Source of the DNA: Amoebophrya sp. A120
Taxonomy: Eukaryota; Protista; Dinoflagellata
Length of the DNA: 64,000 bases
Direction of reading: 5' to 3'
Assembly: GCA_905178155.1 (NCBI GenBank)
Contig: CAJINV010000002.1
Span: forward strand, 1,029,809-1,093,808
Part shown: positions 1 through 64,000 of the stretch, one piece after another
How the letters are laid out: each line of letters begins with the position of its first letter
How positions within the stretch are numbered: position 1 is the stretch's first letter
Notes under the pieces: generated by a model
What the model was told of the DNA's origin: nothing
The model's input: the letters and a program-made list of their open reading frames with translations, nothing else
Database searches by the model: none
Program-made: the position numbers and the translations under genes

Positions 1-3000
1 GGTACCAGTTGGTCCTACTTGTTGCTGGTGGTTTACAACTCCGCCGACAACACTACTATTACCACCAGCCACGCCGGATATCAAAGTAGAGCTCGCGGAT
101 TGATGCGTGCCGGCAAGATGACCAATCGGGTTAGCGAAATGCAGCCCTCCGAGTAGTTCCCGAGACTCCTTCTTGTTCTTGTTCGCTTGGAGCTTCTCGT
201 TCAGCATTTGCTGCAATTCCGCCGGCGTGAGCCCGTCGATCTTTTTCTTATTCGACGCCTCCAGGGTTCCTCGCGGCGGCTTGTCTAAGGTGCTGCTCAC
301 ATTCCGGGACAGATCGCTCTCCGTCGCGGAAGAAGCGGCGTTGGGAGAAGAGGCGTTGGCGAGGGGGGTGGTGAGACCTCCTTCTTTGGCAGTTGCAGTT
401 GCAGATGCAACACCTGCAGCTCGTTCCACAGCAGTTTTGGAAACCGCGACTCCAGATGCTGAGACTACCTCCGCCGAAGTTGCAGTAGCAGCAGCTGCAG
501 TGACAACAGCGGCCGAATTGTTTTGTTGCTCGCCAATTACATCCGCTGTCGGAGGACAAGTCGAGGTTTTGTTCTCGACAATATCCGTATGACAGTGCAC
601 AACTCCGCCTCCCCCCCATTTGCATAGCATGAACGGCAATACAAGCATCAGCAAGAATGCCGGATTTGCATGACAAATTTGCAGTGGAGTGTAATGCTAT
701 TTGGGCTACCAGAACTTGTCATGCAAACAGTGCCAAGAGGCAAGAGGTGGATTCGGTATTTTGCATGACAAATGAGGGGGAAGAGGAGTTGTTCACTGTC
801 ATAATCCGTTGTCGCGGTAGTCGTTGTGTTGTCGCCAGAGGTGCCGGAAGAAGCGTTGTCCGCTGAAGACGCTCCACCGGTAGTGGTCAAAACCAGGTTA
901 TCGACCGCTACGGTATATCAAATGCAAAAATGTCTGGGTCTGGAAGAATACAAGATTTGGTTGGTTGGTTGGGTAGCGCCTGTCGCCGGTGCAGGTCCCG
1001 CCCTCCATCGATTGCGATCCGGAGTAGCCGGACTTGTCATGCATGTTTCTCATGATCCATGATGCTTGTGATGCATGACCTTGCATCGCAGACATTTAGA
1101 GGGCTTCCTGATGCACCTTCCGCATGAGAAATGCTCTATCCGGGTAGCACAAACTGCTACTGCACCCCTGTTGCTTGTCATGCAATACAATTTTTTTTAC
1201 CGTCCAAGAATAGCATGACAAGTTGCATTCTTCCAGACCCAGACACTTTTACATTTGATACGGTAGTAGTCGTCGACGCGGGCGGATCCGAGACGGCTGG
1301 GGAATTCTGCTGCGTTCTTTGCTCCTTACCAGTAACTGTCGTGGCACGGCTGTCGTCCTGTTTTCGATTGTTTTCATTCCGATATTTAGCATGACAAACA
1401 TCGACTCGTCGAAATGACGACAGACAAGACACTACCACTAGTCAAAAATGCTCGTTATGCAATACAGATCTTGCCCTCCTAACCATCTCGCATCACAAAT
1501 GAATCCAGAATGATCGCCATCAATGCATTAAAACAAATAAACTCTCTATACGATTGGTGACTGGCTGTTGCCCACGACTCCTGTGCTCGAATTCAGCAGC
1601 GCTAGCGAATCGTCCGAACTTGTTAAGCCCAGCGTCGTGCTTTCCAAGCTGGGAAACTTCCGACAGACGATTTCGTCTTCCTCGTAGCTGTTTTCGCACG
1701 AGCTCACTCGCCCGTTTATGAACCCGGTAGAAGCCCGGGTCGTCGCCGTGGTCGCTTTGGACAGTTGCTGTTTGCACCGCTCCGGATCGCCGTCTTCGCT
1801 ACTGGATGACGAAGTGGCGCCGCCAACGTCCGTCTTCGTTGTGGACGAGCTCGCATCTTCCGTCATACCGGACTGCAGTTGTTTTTCGGTCACTGCATTA
1901 TTACCTGGCTTTTGCTCTACCGTAGGACCTTCTTCACTGCTAATACTTTCCTTTTCCGAAGAAGGCAGGTCAGTAGCAGCAGGCGCTGCTTGAGCAGATG
2001 AAACTACGGAGGACATCACAGCTGCGCCGGGGGCAATAGAACTAGCGTCCTTCATCTTGTTCACTGAGACCGACTCTACTACACCTGCAGTCACAGCACC
2101 ACCGCTGGCAATGTTGATAGTATTGACTGCAGCCGCTGCGTTTGCAGCTTGCGTTGCGGCGGCGGCGATCGCCACGGTCTGGGCGGAGGCTTTTATTGAC
2201 TTCGTGCGCTCCGCAAAGATGGACTGGATTTTGTCTTGTAATTTGGACGGATCCTGAAGCAGCTCTTTGTTCTGGGCGGTATTGGCAGCTGTGCCTGAGT
2301 TGTTGGCTGATGATGTCCCGTCGCCCTTGTCGTCCCCCTGCTGGCCACCTCCGTTATTTTGCGTGGAATTTGAAGATATGAAATCTAAAAATGTCTGGGT
2401 CTGGAAGAATGCAACTTGTCATGCTGATTTTGGATTCTAAAAAAATCTGTATTGCATGAGCAGCAAAGAGAGTCCAAGTTGTGCTACACGGAAAGAGCAT
2501 TTGTCATGCGGTATAGGCATCAGGAAGCCCTCACAAAATCTGTGATGCTAGGGCATGCATCACAGACATCAGGAGTCATGCAAAATGTGCATGACAAAAC
2601 CTAGCAATCTTCCAGACCCAGACATTTTTACATTTGATAGAAGAAGTGATGGTAAAACTTTGGATGTTATCCGCCCGAAGAGTCCCGACCATGGGAGCAC
2701 CAGCACCTGTTGCGGTACTACTCAGGTTCGTTTGAGACCCAGACTGCGGCAGTTGTTGGCTCTGCTGTTGCTGTAGCTGCATGTTGTAAGAAGTGCTGTT
2801 CGACGTAGCAGTTTGCTCAGTTGCAGTGGCATTGAGAGGACCAGTGGCAGACGTTTGTTGTGCTTGAGCTGCATTGAACGAAGTACCGAAGGATGCGGCA
2901 TTTCCCGTTCCCCCAAGCTGTTGCTGCTGTCCCGTCGCTGCTGTTGCTGTCCCACTCTGCATTTGCTGCATCGACGTTACCGCACCAGTAGACTGGAGGT

Positions 3001-4685
3001 TCAGATTGGACATACTATTCAAACCTTGCTGCTGTTGACCACCAGCAACTCCAGAGCCGTATTGCATCTGCTGCTGCTGGACGCCTCCAGTAGAACTAGT
3101 GCCCATCATGCTGCCTCCACCAGTCGTGCCACTACCGTACCCGCCAATGTTTTGCTGCAAGTTCGCATTGGATCCGGAGTTCATTTGGGAAGATGAAAAT
3201 TGGGCGGTGTTTGTTCCACCGAAATTCGACGTCCCTGACGGCTGGAACTGAGTGCTCTGCGCGTTCATGGTACTAGAAAATTGGTTTTGGTGCTGGCCGG
3301 AGGTCGTAGTTCCGAACTGATGAGAACTCTGGTAGTTGCTATTTCCCATTGCAGCAGCATTTTGGTTAATGCCGCCGCCACCGCCCATATGGTTCTGCAT
3401 GTTCATCTGGTTTTGCATGTTGCCGGACGTTCCGCCCATGATATGTGACGACATAGTATTATTGTTCCCCCCAACATAGCTGCTCGTGTTACCACCGCTA
3501 TGGTTGTGAAAGGAGTTGCTCTGGTGCATAGAATTTGCGGCTGCGTAGGAATTAGACATGTTCTGCTGCTGCTGAAAATTCCCAACTCCGCCACCCATTA
3601 TCAAGTGTAAAAATGTCTGGGTCTGGAAGATTCTGAGACTTATGATGCACGTTTTGCATGCGCCATGATGTCTGTGATGCCTGCCCTAGCATCACAGATG
3701 TTTTGAGGGCATCTTGATGCCTATTCCGCATGACAAATGCCCTCTCCGGGTAGCAAGAATCGCATTCCCTTTGCTGATCATGCAATACAGATTTTTTTGG
3801 AATCCGAATGCAGCATCACAAGTTGCATTTTTCTCTACCCAGACATTTTTGCAATCCATACCCATCATGCTCTGCTGATATTGACTGTTCATCATGCCGT
3901 TATGTTGACCGGAGGTATTTGATCCAAACTGGCTCTGCATCATGTTGCCATGATGTTGGCCGCTATTATTCCCACCACCGTGCATGCCGCTGTTCGCAGC
4001 TCCCTGATGCATACTGCTGTTGTACTGGTTTGAAACCATATTGGACGTCGACTGTTGGTCTCCCATGTGGTGCGCCGAACTATGGGCACTGTTGCTGGAC
4101 CAGGTGTGCGCCATGCTTTGCTGGTTTAGGTGGCCGGACGACTGCATGCTGTGTCCCATGTTGCCGGCACCGCCCATCGCACCAGAGCTGCTGTTGCCCA
4201 TGTTCATGCTGCTCATATCAAAACCAGAATTCTGGTTGTGCGAACCGTTGTTCATGCCGGTCATGCTGTGCGTGTTGCCCGCTACATTGGAACCCGAATT
4301 GTACTGGGAGGCGGTTCTGTTTATGTAGTTATTTGAACATTTTGGTTGTGTTTTTATGCATTCTTTTGTGAAACAATTCAAAAGCTATACCATGAAATAA
4401 ACCTGCTCGAGATTTAATACGCCAGAATTTGAAAGATGACTAGTACCCTTGTCCCCCCATCGCCCCCACGCCGCCCCCTCGCTGGTCAGCATAGCTCTCC
4501 TTTCCGCCAGGGCCAGCACTATTGCCAGCGTTGCCTCCTCCCGACCCGTTGTAGCGGCCCCAAACAGGATTCATTTGCGACACGGTGTTGGTCTGAAAAG
4601 TATTCACCATTTCCGCGGCGGGCTCCTGCGTAACCGTCGATGCGGGAGTTACCCCGCCGGAGTGGCTCCCGGCGGTCGTCCACAT
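1..4685 (-). CDS. Multi-exon low-complexity Q/N/S/G/M-rich hypothetical protein, 3' end runs off the window
   Basis: ATG at 4685. A GT-AG intron at 4317-4446 joins in phase 2. ORF frames 3692..4381, 2576..3604, 1546..2175, 1178..1438 and 648..890 join in frame when each introner plus 5 nt is removed. The frame stays open to base 1. Confidence 0.75.
588..803. mobile_element. Introner family B (TIR TATGACAGTGCACAACTCC)
   Basis: TIR at both ends, TSD ATCCG/ATCCG, removal restores frame. Confidence 0.9.
916..1260. mobile_element. Introner family A (TIR TATCAAATGYAAAAATGTCTGGGTCTGGAAG) with about 80 bp extra internal sequence
   Basis: TIR, TSD CGGTA/CGGTA, removal restores frame. Confidence 0.9.
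1383..1550. mobile_element. Degenerate introner-like intron
   Basis: TAT...ATA ends and three GCATKACA-type motifs. TSD decayed, but element+5 nt removal is in frame. Confidence 0.55.
2377..2639. mobile_element. Introner family A (opposite orientation to 916 and 3599)
   Basis: TIR, TSD GAAGA/GAAGA, frame restored. Confidence 0.9.
3599..3860. mobile_element. Introner family A
   Basis: TIR, TSD CCCAT/CCCAT, frame restored. Confidence 0.9.
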
Positions 4686-6757
4686 CTTTTTCCAAATCGA
4701 CTTACGTTACAAGAAACAGAGATTGTATTTTACAAAAAGTGCCGTGAAATAATAGAGCAGATGAAATCGTGCAGTAAATAATCTTCATGAAACAACTCGC
4801 AAAAGAATACACAACTACTCGCAATACTCCGATAGAATTTTACCGTTGAACAGCACTAAACTATTCTCCAACATAAAATTCTTTCCACAACTACAAATTA
4901 TTTTTCACAGAACAATTTACAATCTTTCGTAAAACTTTTTTTATCACAATGTAGATTCGAGGTGGTCGCTCTATTTGCCTTTTTCTAAAGCAAGGATAGA
5001 TACGGTTGTAGAGATTAATCGTAAAAAAGAAATCGCGGTAACAGATGCAAATGATCGTCTCGATTTTTTTTTTTTTGGTTTTTAGGTATTTTTTCTTTGA
5101 CAAAAGTATAATCTTCCAAAAGCAGCTATTTTGTCTTGCATAAACCTTATCGCTGTCTGATATAATGTTGAAATATGCTAGAAACCTTGCTCGCACTACT
5201 GAATCCTCTTTGTTCTTTCGTACTAGGGTCTAATTTCTTGTTTGCGTTTATTGTGCAGGCGTGAAGAAATTCTACTTCCTCCAGCTGTACTACGCAAGAA
5301 TGTTCGGTCTCCCCCTCCGTGAGAGAAATTCTTTCTTCACCAAAGGCGAAACACAAAGATTCCTGTGTCAGACAGCACCGTCAGACAGCACCGTCAGAAA
5401 GCACCTCGTTTTATTCCGCGATACAACTAGTAGAAGAGGGACAGTAACTAGACGACTTTCTCCGAAGTAAATAAGGTTCTTTTTCTAAACTAAGTAAAAG
5501 CGTAGGAGTGTCTACGCGACTTTCTTTTTAACAGTCTAGGATAATTTTTGGTATGAGTATTTTTAACAGCCACTCTGTAGTTGTGGTTGTCAAGGGAGTA
5601 AAGTCGCTGGGCGGGTGTCCGAAAAGGAGCTGGCTCTAACGATAGAAGCGCGCTTTTTTAGAGGTTTCTGGCTAGCAATATCTTGTTATCAGACCTTGAG
5701 GTTGTTGTGCTTTGTCAAGACAGTGAGCAGCTTGGTACAGGTACACAGAAAGAATAACAGAAAAAATTATGTCGAAGAAACGATAAGAGAGCCGCTTTTG
5801 ATAAAATCAGACTTGCGTGCCTACAGAAAGCGCGGTGCCGCTTCAGTGAGCCTGTAGCTAATATGCCACTTCTTGTACTAACAACAGGTCGCCCGAGGCG
5901 TCTCTACGCTCTTGTAGGCAAACAGGCAAAAGCTGTAAAACTGGCAGAGATAAGATACAGATCAAAATCAAAGGCGCGTGTAAATACGGTTGATGTGCTC
6001 TTCAAAATTGACAGATCACAGCAGGTACAGATAGCAGAGCCTCAGTAGTGGTCTTTCGTAGCGGGACAACAGTTAAAAAATCATTGATGAAAGTGAAACA
6101 AGAAGATATAAAGAGCGGCAACAAGAATCGCCTTGAGGGAAGCAGGAGTGTCTGCTTGCACTAATAGAAATTTATTTCATCAAACGGAGGAGCTCGGTGA
6201 GCTGAGCGAAGAAAAGAACTCGGCTTACTCTTGCTCCGTTTAGTATGAAGATTCTCAGCACGTAATATTGTGTCTCTTTGGTCCAATCTTACCACACAAC
6301 TCGAATTGAATCGGCGGTGGCCTCTTTAGATTCTCTTTCTAGATTTCTTCCTATAGAAAAACAAGGAAAAAAATCTAAAGCAGTAGTCAAAATGTTGACC
6401 ACGCACTCTACCTCCGGTGCGATAGAACCAAAACAATATTACTCAAAACTTTCTACTAGTGCGCTACACCGTGTGGTCACTTTTGGTGCTGTACTATTGT
6501 TCCTTTGCTAAATATTCTACAAATCCGTACTATGATATTTTCACTGCTCGAGCGAGAGCATAGTTTATACCGCAAAAATTTTCTAAAGCAAATAGCGCAG
6601 ACGGAGCTCCTCTCTTTATAAATACGTTTGGCTGATTCTACTGTAAAAAACTCGACACTATGGAAAAATATCGTAGCCCTGACCCTAACTAGTGAAAAAA
6701 TAAGTACGAAAATATCGAATATGTTCCCCTGCTCTGGGTGAAACTTGGCCTGTTGGA
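4686..6757 (-). promoter_or_regulatory. Putative long 5' leader, depleted of sense-strand ATG
   Basis: Only about 6 CAT triplets on + in about 2.07 kb, none between 5142 and 6081. No convincing ORF. Confidence 0.5.
5367..5405. repeat. 13-bp tandem repeat x3 (GTCAGACAGCACC)
   Basis: Read directly; one mismatch in unit 3. Confidence 0.9.
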
Positions 6758-7762
6758 TTAATCGCAAAGCGCCTTAGCATTAATTCATATTCAAAATGAT
6801 TTCAAAATGAATTCAAAAAGTCAACGTTTTTGACTTTTGGCTGCCCATGAAAATGCCGAATATTCGAACAAAATGAACGACGCGCCTCGGTTGTGGACCA
6901 TTCGCAAGCCCTATGCCGTGCGCTTACGCGGAGCATTTCGCTTGAAAAACGCAGCGCCACCATTTGAATGCGTCTCATTAGTTTGGGAGGGTGCTTGGCT
7001 TGGAATCGGCACGGCCACAAGCTCTGGGCCACGGCATGGCGGCTCAAGATTGAACCGCCAGGGTCCCTCTAAAACCCAACTGACAGACACCACGTCCGCC
7101 CAAAGCCACGACGCATGGGGCCAACGCAATTCCATTTCCGAGGCGGCCGAGAGGGCCCAGATGCACCCTCTCCCCTCGATTGATCGGGCCTGATTGGTGC
7201 CTAACATAAAACATGTCATGCCACAGACCACACCAATACCAGAGCGATCACGCAGAGTGCCCAATTTCATAAGGAAATTGGCGGGCCTATGCAATTTCAA
7301 AAAGAAATTGGCGACCTGAACGGAATTCAAAAAGAAATTGGCGGGGTTGATGGAATTCAAAAAGAAATTGGCGGCCCCGAGACAATTCAAAAAGAAATTG
7401 GCGGATCTGGGCAATTTCAAAAAAAAGTTGGGAATAAGTTGGAGACAAGTTCAAAATTAGTTGGGTCAGGGATTCTTAGTATGGGAAACAGAAAAAAGTT
7501 GGCTTCCAACTTATTTCCAACTTTTTTTTGAATCTGGCGAAGGGAGATTCCTCAAGACCTGGACCCTCTTGAGTTGGCGTGCTTTACTGCATGCCCCTTC
7601 AAGTACGAAATCCCCCATCCGAAGCGCTGTCGAGAAGCCTTTCGGTGTGAAGGTCGACCCTATCAATGCCCCGCAAGCTATACCCCAACACCCTGAAAGG
7701 AAGAGGGGCAGGAAGCGATCACGAATGAAAGCCTTTACACAAAAAGCGCCCCAACAGCTGGC
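6758..7762. mobile_element. Non-coding insertion 1 flanked by a 59-bp duplication
   Basis: 6699-6757 recurs as 7763-7804 plus 9355-9371 (split by insertion 2). Confidence 0.6.
7261..7431. repeat. 30-bp-period array with constant TTCAAAAAGAAATTGGCG core and about 10-12 bp unique spacers, 6 units
   Basis: Units start at 7261, 7291, 7321, 7351, 7381 and 7411. The last unit starts an inverted repeat with about 7505-7530. Confidence 0.9.
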
Positions 7763-8249
7763 AATAAGTACGAAAATATCGAATATGTTCCCCTGCTCTG
7801 GGTGGCATTTGATGGCAGCAATCCACCTCTTCGGGCGATCCACCTCTTCGGGCGTGCCTCTGCTCATCCGCCACAGGGCCTCCCAGCGCTGCAGAGCCCG
7901 CGGCGCCTTGAATTGCCGGGGTCGACTGCTGGCTCTGGGTCAGCTTCTGCAACAGCTGCCCTGTCCTTTTGTTTGCACTACTCCATTGCGAGCGAAGGGC
8001 AACACTCGACCAGCCGACCACCCAACCAGCCACCTCTCTCTCTTTGTTGCTAGAAGTCCTGCTGGGCCGACATCTTAACAAAAGCAAAGAGAAAGATACC
8101 TGCTAAGAGACGAGCACCCCGTGGCGAATAAAGTTCTACATAAAATATTTGCACTTCAGAAGCATGGTCGTTCCCGACCATATCCGCCGGGGCTGGCATC
8201 CCGGCTGCTGACTTCAGCAGGCTGCCTACTTTCTGCTTCCTTTGACATG

Positions 8250-8481
8250 GACGAACAAGGGTGGGTTACATCTGCTTTTTTTCAAAAAGGTCTAACCCCC
8301 GCTAGTGGGTGGGCACTAGCGGGGGTTAGCTTCGGACGAATGTAACCCACCCTTGTTCATTTGTTCTAGGATGAACAAAGGTGGGTTACATTTGTCTGAC
8401 CCTAACCCCCGCTAGTGCCCACCCACTAGCGGGGGTTAGAACTTTTTGGGAAACAGGCAACCTAACCCACCCTTGTTCGTC
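8250..8481. repeat. Nested palindrome: two hairpin arms in inverted (flip/flop) arrangement
   Basis: Outer IR 8250-8268/8463-8481. 16-bp stems 8292-8307/8314-8329 and 8402-8417/8424-8439 with complementary loops GGTGGG/CCCACC. Confidence 0.9.
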
Positions 8482-8717
8482 GGATCCAAATCATGGCGCT
8501 TCACGTCGCCGGGTGGGCTCCGGCGATCAGAGTCGGCGAGCCTCCAAAGACATCAACTACAGAAAACATCTGCAGCGTACCACCCAGAATAAAATGTGCC
8601 GCCATGATATGGGGCGCGGATCAATATCGCGCACCAGGCCATGCTGCAGAGCCCTACTCCCGACGGGAAACTAAAGGGCTACAAGGCGAATTTCGCACCC
8701 GCCATGCCGCGCGAAGG

Positions 8718-8778
8718 GTGAAATGGGACTGGGCATAACAAGTCACGACGCAATACCTTGAGCCAAAAGCCTCCCACT
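8718..8778 (-). ncRNA. Degenerate spliced-leader (SL) RNA-like copy
   Basis: TTTTGGCTCAAG|GTAT on - (the last 12 nt of DinoSL plus a GT donor); left arm of a ~110-bp inverted repeat with the + copy. Confidence 0.45.
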
Positions 8779-8933
8779 GCAACACGCTTGACATCGATTT
8801 CATAATCCACAAATCTCAATAAGCGACGCTTCAGGTTGACATCAATGCCCTGAATGCCGAAAACCTGTCGCGCCAGATCTGCACAAACTTAATTGAGACT
8901 TGTGGACTACAAGATCAATGTGCCAAAGCTTGC

Positions 8934-8991
8934 GACGTCGGCATTTTGGCTCAAGGTACAATGGCGCGAGTTGCTACGCCCAATCCCTTTT
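8934..8991 (+). ncRNA. Dinoflagellate SL RNA-like gene
   Basis: GACGTCGGCATTTTGGCTCAAG matches DinoSL DCCGTAGCCATTTTGGCTCAAG at 19/22 and includes the exon Sm-type ATTTTGG. It is followed by a GTACAA donor and a T-run about 35 nt later (total about 57 nt). Confidence 0.65.
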
Positions 8992-10299
8992 CACCCCTCA
9001 CGCGGATTGACAACCACAGCGACGCACCCAGGGGCCGCCCGCGTGGAGGACACGCATGCAGGAATTTTTGGCCCCCTAGATACCACCGGAAAAGTGCTTT
9101 TCTGTTCCCTCAGCACGAGCGGCCTTATTCAGCATTTTACTTCTCCATGTGCTGCCGCTTTTTCGCGTTGTTTTGCGCTGTAGTTTTTCTGTTTGTGATT
9201 TTTCAAACCGAAGCAACTGCCACGACCTACTTGCGGCCCCGCTTTGCCCTTTGGTTTTCGCGCTGGAACCCGCGTCAAAAAGTAGAATTGTGACCCCGTG
9301 CGTAGAATTGTGACCCAGTACGAAAATATCGAATATGTTCCCCTGCTCTGGGTGAAACTTGGCCTGTTGGAGTTGGTTTTGGAATTTGGTATTATATCTA
9401 GTTGATGGAAAATGGAAAATCAGAAGACGCGAAGCTATTTTTGGTGGCTCCTACTCGGGGTTTTGATTTTTCCCTTATGTGGTGACAACTAGCTACGGAG
9501 AGCTGCAGGAAATTAAGTAGGATCCGCTTCTGAGGACCCGTCGGGAAAAGAAAAATAGAAATTCTGCAAAGATCTTCGCGTAGGACCAAAATCGTAGTTC
9601 TTTTGTTTATGCTTATGCAGCCACCTTGAATTATACGCGTGGAAATGCACCACACGAGTTGATTTTTTATTTTTTGCAATGTATCTATTGTAACCTTCTA
9701 CAAACGATCTCTTCGCGATTGTTCAGAGCTTATTTTACAAGTATCTTTTAAACAAATTTCATAGAACTGGATGATGGAGGAAGAGGAGCAATGCCTCTAT
9801 TTTGTTGATAAATTTCATCCCATACAAAAGATGATGATGATGATGACGACACTGAGTTTTCGATTTTTAGTTTGGAACTCAAAGCAGCTATTGGCGGTTT
9901 CGGAGTTTGTGTTTGCTTATGCTCATGGAAAAAAGTACGTGAAAAAGGACTACGTAGTTCAAGAAAAATGACCTTCCTTGACTCTGATGTTGCGAAGCTC
10001 GTCGCACTGTGCGTATTTGTAGTTCTGTTTCTTCTGACAGCTTCAGATCAGGTCTCTATTCTACTCTCTCACATCTAAAATTTTGAGCGTTTCATGAGCT
10101 GTAGCTTTTGAATCTCGGTGGGTTGATGTGATAATATTTCGCGCTAAACTGCTGGATCGGACCTCAAGCTCATGCTGCCCTCTGGTATCCGGGGCTTCAT
10201 CTGCAACCTCCTCCTCGTTTTGTTTTACCCGTAGAAATAGAGTCACACTCGGAAATCTAGTGAAGAAACAAGCTTCCTTCTGTTGGAATGCGGCTGAGT

Positions 10300-12450
10300 G
10301 AGCGTTCCCGTAGTCGGCCTCCGATCAAAACACGCTAGCCGAGTGCACTGGTTCCGCCGGGCGGGGTCAAATCCAGACGTGGCAGCCCAGGAGGGAGGCT
10401 GCTGGAGCTTGGCCTGTGCTGTAAGTAAAGCTTGCAGGAGGCAGGCCCGCGGGCCACGACACGCGCGCGGCCTACGTGCCAAGAAAACTAACAACTGCCG
10501 AAACGGCGACGGACATTGCGACTCATCAATTACACCGCGCCAGGGGTGGCTGGAGTCACACAGCGGGCGCAGACAGAGACATCTGTCAGGGCCGCCCCCT
10601 CCTCCCAATGGCGCTTACGTTGGTTAGCGAGACAGAATCAAAGCGGGCGACGGCGCTAGCGATGTGCAGGGCAAGCACCCAGCCCCTGCGCGCTGCCCTC
10701 CGGCCCGGCTGGCGACAAAGGGGGCGGCCAGGCTGAAGGGCATGCCCGCCGCCCCCCTGCCTCGCGGGGCACGGCGGCCGACCAGCTAGCACCAGGGGGC
10801 GGCGGTGGAGACACAACCAGGACCGCCGCCGAGCCGCCCGCCGGGGACGGAGGCAGAAAAGCAAGGCGCGCGCGCCCGCTCGCCGCGGGCTAGCTAATGG
10901 GGTCCACTGGGGCCGCGCGCCTCACTGCCTTCGTTTCGCGCCGGCCCGCGCTCCCGCGCCGCGCCACTTTTTTGTTGTTTCGCTTCCACCCACTTGCGCA
11001 GGTTTCCGGCGGGCCGTCCATCGTCGGCAGACGCCGCGGCACTACAACCATAGCCCGCCGCCCCGCATGCCGGAGGACATGCAACCGCAGCCCCCGCCAC
11101 ACTAATAAGGCAAACAACGGCCGGGGCGAACGCTCTCTGCGGCTCGGTGCAGGTTCTTGGGCGGGCAACCCGCCCTGGTCGCTAGCCGCCCAGCGCCGCC
11201 ACCGCAAGGACCGCGCGAGGCAGGCAGCCACGGAGAACGAGGCACCGCTCCGGCCACTGGCTTCTCAAGCCGGTTCTTGGCTGGGAACAAGGCGAAACGC
11301 TCTCCATCGGTAGCTCTGAAGCAACTCGCATGCAGCTCTCCGTCTAGACGGACTTGCCTTTCATTGACAAATATACTTTTGTCTCAACATACATTACCAA
11401 AGCGACCCCTGTGGTCACTCAGTAAAGCTCGTCCGGAGCCACTCCAAAGCCCGCGTCCCTCATCCGCGATGATTTATTGGAGGTGCCAATCACTTTAGAT
11501 ATCCTACAGCAGTAGTACAGCCACTCCTTTACCTTCCTTTTTTCCTCACAAGTCAGCCTCTCGATTGGAACTGCAACTCAAAGCTGTGCCGGCAGATGAG
11601 CTTCAACGCCTGACAAAAGAACTCCCATCAGGCAAAATTCGTCAAACATGCCAGCCTGGCGCAAGTCATCGGCCGAATGCCATTCGCGGGCCCACCGGAA
11701 TGTGGTCCAAAAACAAGTCGCGTCTAATTAAGACGCACAAACAGGTCGCGCCACACGGGAGACACCACTGACTATCTAGGCTACGACTCCGGCCAAAGGG
11801 TCGGGTGCCGCGCCAGGAGGCGCACCAAACTAACACACACCCACGCACGGACGGGCGCAGGGGGCCCACACTGTCGCGGGCAACCACTTCACCCAAGCCG
11901 GCACTCACACCGTCACGAACTGCCGCCCCACGATGAAACAACGTTCGCGCGCGGGGGCGGCGGGCCGGCAAGGCCAAACGAGGACGCTGCGCAGCGCGGG
12001 CGTGGCACCGCACACGGCAGGCCATTCAGAAAGAAACCAAAAGCCGCCACAGGGCAACGAACGGCGGCCGGGCGAAAAAGCACGCGCCAGCGTTGGGCGC
12101 TGGCCCGCCGGCCGGCGCAGTCTGCCGGCGTGGGCGGGGGGGCGTCCCACCGGGCTGCGCTGGCGGCTTTACTGCTTGGCGGCGCGGGCGCCCTCTCCCT
12201 GTCGGTCGTTGCCTCCTGGCGCTGGCCTGTCTGGCGCGAAGCCTTCACGCGCGACGTCTTCCGGCTGTTCCCTCGAACAGGCTTCGGCGCAGCGGGGTCT
12301 CCCCCGGGCCTGACAGTAGGCGGCCGCGAAGCTCTGGGGGGAGGGCAACTCAGCAAAAGCTAGCGCCACTTCCAGGTGCCAATGTGCTGGCAACTTCCCG
12401 AAGACGCGGAATCACCGCGCTGCCGCCATTGCAGGAAGCGCGGTAGTCGG
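10300..12450. promoter_or_regulatory. GC/CpG-rich intergenic island (two lobes)
   Basis: Abrupt compositional shift; no introners; ORFs are Arg/Ala/Pro/Gly noise. Confidence 0.45.
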
Positions 12451-13535
12451 TCACTGTGAGGAAGGAATCTGCTTCTGTTGCAGCTGTCACATGCTTGCTC
12501 GCGGCGGGGAACAAGAAGGAGACACGCTCGTCATTGGGCGCTGCTAAGCCACTCCGCTCTCCATCACGCGCGGAATTGCTTTTCTTTCAGCACATCTCGT
12601 AGTTTCATAGATACATAGTAGAATGATCCACTCCTGGTACGCTCACGGCCTCCCTCCTCGTCACTAAAGTACAACCCTCTGCCGTGCCCGCCCCGGGGCG
12701 AAAACGGACCAACGCACGTCGAAAAACAAGAAAAGACAACCTCTGCTGGCGCTTCCTGCTAAACCCGCCGGAACCAGTGTTCGTGGAGGAGGGTCCGCTT
12801 CTACTCCCTGTTAACGTGCGGCATTACAAACCTGCTGAAACGCGGGGAGACAGTTGTGATGGCAACTTCGGACAACGATTGTACGTGCGTATCTATGGTT
12901 ACTGGTGTTAAAAACTCCAGTCAAAGCTCAATACTAGCCAGGTTCTTCGTCGGTCTTGTCCTTTGCTAATTGTTATGGTGGCAACATACTATTATTTTCC
13001 GTGATTCTAGTCTCTTGTTGGTAGAAGAAAACGAAAAGGTCGAAAACCATAGTGGTACTATCGATGTCAAATTACTGGTTTCTTTGCAGAAAAGCCGAAA
13101 CAAATTACATTTTTGGTCGTTAGAAGCAGGCATGGCTACCATGACACGTGCAGCTCCAAGTCAAGCTCACAGGAAAATTTGCATTTTTCACTCTCAGGCG
13201 TCGTTTCACTTTTTCATGCATTTCCATTTTCACTATTTTGACTTATCAATCTTACTGTTTTGTTTTCTACAGTCGATGAAAAACACTTTTCTCGGATGGT
13301 TTAAACTTCTGAAACTTGTCGATGAATGATTGAAATCTATTGCTAATTCTATACCGTTCTAGTACTTTCTGGTACTGTAGCTACTCCAACTTCTATTTTC
13401 ATTTTCTCCCCGCCTCTCCTGCCACAGAACCGCCATTTCCCGCGTCTCCTCCCCCACCATTATTCCCGTAGCCACCAGGAGTTGCTTCCACCTCATTGTT
13501 CCTCGGCTTCATCGAGAAGCACATCCCGAAACGGC

Positions 13536-13693
13536 TATGAACTGCAGAAGTGTCGTACTCGTATAAATGCATTTGCATTCATAAATATCCTCAGCATCAG
13601 AAATCAAATTTGTAATGCGGATATACGTTACGAAAAAGATTTGTAATGCATGACTGCAAAACCAATACGAGTACGATACTTTTGCAATGCATA
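13536..13693. mobile_element. Introner family C (TIR core GCAAAAGTATCGTACTCGTA)
   Basis: TSD ACGGC/ACAGC; empty paralogous site at 18535-18539. Confidence 0.9.
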
Positions 13694-13783
13694 ACAGCCA
13701 CCCGCTAACGATCTCCGCTTCCTTTCATTCAACTGCCAAGTGGATGTCTTCCCCACAATGTTGTCCGACTGCAGTTCTTTAAT

Positions 13784-14100
13784 TATGGATGTGTCAGGAT
13801 CGAGGTCAACAAAATTGAAAAGTTTGTGATGCGCAAAATGAATCCAGGGCACTGAAGGCCTCCCTGTATTGGGGAGCAGGCAAATGAGACCGACTGTGCG
13901 CCGCCTGTTTAGGGGTATACAATGTGCTGCCAGAGTAGCATGACAGAAGGAGTCTTCTTTGTCCAAACAGCATGACACACTGGATTTGGGTTCTCCCGAA
14001 ATTTTTCATGCGGCACTTGAAGACTGATGCTCCAACTGACATCGATTTTGTGCATCACAAGTTTTTCGATTTTGTCAATTTCGATTCTGACACCTCCATA
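13784..14100. mobile_element. Introner family E (TIR TATGGANGTGTCAGG...AAANTTGAAA)
   Basis: TSD TTAAT/TTAAT; empty paralogous site at 18617-18621. Confidence 0.9.
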
Positions 14101-14210
14101 TTAATCCGTCCGCTTTGAGCACTTCCGGTGGCCGTGGTTTGTTCTTGTACAGTTTCAAACGGTAGATCGCCTGTAGTTTTTCCGGGTACGAGCACGTTGT
14201 GCATCATGTT

Positions 14211-17200
14211 AAACTTGGCCTGTTGGAGTTGGTTTTGGAATTTGGTATTATTTCTAGTTGATGGAAAATGGAAAATCAATATCGGGATTTTGATTTTTAC
14301 CGGATGTGGTAACAACGAGCTACGGAGAGCTGCAGAAAATTAGGATCCGCTTCTGAGGACCCATCGGGAAAAGAAAAATACGAAATTCTGCAAGGATCTT
14401 CGCGCACCAAAATCGTAGTTCTTTTGGTTATGCTTGTTATGCAACCACCTTGAATTATACGCGTGGAAATGCACCACACGAAATGATTTTTTTTGTAATG
14501 TATCTATTGTAACCACCTTCTACAAACGATCTCTTCGCGATTGTTCACAGCTTATTTTACAAGTATTTTCTAAACAAATTTCATAGAACTGGATGATGGA
14601 GGAGGAGGAGCAATGCTTTTATTTTGTTGATAAATTTCCCATCCAAAAGATGATGATGACGACCTTGAGCTTTCGATTTTTAGTTTGGAACTCAGAGCAG
14701 CTACTGGCGATTTCGGAATTTATTTATTTTATGCTTATGGAAAAAAGTACGTGAAAAAGGACTACGTAGTTCAAGGAAAATGACCTTCCTTGATTCTGAT
14801 GTTGCGAACTTTCAGTGCGTATTTTTGTAGTTCTTTTTCCTCTGTTGACAACTTCAGATCAGCGCTGTTTCAGATTTCTACCGTCACATCTAAATTTTTG
14901 GCGTTTCATGAGATGCAATTAGAAATTTTCTAATCTCGGTGGCTGGATGTGAGAGAATGCCTCGCGCTAGTAATCGGGGCCGACAAGAATATCAGAATCG
15001 TACATGTCGGACCTCAAGCTCATTTCGGTGTTGCGCTCGCCTGTCCGGGGTGTCCTCATCACGAGTCTGCGCGCAAACAGGAGGATAGGGATACGCGTCA
15101 ATAGAAATAAACAAGCTCTCCTTTTGCGTATAGAAACAGCCCTCGCACTCGGACTTGCAAATACTTAAACAGACTCCGCCGGTCTCAAAGCGATATAGCG
15201 TCAACTTCGCCGGAGCTGACCAGGCCTCCAATATGTGAATGTTGAAAACCAAATAAACCTGTCACCAAGCAGCGGCCCGCGAAAAGCGGACACGGCACCA
15301 CCGGCCTACATGCGTTGTAGCTAGAAGGGCCCCCAGGCCCAGCCGTCTCATAGTCCGGCCACATCGAGCATGAGACGAAGGTAGGACGGAGGGAAACAGG
15401 CCAGCACGACCGCAACTCCAACGAAGGAATATCGCGCCAGAGGGCGCGCGCAATTATGCGCGCGCACGCGCGCGCCGGGGGGAGGCGGGCGGCACGTCTC
15501 AGACAGAGAGGCAAAATCGCGGCAGGCAAGTCCGCCGACTTCCACACCCCCGGGAAACATGCAGAAAAGGTGGCGAGGCAATATGTATCAACGATGCAAC
15601 ACCGGGCGGCCGGCCGGGGCGAGCCAGCTAGACCAAATACCCCCGGGCCGTGAAGGGTCTTCTACATAATGGCGCTGCCGCGGGCCGCCGGGGTGCATCA
15701 ATCTGCGCGACGATGTCGCCCAAAAGGACGACGTCGGAGCTGCGCCGGATGCGTGTTTCCGCTTTGCCGTGTTTTCCCTTCGTCCTGCGCTTGAAAGCAA
15801 CGCTGAACACAGACCGAAGGCCCTCCGGCGCCGATCCGTCTGCCTTCGCCCAAATCGAAACGCTCGGGCTCCCGCCTCTTCCAGGGCCATACCTGCCCAG
15901 AGTGATAACATCGCTGGGCCGTGGAGGGTCCACCAGTGGCGCTCCGTCCTGCCGCGCGCCGGCGGCGTACATCTGCAAGACCGACCGTGCCGCCCGCAAG
16001 CCACCGGGCGGCCGGCGGAAATGAGGCGCGCCGGGGCGCTGGGTGGGGCAGTTTCTGGCGGAAGGAGGCGACGCGCGCAGCCTGGGCGACGCGATTGCGA
16101 TAGGATACTCAGCTTGTTGGCCGTTGCGTTGGTTTGGCCCGCTTCTCGGCACTCATACTTTTTTTCCTGCTGATAGGGCCCAGCCACATCTCGCCCACCA
16201 GCCCCGCGCCAACACGCACACACAGAAACAAAGGCGGCCGCGGATATCGAGCACAACACAACACACGAGCCAGCGCCCCCTCTCCCTCCATGATCGCCGC
16301 CTCTCGGATGGCCGGCATGATCGCGGCCGGCGCAAGCCCTGGGCGCCACCGTGGTAAGCATCAGCGCACTAGAAATAGACCACCTTGGAAGAAGCTGTAC
16401 CTGCTGCATGTTGATCATTGGCTGGAGGGGATGGACGACAACAAGCATGAGTCACACTCGTCATTGACTGCTTCAAAGCCTCTCCCCCCTCAGTCAAGCT
16501 CACACAAAAATGCCGGTCTAGTTTACTCATAGACCCTCCACCGCTCCTGGAACGCTCTGTCCCGACCCGGTAGATGAGCCATGTCAATTCCCTCGACCGG
16601 CAGAAGAGTTTTGTCTGAGCAAGCTGCCTGAGGAACTCTCATCAAACAAAAGTCGCCAGCTATACCTGACGCCATTCGGGGCACAGCCGGAGCGCTGTCA
16701 TGCTGCCCGATAATATATCATTTCATTTTATTTGAAACACACACACAGGCAACATCGGCGCCACACAAGAATGAAAGCCCACCGCCAGCACGGCTGTGGC
16801 CCCAACGAGAGGTCGCCACGCCAGAAAACGGGCCAAGCACGCACGCATGGGCGCAGGGCAACACACAAACCCCCGGAGCGCGGGCAGCGCCCGCAACACC
16901 GTCAACAACTAGCTCGCCCACCGGCCCCTTTGCACAGACGGCGGAACACGCTGGGGCATGAGGCGGCCGTTGGGGTAAAATTGAGGCCCGGGCGGCCGAC
17001 AGGCAGACTGGCTGCCCGCGCGGCCGGCCGCAAAGAAGATGTGAGAGGGCCACCATTGGGCGACCGGCGGAGGCAAACAGGCCGCACGGGCACCAGTGGC
17101 GCCGGCCGGCGAGGGAGGGCGGCAAGCGGGCGGCGGCGGCGTGCGCGGGCTCGTCTTCGCGTTTTTTTTAGCGCCTTGCTGCTTTGGGAGTCGGAACACG

Positions 17201-18737
17201 GCCGCCGCGCGCTCTGGAGCTTCTTGCCAGACTTTGCTGCGCCATCGAGCCGGGCGATGCCCTACTTTCTTCGCAGCACCCACCCGGCCCACGGGCCACA
17301 GATCAAGTGCCCGCGGGCGAGGGTTTTCGGGGTATGGAAGAACGCACTTGGCCGCGCCATCCCCCCCCTGCGGCGGCCACTTCGCGTCGCCGCCATTGCA
17401 GGCAACGCGCTAGCCGGCGACCGCGAAGAGGGCGCCTGCGCCGCCTGCAGCCGGTTGCCATGGTAAGCGCAAGCGTGCTTCGCTAGAAACAAGGACGAGG
17501 CCGCGCAATCGTCGTCGGAAGCTGCAACCGAGCCACTTAACATACCATCACATCACGACAAGGAATCGCTTCACAAGTTCTATATTTACAGAAAGTAGAA
17601 CCGCTCCTGAAACGCTCGCGCTCTCCATCAAGGCTGTAGATCAGCCACGGCAGTACTGCCCTCGTTTGATCCCCCACCGCATCAGACTTGCGGCGAAAAC
17701 GTAACACCACACGAAAACGAAAAGATGAGCAAGAACCGCTGGCGTTTCCTACCTGACCCATCGAAAAACCAGTGTTCGTTGACGAGGGTCCGTTTGTATT
17801 CCCTCCTGTTGACGTGCTCCATTACATCAACCCTGCTGAAACGCGGGGAGACAGTTGTGATTGAAACTTCGGACAACGAGGGTGCGTGTCGTCGTGTATC
17901 TATGGTTTACTAGTGTTAACTCCAATGTTCAAAGCTCAATACTAGCCATGTTCTTGGTCTTGCCCCTGGCGAAGAGAATCAAAATGTAATTATTGTGGCA
18001 AGAACATACTGCTTTCCGTGATTCTATTCTGTTGAAACCGTACTACCCGTAGTCATTGTGTGGGGCGTTAGAAACCATGGCAAATAAACTACTTCATGGT
18101 CGAAAGCTTGCAACACAAATACAATTTTAATTTTTGTCATGAGAAACAAGTATGTCTACCATGACACGTGCAGCTCCAAGTCAAGCTCACAGGAAAATTT
18201 GCATTTTTCACTCTCAGGTGCCGTTTCACTTTTTCATGCATTTTCACTATTTTGACTTATCAATATTACTGTTTTGTATTCTACAGCCGATGCAAATTAT
18301 TTTCTCGGATGGTTTAAACTGAAACTTGTCGATGAATGATTGAAACCTATTTCTAATTCTATACCGTTCTAGTACTTTCTGGTGCTATAGCTCCCCCAAC
18401 TTCTATTTTCATTTTCTCCCCGCCTCTCCTGCCACAGAATTTCCACTCCCCTCTCCTCCGCCACCATTCCCACAGCCACCAGGAGTCGCTTCCACCTCAT
18501 TGTTCCTCGGCTTCATCGAGAAGCACATCCCGAAACAGCCACCCGATAACGATCTCCGCTTCCTCTCATTCAACTGCCAAGTGGATGTCTTCCCCACAAT
18601 GTCCGACTGCAGTTCTTTGATTCGTCCGTTTTGAGCACTTCCGGTGGCCGTCGTTTGCTCTTGTACCGTTTCAAACTGGTGTAGATCGCCTGTAGTTCCA
18701 CTTCCAGGTACGAGCACGTTGTGCATCATGTTAAACT
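14211..18737. repeat. Tandem segmental duplication, unit 2
   Basis: See unit 1; junction microhomology AAACT at 14211-14215. Confidence 0.85.
15250..17530. promoter_or_regulatory. GC/CpG-rich intergenic island (two lobes)
   Basis: Composition; positional paralog of 10300-12450. Confidence 0.45.
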
Positions 18738-21700
18738 GATCTCCCTCCAGTACCTCATTCTTCAGCGGCGACTGTTTCCACTTTCCTTTCTGGCTCGCAT
18801 GATTGTTCACGGAAGTGGTCGTTGTCAGGAAACTCCGGATGCTGGAGGTTATTGACGCTAATCCTAGACCCCGTAAAGACCTGCTGTTTCCGTAGTGCAC
18901 TAATTTCGTCGTGGATTTTACTCTCCCGACTGTCGACGTGGTTTTATTCCCGGTGGTATCCTGTGCAAAAGTATCGCGCGCGTAGTACTAAAACTAATTG
19001 CAAATATGCATGACAAATATTTTTCTTAGGGAAAAACAGCATTACAAATTAGAATTACACTTTTCTTCTTGCCAAAATTTGTCATGCAATTTCTACTAGT
19101 ACGGTACTTTTGCAATGCGTAGGTAGTAGATGAATCAAACCCGGCGATTTGTACCCCCATTCCGGATTTCGTCTTCTCCAAGGGCATGTCCTCTTGAAAA
19201 TCCAACAAAGTTCCCTTGGGCGGGGCGCGCTTGCTGTTTTTATCCACGAGAATGATGTCTCTGGAGGGGTATCCTGTGCAAAAGTATCGTATTCGTAATC
19301 GTATTGCAATCATGCATTACAAATCTTTTTGTTAAGTCAAATACGCATTACAAATCTTATTTCTCATGCTGAGGGCGAAATTTGTAAATGCATTTATACA
19401 ACTAGTACGATGCTTTTGCATTTGATAAGGGGAGGTAGGCGTCAATTCCTTCTTTCTGAATCAACTCGATTCTTTCCAAAACGTTTTGCTTCACCACGTA
19501 CCAGCAGTCTTATCCTGTGCAAAAGTATCGCACAACTCGTAGTTTAGTACTAATCGCAATTATGCATCACAAATCCAGTTTCCAAGGCATATCTGCATTA
19601 CAAATCCAATTTGTAATGCTGAGCCTATTTGTATTGCGATTTATACTAGTACGATAACTTTTGCAATGCATAAGTCTATCATGTTGTCGATCCCGAACAA
19701 AACCCCGTCTTCGTGGTTCCCTGGTTGCCATATCCTGTGCAAAAGTATCGCACTCGTACTAATCGCAATCATGCATGACAAATCATGTTCTTAAGGTAGA
19801 ACAGCATGACAAGTTCCAGTTTTCATGCTGAGCAAATTTGTAATGCAAATGCCATTTATACTAGAAGGGTACTTTTGCAATGCATATGCCACGGTACCCG
19901 GTGGTTCAATTCGACCGTCACTTGATCTGTTGAGGCTGTAGAGGAAGATTTTGTTTTTACAACTACCGGGGGGGTAATGGTATTACTGGCAGTTGCAGCA
20001 GTTCCTGTGTTGCCAACTCGTGCTCCCTTGGAAGAAGGTGATGCTGCACCTGCAGTAGAAGGACAAGTTGTCTGGTACACTGGGTGTGTTTTCGCCAAAT
20101 CTATTAATGCGATACAGGACTTGGCGTGTTTGTCTGCCACCATGAGCAAGGAGCAGCCGATGAATTCGTGGCGGCGGAAAAAGGGCGAAACTATCGCGTC
20201 CATGCGGAAAGAGTGAAGGCTGTGAGAATGTTGATGGATTCCAATCGGGTAGAAATCACCATGACAAACTCGATTTGTCTTCCATGAGAATGCATGAGAA
20301 ACTACTTGATCAAAAATTCAAAACAGTTCTGTACTCTTGCAGGAAGTTGTCGCAGATCTTCACGCATTTTTCCAGCTGCTCCTCGTTAATCTTTATCCAC
20401 TGCAAAACCACCGTACTTCTAGCTAGTTGTAATTATCGCCATCGTGCATGAGAGATCCTCCCTCATACCTAACGCTGCATCACCAGTTGCAATTTCAATC
20501 GAAAAGAATATAGAAAAAAAATCTAAATTTGTCATGCGATGACGATCTATACAACTGACGAGTACGATCCTTTTCCCCGCCTCCATAACCTCCGATGGCG
20601 CCGTTGGGTTCTTTCCACCTGTCGACTTCGCTTTCGACACGGTTCTTGTGGTGACGAGCGGTAGAAAAACGGTGGACAAGAATTTTACCACGTCCTCCTT
20701 CGTTTTGTTCTGCTGCAGTTCTGCCTTCGTGATGCACACCTTATGCCCCGCGCAGCCGTCAATACGCCAACCCTCTGCGGCGGTGGTTGTTTGCGAATCA
20801 TGGATGGTCATCCACCTGATAAGCGAATATAATAGTGGTTGGCGTTTGGTGATGCTGATGTCAACTAACATTTTTCAAGAGGGTGGCGCAATGGAGAAAC
20901 TACTGAAATGATCGGATGCAAACTGCGCATGACAAATCGGCATCATGAAAAATATACACAAATTATACCGGAACTTCGTTATCTTCCTTCTTTTATCCTG
21001 TGCAAAAGTATCGTAGTCGTACTCGTATCAATGCAAGTCTTGCATTACAAATCTTTATCTTAAGGGAAATCCGCATTACAGATTTTCTCTCTCATGCTGA
21101 GGAAATTTGTAATGCATTTATACGAGTACGATACTTTTGCAGTTCATATCTTTCCTTCTCCTCGTCTGTTAACAGCCACGGTGCGAGTGCCTCTGCTTTC
21201 AGAAACAGATCCTCCCTTAAGGTCTTATGGCGTTCTCAAGCGTTACTGTTACATTCTCAGCTGTCTCAGCTGTTCCGTGATTTGTCATGTGCAATGCGCA
21301 TAAGCATCCACACGAGAAAGCTACTTCGCATGACAAATTTTTGAAGACCTAAACATCAAATTTGTAATGCGAGAGGTGCAAGCTCCAATGTTTTACTTTT
21401 GCCATGCTTGCATGGCAAATTCATGTACCAGTTGAGAATGTACCGTTTGAGAACGCCATAGGTTTCGTTTTTCGCTTCGGACTCCAGGAACGTGCGGAGA
21501 CCCAGCTTGCAGTCGAGGACGAAACTGATGTGTGGTTTTTTTTATTTTTCGCATAGGTACGCATGGGTAATTGGAATTGCATGACAGAATCTTCATGTGA
21601 TCGCAATATGCATGACAAACTTCAACTTCTGCACCTACCAAAGCACCACAGGTTCATCTTCAAAACACCAAAACACTCGAAATAAACATCAAGTACGCTT

Positions 21701-23010
21701 CGTCATAGTCCTGGTTCGTCAGGTTCTCCAGTCGCAAATATTCCTTGCCAGTTTCCGGATCGGTTGTCTCCCCGCCGTAGTGCGGCGTCCAGTTCTGCAA
21801 GGGGTCTGCGGAATTGGAATATAGTTCCTTGTAATTTTTCGCCTCCACTGGGTCCTTCTTTTTTAAAATGTACCCACTCGCCTCTTCATCGTTCAACACT
21901 TCTTTCACCACGTCTCCCGCGTATGCATTGCAAAAGCACTGTACTAGTAGTTGCAATACAAATTTTTCCAAACGAGTAATGTGGAATTGGATACACGGAC
22001 AAAATTTGTCATGCATGGTTGCAAATCCAAATTAATATAGTACGGGTACGATCCTTTTGCATTGCATACTGCGTGTCCGGCCGCTATTCTGGTCAAATGT
22101 CGCATGTTGGACCGGTGGGTGATCCGGGTTTTGGGGACGGGACTGTGATTTTCATTTTCGGTTAAGGTTCTATATGAAAGAACGTGAAACAATTGCAATT
22201 GGAACAGGAGCTAAATTTGCATTATGCATTTCACCCTAGGTAGAGGCAGCAAGAAATGCTTGCGCCTCGTAGTGCATTGACACAGCACAAGTTAACGACG
22301 TATTTCTATTTACTATATTTTTACCTCAACACCCTTCTGCTCGATCCCGTCCCGATTTTTATCAAATGTAAAAATGTCTGGGTCTGGAAGAATGCAAGAC
22401 TTGTGATGCAGGTTTTCCATGACCCACGAGGTCTGGAATGCGAGACCCAGCATGACAGATTTTTTGAGGTCTCTATCATGCCTTTCCTGCATAAGAAACT
22501 CCCTCTCAACTTCGTCAAAAGCGGACAGCTTTTGGTACTCACGCAAGGCAGATTTTTGCGTCATTCAGATTTAGCATGACAAGATTCAACCTTCCAGACC
22601 CAGACATTTTTACATTTGATAATTTTCATCAAACTACTACACGCCCGCTTCGACGACCCATCCTCACCCGCGTGACTTGCTGTTGCGGACGAACTTTGCC
22701 CATCGTTGGTAAAGTTCCGCTCGATCAGCCGGTCTACGACCACCGCGGGGGAGTCAATTGTCGGGGACTCCGCGGTGCTGGAGGGTACCGCGGTGGACTG
22801 GTTATTGTTGTCTTTTTCGAACGTGTCTACCTCATGATTGCTATCGTTGTTCGCGGTGGGTGAGAAGTTGCCGTTGTGGTTGTGAAAGTTGACGGAGTTC
22901 GGAGGAAGGGGCGGCGTCGCGTCCGCGGGTGGAGGGGAGTCGGAAGTGGGGCTCGCGAAGTGGGCTTGGCGAAGGGATTCCAGTTGGGCGGACGTGATGG
23001 GGCCGCCCAT
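18409..23010 (-). CDS. Inositol-trisphosphate 3-kinase-like (IPK family), multi-exon
   Basis: Spliced motifs in correct order: IAAGH, EYLRLENL, VLDCKLGLRTFLE, ITKFRWM...GWRIDG, FFRRHEFIGCSLL, LIDLAKT, HRVPWQPGNHEDGVLFGIDNM. 8 introners plus GT-AG introns at 20220-20334, 20400-20565, 20816-20968 and 21525-21696; one intron near 22170-22324 is unresolved. Confidence 0.9.
18957..19121. mobile_element. Introner family C
   Basis: TIR, TSD GGTGG/GGTAG. Confidence 0.85.
19270..19427. mobile_element. Introner family C
   Basis: TIR, TSD AGGGG/AGGGG. Confidence 0.9.
19511..19672. mobile_element. Introner family C
   Basis: TIR, TSD AGTCT/AGTCT. Confidence 0.9.
19731..19886. mobile_element. Introner family C
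   Basis: TIR, TSD TGCCA/TGCCA; interrupts PW|QPGNHEDG. Confidence 0.9.
20994..21148. mobile_element. Introner family C
   Basis: TIR, TSD TCTTT/TCTTT. Confidence 0.9.
21226..21460. mobile_element. Introner family D (TIR TATGGCGTTCTCAA...TTACATTCTCAACTG), 235 bp
   Basis: TIR, TSD GGTCT/GGTTT. Confidence 0.9.
21922..22068. mobile_element. Introner family C
   Basis: TIR, TSD CCGCG/CTGCG. Confidence 0.85.
22360..22621. mobile_element. Introner family A
   Basis: TIR, TSD ATTTT/ATTTT. Confidence 0.9.
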
Positions 23011-23354
23011 GGTGGGTGCTGGGAGGGTTTTTATTTCGGTGGCGAGGTGGCAACGCTGCTCGGCCCTGGTGCTGCTGACGGCCCCATTAGCAATAGCATG
23101 TAGATGAAAGTCGATTTTTTTTGTTGTTCACGAACGTCAACAAACAGACCTTTTCCTTTCTCCCTCTCTGTCAGGAGATCGCGATGCTTTGGTCCCATCC
23201 TCCACCACACTCAGGACCGACCTCTTCACGAAGAGGGTCCTCACTTCGGTGTGAGTGAACACAGCTGGCTGGCAGGCTCCAAACAACCTCCGGTAGCCCA
23301 CTTGATAGGTTCCATGACAATCGTGTTCTTCTTCATACACACAAGTACAAACTA

Positions 23355-23990
23355 ACGCGGAGCGCGGCATGCTCGCCCCCGACGAATAACGCGAACGGGC
23401 TGCGCGACGGACACACAGGCAAAGCGCGCGGCCCACTGCGACCGCCCTGTAGCCGCTATCGCAATCTTGGGGGCCCGCCAACACAGCCAGCCCACCGGCC
23501 CGCCGTCCGGGGCTTGCGGCAACAATGCGGACCACACAACAACAATGAACCGAGAGGAGGCGCCGGCGCCCGCCACCCCTGGACGGGGTAGGGCATGCCG
23601 GCAAGGCCCACCGCGCGAAGCGGCGCGGCCAAGCGTGGCGCCGCGCGCATTCTGCGCGCCCGAAGTCTGAAACCCCGCCGGGGCAAAGAAAGAAACAGGC
23701 AAACCCACAGGCGCGGCGGCTGCGTCCTGCCCTGCCGATGTTGATCTTAGGGTGGAAGCCAGCGACCGTGGCGCGACGGCTCTTTTGCTTCGGGCCCACC
23801 GCGGAAGAACGCGGCCAACTCGTCGGATTTCCGCACAGTCTGCGATCCCCGGACCGGCTACCATAGCGAACTGGGCCGATTTGCTGACGCCTGGACGCTC
23901 ACCGCCAGCGCCGCGCCACCCGGCGGACGGGGGGGCGCGCGCGGACACGCCAGCCAACGCAAGCGCTTTGCTTCGCGGAGGAATGCCACA
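23355..23990. promoter_or_regulatory. GC/CpG-rich island upstream of the IP3K gene
   Basis: Composition and position. Confidence 0.45.
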
Positions 23991-24378
23991 GGCTATCCGA
24001 CTTATGGCACCAAAGAAGTATTTTGTTTTCAGGGATACATACTCTCCTCCGGGAAATCTTCGTGCACTGCATCTCACAAGGCCCTCTCTCCGTTGTTTCG
24101 CTACATGTTTTCGCTCACTAGCCGTAGTAGAAGCCCCTCACCCTCATACCGTGTGAAGATGCAACCTAAGTAGAACAGTAGACTACCTTGGCTGCGTAGC
24201 CAGCTCAATCAGTACCGCGACATGGAGTCTTTTTGTTCACCAGTTTCTTTTCGTCTTCGTTCATCCGTCATGCTGCTGCTCACAAGCACAGCCACCTCCA
24301 GCGTTTCATCACGTCCGCGACAGCACACAGTAAAGTGCCGAGGGAGCAACTGCTGGGCCAAATCAGCAAGCTGCAATG

Positions 24379-27300
24379 CTATTTCATCATTAAATTTCCT
24401 TTTCCACCACCACCAGCCACATTCCCCAACCTCACCTCACCTCCAGAAGATGAACCCCGCTTGTAGTTCTCATACCTCAACTCCTGGTGTCTCCGCATGA
24501 CATATGCCGTCGCGACGAAGAACACGTACTGCATACACATGGCCGCCACCAACTTTTGACTTTTCCCGCTGAGCGCATCACGAAAAATGTTCACCGTCGC
24601 CCCCAGCCCGGCCCCGTACCCGCTTCCGTTGACAAAGACCAACACAAACCCCCACGCGGCGTTAACGTAGTTCGGAAAGTGGTAGCTCACGATCGGGTGG
24701 GTCCAGAACCGGGTTGTAGCGGAAGAGATCTGATTGACGGGGTTCTGTCGTTTTCTTGAAGATAATGTTTCTAGTTCTCCTTCCTCTGCAGCTGAGCCTA
24801 AGTCGTAGTCCTGGTACACTTTCCGATACTCCTATGAGAGTGCACAACTCCCCCTCCCTCTCATTTGTATAGCATCAGCAGCAACAGAAGCAACGCTACA
24901 AATGTAGCTTTTGCATGACAAATCCGTAAGTGGAATGTAGTCCTACTTGGGCGTTCAAAACTTGTTATGCGCAGAGTGGTTAAAGGCCAGGCGTGGATTA
25001 GGTATTTTGCATGACAAATGAGGGGGAGGGGGAGTTGTGCACCGTCATAACTCCTTTTCCATTTTCCCGATCCACATTCCCGAAACCAGAAACTCGAACA
25101 TCAGAAAACCCGCGTTATGACCTGCAAGAGTATCGAACTCGTAGTAATCACAAATTTTGTTTCTCATGCTGAGGAAATTTGTAATGCACTTACACGAGTA
25201 CGATGCTCTTGCATTTCATACGCGTTTAGCAACCCCCAAACCAAGTACTGTTTCTCCAGATCGTGGTATCCAAGAACAAAACTGTGCGAGTGTAACAACT
25301 TTCTTGGAGAAATAGCATCACAAGTTTGGTGCTCTGCATGACACAGAAAACCTGTCATGCGTAGCTAGCATGTGAAAACGCTTACGAAAAGAGCCTCTGA
25401 TGCATGTCCAGCATGACAGGTGTAATTGTCTTGCATCGTCTGCAACACAAAGTTACAGTTACACAGTTTTTTCCTTGCATACGTGCCAGACCGCGACGAA
25501 GAAAAAGATCACCCACACATTCGTGAATTTCCGCTCCCGGCTATCAAGCAAAAAAGTGCTAAATGTGTTTACAGATTGCAGTCACGCATGACAAATCTTG
25601 CCCAGCATGCATGCTATGCAATACAAATTGAAATTTGGGCACCTTTTCTTCATCTGATACATTACTGCATCACAAATTCCGTTGACGTTTTTAACACTTT
25701 TTCTTGTGATACCGGCCGCCTAAGGGGAGGTAGATGTACCTGATCAGCCACTTGTTAAACGAGCAGTGCCAGCTATGGAAGCGTCAGGTTTGAAATCGTC
25801 AAAGTTGAAATAATTTGTAATGCGTAAAATGCGATACAAAAAGTGACTCTATTGCAGAGGACCCACGGGATGCAGATTATAGTCCTGGTAGGGGTCAAAA
25901 GTTGGACTGCTAACTAGCATGACAGAAGGCAGCTCTTTTGCCCTAAACCGCATGACAGACTCGCTTCCAGGACCGGAAAGGTTTGTCATGCACCGACTAC
26001 AAACTGTAGGTCTAACTGGTATCCGTTTTATGCATGACAAACTATTTCAACTTTGACGATTTCAAACCTGACACGTCCATACCAGCCCTGCCAAAATCCT
26101 TGCAGCGTCGTGTTGTTGTTAAAACACCCATTCTGCATGTTTTCCACACAGTCAATATGCGTTGCAAAAGCATCGTACTAGTTTGAACCGCATCATGACA
26201 AATCTTCTCAAGAAGAGAAGTGCAATTTGTGATGCAGATCATTCCGGTAAGAAACTAGATTTGTCATGCAATCTTTCGATTTGTGCGAGTGCGATCTTCT
26301 TGCAATGCATAATCGATCCCCATCAGCAGCGTCCAGAAGCGGAAAAACCGCCAGAGGGTTGCGAATTTCAGCCAGAGGACACAGAGAATCCAGTAAATCA
26401 TCTTCACTGCGAGGTAGGAGGTGTCAGTCGCGTCTGACTGGTGCAGCTTCATTCCTACTGATTGCGTCGAGTCAGTTGATTTTGTCGTGTCGCTTGACGA
26501 AGAGAGCAGTTTCGTCTCCACCGGGGGTTCCAGAGTCGCTCCGGTAAGCCATTTTGGGATGAGAAACTCCGAGCGAATGATGGCGTAGACCGGCATGAAG
26601 TGCAGGAAGAATTCGAGGAGAATGTAGCAGGGGAGAAACTTTCGGAAGAAGTATTTGACGGCAGCAGAAACCGGGATTATTTCTGCTGCAGGTTTTGCAT
26701 GCCCGTCGGCTGTAATTGTTGTGGTTGATATTATCGACGCATTTTTCAAAAACTCGTCGTAACCAATGAGCGGACCCGCGATGTAGAGCGGTGGGTAGAA
26801 CACGTAGGTAAGCAGGTTGGAGTAGGAGAAGGTTGATGGTGATGTCGATGCAGCTGAGTTTGTCATGCTGGTCTTGCTATTTGGCGATCGAGGCGAAGTA
26901 GTTGTTTGTGATGCTGGATTCGCATAATTGTTCTTTCTCGCAGTGCTTCCTGAGCGGTGTCGTACGCCATCACGAACTGCTCTGCTTCCATCTGGAGACT
27001 GTTCGACGTGATTTAGATTTTCGCTTCCACCTCCTGCTGCGGCCAACTCCACATCCCGCACGACAGGCTCATTTCTGTTATTCTCTATTTCCTTCGCGAT
27101 TTCGTCTTTTCTTCTTGCGTAATCGATTCCAAAGGAGAGCAGTTTTATCACGATGAAGCGGCAGGTTACGTGCACGTCCAGAGGCCCGGTCAGCATCGGA
27201 AGTTTCGTTGATTTTGCGGTGTGTGAAAATGGAAAAGTAATTTGTAATGGTGTTTGGCTGATTCTTTTACGGTAACCCACACCGTCGTGAGTGATGCTAT

Positions 27301-28892
27301 ACAGGAGGGCATGATGCAGTCCATCTTAGGAGAGAGATAACACCATCGGGAATAACATGATACACCAAGGTGTTAAAAGACTACGGTTCTCGCCCACTAA
27401 ACTGTTTTCCGGACAATCGCTAGCATACCATCGAGAATAACTTTATCCTCGATGGTGTCCCAAGGGTTTCTAAGCTGCGATCACTATACCCTCGCGTATA
27501 ACTTCATGCAGCATGCTGCCACTGAGGTTGAAGACGTTGGTGTGCCGTTTTTGATACAGCCGCAACATACTGCAGTGCTTCGTACACCGTTCTGCAAAAG
27601 AGTCACACCACGACCATCACAACCGACATTTCCTCTCCCATACTCCCGTCACAACCGCTATTCGCACTGCTTCAAACGTATCAAATGCAAAAATGTCTGG
27701 GTCTGGAAGAATGCAAGTTTGTTATGCTTGTCTGGCATGACTCGAGAATCTGTGTTGCATAGGCACAAAAAGGCCCTCTTACCTGTCACGCAAAAACGCA
27801 GTTTGCCATGCGGAATACGTAAGACATGGCAGCCAAAAAATTTCTCATGCATAGCTTCGTATTGCAGTGCGTCTATCATTTAACTTTTAGCATTCCAAGT
27901 GTCCCGACTCAGACATATTTGCAATCCATAAAACGGTCCTAGCACCATCTCCACCATCTTCGCATCCAAGTACCCGCTAATCGTATTCCAATCCCGCAAG
28001 ACAAACACGAAGACCGCAAACGCCCAGGAGAAAACCCGCGGAAACCGGTTCCATTCCGCTCTCACGACGGAATAAAACACCGTGTAGAGGAAGAGCACGT
28101 AGAGAAAGCCGAGTATTCCGTGGAGGTAAAGCACAAATCCACAGCCCAAAAAGAGCAGAACGTGTTTATTCCGCTTCGAAACCCGGAAGAAAAAGCTGAA
28201 AATCGCCGCAACTAGGAGTAAAATCGGCAGGGATTTCTTGATTTCCCGCCACTGGATGTCCCCGTCGTCACGGCGGATTTGGTTGTCTTGCGGAAATTGA
28301 AGAATAGGCGCAAGTAATCCAGCGATCGCGGCTTCCCGAATTTGGATTGGCGTGATAACTACACTCGGGGGTAGCTCCACAACGCCATTTGGCTTCAACT
28401 GCAGGTACCGTGCGCACTGCGGGGTGTCCAGGCATTGGCCACGAAGTTCTGCGGCGACTCTCTATCAAATGCAAAAATGTCTGGGTCTGGAAGAATGGAA
28501 GTTTGTCATGCTTGTCTGGCATCACTCTCAAGCCTGTCATGCACATTACCCAAAAGCCCTGCTTTTCTGTCATACAGAAGCTCACTTTGCCATGCAGAAA
28601 AGCCAAGACTACAGCACCTCCAAAACTTGCCATGCTTGCCAGTCAGTTGAGGCGTCCTCGTCTTTCTCAACCAGCATCACAAGTTTCCAGACCCAGACAT
28701 TTTTGCAGTTGATACTCTCGGGCCGTCGACGAACAGGAAGTAGGCTAAAATTGCGGTTGCGGAAATCCATTCAAGGTAGTAGAGCGGGCTGGAGGGAGGG
28801 GCGGCTTGCTTCACGTTGATGGTCTTGTAGAAGGGGATTTTGGACGAGCGCTTGTTTTTGGCAGAAGAAATAGCGGTGGACGAGGAAGACAT
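24379..28892 (-). CDS. GUP1: MBOAT O-acyltransferase, GUP1/HHAT-like, multi-exon
   Basis: Spliced motifs KLLSFGIDY, YVFYPPLYIAGPLIGYDEF, WLKFATLWRFFRFW, ENM...[24 protein letters not shown] and FVAVWHDLE (catalytic His); many hydrophobic segments. Confidence 0.9.
24833..25049. mobile_element. Introner family B
   Basis: TIR, TSD ACTCC/ACTCC. Confidence 0.9.
25116..25220. mobile_element. Introner family C, internally deleted (105 bp)
   Basis: TIR, TSD CGCGT/CGCGT. Confidence 0.85.
25267..25481. mobile_element. Introner family F (TIR TATSCARGAAAAAAACTGTG)
   Basis: TIR, TSD CGTGG/CGTGC; interrupts WH|D. Confidence 0.85.
25542..25711. mobile_element. Introner, singleton family (TIR TATCA...AAAAAGTG)
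   Basis: Imperfect TIR, TSD CCGGC/CCGGC; GT-AG splice 25541-25712 is also in frame. Confidence 0.75.
25774..26081. mobile_element. Introner family E
   Basis: TIR, TSD CCAGC/CCAGC; interrupts FWQGW|H. Confidence 0.9.
26156..26311. mobile_element. Introner family C
   Basis: TIR, TSD GTCAA/ATCGA (two synonymous differences). Confidence 0.8.
27298..27500. repeat. Degenerate fold-back element nested in a larger intron
   Basis: About 60-bp imperfect IR (TATACAGGAGGG...ACACCATCGGGAATAA / TTATCCTCGATGGTGT...CCCTCGCGTATA); no TSD. Confidence 0.5.
27679..27930. mobile_element. Introner family A
   Basis: TIR, TSD AAACG/AAACG. Confidence 0.9.
28463..28714. mobile_element. Introner family A
   Basis: TIR, TSD CTCTC/CTCTC. 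Confidence 0.9.
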
Positions 28893-29149
28893 CTTGTTCC
28901 AGGAGACTAGAACTACGCAGTGGATTTAGATGCTGTTTTGCAAAATACGGTGACAGATACCCCCACGACATCGCTTCAAGTGATACATCAAAACGAAAAC
29001 GCCAGAAGAACTCCTCTCGGGTTGATGAACCGGAAATACCGATCTAGATGTGAGTGGTGCTGCACCACTGGCAGGGCCAGAAGAAAATACCTTCAAACAG
29101 GAACACTCCCTGGAACACGACAAAGGGAAAGTCACATATCAGAGCCACA

Positions 29150-30030
29150 GGGGGCGCTCAGAGCCAGCGTCCCAACGCAATGGGCGCTGGCTTGGGAGGT
29201 CCGAAGACCCTTCCAATGCAGTCACAGAGGTCAAAATCCGCGGCAGCCAACGCGCTGCCCTGTTGCCGGAGAATAGAGCGCCACAACGAACTCACAGTCT
29301 CGGTGGCCGCGCTATGTGTGTTAGATAGCGCGCGCGGCCCGCCGCATCGGCCAGAAGACAAACTCGCTGCGGCCCGCGAAATTATCTCCGCCTCTTGGGC
29401 CCGACCGAGAAGTGGGCGCCTGGTAGGGCGGGATGCGCGCATTGCATAAAACCTGGGCCACGCGCACGGGCCGCCCCTCCCAATGCAGCCGGCGGCCGAA
29501 GCATGCGGCGGCAAAACCAGCAAGCGCGCGCCGGGGAAGGCGGGCCCCGGCGAATCGGGCCGCCTTGGTTCGCACTGAACACAGGGAGGCGGGGCGTCCG
29601 GGGGGGCACCAATCAAAAGAAGAGGCGGCGGCATCTCGCCGCTTGGGCTCTCTCTGACAAGATGAGCGGGCCGGCGGGTGTGGTGTTGGCACGTGAAGAC
29701 GGCCTCCATCAGTTCCGTCGGCAAGGTCCACCGAAACAGCGCGCGGCGCCGGGTCCTTCATTCTGATCTTCGCTAGCAAGTCCATCGCCGCACAAGTAGC
29801 GGACCGAAGCCACGGGAGCAAATGCCCGCCGGCGCCGATGAAGGTGAAATCGCAAAGGGCTGGCGCCGGGCGGGCTAAGGCCAACGGGCCCCGGTGTCCT
29901 TAGGGCTACGGCCGTCGCCGCTTCCCGGCTGCGACCCGCGCTCCTCGCTGCGCGCCTTGCAGACTAAGTACCCGGCCCGTCGCATTGCTCGCCGCCGCCG
30001 CGGCTGCCTCAAATCACTCCCGCCCGGCCG
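29150..30030. promoter_or_regulatory. GC/CpG-rich island upstream of the MBOAT gene
   Basis: Composition and position. Confidence 0.45.
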
Positions 30031-30719
30031 CCATCTTTTCACACTTTCCAGCTCCTCCTAAGTTCGAAGCTGAGTTATGGGAAAGGATCAGGCTGCGCGG
30101 TCTCTTAGAATCAAACAAAACATCTTCTCTAGGAAGTGACTCTCTGCTCACACAAGTAACGCTCTCAAGAACGCATGTGCCACTCAATCATAAAAGTCTT
30201 TCTGAAGTCGTACTCAGAGGTCAGCCGGTACTATGGCAAAATACTCACATGAACGAGGGATACAACCTCGCCGCGTCTGACCAGAACATCGACGGAAAAT
30301 TTTATGAACAAGCAACAGCGGATAGGTTTTGGTGCTGCTCTTCCTGACAGGGGGAGCAAGAACGACGGCTGGCAGAAATAGTGTGGTGATTCGATGGTGC
30401 TGTTGTTGTTGTTTCCAACGCAAGATATGCTGTTAATTATGGTCGTGCACGTGCTCGTGCAATTCATGTTTTTCTTTTCATCGTTTTTACTTTCAATCGC
30501 CTCAACAACAATGTTGCACCCAAGACCCTCCTCCACATCACCGCTATAATGATTTTCCATCAAAATCCGCCTCATCGACTCAAACTCGGATTGTTGTCGA
30601 GGCAGATGTTCGAGTAGCACAGATGGCAGTCTTATCCAGTAGAAATAAACTTTTGCGCACACTGTCGTCCAGTTTGTATTGCATGTCCCGGATGAAAATC
30701 AGATAAACAAATCTTCTAC

Positions 30720-33437
30720 TTATGCAATCATGCGGAACATGCAATACAAAGATGGCGCCAAGGATGTATGCCCATCTTCCTCTCTTCCTAACTTGGTCGT
30801 GTCGCCGCAGATTTGGTCCACATTCTTCGAGCAGTCGCTGTTTGGATTTTTTTCAAAACGAAATTTGTCATGCATCGACGCCACGAAAGTGCCCCCATGC
30901 AAAGCCAAAACCTGCATGACAACCTACTTCCACAACAACATCAAAAAAGAAATTCCCACTTACTCGTCCTTGCAGCCGATCTTTCTGCACACGCCCATCC
31001 TATGCAGGAAAAAAACTGTGTAAGTGTTAATCTGTGATGCAGAAAATGCAAAACAGTTATACTTGTCATGCTCGACACGCATGATCGGCTCCATTCCTAT
31101 GTGTTTTCCCTTACTATCTGTGCATGACAAGTTTTTCCTGTCATGGCAGACGAACTTGTGATGCTGTTTTCCCAAAAGACTTACACCAACACAGTTTTTT
31201 TCTTGGATACTTCCCACACGTCGCGCAGTACACCGTACAACCGTCAGTATGCATTACAAATCGTTGTACTTGTATGATTCGCATTTGTGCATGACAGATC
31301 TGGTTGCTTAGCAAAATTGTGCATGACAAATTTCTTTTTCTACTTTCTTGCAAATAAAAACTTGTCATGCGAACCATACTAGCTACGATCCTGTTGCCAT
31401 GCGTAATCAGAATCCGTCAGCAAATCCGTTCTTTCCCCAAACCATTCCGCGGTTTTCCCACTGGCGGTCTCCTTACTCGCATCATCTGCAAAAGTATCGC
31501 ACAACTCGTTGTAGTTCTATGACTATGTTGCACTTGTGCATGACAAATCCTGCTTTCTACCGGAACCAGCATGACAAATTGCATTTCTGTTCTTGAGAAG
31601 ATTTGTGATGCGATTCATACTAGTACGATACTTTTGTGATGCATAACTTGTTGCCTTGCACTCGCCAAACACGACCTCGTCCATGAGCTTTTTCTTGTCG
31701 TACCGAACCGACGCGGTTATCCCTCCGGCGGTTAACAGAGTCTCCATGTTATCCCCGTTGCCGACCTTGCTTTCCAGGTCGTCGCAGCTCATGGCGGTCA
31801 CGGTGCCGTTGTGGTAGAAATGCCGGTCGATCATGGAGCGCGGGTATGAATTGCAAAAGTATGGTATCGTACTCATATAAGTGCATTACAAATTTTCTCA
31901 GCATGAGAAATAAAATCTGTAATGCTGATTTACCTCAAGAAAAAGATTTGTAATGCATGATTTCCATACGAGAACGAGTACGATACTTTTGCACAGGGTA
32001 GCGGGGTAGTGGTGGTCGTGGCGAGAAAAGCGGCGCAATCCCCGTAGCCCGGGTAATTCACGGTGAGCTTCTCGGTGCCTGCCGCTAGCTGGACGTTCCC
32101 GTCGCAGTCGTACTGAAACTTGTTGTACGCGCGGTGACAGGTCGGAAGAATCGCGGCACACCTTCCCTTATTCTGTGCAAATTCATCGTGCTCGTCTTAA
32201 TTGCAGTCGTGCAAGACAAATTTCTTTTTCAAGCTAAATCAGCATGATGACAAATTTATTCATTTCTCATGCTGACCTAATTTGTATTGCAATACAAATA
32301 CTACGACGAGTACGATACTTTTGCAATTCATATCCCTCGTAGGTCGGCGGATTGATCTTGTACGTGTCGGTTCCTTCGTATCCAAAGCAGGCGAGGTAGT
32401 ACCTATTGATCAGTGTAGGTTGGATTTTGTCATGTGAAATCTCTAGTGGAGAAAAACAAAAATCTGTCATGCATGTAGCGGAATCTTCATCAAGATGAAA
32501 TAAAACATCACTAGATTCAATACGCCAAGCAGCTCTGCTGGCAGACATCCGGATTCGAGGCCGTGCTGACCGCAAGGCAAATGTTACTCACGGTTTGCCC
32601 AACCGTTGTGCGCTGTTCTGATTTCTGCACAGTTGTAGTTGTTTCCTCGCGTTGCATCAGGCTTCCGGGCGAAGATGCAGTTCGTGAAGCGGAGTCTGAT
32701 GGTTTTGTTCTGCTAGAAGTACTTCCTGTTGTTGCAGCCGCTTGTGTTGCGGAGGTTTCGGCTGCTGCTGCTGCTGTCGGATCTTCTTGTTTTTCATATT
32801 CATTTTCATTGCCAGCTTCCTTTTGTTCGGCTTCCCCTTCACCGCCTTCTGCTGCTCCGTTTTCTCGATCCAACAGAGCAAATGTGCTGTCCGTTGTTGT
32901 GACCGTCGCCCCTTGGGGTTTGATGTCCATGTCCACTATGGTGGCGGAAACAGCCGAGGCGGAGAGGAGAAGGGAGGAGAATTTTGAAAATTTGCTTCTT
33001 GAAGCCGACACGCGTCCGACACAGGAAGACGTCGACATGGTCGTCTTCATCTTGCTGCGCGATTTATCATTTTCTGAGTTGTTCTTGTAATTGTCACTTT
33101 GTCCTCGCATGATCCTCGTCTTGCGGGCGTCGTGCACCTGTGCAAAAAGATCATAGCGGCCACATGGAATTCCAATTCGGTCTCCTGGCCGATTTCGTTT
33201 CGGTGTGGTGGATTCTCGTGAGGAGAAAGCTCCTCTTGTTGTCAGGTCGCAGCCGCAAACCTCCCTGTTCTCATCGTCCTCGGCCAGAACGCACGATGCG
33301 CGTCTCCTATGCACATGCACATCTGGGGCGATTGCTGCCTGCTGTGCCTCGGCGTACTCCATCCGGGGCTTGGGTGAAGATGTTGATGTGCTGGAGGCGA
33401 GACAGCTACTGCCGCAGCACGATGTAATTGTGCGCAT
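30720..33437 (-). CDS. Hypothetical Cys-containing protein, possibly secreted; start uncertain (ATG 33437 or about 33050)
   Basis: Exons join in frame across 5 introners and GT-AG introns at 32403-32523 and 30838-30963. Signal-like FSSLLLSASAVSA precedes an acidic/Thr-rich linker and a Cys-rich C-terminal half. Confidence 0.6.
31001..31209. mobile_element. Introner family F
   Basis: TIR, TSD CATCC/CTTCC. Confidence 0.85.
31248..31405. mobile_element. Introner family C, degenerate
   Basis: Weak TIR, TSD GTCAG/ATCAG, frame restored. Confidence 0.7.
31480..31645. mobile_element. Introner family C
   Basis: TIR (left end CAT), TSD ACTCG/ACTTG. Confidence 0.8.
31845..32000. mobile_element. Introner family C
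   Basis: TIR, TSD GCGGG/GCGGG. Confidence 0.9.
32169..32332. mobile_element. Introner family C
   Basis: TIR, TSD TCCCT/TCCCT. Confidence 0.85.
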
Positions 33438-33959
33438 TCTAGAAGCAGCCAAGGATGTTGATTACCAGCAGAAACCCACTAAGAGTTTTTTCATCACATC
33501 GCAACAAAGAAGCAAGTTGCGCTTATTGAGAGGCACTCTCCCACCTCCACAGTTGCACTCACGCTCACCACCTCCAGGGTTGCAATGCAACAGCTACCTG
33601 CCCCACTCAAAAGCCATTTTATTTCTCGCAGCCCATCACTGCGTATTGGCATTGGGCTCAAGCTCAAGGGTGGACATTCACTACAATCACCGTCTCTAGT
33701 ACTTTTCTTTGTCACCTCAATCGCCCCGGAGGATGATCGCTGCGTTCGCGATTGCGTGCTGCCAGGTTCCAGTGCCGCTCGTCTTCGTTGCAATGGAGAA
33801 GGTGCAAGGAAGAACATACAACAAAGGTGCGCGTGCGCTCAAAGGCATCGCGCTGCAAGGGCGCGCGCCTACTGCTACTGTGCGAGCGAGACGACCCCGT
33901 CTGCTGTTATCTGCTTTTATTTTACAAACCAGGGCGATTAATGAATAGATAGAGACCCG

Positions 33960-35010
33960 CTTGGCCACAACGAAGCTGCGCAGGCACCACGTGCCCAAAA
34001 CGACCAAGCGACTCTGCCAGCCTGGGCCGGCCGCCGGCCCAAACCATGCGCGGACGCCGGCCCCAACTCGGCATCCGACCGAAACAAATGCCGAGGATAG
34101 GGGGCTGCCACCTTTAACAACGAACAAACTTGGGCGGGCGCCGGCGCGGAACGGGCGGGCCACCCTACGCAAACGGGCGCGCGGGCCGCCCCAGGCGGTC
34201 GCCTGTGCCTCGCTGGCAAACTTGTTAGCAAGCTCTGCGGGGCGACCGGCCGCCGGAGCGCCGGCGCGGTGGGGTGCCTGACTGCGTGGCACCCTGTCCA
34301 GAGGCGGGCGCGTAGTTCTTCGCTAAGCATTGCCCGCGAGCGCCTGCGCCCGACATACGCGACCAAGCAAACCCACGGCGGCCGGCCACGCAGCCAGCTA
34401 GGCTACCCGACAGGGCGCGCGGCGCAGGAATACCAGCCGGCCAGGAGCGGGCGGGCCACGCAGGCACCAACGCACGCACCGGCACCCGGCCGGGGCGAAA
34501 AAGACGGCGCCGCTTTGGGTTTGTGTTCCGCAAGGCCGTCCATGCCGGGCGTCATCTCTTTCTCTCCCTCGCGCCTCGCATCCGAAGAGAGAAACACGCC
34601 CGCGGCAGCTTGCGCGCCCCCCCTTCGCGGCCTTCGCGAGCCTGGCTCTGTGCTGCGCGCCACAGGGCTCGGCCCCCGGGCCCCCCGTTCTCCGCTACGA
34701 GCGCGCCGGGGGCCGCAACGCTCCCACCACGGGGAGCGGACCAAGCGCCGCCGCGCAGGGGCCCCACCCGGCGCAGCTCGTTCCCGGCTGGGGCGCCGGC
34801 TCTCCGCAAGGTTCGGAAGCCGCCGGCGGGGGGGCCCCCTAAAGACGGCGAAGACGCACGCACCCGCCTCCTGCTGCGGCGCAGGGAGTTGAAGGGCTTC
34901 GCATTAAGGGCCCTGCGCAACCGGGGGGGGGGCCCACGCGCCCTTGCCCCTTCGCTTCCAGCGAATCGCTGGCCTTTGCGGCTGGGCCCTTCTGCAGAGC
35001 GGCAATGGGG
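33960..35010. promoter_or_regulatory. GC/CpG-rich intergenic island
   Basis: Composition and position. Confidence 0.45.
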
Positions 35011-35593
35011 CTCGTCAGGGTGTTGTCGTTGCTTTGGAGGTCGTTTAGAAGAGACTTATTCTGATTTACGTCACTGGCGCTGGCCCCTGCTTCACTACGG
35101 GCCAAAATGAGAAGCCAAAACGTAAACGCTACAAACATCTTTGGATAGATGAAGAACACTGAGACCACTAAGAAGGCGCTACGTTACACTAGCTCCTGAC
35201 TTTGCTGTTCAGGTACCGGTCGTGCACATCGACCCGATAATCATGGTGCCCTTTTTTCATTTTAAGTGCTTCTTTTCCTTTGAATTTCGCAAACACGACG
35301 GATCCGTACATTGACATTCCCAAAACAAGCTCACTTTCACTAAATTTCTATTTCCACGCAGCTGCCAAGTGCAGATCTAATCCAATCGTACAAAAAGCAA
35401 AAGGTCTACGATCATGTCGAAAATAAATATGGATCGAGGTCTGGACTTCTTTACAACCAGAGCCACTTCATCCTCTTTCCGTTTCACTGCACGGAAGGAA
35501 CTCAATGGCACCCGAGATTCAATTATCCCCCTGTAAACTTCAGCCCGCTCCCAGAATGGGGGTCGATCGACGAGGGCTCGATCGACGCCATGA

Positions 35594-37957
35594 TCAAACG
35601 GCAGAAGCGTTGGTTGCTGCACTTGACACTGCAGACAGCGTCGACAAGGAGGACAGGCCGCGCACTCTACTGTCTTGGCTTTCGTCTTCTACGTTGTTCC
35701 CTTGCTGTTGCTTGAACACACCTCCCGCTACTCCTATCGGGATGCGGTCGTGCTGTTTTGTCGCGGATAAAAATTCGCCACGATCTTGGTCCAGCCCCGT
35801 GCTGCGTAGTTGTTGACAATCTTTTCCGTTTTCATGCGGCCGGAACCTACTCCCCTTCCTCAACGTCCGGCCCGTCACTCCAGGAACCGGAGACGCTAAC
35901 CCCTCCGTTGTTACACTGTTGCAACTACTGGTCGGACTTGTTTCTTGTGCTGAAAAATCCCCCGTTCCTCCACCATGAGTATCTCTTTCGCCAAGAGCAG
36001 GCGCATCACTCTGTGGCCCGTCGTCCTCCTCCTCTTCCCAATGTTGCGCCTCACCGTCAGCAATCTCTGTGTGGAGAGGGCTGCTTGGCGGAGTGTTAGT
36101 ACTAGATATCCGAGGAAAAACAACTTCTGCGGTAGAGGAGGAAGCTAGTGCTGCCGGAGTAAAACCCGCTGTGCTGTAGTCAACGGCCTCAGGACTGCGA
36201 CTGCTTCTGTCGCTCAGAATGTGTCCTACACGAAAAAGATTCAAGTGCCGGAAACTTGGTTCTGGTAAATGTGAAGAGTGTTCCATCCGGTAGTTCTTCT
36301 TTTGGTTTTGGCGATTAGAAGACGAAGAGGACCCAGCTCCCGGTTCTTCCAGCGACGGTCTTCGCGCTAGATGTTTGGACACTTGTCGAATCACTTTGCT
36401 CTGTTGATCATGATCTTGAAGATCTTCGCTAGTTTTCGATGTATCATCTCCTGTAGTAGTTGCTCTCGTTGTGCTGTTCTTTGCCACACGTGGATCCTGA
36501 TGAAAAGGAGATGATGCTGCAGCTGCTTGTATCTCAACGTCCTCCAGTCGCACTTCGTCCTCTGCAATCCCCATGTGGTGCTTGTACTCTGCCACAATCT
36601 CGTCTATCGGTGTAGTCAATGACGCGGGATCATGATTCACCTCCACGACACTGCTCGTAGTACTAGTACCTTCATCAGCTGCGGCCGCTTCCACTTCGCC
36701 ACCGGTTGATGCTGTTCCACTTCCACCTCTCCCTGCCAAACCACTTACACCACCACGACCAGCACCAGGAGGTGCTCCTTTCAAAAACCGTTGCAACCCG
36801 CCGACGACAATTTTCACCCTTTCGTCCCGCTCCTTCCGTCGCCATTCCCGGTCAATCGCGTTTTTGTCAAAAACCAAAACGGAGGCGAGGGGGGTGGCGA
36901 AATGAACGTGTTTATTTTCATCTAGGTCCGCTGTGGCAACCGCAACCGCTGGTACGCTACAATCGCTTCTTGATTGTTCCATCTCGGTATCATCAACGGC
37001 AACAGCTGCACTTCGAATTGCAGCCTCCCTTCTGGCTCCCTTCATGCACGACCTCAGATCCGGAGGTGGAGGCGCGCATTTCACTACGACTTTGGCCGCC
37101 GGAGAGAATTCTACTTGTTCTGATAGCCGTGGTTCATCGATCTCTTCATCTCTAGCACTTTCCGACCGTCGTGCACGAGGAGACGCCGGCAACCTGTTGC
37201 CGCCGTTGCAACACGGTGGACTGCAAGGAAAGAAGGCCGCTCTGGGCCGATCATGATCTTCGTGTTCTTCTCGTGCAGCGTTGTGTGAAAGTGGTTTCTT
37301 GTTGATGCCCACTGAGCCTCCCGCCCGTCCGGATAGTGGTCTCCTCGTTGGTCGGAAATAGGGCGCTGTCAACCGATTTCCATTGGCCGAAACCAAGTTA
37401 TTTTTCCTCTGGCATAACGCAAAGTTGTCCACAGCGTCCGTACGGGGCGGGAACGGGTCTCGACTGATTGGAGTTCTCCCACGATGATGAAAAACGCCTG
37501 CATCTTGATGTTCTTCGCTGATCTTCTTCCCAAGTGTGTCTTTGTGCCGTCGAGTCCGGTCGAGAAGGAGCAGGGTGTCGCGGAGCCGCTTCTTCGCGAG
37601 TTCAAATTCGCTTTGTTGCACTCGCTTATGCACTTCCTTCTCGTGGTCATCGGTGTAATCATCATCTTCACTTAGTGCTGAGATAGCTCGTACCAATTCA
37701 GCGCTGCGGCTATCAGCATTATAATCTTCGAGGACAGCGGTGGAAAAATCCTCATTGATTCGCGCCTGCCGGCGAAGTGTGTATTGTGCTGGGTTGTACT
37801 CGCTCGCGGGTCCTGCATTGTATGCGTTTTGTGAAGAGGTAGCCGTCGACGATGCCGGTCGTGGAGTGGTATTGAGAAAGGAACTACCTTCGGCAGCGTG
37901 CAGGCGCTCCTCGCGTAGTGATGCAATTAGGAGGAGCAGGAGGCAGCGGCGAAACAT
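35594..37957 (-). CDS. Intronless 787-aa hypothetical protein with signal-peptide-like N-terminus
   Basis: Uninterrupted ORF starting MFRRCLLLLLIASL; mostly disordered; LRSCMK...KHVHFA motif pair. Confidence 0.75.
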   Translation of the reverse strand: MFRRCLLLLLIASLREERLHAAEGSSFLNTTPRPASSTATSSQNAYNAGPASEYNPAQYTLRRQARINEDFSTAVLEDYNADSRSAELVRAISALSEDDDYTDDHEKEVHKRVQQSEFELAKKRLRDTLLLLDRTRRHKDTLGKKISEEHQDAGVFHHRGRTPISRDPFPPRTDAVDNFALCQRKNNLVSANGNRLTAPYFRPTRRPLSGRAGGSVGINKKPLSHNAAREEHEDHDRPRAAFFPCSPPCCNGGNRLPASPRARRSESARDEEIDEPRLSEQVEFSPAAKVVVKCAPPPPDLRSCMKGARREAAIRSAAVAVDDTEMEQSRSDCSVPAVAVATADLDENKHVHFATPLASVLVFDKNAIDREWRRKERDERVKIVVGGLQRFLKGAPPGAGRGGVSGLAGRGGSGTASTGGEVEAAAADEGTSTTSSVVEVNHDPASLTTPIDEIVAEYKHHMGIAEDEVRLEDVEIQAAAASSPFHQDPRVAKNSTTRATTTGDDTSKTSEDLQDHDQQSKVIRQVSKHLARRPSLEEPGAGSSSSSNRQNQKKNYRMEHSSHLPEPSFRHLNLFRVGHILSDRSSRSPEAVDYSTAGFTPAALASSSTAEVVFPRISSTNTPPSSPLHTEIADGEAQHWEEEEDDGPQSDAPALGERDTHGGGTGDFSAQETSPTSSCNSVTTEGLASPVPGVTGRTLRKGSRFRPHENGKDCQQLRSTGLDQDRGEFLSATKQHDRIPIGVAGGVFKQQQGNNVEDESQDSRVRGLSSLSTLSAVSSAATNASAV

Positions 37958-38659
37958 CTCCCATGCGCCGATGAAACAAGCTGCGCGGACAACTTACTAC
38001 TGCAGCGCCGTTTGCAGTGGATTTGGTTTTGCCGTGAAGCCCGCCTCCTATGGATGAAGCGGTGGTGGGGCAGCAGGATTTATCCCCCTTGCACGCAACG
38101 GCGGCAGAACCAGAAAGAGACGTAAAAAAGAAAGTCGCACGAAATGGAGAAAGAACGAACACGAAGATGCCACCGGAGTTGGAACCTACATCAAGACCTC
38201 TGGGATCGTTGCATCGTTTGGGCGTGGCTTAGCCCATGGTCGTTTTGAAAATGGGTTTGTGCGGGCTTGGGCATGCAAGGATCAATTTCTGATGCGGCTT
38301 TTTGTTCATGATCATGGTGGTCTGCTCATTGCTTTTTCATAACCGGGCGACCCCACGATCGCGCTTTTAAGTGTTGCAATGCTTAATACGCATCATGCCC
38401 ACAATGGACTAACTATCCTGAACACAGAAACAGATGAAGACCAGATGACGCGACTCACCGAGCGGAGCCTTTATCTATTTCATTCCCCCGCACGCCGGTG
38501 GCGCAACTGGCTGCCAGCATTGCATCGAAACACCGATCAACAGAGGAGGGGCGCAGGGCTCAATAATGGAAACACAATCACTCAGATGCAGGTGGAGGGC
38601 AACCTGCGTACTTTCCCCATGAGACGGTCGGCGCCCATCCATGCATCTGTCACCAAGCA

Positions 38660-39510
38660 GGCAGCCGTGCCGTGGCGCGCGGCGCAGTAGAACACCGCTC
38701 GCACGCAACACCGAGGCCCGGCCGCCTTGATGCTGGGTAGGCTGCTGGGGGGCGGGAGACCCAAACAATCACTCATGGGGCAGGCACACGCCCGCCCGCG
38801 CGCCAATCGCTGGGCCAGGCGCACACCTGCCAACACAATGCCGCGCGGGCAACGGGCCGCCCGGCCCCTCCCAACCGCCACACACGAGTCGGCAAACTGA
38901 CCCGGAACACAACCCGGGCACACTGCCGAACAAACACGGCCCGCCCGGGTGCGCGGGCGCTGCAGCCACCGGCGGCCTGCTGCCGGTCCGGTCGGCGCCT
39001 TGGCGGGTCCATGGCGCCACCCAAAGGGCAGCCGGGCGCGGTCGCACTTGGGTAGGCGGCAACCGGCCCGCCCGAGGCCCACGGCGATAAAAAAACCGGG
39101 CGCGCGTCGGATCGCGATACTATGGCGCTTCTGTCTCTACTTGGCCGAGCTTAGAAAGCCGAGCGCTAGCCAATTTGGGGGGCGGCGAGGTTCTTTCTGA
39201 CATCGCGGGGTGTAAGTGCATTGCTTTGCTGTGCACATGCCCCACAAGGGTAGGCGCAGACCGTCCCCGCCGATTGCGTCGGCTTTGCTGCGCGGCTGGG
39301 GTTATGGCGCTGCGGCGCTCGCTTTTGCTGCGCTCACAATGCGCGCCGTCTCCCAAACACCCGGCGGCGGGTCGCGGCGGGGGTCGCCTGCGACTTGCGC
39401 CGGGGCACACGGGGAGAAGAGAGGAACCCCGAAAGCGTTCGCGACTCCCCAGGTGCGCACGCTGCGTCTCCTTCCGGGCACGCCCGACGCAGCCTTGAAG
39501 CAGCCGCCAC
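38660..39510. promoter_or_regulatory. GC/CpG-rich intergenic island
   Basis: Composition and position. Confidence 0.45.
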
Positions 39511-39901
39511 ATGTTGCTACTGTTATCTCTGTGCGCTCGTACTCTCAAAGAATTTGCTTTTACGTTTACTGGGCACGTCACCTCTCGCTCTCCCAGGTCC
39601 GCCATTCACTCCAAGAAACTCCCGTCAGCGATGAACAACCACATATTATAAGACAGCGCATGACTGGCTCTGGCTCCCTTCGCTTTCGCAATCAACTTCA
39701 ACGAAGACGCTCGCATCAACTAGAAGTCCTCGATACCTACCTCACTCTAAATCCGAACTTTTCCGGACAAATTTCGGATTTTCAACATTGTACACTCACA
39801 GCTATAGTAAGTTCTCAGCCTTGTACTCGGAAAAAACATAAGGAGCAGGCTCGTCAGATAAAAACAAAAACTCTACAGCAGAACTCATCAAACTTGATGG
39901 T

Positions 39902-42900
39902 CTACACCTTCACCACAACAGACCTCCTCCGCGCGGGGGTCAAACGGACCAAGAAGATTACGGCAACCGCACCCAAAAGTAAAACGACCGGGAAGAAGAG
40001 AGAATCATATACTGTTCCTGTTGGGCTTGTGTTAGAATAAATTGAAAGCTTAGCGATCCCGTTGGTGCTTGTTGCTGTACTTCTATCGGATTCGTATCTA
40101 CTCCGCGGGGTCGACGAAGCAGAAAAAGAACTTTCCACCTGGTGCGAGGACGTGGCCCTGTACTGCTGCAACAACAGCGCCCCAGAATCCTCTCCTGAAG
40201 TATACGGGAGGGGCACCTGGTGCTGCAGATGCTCCCCCGGTAACGGTAAGGCTTCAAGAGCCTGCGTGCTCGTCGAGTCCTCAACCGTCAGAAAAGATGA
40301 TCTTCCTGCCTGTCCTTGTTGCGGTTCTAGTTGTCCCGCTAGCTGCATCAAGTGACCTCCACAAGCATCATCCTCAACTTCGTCCTTATTGCCACCGTCA
40401 GAAGCTCCGACCACTGTGCTGCTTCCATCTACAACTTTAGCCCCGCTGCCAGGAGTTCCTGTAGTACCTCCTGCTCCGTCAAACAGAACGTAGCCCAGGT
40501 CCAACACCTCGTCTCCGTGCGTGTGAATCAACCAGTTCGCAAACGCGTCAAAAGATTCCGCGTTGTACACGGGACAGGACGGAAAGCTAAACGTCTGGAA
40601 CCAAGGAGGAAAAAAACCTGTTGAGTCCAGCAGATAGGCTCTGTGCCGACCATTTCGCCGGCTTCTCCGCAACACAGACAAGTCGGTCATGCGCGATTCT
40701 TCCTCGTCCACGATGCCCTCACCGTAGTTCTGTTTCAAGGGAAACATGCGATTTTTCGGCGTCACCGCACCACCGGTCAGCACAGCATTTTCCCACACGG
40801 CCTGACTCCGAATCCGGCAATAGCGGTAGGTGGGGTCAGCGAGGTGGTGGTTTTGGTGTTTGTTTTTAATTTTACCTTCCGCGTGGAGGTCTACTGTGGT
40901 AGTAGTACTTGTTGCGACCTTATTTCCTTGTTGTCCAAGGTACTTTGAGATTCTGAAGAACATCTGCCCGAGGTCTACCCTTTGCGCGGGAAGCATGTAG
41001 ATTGGCGGGGTCCAGGCAGAGAAACGGCGTGCGTCGTCGTGTGGTGTCGGAATATCATTTAGAGCCTATGCATTGTAAAAATGTCTGGGTCTGGAAGATT
41101 GCAAGATTTGTCATGCACATTTTCCATGACCCATGACGTTTGTCTTTGTGATGCATGCCGTAGCATCACAGCCTTTGAGAGCGCTTTGTGATACCTCTAC
41201 CGCATGAGAAATGCCCTCTCCGCGTAGCACAAACTGGAGTCCTCTTGCTGGTCATGCAATGCAAATTGTTTCAGAATCCAGGGACAGTATCACAAGTTTA
41301 GAATGTTCCAGACCCAGACATTTTTACGTTTGATAGAGCCAAGACGGTAACCACTCTCGCCGCGTAATCAACGGGGCAAAGCCGGGACATAGTAGGGCGT
41401 GGTGCTTGCCTAGTATGTTCGCTATTTTCATTCCCTGCAATAAAAGCTGCTGGCATCCCGGGTGGAAACGATGCTTGTGCTTGTGGTTCGGTTCCTGTTT
41501 GTCCCGCATGCTGCTCGCCGTTGTAAAAAGCCCCTAGCTGCATAGTGCCCGCCACGTACCGCACAAACCAATCTTCGTAGTTCGCAGCCCCCGTGTCCGT
41601 CGCAAAGCCGAGCATGCCACTGCGCAAAACCTTGCTGCTTCGTGGACCGCGCGTTTCCAGAAGCGGGAATTGTGGTCGTGGAGGTGTTGACACGTTTTCT
41701 AAAAATGTTTCCGATTCTTGAGCTTGTTCTTCCGATGCGAGTCTGATCGCTTCCAGCACGAGCTCTTCCCCAACCCATTTCGACACCGCGTAGCCGTTGT
41801 CATCTTCCGGAAGATTTGTTGTACTCCCCACGTCCTTTCCCGAAAGTCGATTCTGTGGCAAGGGGCCGAGGGTTTCATCGTAGTCCTGCTGAACGAGGCG
41901 AGGAGGACCTTCCGCATCTTTATCTTTTCGAAACCGTTGCAGGCCGTCCACACTGACCGTCGACACAAACAGCAGTGTGTTCTTCTTGAAGTCTGCTGGC
42001 AAGAAGGTTGTACTTTATGCATTGCAAATATGTCTGGGTCTGGGAGGATGCGAACTTGTCATGCTGGATCGTACAAACATTTGTGTTGCATGACTACCAA
42101 AACCTGTCCATTTTGAGCAAGTTTAGAGGCAGTTTGTCATGCAGGATAGGCATGATAGGGACGTCGCAGAACCTGTCATGCTAGGTCCTGCATTCCAAAA
42201 CTCATGGGGCATGGAAAATATGCATGAGAAGTTTGCATTCTTCCAGACCCAGATATTTTTGCATTTGGTATACTTAGCAGCCCGACATCAAGATCTTCTA
42301 CATGCCCCGCCATCTTCACAATCTCGCGAGTGGCGACCACGTTGCCCTGCCGTAAAGATTTGTAGGGGAGTAAATGGTCCACTTTTGCGCCGCTGTGGAT
42401 AAAGGTGTCGCAGTTGTTCCTAATTTCTCGGAACATTTCGTCCGAGATGCACAGCCGCGGGCCGTCGCACGCCAGGTCTCCCTCGACGGGGATGACACGG
42501 TTGGCGAATTGTGTTTTTGTCAACTGAGTAGAATCACTCGACGTCGTGTAGAGAAACCGCTTCTGCACATCGTACAGACGGTCGAGAAGGAGGGATGAAG
42601 AGGAGCGATCCTCCTGCCCCCCTTCGGTGGTGGATGTGTCTTGCGTATAATCAACTACCATCTTCTGCGGGCCGCGCCGGCTGGGCCTCACAAGCGCGTA
42701 CACTTTCCGATTTTTGTAGTTGTCACTCCTCAAAACGTCCCGTAAAACCGCACTTCCCAGGAAGCCAGAGCCTCCGGTGAGAAAGATCCCGTTGCGATCT
42801 TCATTTATTGGTGGCGCACCTCCATGTTGATGCTCCTGTGGCTGCTGTTGATGTTTGGGGAGCGAGTAGAGCGACTTGGAGTTTTTGCTCACCTTCTCCT

Positions 42901-45900
42901 GATCTACAGCGTTCTTGCTTATCTCCTCGATGGAGTCGTTGTGGTCCCCCGGCGGTGCATCATGATCATCTCCGAAAATATTAAAGTCTTCCGCACGCCA
43001 AGAGGTTTCCCTTTCCCAGTCGTAGTTCCGCTTGTTGTTGGCCGCTGGTGTTGCCATCATCCTAACAGGCTCAACATCTTCCCCAGCTCCATCTTTCTTT
43101 CGCAGTTCCTTCTTCACGAGCTTTGCCACGTTAGCCAACGACGGTACCGGGCTCGTCGCTCCACTCGTTCCGCTGCATAACAACAGATCCCTCACGCTCA
43201 GTTCCGACAGACCAAAGTGGCGCTTGATCTTGCCCTGGAGCTGAATCATGCCGAGAGAATCAAAATTTGGACCGATTTCTGCTTCCCAAGCGGCTTCCAG
43301 TTGTTGTAAAGTAGCAGTAGTTGTAGTTGGTCCTTCTGCATCATCAGAAACGAGTATTTCATCGGGGTCATCTCCTGGGTCTGCTTTCATTTTCACCGCG
43401 TCGTCCAAAAGCTTTGTTAGCTTCGACACTTGCTGGTCTTCGCGCACTATGCATTGCAAAAGTATCGCACTCGTTTAACTGCATTACAAATTTCCACCTC
43501 AGCATGAGCAATAAAATTTGTCATGCGGATTTCCCTTACGTAATGCATGACTGCAATTGCTACGAGTACGATACTTTTGCACAGGATACGCATCCTAGTC
43601 TTTCTCGCTACATCTTCCAGTAAACCATCCAACTTCTCCTCGTACTTCGCCCGAATCTTCGGCCGGGCTTGCTTCCCCGGGCCGGTGAGAAGGTGGTTTT
43701 GCAATGTGAAAGTCGCGTCTTCTTCCGTGTCCAGATAAAAAGCCTATCCTGTGCAAAAGTATCGTATTCGTACCAATCGCATTCATGCATTACAAATTTA
43801 TTTCTTTCTCAAATTGAATCCGCATTACAACAAATTCCATTTCTCATGTTGAGGAGATTTGTCATGCGATTTATACTAGTACGATGCTTTTGCAGTTCAT
43901 AAAGCCTTCGGGTACTCAAAAGTTCGGAGTTGCGTACTTGCGCCGTCTGGATTCAAATCGTCGTGGTCGTCCGCGGACAACATCGTTTTCATATCCCTAG
44001 CAGAGAGTGCCGTTGAAAATGAAAACATCATGTTTCCGGCGTAGTTAATATCCTTTTTATTCGAGTAAATCTGTAGCTCGCGATCCTGCTTCAACGCATT
44101 TTTCATGATGCGCAGGATCGGGTCGGAGATTCGCATCAGTTGCCGCTCGATTTGGTGCTGCAATGACCGTATCAAATGTAAAAGTGTCTGGGTCTGGAAA
44201 CTTGTGATGCTAAAATGTGCATAATAAAAACACTTCCGAATGCAGTTCGGCATGACAACTTCCCAAAACGCTTTCTCATAGGCAATCCGCATGAGAAGCT
44301 GCGTCTTTGCATGCAAAAGAGGCTGCGACTTTTGTTGGTTATGCAACACAGATTTTCTAGGCATGGAAAGCTAGCATTACAAGTTCCAACCTTCCAGACC
44401 CAGACATTTTTACAATCCATAGACCGTTTTTGTAGTTCGACTTCGTTTGCACCTCCAGGAGGCTGATGTACTTCTATCGGTTTATTTGACGGTATCATCA
44501 CCGCAACCACGCTGTCGTGCTCGCTGTCTCCATGCACGAAAATCTGCTTGATCTGCGGAATTCTTTGCAACAAATACTGCTCGACTTTCTCCGGCGAGAC
44601 CCACTCCCCGTTGGACAGTTTGAAGAAACTGCTCTTCCGGTCAATCACCTCTAAAAGCCGGGCGCCGGTGGATTTGTCAACCGTCAGGTGCCCAATGTCC
44701 CCGGTCGCGAAAAACTTCTTCTGGACTTTCTTGTTCCCTCCTGGGTCGTCATGATTTGTAGTCCACAGCGTGACAAACGCCTCTTGGTTCAAATCCTCCC
44801 GATTCAGATAGCCCTGAAACAGGGTCTTAGTATGGACCAGAATTTCCCCGAAGCCCTCAGCCGCTTTGTACTCGCCCCAGTCGCGCAGCTGCACATCCAC
44901 GTCGTCCTCCAACCGGTTGTCCTTCCCGTATGTGATCGGGCCCGCTTCCGTGGACGCGTAGTTCTCGGTGACGGTGGCGAATTCGCCAAAAACTTGCTTC
45001 AAAAATCCTTGTACTTCCGGCTGCGGCTTCGCACCCCCGGTATTCAACGCACTGACCCGCCGTCCCAACTTTTTGCGGAACCTGTCAAGGAGATGCTGAC
45101 CTTGGGCCGTTTTGAGAAGTTCGTCTACTCCACCAGGCGTAGAAGTAATACTAGAAGTCGGAGGACGAATACTAGTTGTTAATGCATCCTCCGACTTCTT
45201 TTTCTCCCCCAACTCTGCCAGTTCATCGAGAAATTCCGTGTACAACGGCCTCCAAACGGCCGGCACCTCAGAGACAGCATCCGGCTCGACTTCGGTCATG
45301 TGCGAGAACAGTATGACAGTGCACAACTCCCCCTCCCCCTTATTTGTATTGCGCGAACACCAATACAAACACTAGCACACGTGCATCCTGTGCATGACAA
45401 GTTCATGCGCCCAGTGTAGTACTGTAGTTTGGGCTTCCAAAATTTCAATTTGTGCTTAATGCAAACAGTGCCACAAGGCGAAGGCAGCAATTGGATTTGG
45501 GATTTTGCATCACAAATGAGGGGGAGGGGGAGTTGTGCACTCTCATAAACAGCTGCCCTGGGTCCGGTAGAAACGCGTACCGGGAGCCTTGTCTGATTGC
45601 GGAGGCGATTCCGTAGAGGAACGAGCTGACGTGAACCGGCGTTTTGGACGCAAAGACGGAACTCATGGTATCGAAGTAGAGGAGAGACCGGTAGGACTCC
45701 CTCGCAGTAGAAGAAGTGCTGGTCCTCTCGTATGCAATGCAAAAGCATCGTACTCGTATAAATGCATTACAAATTTCCTCAGCATGAAAAACGAAATTTG
45801 TAATGCTGATTTGCCTCAAGAGAGAGATTTGTAATGCATGACTGCAATTACTACGAGTACGATACTTTTGCACAGGATATTTCGAACAAGCCTGGGTCGG

Positions 45901-48900
45901 GTAGTCCGGGGAGAATTGTCTCTTGCTTGAACGTATGAACTGCAAAAGCATCGCACAACTCGTACTAATTGCTTTTCTGCATTACAAATTTTTTTCCTAA
46001 GGTAAATCCGCATGACAAATCTTATTTCTCATGCTGAGGGAATTTGTAATGCATTTATACGAGTACGATACTTTTGCAGCTCATAGAACGTTTCCTGTGT
46101 CTGAATCGCCCCCTTCGGCTTGGCGCCGCTAGACCCCGAGGTATAGAGCAGGCACGAGATGTCCTCCGGTAGCACGCGGCACTCCGGCTTTCGGATATGG
46201 AAGCGTCAGGCTCGAACTCGACAAAATCGAAAAAATTTGTGATGCATAAAATCGATACCAGTTGGAAGCCAAGCCCAATTTTCAAGCGGTGCGTGACAAA
46301 TTTCGGCACCGTCAAAATCCAGTCTGTCGTGCTGTTTGGGGACAGTAGGCGCCTTTTGTCATGCTACTTTAGCAGCTCTATCGCAGACCCCAAACAGGCT
46401 GACAGTCGGCCTCGTTTTCCATGCCTGCAAGAGAGGCGCTCCATGCCTTGCAATTTATGCATGAGAAAGTATTTCAACTTTGTCGATTTCAATCCTGACA
46501 CTTCCATATCGAAAGAGAAACTCGTACTGTTCATGATCGGGATCACTAAAAGCAGCATTTTGAATATCCAAGAAAAAAACATTGTTAGTGTAAATTTGTG
46601 ATGCAAAACCTGCAAAATAATTGCGGCTGTCATGCTGATGTGCATTGCAAGGTCCATTCAAGCGCGTTTTCACGTACAATCTATGCATGACAGGTTTTTG
46701 CTCTCATGCGAGACAGATTTGTAATGCTGTTCCTCCAAAAAAGTTACAGCTACAATCTTTTTTTCCTGGATATTGAAAAGACTTGTCGGAAATGATGTCT
46801 GTGTACTTCAGGATTTGCGGTTCTGACTCTGACTCCACGCCGGAAAAGATGTTCGTCAGCTGTTCTTGCGGCTTCTGATACAGACGCTGATCCTCCTCGG
46901 CGGAAACAGCAGGAGGTGTACCAATAACAATGAGTTTGACCTGCTGCAGAAGTGCGGTATTGTTGTTGTCGCCTCCTGTTGTACTTCTGCTATAATTCTC
47001 CCTGATGATGTCGCTGAATTTTTCCAACGCTTCGCCACCCGGGACGAAGACGGCAGTTAACTCTGCCTCTTCCATGACGTGTTTCAAAACACTTTTCTCC
47101 GCATGGTGGGAGAGCCCGACAAAGGTGATGCCGGAAATTTATGGCGTTCTCAACTGTTACATTCTCAACTGTTACGTGGATTTGTGATGCTGGAATGGCA
47201 AAAGGGAAAGGCCGGAGCTTGCAACTCTTGCATTACAAATTTGGCCAAGATATCCATGCTGTTTAGCTATTCCAAAATTTCTCATGCGAAGTAGCTTCGC
47301 CGTGCGGTGCTTGATGCTCATTTTGCATGACAAATCGTGTAACAGTTGAGAATGTAAGGTTTGAGAACGCCATAAAATTAAGCTTGCCACCGCGGCCACC
47401 GCTGCGTGCTCGAGCTGCCGTGCGGTTGCCGTCGCGAAGTCGCCACTGTAAATCCCGACGCGGATCTTCTTGTAGTGGTCGTGACAGGATTCACTTGTAG
47501 AGGACATCTTCAAGTCCCTGCCCCCTAAGCGAAGATCAAGATTCTCATCTTCTCCTAGTGAAGACAAGCTTAGCTCCCTTTTCAGGCTTCTTTCGAAGAA
47601 CGCAACCAACTTCAAGGCCTCGTCGAATACATCAGCGTAGGACTTCCAATGCCAATTCAGCTGGCCGCGCAGGTGGTCCTTGTACTGGTGGAGGTCTTCA
47701 TGTGCGAGTAAACCGACTTTATCTTCGAGGATGGTCGTCCTTCTAGTCTTGATATTTTGATGTCCACTTGATGCACTTGATGCCCCGTCAAACAGTTCTC
47801 GTCCTTCTTGCGCGCGAAAGCCAAACAACGGTCTAGGCCCGGCCGAAGCGCGGACAATTTCCCGCATGGCGGTGTAAAGGCCCTGCTGCATCGTCCCCGT
47901 TGTCCAGTCAGCTGGTCGTCCTCCTTCTATCAGAGTGCACAACCCGTCCCCCGTTCATCCCTCATTTGTCATGCAAAACCCCAAACCCAAGTGCATCCCT
48001 GTGGCACTGTCTGCATGACAGATTCCGGTCGGAAGTCCAAACAATAGCAATACTCCACTAGGCGCATGAATTTGTGATGCACCGGCTCCACGTGTGCTGG
48101 TGTTTGTCTTGCTGCTCATGCAACACAGATGAGGGAGACAGAGGGGGCGAAGTTGTGCACTCTCATACCCCCGAGACTCGTGCTAATAGCCACCTGCGTT
48201 TCGATCAGAAACTTGGAAGGCGGTGTGAGAGATAGGAGTCGTGGTGGTGATGTTGAGGTGCTGTGGTCGTGCGCTGGCGTAATGGTCTGAGCAAGTAGAT
48301 TGTAGTTATGATGATTCTTGATCCCCCCGGCGGCCCCCAACACCGCCGCAATAGAACTTGTTCCTGCGCGGCAGCCGGTACTAGAATAATAAGTACCGTC
48401 ATAATTCCAGCTACTGTTGTTTCCGTCGCCAGTACCCATATCCAACAAAGTCTTCACGGGCAGGGACAAAGTTTCTCTGCTGGCGGCATGGTAAACGTCG
48501 ATCAACGCGTCGGTATGTTGAAATTTCAGCTTCATGATTTCTTCCTCGTTTTTTAACCTCAGCGAACTCTTGTTGGCCTTTTCGTACTTGCTCCAAATCT
48601 CGTTCGGAACCCAGGCACTGGACACAATCGTCAACAGGTTGTAGTCCTGAAGAGGGCTGTGATAGGCCGGAAACCGCATGGCTGTTCGATAAGGCCGCTG
48701 TATGGAGGTGTCAGGCGTTGGACATTTTTTCCAAAGTTGAAAAACCTTGCAGTTGCAACAGCAACTGACAAAACGCAACACGCAAGATAAAATTTGCCTG
48801 TGTAGTTGCTACAATAAAACGAAAACCAACCTGGTGGCAGATTGTGGTAGTGGATGTTGGGGAAGATCTTCGTGCTGCAGAGCATCTACAAGAAGAGCTC

Positions 48901-50101
48901 TTGCCTTTAGCTTTACCCTAAGCAGCATGATGACTACAGGTTGACTTTGCGTGTTTGGCATAAAAACGGTCAACATGATGCGCGGACTAGGACCTGTATA
49001 TTATGAGTTCGTCTGGACGAACTGGCGTCCTCGCCGGTTTAGATAGTTTCAACACGTCGGAATAAGTGACACCTAAGTTAGTTCAACTTTGTCGAAGATT
49101 TCACTACACCTGACACTACTTCCATAACAGGCTGTTCTCCAATGACCAAGGTCGCGCCGTTTCGTAAATCTTCAACGCGCAGAGGGCGGAATTCAGTACC
49201 AATCCGTGGTGGTCCTTGTGATGTACTCGGTGGTGAATGACCTCGACTTAAAACGCCCCCTTGTCGACGTCCACTCCCGGCGCTCTTTGTTAGGACACCC
49301 CGAGTCCTCTGCTGACCTACATGACCCTTCGGTATCGGTGGAGGACTTCCTGGAGGTGCTTGCAGTTGATGTGAGGACAGTTCTTGTTGTACTAACGGTG
49401 CTGCGAAGTCGTAGTTGATTCGCCGCACACCACGGAAGCTGAACGTGGACCCGTCCTTCTTTTCCGGGGTGGAGATGAACGAACTCGAACTCTTTTGCGA
49501 AACACGAGTCATTTTGAAAAAAGCTTAAGTGGTACAAGTTGTAGTTTGTTAGTGAGAAAAAAATTTTCGTGCCTTGTAGTTTACGTGGACTTTATACTTG
49601 GATCTAAAATTAGTTTTTCCAGCGCTCCGAGCAGAGAAGCGGTAGAGATACAGATACAGAAAAATAAAAATTTAAATTATCGGGTACAAAGCACAACTGT
49701 TTATAGTTTTTTGTATTTTCGAGCCACTTATCATGTGCGCCGCCGTCAATGGCAATGTATAAACGACTTCTCTACTGTTTTATTTCATCTTCATGCGACT
49801 TTCGTGTTTGTAAGTTGGTGCCGACCACAAGAAAGTGTTTGTAAATGCATAAATTGATGTACAGTTTTTTCGGTGGTCCTTCTTAAAGTTACCGAGGTTC
49901 GATTGGAGAGCTGCACCGAAAGAGGACAACTGGATCCAACTTCTTTGAGACCCACAAACCGATGTCGTTGACCGAGATCGCGCGTAGCTTATTTATGGCT
50001 ATGGGTTGATCATGATCTTCTGCCGCTTCTCGGAGTTTGTTAGAGCAGATGAGGCAATTTGTTGTATAATAATTATAATGTTTTGTGTTCTGCAGCAGCA
50101 A
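39902..50101 (-). CDS. Carboxylic acid reductase-like / NRPS-like enzyme (adenylation - carrier - thioester reductase); 5' end uncertain
   Basis: A domain: LLYTSGSSGAKPKG, NYASTEAG, GEILV...FQGY, FATGDIG, DRKSSFFKLSNGEWV, QIFVHGDS, FTLQNHLLTGPGKQARPKI. Carrier: FDSLG. Reductase: IFLTGGSGFLG, HSGAKVDHLLPY...NV, GYAVSKWVGE. 13 introners. Confidence 0.88.
41067..41335. mobile_element. Introner family A
   Basis: TIR, TSD GAGCC/GAGCC. Confidence 0.9.
42016..42270. mobile_element. Introner family A
   Basis: TIR, TSD TACTT/TACTT. Confidence 0.9.
43448..43588. mobile_element. Introner family C
   Basis: TIR, TSD CGCAC/CGCAT. Confidence 0.9.
43745..43901. mobile_element. Introner family C (opposite orientation to 43448)
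   Basis: TIR, TSD AAGCC/AAGCC. Confidence 0.9.
44170..44421. mobile_element. Introner family A
   Basis: TIR, TSD GACCG/GACCG. Confidence 0.9.
45312..45547. mobile_element. Introner family B
   Basis: TIR, TSD AACAG/AACAG. Confidence 0.9.
45731..45879. mobile_element. Introner family C
   Basis: TIR, TSD TCTCG/TTTCG. Confidence 0.9.
45934..46085. mobile_element. Introner family C
   Basis: TIR, TSD GAACG/GAACG. Confidence 0.9.
46196..46508. mobile_element. Introner family E
   Basis: TIR, TSD TCGGA/TCGAA. Confidence 0.9.
46565..46772. mobile_element. Introner family F
   Basis: TIR, TSD TTGAA/TTGAA. Confidence 0.85.
47140..47374. mobile_element. Introner family D, 235 bp
   Basis: TIR, TSD AAATT/AAATT. 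Confidence 0.9.
47928..48167. mobile_element. Introner family B
   Basis: TIR, TSD CCTTC/CCCCC, frame restored. Confidence 0.8.
48701..49126. mobile_element. Introner family E, old and expanded
   Basis: Degenerate TIR, TSD decayed, element+5 nt removal in frame. Confidence 0.65.
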
Positions 50102-50459
50102 CTTTCGAAGTTCTTCACCGTGACCAGATGAGACAGAAAGTGGGGCAGATCACCTTCATCACCGACGAAATAAAGAGCACTCGTGCACCATCATAGTAGA
50201 TTTTATCGGCGAATACAGTTCCTGGAGCCGTTGTTCTCATGATTGTTGTTCTTCGGGCAACCGAAATCAAACTGTCTTCGTTGCAAAAGCTAGAACTCCG
50301 GCCCGGGCTCAGCGAAGAGAACATGTCGTCGTTTGATGTGCTACAGAGACAACCAATATCGCCTGTTCTCAAAAGACAAACGCAATGATTTTATTGACGC
50401 GCGTGCAGTTTAGAAATGCCCACCATCGCTGCTGCTCTTGCACATGTCATTCCAGTCGT

Positions 50460-52330
50460 GCGGCCGCCGACCTGCTGGGCCGGCCGAAGGCGCACTTAAT
50501 TAGCGACGCAACAGAAAATTGCTAAAGAGCCAACCAGGATGCTGGCGCCACACTTCGTGGCAAGGCGCCCTTCACTACGTAGATACTGGGAGGGCCAGAC
50601 GGCGCGCGAGACGTCCCCTCCTGTCTGTCTCACTCTACCGGCCGGGACGGCGGGCCACCCCGGGCCACCCAATTCACGGGCGCCACGGCGGAGGGGGCGG
50701 GCCCACAGGGGGGTCAGCGCGCGCCCTTGCTTGCTCGCCCCGCGGGCGGGGCAAACACACAGGCCAGAACCTACAGGGCGGGGGCAAACAATAAACGGGG
50801 GCCGGCGGGCTGGCGCGGTGGCCGCTTCCGCCGCGGCCTTTGGTTTGCAATAGAGCGGGAGAGCGACGCCGCGGCCAAATAGGTTGAGGCGCTACTTCGC
50901 TTCCTTCCACGAACTTTCCGGGCCCACGGCCTCGCTCCCCCCCGCCTTGCTCCCTTGCCGGCCCCACAATGGGCGCCACAGGAGCACGGCGCGGGCGACG
51001 GGCCAAGCCCGCGCGCTGCCGGGTGCATCGCGCCCAGTGCGCCCTGTGTCATGCGGAGGGACCGGCAGACCACAGGCAGGAGGGCAATAACCTTCGCGAC
51101 ACAATGCCCAGAGCTGAGCTCGGCACCAATCAAAGCCATCGCTCCGTCGGCTTTGTTGCTGACAGCCCAGGCCTTCATCTGCGTATCTGACGCAACAACA
51201 TGGTTGGTATGATCATGCATACCTGGCGGCGCTCGGCTAATTTACTAACTTTCATCACTCACCGCCCATCTTGTCACTCCTGCAACGGGACATCGTCCAC
51301 TCACGCCACACCCTCTCTCCCACATCGGCCGCAGACCTCACTTCTAAATAGTCATAATCTTCATTCTCACCCATCTCACCTGGTGGAGCAGGAGCTATCA
51401 GTTGGATTTCGCTCCACCATCACAAAGACAACACTGCACTGGAGCCAAGACGCGAACACTACTCCAACCAAATCATCTGCAACAACGCGAGGCGCCGCCA
51501 CCCACCGCTGTGTGTGATTAGACTTAGAGATAGGCTCTTCTACCAAAGATGGCTGCATAAAGTGCGAGCTGTTTGCCTGTTCCTGTCCCCCCTGCCTGCG
51601 CACGTGGCGGCCGGCACTGGTCCTTGCGCCTAGAGTAGAGCTTTCCTCACACAGCCCGGAAGAACGCCGGGCGCAACGCGTGGCGCCAAGCAACAATTAT
51701 AAAACGCCCCGGGCCGGCGACGGATACCATTACCATGGGCCCCCCGGGCCACGCGTTTATAGAGAAAAAGGTCGGCGCCGAACCTTCCCCGACCACCCAC
51801 GCCGCTACGAACGCCGACGGCTAGCGGGCGGGCGCCCCCGACGAAGGGCGCCACACAGAAGGACCAGGGCAAAGGACGCGCCCCCCAGCCCGGCGGGCGC
51901 GCGCTGCCTGCAATAGCGCGAAAACACACCAAAGGGGGAAACACAGGAGCGGGGCCGTGCGCGTACGCGGTGGCGTCGCGATGGCGTTCGCCGCTGCGAA
52001 ATCGATTGCATTTGCCGCCCGCAGTTGCGCGCCCGAGCTTTCATCAGCAGCGCCCTGGCATGCATGCTGCGGCGACGCCGGCGAGCAGAGACTAGGCAGC
52101 CCCTCCGGAAAGATCGCGCCGGCCTGGGCCAAATTAGTTCGCCGCGTCACATGCGCCGGCGGGGCAGCCGCTGGAGCGCCCGCGCCGGGCCAGACATGAA
52201 AAGCCCGTGCCCGGGGGCTGCCTGCCCGCGCCATGGGGCGCAGTCCGGTTCGGGCGCAGAGGACGGCGACGAAGACAAACTGCGCCGCTTCGCCGCCCGC
52301 AGTGCACGCACTGTATCGGCCGCCGCCGCT
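50460..52330. promoter_or_regulatory. GC/CpG-rich intergenic island (two lobes)
   Basis: Composition and position. Confidence 0.45.
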
Positions 52331-52997
52331 TGACGTACCCCGTAGGCAGAGTGACAAGAACAGCGGCACGACGACAAAAATGCCACAGCAGGCATTCGCT
52401 TGACAGAGGCTCTCCACACTGGCATCCCTACATTTTTTTTTCAACTGCCACTTTGCTTCCTTGATAGATATGCTGGCTCACTCGTCGCCCACCCCGCTCT
52501 CCCGCTTACACAGATCACACACGACAATCATGTACTTATGTACACAACTACTCATCTGCATTTCGCTGTCCACTGTGCCATCCACTCGCAAGCCAATTTT
52601 GTTCATCGTATAAAGTAATTTTGCTCTGGTTCATCTTCACGGCGCACAAGATGCGGAAGCAAGAATTTAAAACAGAACATCGTCGAGATGAAACTTGAAA
52701 CAGTCTCACAGCACTCTTGTGTCTGCTCCTGCAGTTGCACGCAATAGTTTTGTTGTTGTTCATTGTGTAACGTGGGTTGAGCAGTGTAAAGCCGCTCCCG
52801 CCACGGCTGGACCTCTTGGAAAGAACTTCTGTATTCTTTAGGTTTCAAGTGTCCAAAAACTCATGTTCTTCATTCCGCATCACGACTTTCACATTCTTCA
52901 GCTAGCCAAAGAGGCGTCGGCGTCCATGAAAGGTGTAGAACTCATCTATCGTTGTTCCACCACCACATCATCATCATCACTCAACCCACAACCCCCT

Positions 52998-55900
52998 TCA
53001 CTTCAACTTCTCTCTCTCCTTCGGCCTGTATCCTCTCCTGGTCGGCCGGTCATTCGTGAATCGTATCCTTCCGTCCGTCTTCTTAATCGCGCCCGCCCTA
53101 TTCGGATCGTTGTTCGGAACTGTGGGGTTGTTCACGCCGAAGGTTCTCGTCGTGGTTACCACTGTTTGATCACCTCCAGCTCCACTCTGCCCACCATCTC
53201 CATTATTATCCTGTTCCAGTATTCCCAATTTTCTCGCTTGTTTCTCATTGTAGCCCATTTTGGAAATCATGCTACTTGTGTGCAAATACCCCAAAGAACT
53301 CCGCAACCGGATGATCTGTTCGTCCTTTTGGTCTTCCGTCAACCGGTCCCAAAAAATCCGGTGTATGGTCGCTGTCCGCGCCCCAAACTTGCTAAACATC
53401 GCCTGTTTCAGACTCAAAAACCCACCGGGAGTGTGCGGGACGACAGAGCAGTTGGCGTTGTTGGATTTGTTGTTTTATCCTGTGCAAAAGTATCGTACAG
53501 TACTCGTATTGCAGTCATGCATTACAAATCTTTTTCTTAGGGTAAATCAGCATTACAAACTTCACTGTCATGCTGTGAAAATTTGTGGTGCATTTATACG
53601 AGTACGATACTTTTGCAATGCATATGTTTCCTGCTTGGAACTGCAACTGCGGCCCCATCGCGGACATGCTGTTGTATTCCAGCGCGATATTTGGCTTCAA
53701 CAAGTGTCCCGCGAAGAAACAATGCTGCTCATCGAATTCCCGGCCGACCGACGTGTTGATGCTCGCTTTTATGAATTGCACAAGTACAACTTTTATGATC
53801 GCACCACCGGTCCAAATTATCATGCCAAACTTGCATGACAAATCTGGTTCCTGAGGTATTTCGGCATGACAAATTTCATTTGTCGTGTTGAGGACATTTG
53901 TAATGCGAATCATGCTAGAGCTAGTAAGATGCTTTTGCAATGCATAGCTTTCGTCTGTGTCCGGTTCAACGCCTTTTCCACGTCCAGCTGTAATTCGTCC
54001 GACCCCTGCAGCTTATGCATTGCAAAAGTACCGCACGACCCGTAGTGGCGGCAATAAGTACTGCATGACAGGTCTATCTGCGTACGCTGATTAGCATTAC
54101 AAACTCCAGTGTTAATCATGCTAGGCAATGGCAAACTTGTATTGCACTTCCTACTTAACAAGTACGACTCTTTCACAATCCCTACGGCTGCGCTTTCAGC
54201 AACATCCCATCCAGCCAGAACTCGTGCAACCGCTCCTGAATCCACATCGGGCAGGCCCGTTTGGTTTCGATCTCGATATCGCGGTGGTCCTCGGAAAATT
54301 CGTAGGCGTCGCAGGGGTGCTGTTGTTCGTCGTCGTGGTTTTCATCGTGCTGCTGCTGGTCACCGTCTTCTTGGTCATGTTGTGCATCACCAGCGTGTCC
54401 TCGTGGTGTGGCAGCCTCATTCACCTCCTCGTCGTTTTCCGCATCTGCTTCCGCATTGAAGGCAGCGAAGTCGGACGAAGTATCGTCGTTTAGCCGGTCC
54501 CCCGGGGAGGTGGAGGAAGAAGAAGCAGCGGAAGATGAAAAATCTGTATAGTTCTCGAAGTCCATCATGGGATGGTCTCCGGCGTTTTGCTGCATTCCGT
54601 CCCTGCAGCTCAGGTGGCTCGCCTCCCTTCGCAGCTTGGATTTGCGGCCCCGTGACGACGCAGAGGTGGCAGACACACTGCTTCTAGTGGTACTACAGCT
54701 AATATCCTCGGTTGTATCTTCGTGGTCCTCGGTGGGTGTTTGATCTTCTACTCGTGAAGATGCTGTGCTGTGATGTCCGGGCACCGAGGCTGACACATTG
54801 ACCGCATCTGAACCTGGATCGTGGAGGTCGTCGTGCTCATCTTCGGCGCCAGTGTTTCTACTGTCTGAGGTTCCTTTCAAAGGACTCCTGCGACTTCTCC
54901 TTCTGCTTCTCGTGCTAGCGTTCCTCGCTGCATCTGCATCAGAAGTTATTTGCGTTTCGTCGTGTGATGGAGAAGTTGATGCTGAGGAAGAAAACATTTT
55001 TTCCCCTTCCTCCCGAAGAATTTCATCGTCGTTCAAATCCGTCCGATCAGAACACTCAAACTCATCTCTGTTCTGACCCCAAAACGCTCCCGTAGTTTCC
55101 TGCTCGTGCCGTATTCTCATCTCCAACCTCTGTTCGTCGAAGCAGGGACTCTCAAACCCGATGGGGACTGGTTTCGCGAGCTGCTTCTGGAGTTTCTGTT
55201 TCGTAGCGGTTGTACTGTTTGAGTTTGTCAACATCCCGGACGCGAAAGAAGGCGTGGCTGCCGCTCCATCATCGGATTTCCAACCCAATTTCGCCTTCCA
55301 CCACTCCTTCCGCCTTGTATTTTGCAAGTCCCGGTAAGTTTTCCGCGTCATTGCGGTGCGGATTTCAGTAGGAGCCTCTGTAGTTGAAGTAGAACTGTCG
55401 TCCTCATGAGCAGCACATCCACCTCTAGGCGCAGCACTCGCAGATCCTCCAGATGCTTTGTCGTTGCTTCTGGTACTGTTCGACGGAGGTTTATTCTTGC
55501 TGCTTCCAGAAGATGAAGGTCCTGTTGCACGACTTATTTCCACAAAAAACGGCATCTTCGGTTTCAACACGTCCAAGGAGTACAGGGTCATGTAGATATA
55601 GTACCCCGTCCACCCGCACGCATCCACTTGCTCCCGACTTTGAAACGCCCGACAGCACGCCTCCATGAATAAAGGGAGATTTGTGTCCCAGTGTTGCATC
55701 ATCACACAGGAAAACATGATCTGGGCCCAGAAGGTCGCTTCTTCCGGTTCTATTTGGTCAAAACCTTCAATTTCTTCCCCGGTTTGCGGATCCCGCATGA
55801 CAGGTTCGCCTTCTTGAACCGGCGGCGGCGGGAGAAACTTCGCGACCTCATCCACTAATCTCGGGAACAAGCCGGAGAAATCCCGCTTCATTGAAGTATC

Positions 55901-56890
55901 TGTCGTCATGTTCTGGACCCCGAAGATTGTCGGCACAGCAGCAGAGTTACTAGTGCTTGCAGAACTTTTTCTCGAAGTTATTGAGTTGATGTCACCACAA
56001 CTTCCGCCCAGATTTAGTGTCGCCAGAGACCAAATTACAGTCGCGAGCGTTTCGAACCGGTAAAACGCGTAGTTCGCTTCCACATTGCACAACAAATGCT
56101 CGCCGATTTGCCAAAATCGGTATTCCAATATCGCCATGGAAAAGAGCATCTGCGGCACCTCCTTCGCCCGGATTTCGTGCTTCTTCTCCATAATGTCAAA
56201 ACACAACTTCTTGAAGTTCAGATGTTTCACGATTCTTTGCCTATCCGCCGTCGTGAAAAAACAATTCGGGTGCGCGACGGTTTGCGCCAAAATGTTGAAT
56301 ACCCGGACAAGAAAGCGCTCGTCCACGGAGTCGGATTTTTTCGAATAAGATTCATACAGCCGCAACACCCGCGCGGGGCTGGCCTTGATCATCAGACACT
56401 TTTTCGCGTAACGGGAGTCTAGTTGGTCGGGCGGCGGTCGTTTGAAGAGGTTGCCACGGAGCAACTCCTTCGGCTGCCAGAGTTTGAGAAATTTCGGGGA
56501 GACCATGGTCTGCGGGTACGTCAAGTCCGTGATCCATTCCGGCTTGGAGGTGCTGGTGATGGTGCGCCGGGTAGTTGAGGTTGGTACAGCTGATGGCGAG
56601 ATGTAGTTCTTGACCCTCACCATGGAGAACAACTTGATCTGGCAGGTAGAGCGAAGTTGGCATAATCTCCTTCTTGTGAGAGCAGAAGTTGTTCCTCTGC
56701 TCGGTTGTAGTGCCGTCGGCGTGTATGTGGGCATCATCATCACCGCGCTACGGCTTGAAGATAGCACCGTCGTCGTGCGATGCGTGGGCATCATCATCAC
56801 CGCACCGCGGCCTTCTGTCGTGGTGCAGCGCAGGCTGCGGGGAGCACGCAACAACGGCTGAGACGAGGACGACGGGTATGAGCGAGCCAT
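52998..56890 (-). CDS. Putative RAP-domain RNA-binding protein with organellar-targeting-like N-terminus
   Basis: First in-frame ATG at 56890; R/S/T-rich, nearly acid-free N-terminus; helical-repeat region. Spliced C-terminus SDELQLDVEKAL...NIALEY...LSLKQAMFSKFGARTATIHRIFWDRL resembles RAP (PF08373). Confidence 0.7.
53476..53624. mobile_element. Introner family C
   Basis: TIR, TSD TGTTT/TGTTT. Confidence 0.9.
53770..53946. mobile_element. Introner family C, diverged
   Basis: TIR, TSD GCTTT/GCTTT. Confidence 0.8.
54014..54184. mobile_element. Introner family C, diverged
   Basis: Weak right TIR, TSD CAGCT/CGGCT, frame restored. Confidence 0.75.
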
Positions 56891-57279
56891 TTTATTGGTT
56901 GTCAGTTTGCTGGAAGCTATACAACGCTGGCTAAGTGCGCAACGCCGCACAACGGCCCGAGAGCGGACCACGATGGCGCCGCGCCGGATTTCATTCTGAT
57001 CGCGCCATGGTCATCACTCAACTCGCATACAGAAATACAAATAACGGCATGGGCTGTGTACTAGGAACTTGTAAACATTAAACCCATATAGCAGCAGCAG
57101 GGATACGAATATTAACATTAGTAGATCAACGGCAAGAACCCCAGTGGGCGATCTCCAAACAGAACAAGGGATCACAAGGCACCGACACTGTGCTTTTTGT
57201 TCGTGCATAGCCCCTTTGGGAGTGCGACAGAGGAACAAACATGGATGGCCAGCCTAGACCGGTAAAGGGAAGCGCCGCG

Positions 57280-58735
57280 CGTCGCCGTGGGGGTCGCAAG
57301 ATTCCATATCTTACGCACATACTTCGGCACGCCGTCTAGTCTCGAGTAAAGCGCGAGGAAGAGTGGCGCGGAGACGCATTTTCAGGTCGAAACGCACCCA
57401 CCTGCGCGCACGCGGTGGACGGTCAGGGCGAGTGAGCGAGCCGAGGGAGCCAAGGCAAATGCGGCAGGTCCATTGTTCTCGGATACGAACCGGGACCCGC
57501 GCCTCGCCCGAAGAACTTTCTTTCCCACCTTCCCTGGCAGGCCTGCCCCGCCCGCCGGCCGGAAAACAGGCGGGACACATGGGGCGCGGGCATGCAATAC
57601 GGGGCGCCCGACCTTCCAAGCGATACATACCTACGTACGGGCCGGCTGGAAGGCACACCGGCCGGCCCGCCGCCAACCATGCCAAGCCAACCAAGCCAGC
57701 CAAGGCCTCGAGGGGCGGCACAGGGGGCGCCGGGCCACAGAATACACACAGGGAGCCGCGCAGGCGGGCGCCCAGCCAGCAGCCGGGCAGGCGGCTGGGG
57801 CCGCTCGCTGGCCCGGGGGTAAGGTAGGGCGCGGCCGGGGCCGAACGTGCGCCATCGCTGAGCCGTATAAGTTTCCCGCCCAATGGAACCAGCAAACGGG
57901 GCGGCGAACCGCTCGCCGCTTCTGCCAACTTGAACCCAAGCGATTTTGTCCAACCGAATGCGCTGCGAGCGACGCAGGCACGCAGGAAAGCTTACCGGCG
58001 CGCCTTCCGGGCCGGCCGGCGGCGCCACGCCCGCGCGCACGAGGGGCAACGAACCCGGCCGCGAAGGAAATGCTCCGCGCCCGGCGCTTTGGCTCTGCCC
58101 GGCCGGGGGCCGCATCGATCTGGGCGGGTGCGCGTCCCTTGACAGACCCAACGCGGGCCCGACACATCCCCCAGCCGCCTTTCCAAACCCGGCGCGCCAT
58201 AATTCCTCCAAATCGCCATGGGGGCGGCGGGATTGTCACACAAGACACAACTGACCAAGCAACCCACAGCGCCCCCCTACCGCGTGCGGCTCTGGGTCCG
58301 ATAGCCGCGCCCATCCTCCGCGCTCTCGTGGGTCGCTGCAGGTGCCCCGACCTTGCCCCGGAGTCGCTTCGTTGGTTGCTAATCACCCGCGGCCCGCGGG
58401 TCGATGGCTCGCGCACAGTGACCGAGTTTCGGTGGATGTGCGGCTTCATGCCCGATGCCTGGAGCTCAAGGCGGTCCAGGTTCGGGTGCGCGAATTAATG
58501 AGGGGCGCGGTCGGCCAATATGTCGGCCGGCTTCCGCGGGCGCCCCTTGTAGATAGTCGCCCGGCTGCGGCCTCAAATTTTCACGCGGGCCGCACGCTGC
58601 CAAGGGCGCCGGCGATCGACGGGGGGGGGGGGGGGCGGGCTCGCTTTAGCCCTGGCGCCGGCCAACGCTGGCCGACCCCGCCGGGCCTCACGGATGGAAG
58701 CACGCAAAGAGGCCGCCCTCCGAGCTGTTTCCGCT
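57280..58735. promoter_or_regulatory. GC/CpG-rich island upstream of the RAP gene
   Basis: Composition and position. Confidence 0.45.
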
Positions 58736-59291
58736 AACTACAAACATTGACAGGCGGCAAGGAAATGGGACAGCGAAACACCACTACCGCTGGCACTGGC
58801 CACAGGTCCCATCTGGATAAAGGTGCAGCGCTGGAACAACATCTACATCACGCAACCATAATCATGTGAAAAGCGCTCACAACGTCAGCATTTGTGCTTC
58901 AGAAACACATTGAGCATGGTCCAGTTGTGCTCTTGTTGCTTATCGTTGTTCATGTTCTCTTCACAAAAAATTAGCAAAAAGGACACTCATAATCCGTATT
59001 CTCAAATTCATCTTTCAACATTCCGATTCTATAAATAGCAGAAACACATCAAAGACAAAGCATATAAGTAGGCAGTCGCACTTGTTCGAAGCGTGCGCCA
59101 AAAAGTTTCTATGTGTCATCTCCTCGTAATTCTTAGATATCTTTGCACAAGAAGTCTAGTGAGAATTGCTGCGAGTGCAACTACAAATAGAAAATCGCTC
59201 ACATCATAACGAGCCTAGTACAATCTCCCCACGACCAACCTACACTTCTCTTTTCTCCCCGCTCCGAAGAGCCTCACGCCGTGCCAGAAAT

Positions 59292-62200
59292 TCATCCGAC
59301 AATCTATGGCGTTCTCAAACGTTACATTCTCAACTGTTACATGAATTTGTGATGCAAGAACGGCAAAACTAAAAGGGGTGGCCTTGCGCGTATTGCATGA
59401 CAGATTCGGCGCAGATTCTGAGCCTGTTTGGCTCTTCGCGAATTTGTCATGCGAAGCAGCTTGATCGTGTCAATTCTGATTGTAATTTTGCATGACAAAT
59501 CATGTAACAGTTGAGAATGTAACAGTTGAGAACGCCATACAATCCTGCTGTCGAAGTAATTCTCCTTCCACAAAGAGGCTAAAAATGCGACATTAATCTC
59601 TTCCACCGAGAAGTCCTCCATTTCCGGTTTGGATGTAGTTCCGGTTTGATCATGTCCTGCTCTCATCCGAAACCCAAATAACCCCCGTTCGTCCCGCAAT
59701 CGGTTGAACAGGTTCCGGCTGATTAGGAGTTCTGCTTTGTTCCCTCGGTGATCTTGAAGTAGATCTCGTGAAGATTCAGATTCTCGTAACAAACCAGTAC
59801 CACTACCAGCGGTCGTGGTGGACAATGCAGCGAGACCACTTCGACTTGTTCCAGGATCTGTTGAAAATAAATCTTGGTCCTCCTCTTCTTGTGGTCCTGT
59901 TCCGTCCAACATTTGTTCCGCTGTAGTTCTTGTTTTCGATGGTCCAGCGCCTGTAGTGATTTTTCCCGATCCCGACATGCTCCTGGTGTCATCTTCATCA
60001 AACAAGGGAAACGCCACGTACTCTTCAATCGGGATCGTGGTGGTTCTGCAGGTTCTGGTGGTCGTGTCGTGTGAGCTGTGGCGAGCATTTGCAGTCGTGA
60101 AGCGCTTTTCTGATGCGAATACACCTTGTTGTAGTTCTCGCAGCATGCAGATGGTACCGTAGGGGTACAACGATGAACTGCTCGAGGGTTGAAATCCTCC
60201 TCGCCGCCCAAAATTAATGAACTCAGAGTTGTCGTCCTCACCACCATCCCGCCGACGAGATGTTGACTGCGATAGAATTTGTGCGCAGTGGTGGCAAGAC
60301 GTGGTGCTGGTGGTGTTGCTGGAGGAACCGCCCCTGGATGCAGTGTAGATGCTTTCTTCATGCTCCTCGTCGTCTTGTGCCTCAACATCTACCGAAGCTG
60401 GTAGTTCTTCCAAAAGCTGTCCTGATGTGCTAAGATAAGAAGCCTCCCGTGGCCCACGTGACGAACTACTGCCGGCCAATGCAAGAGGAGCCACGTGTTG
60501 TTCCTCTTCCGGTTCCTGAGAATGAAGTAAAGGGTCAGCACGTCGTGAAGAGGACATCGACGGGTCTCGGATTCTCATCCGGAGGAGGGATTCCGCCAGT
60601 TTTCCATCGACGGAAGGAGGCCCGCCGGCTGCTCCACAGCATGCTGAACTACCTCCCGCTGCGACGGCGCCAGAAATTGTGCTAGTATCTGTTGTGCAAC
60701 CGCCCGAAGAACCACCACTCGTCCCGAGGGCGGCCTGGTGCTCCGAAGGTAGAACCTCCACGTCCTGCGTTCCTCTCCTCCAGGATTTTTTGTCCCCACT
60801 GCCACTGCTAGCCCATATTAATCCACTCATGACTTGCCACCAGGTGGGCGGAAGGAGCGCGCTCGCTGCTGTTGCACAGGAGAATGCAGGTGCTCCACCT
60901 GAGCATGAAGAACAACCTTGGTGTAGGTGGCCGGACATCGTCCTACTTGTCGAGGAACGCGAGGAAGTCGTGCCCTGTTGTCGAGCTCTGCGTGGTCCAC
61001 CTCTCTCGTCCTCGCCCCTCCGTTCCGGTAGGTGGCCGGCTTGTTCATCTGTGTCAACATCTTCACACGGAGAAAACCACTGCCGTGGATCGGGGCACCA
61101 GGAGGCGCTGCACAGTTGCGGCGAACTGGAACTACTGCTACTGCGTATGCAATACAAATTTACTGTACATGTACAAAATGCATCACAAATTTCACCGACT
61201 TGGAGCATGCCACTTGTCATGCTGAGTAGAATTAAAGGAAAGCTTTGTCATGCAGAAACCGCATTGGTACATGTACAGTATGAAATTTACTGTGGATACT
61301 GCTAGGAGGGGCATGTTCACCACTCCGCCTCTCAACGTTATCATACCTCTCCCGACTCACCAATAATCCAGCCAAAATCCGCGTTTTCGAAAACAACAGC
61401 ACCCCCCGATTGCTGATCAGGGCGAAACAACCAGCATATGCTGAGAAAAAACGTCCCCAGCCCAGAGTTGTCATGCGAATGCGCAATGACAGAAACATTT
61501 GCAATGCGCATCCCCATGAGAGGCATTTCCAATCGTGTTTTGGCATTTGTAATGCCGTAACCAGGATGAGAAAGTGGCTTTCTCATGCGGCTGCCCGTGC
61601 TAACCAGCACTACACTGCAGATGGAAATTCGTCATGCACAACTCCCAAAACTTGGAGATTTCTGTTGCAGATTTACCAACTTGACTCTGAGGTGCTGGGG
61701 ACGTTTTTGCCCAGGATAAAACCCCGTGCACCGTCACATCCACGAACTTCGGCAGTGTGGGGTCCGGGACCTGTTGCGGAAAATTCGTCCTCTGTGCCGG
61801 GGTTTTCTTCCGCAAACGCGTTTTCTTGAGATAAATTTTCTCCGGCTCATGTTCTTCACTGGTGTCTACTTCACTGCGGGGAATCCTGCCACTGCTGCTC
61901 TGTTGAGCACGACCATCTTCGTCATATTCTTGTTCATCATGGTCTACTGCTGCTTCCTCTGGAATTTCCCTTTCTTCCGGTTTCTCTTGCATGATTCCGT
62001 CCAGAATGGTCAGCAACTTCTTTTCCTTTTCCGAATACAGGTCCTCTAACGTGAGAGGGCCACGTCGGCGTTGATGTTCTAGTTCTTCTTCCTGTGTCGT
62101 GCCGCGGCGGCTTCGGGTGTTGTTGAGCGTGGAAGAAGCTGCAGATTTCCTGGTTTTAATTTTCTGCTTGCGTTTTCTCGTTTCTACTTGTTCTCCTCCC

Positions 62201-64000
62201 TGTTGCTCCGACGTAGTTGTCCCTCTAGGCGTCATCATGAATTTCCACATCTGGCTCATTCGCTCCGGGAAAGAATATGATCCATGCTGCCCATCTGCCA
62301 ACCTTGCTCCTTGTTCCCTTGATGTAATTCCGTGGTCCCCGTCAGGAGTTGCTGCAGCAGCGTGACCCAGTTGCCTCCGGGGGCCTTGACGACGTTTGGC
62401 ACTGCTTTTGTAGTCCCGTTTTCTCTGCTGTAGGTCTCGTTGAAGATTTGACATTGACGCTGATCCCTGCTGCCGCCCTGATTGATGTTGAACATCTGAC
62501 AGCACACGGCGTTGTTCCCGGTGGTTATTTGTGCCACGACAGGTTCGTTCTTGGCCACAGCTAGGCAATACCATCATCTCCGGTATCTTCAATACCGGCG
62601 GTGGCGATTCTTGTTCTGTTGCACGACGAGGACGGGCGATGACGGCCGTAGGATTTTTGCCAACATTTGGTCTCGCCGTCCTCGACGGCCTTTGCCCGAC
62701 GCCGAGGAGTTGCTCCGCTACTAGTCTTTGGCGCAAAAGCTCCTCGATGTTGCCGGAAGCTGCTGCACCAGAACTGGTAGCTGCCTGAACACGTACTAGC
62801 CTTGGAGTGGAGGACAGAGGAGGAGCAGGTACTACTTCTGCACCACCACGGTCAACATTGAAGATTCTTGGCACAGCAGCAAAAGTAGAGCTGCCAGAAG
62901 CCCCGCCTGCAAGAGGAACTGGCGCTCCACGCGGACTCGTAGCAGGAGCACGCGATGTTGAAAGAGGCCCGGATGTTAAAGTAGGGGATTGTTGGACGTC
63001 GAGCTGCTGGCCGTGAAGATCTCCACCTGCATGGCCCATCACGACCCCCTCTAACATAGAAGTCGGCGGTCGGTCGTGTATGTGGTCATTCGAAATAAAG
63101 GCGACCTGGTGAAGATTTGGATGTTGTGCCGCAGCTATTAAAGCTTCTGTAGATGAAGTAGAGGAGGAGGAGGAACTCGTCGAACCAGAAGCACGACCGG
63201 CAAGATTTTTGTCAGCACCACCTTGTTGTTGTCCGATCGTCCCACGGCCAGATGAAATTTTTATCCCGAGTTGTTCATCTTGCAATTCGTCCCTGATTTC
63301 ATTCCTGATATCGACAAAGTCGCTATGAACTGCAAAAGGAAAAGTATCGTACTCGTATAAATGCATTACAAATTTTCTCAGCATGAGAAATAAAATTTGT
63401 AATGCTGATTTACCTTAAAAGATAGATTTGTAATGCAAGACTTGCAGTTATACGAATACGATACTTTTGCACAGGATAGTCGCCTCTGTCCCACAATTTC
63501 CGCAGAACCTCGTTTTTGATGCGCACCAAGTTCTGGAAATTCGCATCCAGTCTTGAGGAATCTGGTTCCTGTCGCAGGGACGAAGATGAAGACGCGCCAA
63601 CAGATGAAGCGTGTAGTCCCCGATCATCGTTGTTTCTTGCACATGGAGGTGGATCTTCTGCTTGTTGCACTATTCCCATGATCTGTGGGGTCGTGCTGCC
63701 GAGGTGGAGCCGGTCTTGCGCACGGGATAAAGTAGTTCTTGTTGGCTTTATCCCCACCAGTTGCCCGCTCTCTTCGCAATACCAAGCAGACAAAAATGCC
63801 TGGTCAGTTGCTCGTGCTAGTTCAACATCCAAAGAGATGTCCGATGAGAACGCGGGGGCGCCACAAGTGCCTGACGGCGCTGAAGCTGATCCGCCGCCAC
63901 TATAACTTTCTGGGCCAGGACCAGGAGAAGATCCTTGTCTCGCCATCTCCTCCACCGATGGCGCAGCACTTTCTACTTCCCCAACCGCTTCATCGTCTTC
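59292..64000 (-). CDS. Large low-complexity hypothetical protein, 5' end outside the window
   Basis: ORFs 63410..63955, 61600..63384, 61232..61546 and 59337..61220 join in frame across four introners; stop TGA at 59292-59294. Confidence 0.7.
59305..59539. mobile_element. Introner family D, 235 bp
   Basis: TIR, TSD CAATC/CAATC. Confidence 0.9.
61146..61298. mobile_element. Introner, singleton family (TIR core TACTGTACATGTAC)
   Basis: Imperfect TIR, TSD CTGCG/CTGCT, frame restored. Confidence 0.8.
61437..61718. mobile_element. Introner, singleton family (TIR core AAAAACGTCCCCAGC)
   Basis: Imperfect TIR, TSD decayed, element+5 nt removal in frame. Confidence 0.65.
63324..63478. mobile_element. 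Introner family C
   Basis: TIR, TSD GTCGC/GTCGC. Confidence 0.9.

What the first reader, a model, noticed from the sequence alone, without database searches (positions are those of the whole stretch)
588..63478. Dense multi-family system of TIR/5-bp-TSD transposons acting as non-canonical introns
Seen: 47 elements of 105-426 bp in about 9 TIR families. Nearly all run TAT...ATA, and 45 have a 5-bp direct repeat (30 perfect). All lie in coding sequence and none in intergenic DNA. At each junction I checked, removing the element plus one repeat copy restores the frame. TSD sequences show no base preference, so most junctions cannot be GT-AG. Known: Amoebophrya genomes are reported to carry non-canonical introner elements with inverted and direct repeats; as far as I know their splicing machinery and mobilising enzyme are unresolved. 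Inference: these are non-autonomous DNA transposons tolerated because the cell removes them from RNA by a GT-AG-independent route.
Basis: partly seen in the sequence, partly recalled or inferred. Interest (0 to 1): 0.85.

Follow-up and report, generated by a model that had tools for sequence, protein, structure and literature searches.

The report
Jumping-gene introns in a plankton parasite
This stretch of DNA from the marine parasite Amoebophrya A120 holds 49 small inserted elements, all inside genes; they are an already published kind of unusual intron, likely spread by a transposon enzyme and likely cut out of the RNA by an altered spliceosome, and the window gives new clues to where the cut falls.

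Summary
I find 49 elements of 105-426 bp in 9 families plus 5 singletons. Nearly all run TAT...ATA, most carry a repeat of exactly 5 bp, all lie in coding sequence, and each would put a stop in its gene if kept. The window is Amoebophrya sp. A120: it encodes three deposited A120 proteins letter for letter, and these fit removal of element plus one repeat copy at 15 of 16 junctions (the last lies beside the stop). A paralogue in the window is an empty site for two elements. DNA contigs keep the elements; RNA-like contigs leave the window at four predicted edges. The system is already published (Farhat 2021; Gozashti 2025), including TAT ends and 5-bp repeats. I did not find three points in print. 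(1) Imperfect repeats put the 5' cut 0-1 base before TAT, probably 1, so the donor would read N-T-A like host G-T-A. (2) A motif TGT[ACG]ATGC lies in 45 of 47 elements, is conserved, is often spaced 31 bp apart, and also occurs in some GT-AG introns. (3) Decayed copies tend to be GT-AG. No transposase was found. A spliceosome-free route is not shown.

The parts
588..803 (.). element, family A, repeat 5/5
916..1260 (.). element, family B, repeat 5/5
2377..2639 (.). element, family B, repeat 5/5
3599..3860 (.). element, family B, repeat 5/5
13536..13693 (.). element, family C, repeat 4/5; absent from the paralogue
13784..14100 (.). element, family D, repeat 5/5; absent from the paralogue
18200..18740 (-). 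paralogous gene end that is an empty site for both elements above (one copy of each 5-mer; exact at the first site, one mismatch at the second)
18957..19121 (.). element, family C, repeat 4/5; RNA-like contig stops at its edge
19270..19427 (.). element, family C, repeat 5/5
19511..19672 (.). element, family C, repeat 5/5
19731..19886 (.). element, family C, repeat 5/5; RNA-like contig stops at its edge
20394..20587 (.). old element, ends decayed (6/20), repeat 3/5, GT-AG possible at exact length
20994..21148 (.). element, family C, repeat 5/5
21226..21460 (.). element, family F, repeat 4/5
21922..22068 (.). element, C-like ends, repeat 4/5
22360..22621 (.). element, family B, repeat 5/5, 32-bp perfect inverted ends
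24833..25049 (.). element, family A, repeat 5/5; removed in deposited protein P0010
25116..25220 (.). element, family C (shortest, 105 bp), repeat 5/5; removed in P0010
25267..25481 (.). element, family E, repeat 4/5; removed in P0010
25542..25711 (.). element, small family, repeat 5/5; removed in P0010
25774..26081 (.). element, family D, repeat 5/5; removed in P0010
26156..26311 (.). element, family C, repeat 3/5; removed in P0010
27222..27642 (.). old 421-bp element, repeat 1/5, non-canonical ends; removed in P0010 with cut register 0-2
27679..27930 (.). element, family B, repeat 5/5; removed in P0010
28463..28714 (.). element, family B, repeat 5/5; removed in P0010; RNA-like contig stops at the predicted base
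31001..31209 (.). element, family E, repeat 4/5
31248..31405 (.). element, family C, repeat 4/5
31480..31645 (.). element, family C, repeat 4/5, begins CAT on the + strand
31845..32000 (.). element, family C, repeat 5/5
32169..32332 (.). element, family C, repeat 5/5
41067..41335 (.). element, family B, repeat 5/5
42016..42270 (.). element, family B, repeat 5/5; splits the NAD_binding_4 domain (profile 1-129 and 127-192)
43448..43588 (.). element, family C, repeat 4/5
43745..43901 (.). element, family C, repeat 5/5
44170..44421 (.). element, family B, repeat 5/5
45312..45547 (.). element, family A, repeat 5/5
45731..45879 (.). element, family C, repeat 4/5
45934..46085 (.). element, family C, repeat 5/5
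46196..46508 (.). element, family D, repeat 4/5
46565..46772 (.). element, family E, repeat 5/5
47140..47374 (.). element, family F, repeat 5/5
47928..48167 (.). element, family A, repeat 3/5, GT-AG at register 1
48701..49126 (.). old 426-bp element, D-like ends, repeat 1/5, GT-AG at register 2
53476..53624 (.). element, family C, repeat 5/5; removed in P0085
53770..53946 (.). element, family C, repeat 5/5; removed in P0085
54014..54184 (.). element, C-like, repeat 4/5; cut register 0-1 by P0085 and two orthologues
59305..59539 (.). element, family F, repeat 5/5, two codons before the stop
61146..61298 (.). element, small family, repeat 4/5; removed in P0088
61437..61718 (.). element, further family, repeat 2/5; cut register 1-2 by P0088
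63324..63478 (.). element, family C, repeat 5/5; removed in P0088
1358..1551 (-). predicted GT-AG intron with two motif copies
20816..20968 (-). predicted GT-AG intron with one motif copy
21525..21696 (-). predicted GT-AG intron with two motif copies 31 bp apart
30838..30963 (-). predicted GT-AG intron with two motif copies, one each way
32403..32523 (-). predicted GT-AG intron with one motif copy and short TAT...ATA inverted ends
24382..28892 (-). host gene, MBOAT acyltransferase, deposited A120 protein P0010 (790 aa), 9 elements
39905..49524 (-). host gene, NRPS-like (AMP-binding, NAD_binding_4), one 2174-codon frame across 13 elements
18412..23127 (-). host gene, inositol polyphosphate kinase-like, 805-codon frame across 9 elements and 4 predicted GT-AG introns
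53001..56623 (-). host gene, DUF6831/DUF6832, deposited A120 protein P0085, 3 elements
59295..63679 (-). host gene, deposited A120 protein P0088, 4 elements

Best explanation
The 49 elements are introner elements of Amoebophrya sp. A120: short inverted-repeat insertions with a 5-bp duplicated target, likely spread by an integrase-type transposase encoded elsewhere, and likely removed from the RNA by an altered spliceosome as the element plus one repeat copy. Shown here: organism, anatomy, insertion with a 5-bp duplication, exact loss of element plus 5 bases in the deposited proteins, and retention in DNA. Inferred step 1 (about 0.7): the mobiliser is a Ginger/IS3EU-like DDE enzyme that reads the invariant TAT ends and the A-tract near position 11-15 and inserts without base preference into genes. 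Inferred step 2 (about 0.6): the 5' cut falls one base before TAT and the 3' cut four bases after ATA, so the element supplies +2 U and +3 A of a donor N-U-A that differs from the host's G-U-A only at +1. Inferred step 3 (about 0.55): the host spliceosome, reported to lack U1 snRNA, does the cutting, guided by the paired ends. The internal motif TGT[ACG]ATGC is likely a binding site on double-stranded DNA, most simply for the transposase and possibly for a factor that marks the intron.
For: Organism: P0010, P0085, P0088 are named A120 proteins and map exactly on the window. Element plus 5 fits 15 of 16 junctions in them; plus 2 or plus 8 fits only one, inside a serine run. A25 and AT5.2 orthologues align across the MBOAT and DUF junctions. 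Empty sites in a paralogue. All 49 put a stop in frame if kept. DNA run X1 crosses whole elements in unbranched contigs at single-copy depth 43-49; four pieces of RNA-like runs X3 and X6 end at the bases the model predicts. Terminal logo TAT-7 nt-AAA in 358 outside copies equals the A120 motif of PMC7789003 section 11. Register: 54014 allows 0-1 (proline kept in two orthologues), 61437 allows 1-2, 27222 allows 0-2. All 9 predominant A120 non-canonical motifs in Table S4 of PMC7789003 have T at +2, and all 9 in A25 begin TT. 8 of 8 parsed GT-AG introns of the window begin GTA (the parser favoured A at +3). Copies with repeats of 3/5 or worse are GT-AG at registers 1-2 in 4 of 17; perfect copies are GT-AG at registers 1-4 in 7 of 184. 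A120 family 38: integrase-like frame, 5-bp TSD, TA/TA termini.
Against: No joined RNA read was seen: the joint table was filled by other copies, and X3 and X6 are RNA only by the tool's guess. No transposase frame in 358 outside copies or 4 long candidates; PMC7789003 found no transposase in A120. Register 1 rests on three junctions, two of them on deposited models alone. A codon-likelihood test on 40 mismatches leaned to register 0 (upstream letter better at position 5 in 8 of 10), and two old copies are GT-AG at register 2. G before TAT is not clearly enriched in older copies (23 of 63 against 49 of 184, mirror strand 21 of 63). No excess of G-U over A-C pairs in the sense-strand stems (153 against 145). 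Table S4 motifs depend on how the aligner places ambiguous junctions.
Confidence: 0.6

Rival explanations
1. Same elements and same RNA-level removal, but by a spliceosome-free route: the paired ends are cut and rejoined by a nuclease and ligase, as proposed for euglenid nonconventional introns.
For: No base preference at either cut. Both insertion directions are used equally, which suits a symmetric hairpin. A young copy folds far better than shuffles (z -10.3). U1 snRNA not found in A120 (PMC7789003 section 10). Euglenid introns with TIR and TSD-like repeats leave as circles (PMC11282704 passage).
Against: An older spliced copy folds no better than shuffles (z 0.05). Positions 4-10 of the ends are the least conserved of the ends while TAT is nearly invariant. 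No wobble-pair bias. Decayed copies shade into GT-AG introns of the same length. A near-complete spliceosome is present (PMC7789003 section 10).
Confidence: 0.3
2. The elements are cut from DNA in some life stage, like ciliate internal eliminated sequences.
For: TA-type ends and one repeat copy left behind resemble IES excision (recalled). Contigs drop rare variants, so a minority excised form is not excluded.
Against: DNA contigs cross whole elements without branching at single-copy depth (records 21124-22383, 26053-27703, 31182-31630). Old copies have gathered repeat mismatches in place. PMC7789003 defined these introns from RNA-seq on an intact genome.
Confidence: 0.03
3. Ordinary GT-AG splicing at nearby cryptic sites or after RNA editing of the ends.
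For: 3 of 49 are GT-AG and 2 GC-AG at exact length.
Against: Deposited proteins and orthologues need exactly element plus 5; 42 of 47 junctions have no canonical register; editing near borders in only 2-4% (PMC7789003 section 10).
Confidence: 0.03

Closest known systems
Amoebophrya A120 introner elements (Farhat et al. 2021, PMC7789003; Gozashti et al. 2025, PMC12130899)
   Same: Same strain; inverted repeats starting TAT, seven variable bases, three or more A; 5-bp direct repeats; non-canonical borders; many families.
   Different: None in kind. Added here: empty sites, a bound on the cut position (left unknown in Fig. 3 legend), the shared internal motif and its spacing.
A120 introner family 38 (Gozashti 2025, main text and dataset row), and IS3EU/GingerRoot transposons (PMC10045372, PMC6839031)
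   Same: TA..TA termini, no base preference at the target; family 38 also has a 5-bp TSD and an integrase-like frame.
   Different: IS3EU and GingerRoot usually make 6-bp duplications, and GingerRoot shows no preference for genes; the window's copies carry no frame. I could not compare family 38's sequence with these families.
Euglenid nonconventional introns (PMC11282704 passages)
   Same: TIR pairing, TSD-like repeats at the borders, MITE origin proposed.
   Different: Euglenid borders follow a pyrimidine|purine consensus; none here. Circles are untested here.
Fritillaria borealis non-canonical introns (PMC13326754 abstract; PMC11282704 passage)
   Same: MITE-derived introns that escape GT-AG and are handled by a changed spliceosome.
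   Different: There the ends are fixed (AG-AC, AG-AT) and U1 is kept; here the end bases come from a random target.
Micromonas and Aureococcus introners (PMC11282704, PMC7789003 passages)
   Same: Non-autonomous DNA transposons whose removal uses the duplicated target.
   Different: They build canonical splice sites, so only fitting targets survive; here any target does.

Membership tests
Amoebophrya A120 introner elements | Found in the A120 genome | tested here: met
   Three named A120 proteins map exactly
Amoebophrya A120 introner elements | Inverted repeat starting TAT, 7 variable bases, 3 or more A | tested here: met
   against PMC7789003 section 11; families D and F have CAG or CAA in place of the A run
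Amoebophrya A120 introner elements | Direct repeat of 3-5 nt at the borders | tested here: met
   exactly 5 bp
Amoebophrya A120 introner elements | Repeated across the genome in families | tested here: met
   summed depth in the thousands over element bins against 45-56; 358 copies in 141 outside loci
Amoebophrya A120 introner elements | Removed from transcripts at non-canonical sites | tested here: inconclusive
   Deposited proteins, orthologues and four contig ends agree; no joined read seen
Non-autonomous TIR DNA transposon (MITE) | TIRs, fixed-length target duplication, empty site | tested here: met
Non-autonomous TIR DNA transposon (MITE) | Autonomous partner with the same ends and a transposase | tested here: inconclusive
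   none in 470 kb of unique outside sequence; whole genome not held
IS3EU / GingerRoot | TA..TA termini | tested here: met
   PMC10045372, PMC6839031 passages
IS3EU / GingerRoot | 6-bp target duplication | tested here: not met
   0 of 47 at 6 bp; not filed as a member
IS3EU / GingerRoot | Integrase-related DDE transposase | not testable with these tools
   no coding copy in hand
GT-AG spliceosomal intron | GT and AG at the cut sites | tested here: not met
   possible in 3 of 49
GT-AG spliceosomal intron | Lariat through a branch A | not testable with these tools
   needs lariat sequencing
Euglenid nonconventional intron | Pyrimidine|purine border consensus | tested here: not met
   no base preference
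Euglenid nonconventional intron | Stable end-pairing RNA structure | tested here: inconclusive
   z -10.3 for one copy, 0.05 for another; no wobble bias
Ciliate-type internal eliminated sequence | Excised from DNA | tested here: not met
   unbranched DNA contigs across elements; rare forms not excluded

The most novel reading that the evidence does not exclude
Amoebophrya A120 defines introns from the inside: a host factor binds the conserved TGT[ACG]ATGC motif, laid out in either direction at about 31-bp steps, and stands in for the missing U1, so the spliceosome cuts at N-U-A and a fixed distance past AUA whatever the border bases are. All introner families carry this one signal, which lets an integrase-type TA..TA transposon insert anywhere in a gene without harm, and old GT-AG introns share it.
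Probability: 0.2. Interest if true: 0.85.

Novelty: already known. Interest (0 to 1): 0.42.

Why it matters
How Amoebophrya removes tens of thousands of introns without GT-AG ends or a detected U1 snRNA is an open question in print. The system itself is published, so the finding adds no new kind of element. The window does turn the question into three direct tests: imperfect target repeats read out the true cut position from ordinary RNA-seq; one conserved internal motif gives a bait for the protein that binds all families; and the TA..TA, 5-bp signature narrows the search for the mobiliser to integrase-type enzymes.

Tried and rejected
No whole genome is held and the outside loci could not be searched as records. 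One search listed no holder on record as RNA: no evidence either way. Raw RNA run X9 laid only 53 reads, nearly all on one element end at 90-95% identity, so it is not this strain or not these genes. Two element-end patterns found nothing in viral contigs. Four long candidates in outside loci: one chance pairing of internal segments, one 972-bp copy seen twice with no frame over 86 codons, and one 2459-bp copy with a 415-codon frame that has no Pfam family and no Atlas hit; no transposase. The NRPS-like gene's own deposited protein was not returned (search limited to 2000 residues). G-U versus A-C test on 218 stranded copies: null. GT or AG enrichment by register in 247 copies: not distinct from the mirror strand at register 1. 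Codon-likelihood test of register on 40 mismatches: weak, leaning to register 0. Motif in GT-AG introns of outside loci: 19 hits against 2.95 expected, but only 13 of 136 predicted introns carry it and the parse is visibly noisy, so 'the motif is in all introns' is rejected. A hairpin intron at 30662-30747 was considered and dropped: the parser did not choose it. A 70-bp intron at 53-122 was left out of the motif count as doubtful. No Rfam family in the window. No earlier findings.
Full report
Observation. An unbiased inverted-repeat scan and a TAT...ATA scan recover the elements far above chance: 76 pairs against 11 in shuffles, and 27 with a perfect 5-bp flanking repeat against 0. Homology added decayed copies. 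The set of 47 has 30 perfect repeats, 13 at 4/5, 3 at 3/5 and 1 at 2/5, and only a length of 5 shows any repeat. Two older copies of 426 and 421 bp turned up while building gene models, giving 49. They fall in 9 families and 5 singletons. All genes that hold them are on the minus strand, and the elements lie in both directions within them.

Frames. Removing element plus 5 bases gives the longest frame at 41 of 47 junctions. Full parses give 2174 codons across 13 elements (NRPS-like), 805 across 9 elements and 4 GT-AG introns (inositol polyphosphate kinase-like; family motifs recalled, weak Pfam hit), 1166 across 3 and 1287 across 4. Each of the 49 would put a stop in frame if kept; 38 also shift the frame. 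None lies in the 26.4 kb outside my gene models, against 27.1 kb of exon and GT-AG intron; one 2.4-kb frame (35597-37993) holds none.

Organism. A search with one exon returned a 790-residue protein identical to the window, named Amoebophrya sp. A120 (CAD7931939.1), with relatives from A25 and AT5.2. Two more exons returned two more A120 proteins. In these three, 15 of 16 junctions fit element plus 5 in 11-codon windows. The sixteenth lies two codons before the stop, where the window does not fit but the protein's end agrees with my model. One junction in a serine run also fits plus 2 and plus 8. These models were built from transcripts (PMC7789003), so they are second-hand RNA evidence. The orthologue alignments are independent of them and run across the MBOAT and DUF junctions, with a one-residue gap next to one MBOAT junction.

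Insertion. The gene end at 13400-14215 has a paralogue at 18200-18740 that lacks both its elements and holds one copy of each 5-mer. A scan of metagenome contigs with a family B end gave 141 loci, all listed from one assembly (JACKZZ01) with the same families at up to 95% identity. There, 185 of 515 inverted-repeat pairs had a perfect 5-bp repeat and all 185 ran TAT..ATA; 257 had no perfect repeat, and 70 had a 4-bp repeat with assorted ends. The logo of 358 copies is TAT, seven variable bases, then an A run, the motif given for A120 in PMC7789003 section 11. These loci were chosen with a family B pattern, so family sizes are biased.

DNA or RNA. In one search, run X1 matches unique stretches without a difference and crosses whole elements in unbranched contigs at single-copy depth. 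Runs X3 and X6 (RNA by guess; empty over several intergenic bins) have pieces that end at 19122, 19887, 24827 and 28714 with letters left over. These are the bases predicted for spliced contigs, including a one-base chance overrun at 28714. The joints themselves were not shown, because other copies filled the table. A second read test could not be run, so direct junction reads remain missing.

Where is the cut? With a perfect repeat the cut cannot be placed. Call register c the number of upstream-repeat bases that go with the intron. Deposited proteins allow c 0-1 at 54014 (the proline is kept in two orthologues), 1-2 at 61437, 0-2 at 27222 and 0-4 at two others. The paralogue suggests 2 or less at 13536; an X3 contig allows 3 or less at 18957. 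Only c = 1 fits all. The intron would then begin N-T-A-T. The window's parsed GT-AG introns begin G-T-A in 8 of 8 (parser bias noted), and all nine predominant non-canonical motifs listed for A120 have T at +2, while those for A25 begin TT (Table S4; aligner-dependent). Against: a codon test leaned to c = 0, two old copies are GT-AG at c = 2, and G before TAT is not clearly enriched in old copies. I hold c of 1 or less as likely and c = 1 at about 0.6.

An internal motif. TGT[ACG]ATGC occurs 132 times in 45 of 47 elements (9.65 kb) and 16 times in the other 54 kb; it is in 345 of 358 outside copies. It lies in both directions (352 sense, 292 antisense). In the four largest families it is better conserved than other inner positions (0.88-0.94 against 0.67-0.79; sites were picked on the consensus, which favours this). 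Same-direction copies are 31-33 bp apart in several families, and 62, 93, 124 and 186 recur. Weighted by family, 0.40 of distances fit a 31-bp period against 0.09 at random; after allowing any period this sits at about the 95th percentile of the null. It is also in 5 of 8 parsed GT-AG introns of the window (8 hits, 0.1 expected), which match elements only over 13-47 bases, but in only 13 of 136 noisily predicted GT-AG introns of the outside loci (19 hits, 2.95 expected). Three helical turns and no strand bias point to a protein on double-stranded DNA. The plain reading is a transposase site that survives in decayed copies; the bold reading is a host intron mark. I found no mention in print: motif with 'introner', 0 papers; main text of PMC7789003; its supplement text. 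Supplementary figures of that paper and Roy et al. 2023 (Curr Biol, seen only in reference lists) were not seen and may bear on this.

Mobiliser. No coding copy was found. TA..TA ends are the mark of IS3EU and GingerRoot, which usually duplicate 6 bp (PMC10045372, PMC6839031 passages). Gozashti 2025 describes A120 family 38 as a TIR element with integrase-like homology, and its dataset row reads 'Ginger; 5-bp TSD, TA/TA termini'. The window's families share that signature, so an integrase-type enzyme is the likely mobiliser; they are not filed as IS3EU or GingerRoot because the 6-bp test fails.

Papers seen. PMC7789003: abstract, sections 10, 11, 12, 16, passages, supplement passages and part 3. 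PMC12130899: passages; supplement file 8 parts 15-16 and found rows; files 13-14 not searched. PMC11282704, PMC10045372, PMC6839031, bioRxiv 2024.09.05.611473: passages. PMC13326754: abstract and outline. Searches listed no paper that resolves the splicing route.

Verdict. The splicing chemistry is still open; this window narrows it and makes it testable.

Noticed in passing
window 8241-8490: A 250-bp nested double inverted repeat (111-nt arms, 87% complementary, each arm itself a hairpin) outside genes, without TAT..ATA ends or a seen flanking repeat; a different mobile or structural element.
   Followed up: no
window 8707-9005: A second intergenic inverted repeat, about 118 bp at 73%, unrelated to the introners.
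   Followed up: no
window 7296-7533: Short tandem units about 30 bp apart beside a 28-nt inverted repeat, next to a plus-strand frame with a weak ribosomal L23 hit (7461-8075), the only plus-strand gene candidate seen.
   Followed up: no
window 9352-10146, 12697-14969, 17692-18737: Blocks repeated at about 5-kb steps (77-93% identity): a partial tandem duplication of the kinase gene's 3' end and its flank.
   Followed up: partly
window 6699-6757, 7763-7804, 9317-9371: A 38-55 bp sequence present three times at 100% identity outside genes.
   Followed up: no
L075 476-2934: A family B copy whose right end is interrupted by a 2.2-kb insert with a 415-codon frame (no Pfam family, no Atlas hit): possibly another mobile element nested in an introner.
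   Followed up: partly
L047 5001-5972: A family B copy with perfect ends and about 700 bp of extra inner sequence, no long frame.
   Followed up: partly
window 22535-22621: Raw RNA run X9 holds a family B end at 90-95% identity joined to flanks not in the window: a related copy that stays in a transcript of that sample.
   Followed up: no
window 30677-30746: A 70-bp TAT...ATA hairpin (17/20) without a flanking repeat near the end of a gene; could be a GT-AG intron 30662-30747 or part of an untranslated region.
   Followed up: partly
window 39905-49524: A roughly 2170-residue NRPS-like adenylation-reductase gene whose reductase part is closest to bacterial proteins at about 30% identity.
   Followed up: no
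window and outside loci, imperfect repeats: 20 of 40 mismatches between the two repeat copies are synonymous in the host frame, which would also fit a cut that slides between transcripts.
   Followed up: partly

Follow-up and report, generated by a model that had tools for sequence, protein, structure and literature searches.

Introners of Amoebophrya strain A120 carry inverted repeats composed of TAT, seven looser bases and a run of A, and are bordered by 5-bp direct repeats (PMC7789003; PMC12130899); one introner family of A120 is also reported to combine TIRs with LTR-element-like ORFs (PMC12130899). Amoebophrya introns include tens of thousands of non-canonical cases whose movement and splicing are described as open, with neither a transposase nor U1 reported from A120, and Table S4 of the same study lists T at +2 in all 18 predominant non-canonical splice types (PMC7789003). 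DNA transposons in general carry arrays of subterminal transposase-binding sites, piggyBac/piggyBat, Tol2, Tag1 and Ac being cited as examples (PMC11707139). TDD-4 and TDD-5, integrase-type transposons of the Ginger2/TDD group, have 5-bp TSDs, and Ginger termini read TGTNR (PMC2836005). In SOS splicing, TIR-flanked DNA transposons leave the mRNA at non GU-AG sites by an imprecise process that needs TIR pairing (PMC12779559), and short introns of Yarrowia lipolytica place the branch motif a few bases from the 3′ splice site while keeping ACTAAC and YAG (PMC13309789).

The window, by which we mean the whole 64,000-nucleotide stretch of A120 DNA analysed, contains elements (Table 1) that fit the published A120 introners. 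Nearly all TIRs read TAT-S-N6-AAA, which gives the inverted repeat TAT-N7-AAA at both ends, with TAT...ATA at the element ends and a TSD of 5 bp, as published for A120; the TIRs of different families had initially been taken as unrelated, a view that this shared structure overturns. Both TIR triplets are perfect in 594 of 623 structure-called elements (partly a search criterion), and the 5-bp TSD is perfect in 439 of 693 copies called by homology in the window and in a close relative. Given the shared end structure, common descent of all families is likely; being partly related, they do not constitute independent counts. Short direct repeats border the elements, whose presence or absence differs between strains, and empty sites were found, among them those for the elements at 13536..14100 in the other copy of that segment (18480-18676). 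Excision leaves the reading frame open in 429 of 435 cases, and two RNA-like contigs, from runs of one study tentatively taken to be RNA, record removal at nine junctions, seven of them non-canonical. The idea that the N7 segment of the TIR is itself the motif described below was dropped, since N7 varies within families.

Table 1. Introner elements, introns and exonic motif matches in the window
Feature	Position	Strand	Remarks
Five elements in minus-strand gene	588..3860		From sequence; family 4, 588-803; family 1, 2377-2639, 3599-3860; family 1 with insert, 916-1260
Decayed member of this group	1383-1550		3 motifs, two of them 31 bp apart
Family 0 and family 5 elements	13536-13693; 13784-14100		Within duplicated segment
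Family 0 element, imperfect TSD	18957..19121	-	RNA-like contig skips 18952-19121
Family 0 elements	19270-19427, 19511-19672, 19731-19886, 20394-20587, 20994-21148, 21922-22068		20394-20587 decayed
Family 7 and family 1 elements	21226-21460; 22360-22621
Predicted GT-AG introns with motif	~20221-20334, 20866-20968, 21526-21638		Sequence and frame only
Eight elements	24833..28714		Family 4, 24833-25049; family 2, 25267-25481; family 9, 25542-25711; family 5, 25774-26081; short family 0 derivative, 25116-25220; family 0, 26156-26311; family 1, 27679-27930, 28463-28714
Two exonic motif matches	26859..26914	-	Strict and broad, at 26859 and 26905; exception to the intron rule
TIR-less non-canonical intron	30629..30791	-	Element 30633-30790; TSD lost; 2 motifs; register 0 or 1
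Canonical GT-AG intron without TIR	30838..30963	-	2 motifs, one each way
Family 2 intron	30997..31210	-	Element 31001-31209; register 0 or 1 only
Decayed family 0 intron	31244..31406	-	Element 31248-31405; registers 1-5 only
Three spliced family 0 introns	31476..32333	-	Elements 31480-31645, 31845-32000, 32169-32332
Decayed intron	32403..32523	-	Skipped by RNA-like contig; TSD absent; 2 motifs, one broad, one near
Twelve elements, families 0, 1, 2, 4, 5, 7	41067..48167		In AMP-binding + NAD_binding_4 gene: 41067-41335, 42016-42270, 43448-43588, 43745-43901, 44170-44421, 45312-45547, 45731-45879, 45934-46085, 46196-46508, 46565-46772, 47140-47374, 47928-48167
Three family 0 elements	53476-53624, 53770-53946, 54014-54184
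Family 7 element	59305-59539
Family 0 elements	61146-61298, 63324-63478
Family 3 element	61437-61718

The strict motif GCATKACAAA matches the window 73 times (39 on the plus and 34 on the minus strand), against a chance level of 0.40 ± 0.64 (100 shuffles, none of which reached 73). The 54 curated element or intron intervals (10,555 bp), of which 1383, 20866, 21526 and probably 20221 were chosen partly for motif content and lack RNA confirmation, contain 71 of these matches, or 6.7 per kb, whereas the remaining 53,445 bp hold two, or 0.037 per kb; the motif is by no means equally frequent outside introns. Its claimed scarcity there stands with the exception of one strict and one broad match in an exon (Table 1), where the surrounding ORF is MBOAT-like and an RNA-like contig runs unbroken over 26628-27008. 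As the initial annotation had proposed, the motif is common to all introner families, its broad form GCAWNASA(AAT) being present in 14 of 14 family consensuses, and many copies lie in mid-element rather than being confined to positions near the ends. None of the papers listed in literature searches deals with this motif; the 10-mer occurs in 75 papers, and the 15 of these that were listed treat unrelated subjects.

The motif copies are repeated, conserved internal sites with a fixed geometry, as in MITEs with subterminal transposase sites. Where consensus motifs point the same way and lie no more than 70 bp apart, 20 of 36 pairs are spaced by 31-33 bp, and in 5,000 permutations no 3-bp window held more than 11; this preferred spacing replaces the 20-30 bp given initially. 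Tail-to-tail pairs are spaced 15-16 bp in 7 of 23 cases (P=0.001), and the distance of outward-pointing copies from the element ends is 33-35, 41-45 or 53-56 bp. For outward offsets up to 56 bp the best period is ~10.4 (P=0.003-0.01, free period, one value per family), although the optimum is broad, with 11.0 nearly as good (R 0.755 vs 0.779), and adding three larger end offsets shifts it to ~9.5. The inward orientation initially noted for one family holds for that family alone (our family 0): both outermost motifs point outward in 8 of 14 families, and in 5 others the first and last motif share a direction or point inward.

Within each family the motif has changed much less than the spacer, by 0.8% against 4.3% on tree-internal branches (about 5-fold), and is hence under selection. 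After insertion the picture is different. Motif, inner TIR and the free end bases have changed by 3.6%, 3.8%, and 3.5% and 3.0%, respectively, and half of the TSD mismatch (7.4%) equals the motif and inner TIR values. In cross-validated conserved columns, change in copies whose TSDs have 5, 4 and 3 matches amounts to 2.7, 4.7 and 9.0% for the motif and 3.0, 4.6 and 9.1% for the inner TIR, the ratio of their age slopes being 1.1 (95% interval 0.69-1.94), and the motif decays at 0.69 of the spacer rate (0.40-1.01). By the TSD clock, post-insertion decay of the motif is near neutral. The initial annotation had made its case depend on relative rates in motif, spacer and TIR, and the outcome is divided: the motif is conserved family-wide, but once inserted it decays as the inner TIR does. 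Among three orthologous element pairs, two clean ones have 0/65 substitutions in the motif and 13/167 in the spacer (P=0.02), a difference that is gone when all three are counted (7/95 vs 25/259, P=0.68); the orthologous copy of the element at 18957..19121 in L115 is without one of the motifs.

We interpret the motif as a putative double-stranded-DNA docking site, repeated at helical spacing, for one shared mobilising protein, with splicing using the element ends, and give this reading a probability of roughly 0.62. The data thereby favour what had been the second choice of the initial annotation, a common transposase-type DNA-binding site. A transposase or integrase complex, or a host cofactor, would bind several motifs on one face of the DNA, pair the element ends and insert them with a 5-bp stagger. 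One such protein would act on all non-autonomous introner families, and selection would keep the motif in lineages that are still jumping and relax once a copy has landed. Tn7 and Mu carry repeated sites at their ends and generate 5-bp duplications. Against this reading count the many motifs in mid-element and the lack of a known cognate transposase for these introner families: neither a transposase nor an integrase ORF was found among the 39 scanned window ORFs, a long-element scan gave seven entries, of which the one examined (L006) had no transposase-like ORF by eye, and an autonomous element sharing these ends and sites was seen neither in the window nor in <1% of a related genome. In viral contigs two TIR patterns gave 0 matches. 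A motif-pair pattern gave 12 there, which were rejected, since most were 33-bp repeats of coding style in contigs rich in AT and none matched a family strongly (best E 0.003).

The initial annotation had preferred a host splicing factor that recognises the motif in the pre-mRNA as a code defining introns, which now seems quite improbable, even though the broad motif occurs in 54 of 54 curated introns and at all eight junctions of one RNA-like contig, and U1 has been reported as absent (PMC7789003). A factor reading single strands would have to know the word as well as its reverse complement, but among 618 strand-called copies the RNA carries only one form in 140 (reverse in 77, forward in 63) and neither in 12. 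In none of the 14 families does element orientation relative to the transcript depart from 1:1 (lowest P=0.056), including family 3 with six co-oriented motifs in its consensus (27:19), and the two motif strands are intact at 69.5% and 66.4% (P=0.08). No motif column is significantly strand-asymmetric after 1,425 tests, unlike the end bases; interior substitutions have no strand bias, and the lone interior column with strong asymmetry (column 21 of family 0) adjoins the search pattern, so that we regard it as a probable ascertainment effect. What asymmetry there is favours the reverse form on RNA, in homology-free motif clusters (16 vs 6, P=0.05; under a looser mask 26 vs 13), among weak copies (97 vs 74) and in the first reverse as compared with the last forward motif (77.5% vs 70.6% intact, P=0.07), but loss of the 3′ half on becoming GT-AG could yield the same bias, and residual single matches are balanced (149 vs 138), with no peak in their distance from an upstream GTA. 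The strand-specific retention expected of a single-stranded intronic splicing enhancer is absent from family copies, with a weak bias in homology-free clusters only. Near-neutral decay after insertion argues against such a code as well, as do candidate GT-AG introns without the broad motif (22143-22324, 24371-24435), called from sequence alone. Still less probable is pairing of forward and reverse motifs in RNA, which would lengthen the TIR hairpin and bring the splice sites together. Intact elements fold strongly (z -5.5, -7.8), motif copies are paired in some stems, and the outermost motifs lie at mirrored offsets in several families; yet families 3 and 8 have consensus motifs in one direction only, shuffled sequences fold as well as four TIR-less introns (z -0.8 to +0.6), of which two are RNA-confirmed, and pairing does not require one sequence common to all families.

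Strand symmetry and helical spacing would fit equally well a host DNA or chromatin protein that binds the motif, is exploited by the elements for movement and also marks intron DNA in transcription to a weak but lasting benefit, an explanation we regard as unlikely. For it speak the decay slope relative to the spacer, which is below 1 though its interval reaches 1.01, the unchanged motif in two orthologous pairs, the lack of a known transposase in A120 (PMC7789003), and persistence in TIR-less introns. The motif is kept in three of three RNA-confirmed TIR-less introns, and the 31-bp spacing survives in TIR-less 1383-1550 and 21526-21638, so that the motif may have a later host role. The two introns initially cited for persistence after TIR and TSD loss, however, both keep TAT...ATA: 32403..32523 is readable as canonical GTAT...ATAG and has no significant fold, and 1383-1550, which lies outside both RNA-like contigs, opens a frame on excision and partially matches family 1 (E 1e-4). 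Against a host protein stand the decay of conserved motif columns in step with inner TIR and free end bases, and the count in AT-rich intergenic DNA, where 6,460 bp contain 0 strict matches and 1 broad match. Nor does the motif rise after GTAAG/GTGAG-type donors (GT[AG]AG[TA]; 22 of 269 sense vs 22 of 259 antisense, a test of low power); after GTAT-type donors it does (38/698 vs 17/649; P=0.009, with 8 donor patterns tried). That the motif has no function and is left over from one ancestral element, as the end structure common to all families and their likely common descent would allow, is scarcely credible: its roughly 5-fold conservation on internal branches contradicts a relic, and motif positions differ between families.

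A splicing signature does exist, as had been suspected, but at the element ends and not in the motif. All seven non-canonical junctions fit one register, N|TAT...ATA-NNNN, and register 1 is the only fit, being fixed by the junctions at 31244..31406 and 30997..31210 together. Three bases are near-invariant in transcript orientation only: T+2 is changed in 1 of 566 copies against 17 at its mirror base (P=1e-4), A-7 in 3 against 20 (P=4e-4) and A+3 in 3 against 11 (P=0.056), while an acceptor AG is present in 7.8% of copies. Splicing thus likely depends on the element ends, with its signal in these three bases. The cut one base before TAT would make every intron start N-U-A, like GUA, and the 3′ cut would lie four bases beyond ATA; the first A of that triplet (-7) may serve as a branch point without AG, made plausible by the short branch-to-acceptor distance in Yarrowia.

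A docking site for a shared mobilising protein would make the motif a defined bait for finding that protein, and it suggests that a single machinery serves the many families. With its fixed register and its three strand-specific bases, the splicing signature amounts to a testable rule: introns begin at N|UA, have a candidate branch A at -7 and lack AG. A rather speculative extension is that one protein both moves introners via phased motifs and marks them for a U1-less spliceosome, with an N|UA cut, a terminal-ATA branch and an AG-free acceptor; if true, any insertion, in either direction, would be a perfect intron.

Like MITEs and DNA transposons as described in the accessible text of PMC11707139, these elements have repeated short sites inside their ends that are conserved among active lineages, but here one motif recurs in 14 families whose bodies and inner TIRs are dissimilar, in both directions and over the whole element. 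The 5-bp TSD falls within the 4-5 bp of Ginger1/Ginger2, whereas the ends are TATS and not TGTNR. As in SOS splicing, TIR-flanked elements are removed at non-canonical sites; unlike it, one register accounts for 7/7 junctions (contigs would hide rare variants), the frame is kept, TIR-less introns are spliced and single end bases are constrained by strand. In contrast to Yarrowia, the acceptor has no AG and the branch A is a candidate. With A120 introners, the elements share TIR form, 5-bp repeats, a length of ~105-345 nt, mostly non-canonical sites and co-oriented genes. The accessible text and supplement of the A120 introner papers (PMC7789003; PMC12130899) describe no internal shared motif, treat the border position as variable or unknown and claim no clear splice signature, whereas here the junctions follow one register.

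In the window, GCATKACAAA, read in its forward or reverse form, occurs 73 times against 0.40 expected, a count that none of 100 shuffles reached, and the motif enrichment in introners proposed by the initial annotation is thus borne out: 71 of the 73 strict matches fall within 54 curated element or intron intervals (47 from HMM matches, with one weak match removed, two borders mended and eight intervals added manually). A scan blind to the motif recovered elements with a TAT start, an ATA end and 5-bp duplications. Their ends and direct repeats match the published description of A120 introners, whose inverted repeats open with TAT and continue through seven looser bases into three or more As, and which carry short direct repeats (PMC7789003, in the portion covered here); the window thus likely belongs to an Amoebophrya of the A120 type. 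Introners as such are already known (PMC7789003). Among the papers covered here, none describes the motif or the splice register reported below, with the proviso that the figure logos of PMC7789003, a source covered in part, might show some of it; the motif strings do not occur in 12 of the 14 supplement files of PMC12130899. The window genes examined have their long ORFs on the minus strand; Pfam matches are to ordinary host domains, and a Pfam scan of 39 window ORFs found no transposase. For A120, the covered text of PMC7789003 describes U1 as missing and reports no transposase.

One TIR pattern led to at least 142 loci (746 kb, partly overlapping) in one set of metagenome contigs, three of which align with window exons at 91–99% identity, so that the source is a close relative. 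Structure-based calling yielded 623 elements, 563 of them placed in 14 families, and the family HMMs, demanding neither TIR nor TSD, returned 693 copies, with family 0 over-represented owing to the TIR search pattern. A broad form of the motif, GCAWNASA, mostly followed by AAT, is present in all 14 family consensuses and in 80–100% of members, and in this form the claim of one common motif holds for these 14 families. Similar clusters on two viral contigs (table) are probably due to chance.

Presence and absence at three orthologous sites mean that insertion differs among strains, and one window duplication (12780-13800/17770-18700) has two elements in one copy and the matching empty sites in the other. 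At the site occupied by different families in window and relative, the window element has a terminal 14-mer of family-1 type, found in only 2 family 0 ends, which suggests that an element was replaced in place.

Features of the window and of loci (L) from the relative's metagenome contigs or, where stated, viral contigs
Feature	Position	Detail
Gene with AMP-binding and NAD_binding_4 domains	39905-48800 (minus)	interrupted by 12 introners; layout resembling that of a carboxylic acid reductase
GC-rich islands, 1-2 kb	10200-12500, 15200-17500, 23200-24000, 29000-30050, 33900-35000, 38500-39500, 50400-52400, 57200-58700	between co-oriented genes; no introners
Sequence of ~36-50 bp, three times	6701-6760, 7767-7803, 9320-9372	intergenic
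Inverted repeat, 111-bp arms	8250-8481	not related to introners
Segmental duplications	12780-13800 vs 17770-18700; 9420-10140 vs 14200-14960	
GT-AG introns with A at -7	20866, 21526, 22143, 24371 (minus-strand acceptors)	4 of 7 candidate or confirmed; by eye, too few for testing
Same site and right flank	19270-19427; L116:1-209	family 0 in window; family 1 in relative
Elements of relative missing in window	L115:48-201, L115:570-620, L126:301-448	window sites ~18860, ~19220, ~225
1.1-kb element	L006:504-1608	TAT...ATA ends, perfect TSD, motifs in left part, GC-rich repeats within; no transposase-like ORF by eye
CATGAC repeat cluster, viral contigs	L143:3001-3041, L148:2968-3008	two motifs 31 bp apart; apparently non-coding

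Between 30628 and 32520, eight segments are skipped by a contig of run X4, and a contig of run X1 skips 18952-19121 (both runs are from one study and presumed, by guess, to be RNA); a contig of the DNA-like run X5 is continuous across two of the skipped segments. A GT-AG reading fits two of the nine junctions, and a single register, fixed by three junctions, fits all of the other seven, one base before TAT and four after ATA. Across 566 copies with a TSD match of at least 3, T+2 changed once against 17 times for its mirror base, A+3 three times against 11, and A-7 three times against 20. Because the two significant end asymmetries are opposite in direction and interior substitutions are balanced between strands, mutation bias is no explanation; hairpin wobble would allow A-to-G at -7, contrary to the observed pattern. 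At the intron start, N|UA is likely read in a spliceosome-like manner, and A-7 is a possible branch point. In the covered parts of PMC7789003, all 18 predominant non-canonical types of Table S4, in both strains, have T at +2, and the text describes no clear splice signature; short branch distances occur in Yarrowia (PMC13309789, in part).

Is the motif itself read on RNA? Gene direction, taken from flanking codon use, was assigned in 618 of the 693 copies (local scores pointed to the minus strand for 43 of the 47 window copies; within-locus agreement of local calls, 437/483). Element orientation relative to the gene departed from 1:1 in none of the 14 families, family 3 with its six co-oriented motifs included (27:19). 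Among strand-called copies, 140 present a single motif form on RNA and 12 neither; the reverse form survives in 69.5% and the forward form in 66.4% (P = 0.08). The RNA splicing code preferred by the initial annotation is improbable and is disfavoured against a mobility site on duplex DNA; RNA pairing between motif copies appears more improbable still.

On the internal branches of family trees the motif core changed by 0.8% against 4.3% for spacers, so jumping lineages retain the motif, and that it is a mere relic is the least probable reading of all. With copy age (TSD mismatch, the two TSD copies being taken as identical at insertion), the rate of motif decay is 1.1 times that of the inner TIR and 0.69 (0.40–1.01) times that of the spacer, in a comparison of the kind the initial annotation proposed. 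For columns selected as conserved in half of the copies and measured in the remaining half, mismatch is 3.6% in the motif and 3.8% in the inner TIR, level with the 3.5% and 3.0% of unconstrained end bases; in recognisable copies the motif therefore does not outlast the TIR. Against this, persistence after TIR loss is seen in the RNA-confirmed TIR-less introns, three of three of which keep a motif. Two orthologous pairs have 0/65 motif substitutions versus 13/167 in spacer, one with a 6-base deletion after which a motif is still present, and a third pair has lost one motif. Homology-free motif clusters lean to one strand, 16 versus 6. Post-insertion constraint is at most weak, and a host DNA factor with a lasting role is an unlikely binder, if the strongest competitor.

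Within consensuses, 20 of 36 same-direction pairs at most 70 bp apart are spaced 31–33 bp (no window in 5,000 permutations exceeded 11), with a mean of 31.8, or 10.6 per turn across three turns. Tail-to-tail pairs concentrate at 15–16 bp (P = 0.001), and head-to-head pairs show no preferred spacing (P = 0.30). Outward motifs lie 33–35, 41–45 or 53–56 bp from element ends (P = 0.003–0.01, free period), the period being broad (11 nearly as good as 10.4, three larger offsets excluded from the fit); kinship among some families inflates these counts. Such face-of-helix regularity suggests that a protein sits on duplex nucleic acid. The best explanation, to which we give a probability of roughly 0.6, is that the motif is a duplex-DNA site for a shared, putative mobilising protein. 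Introner termini do not fit those of Ginger (PMC2836005, in part), and we assign no named superfamily; the motif array would work like the subterminal site array of a MITE, and arrays of subterminal transposase sites are described for DNA transposons in the covered part of PMC11707139.
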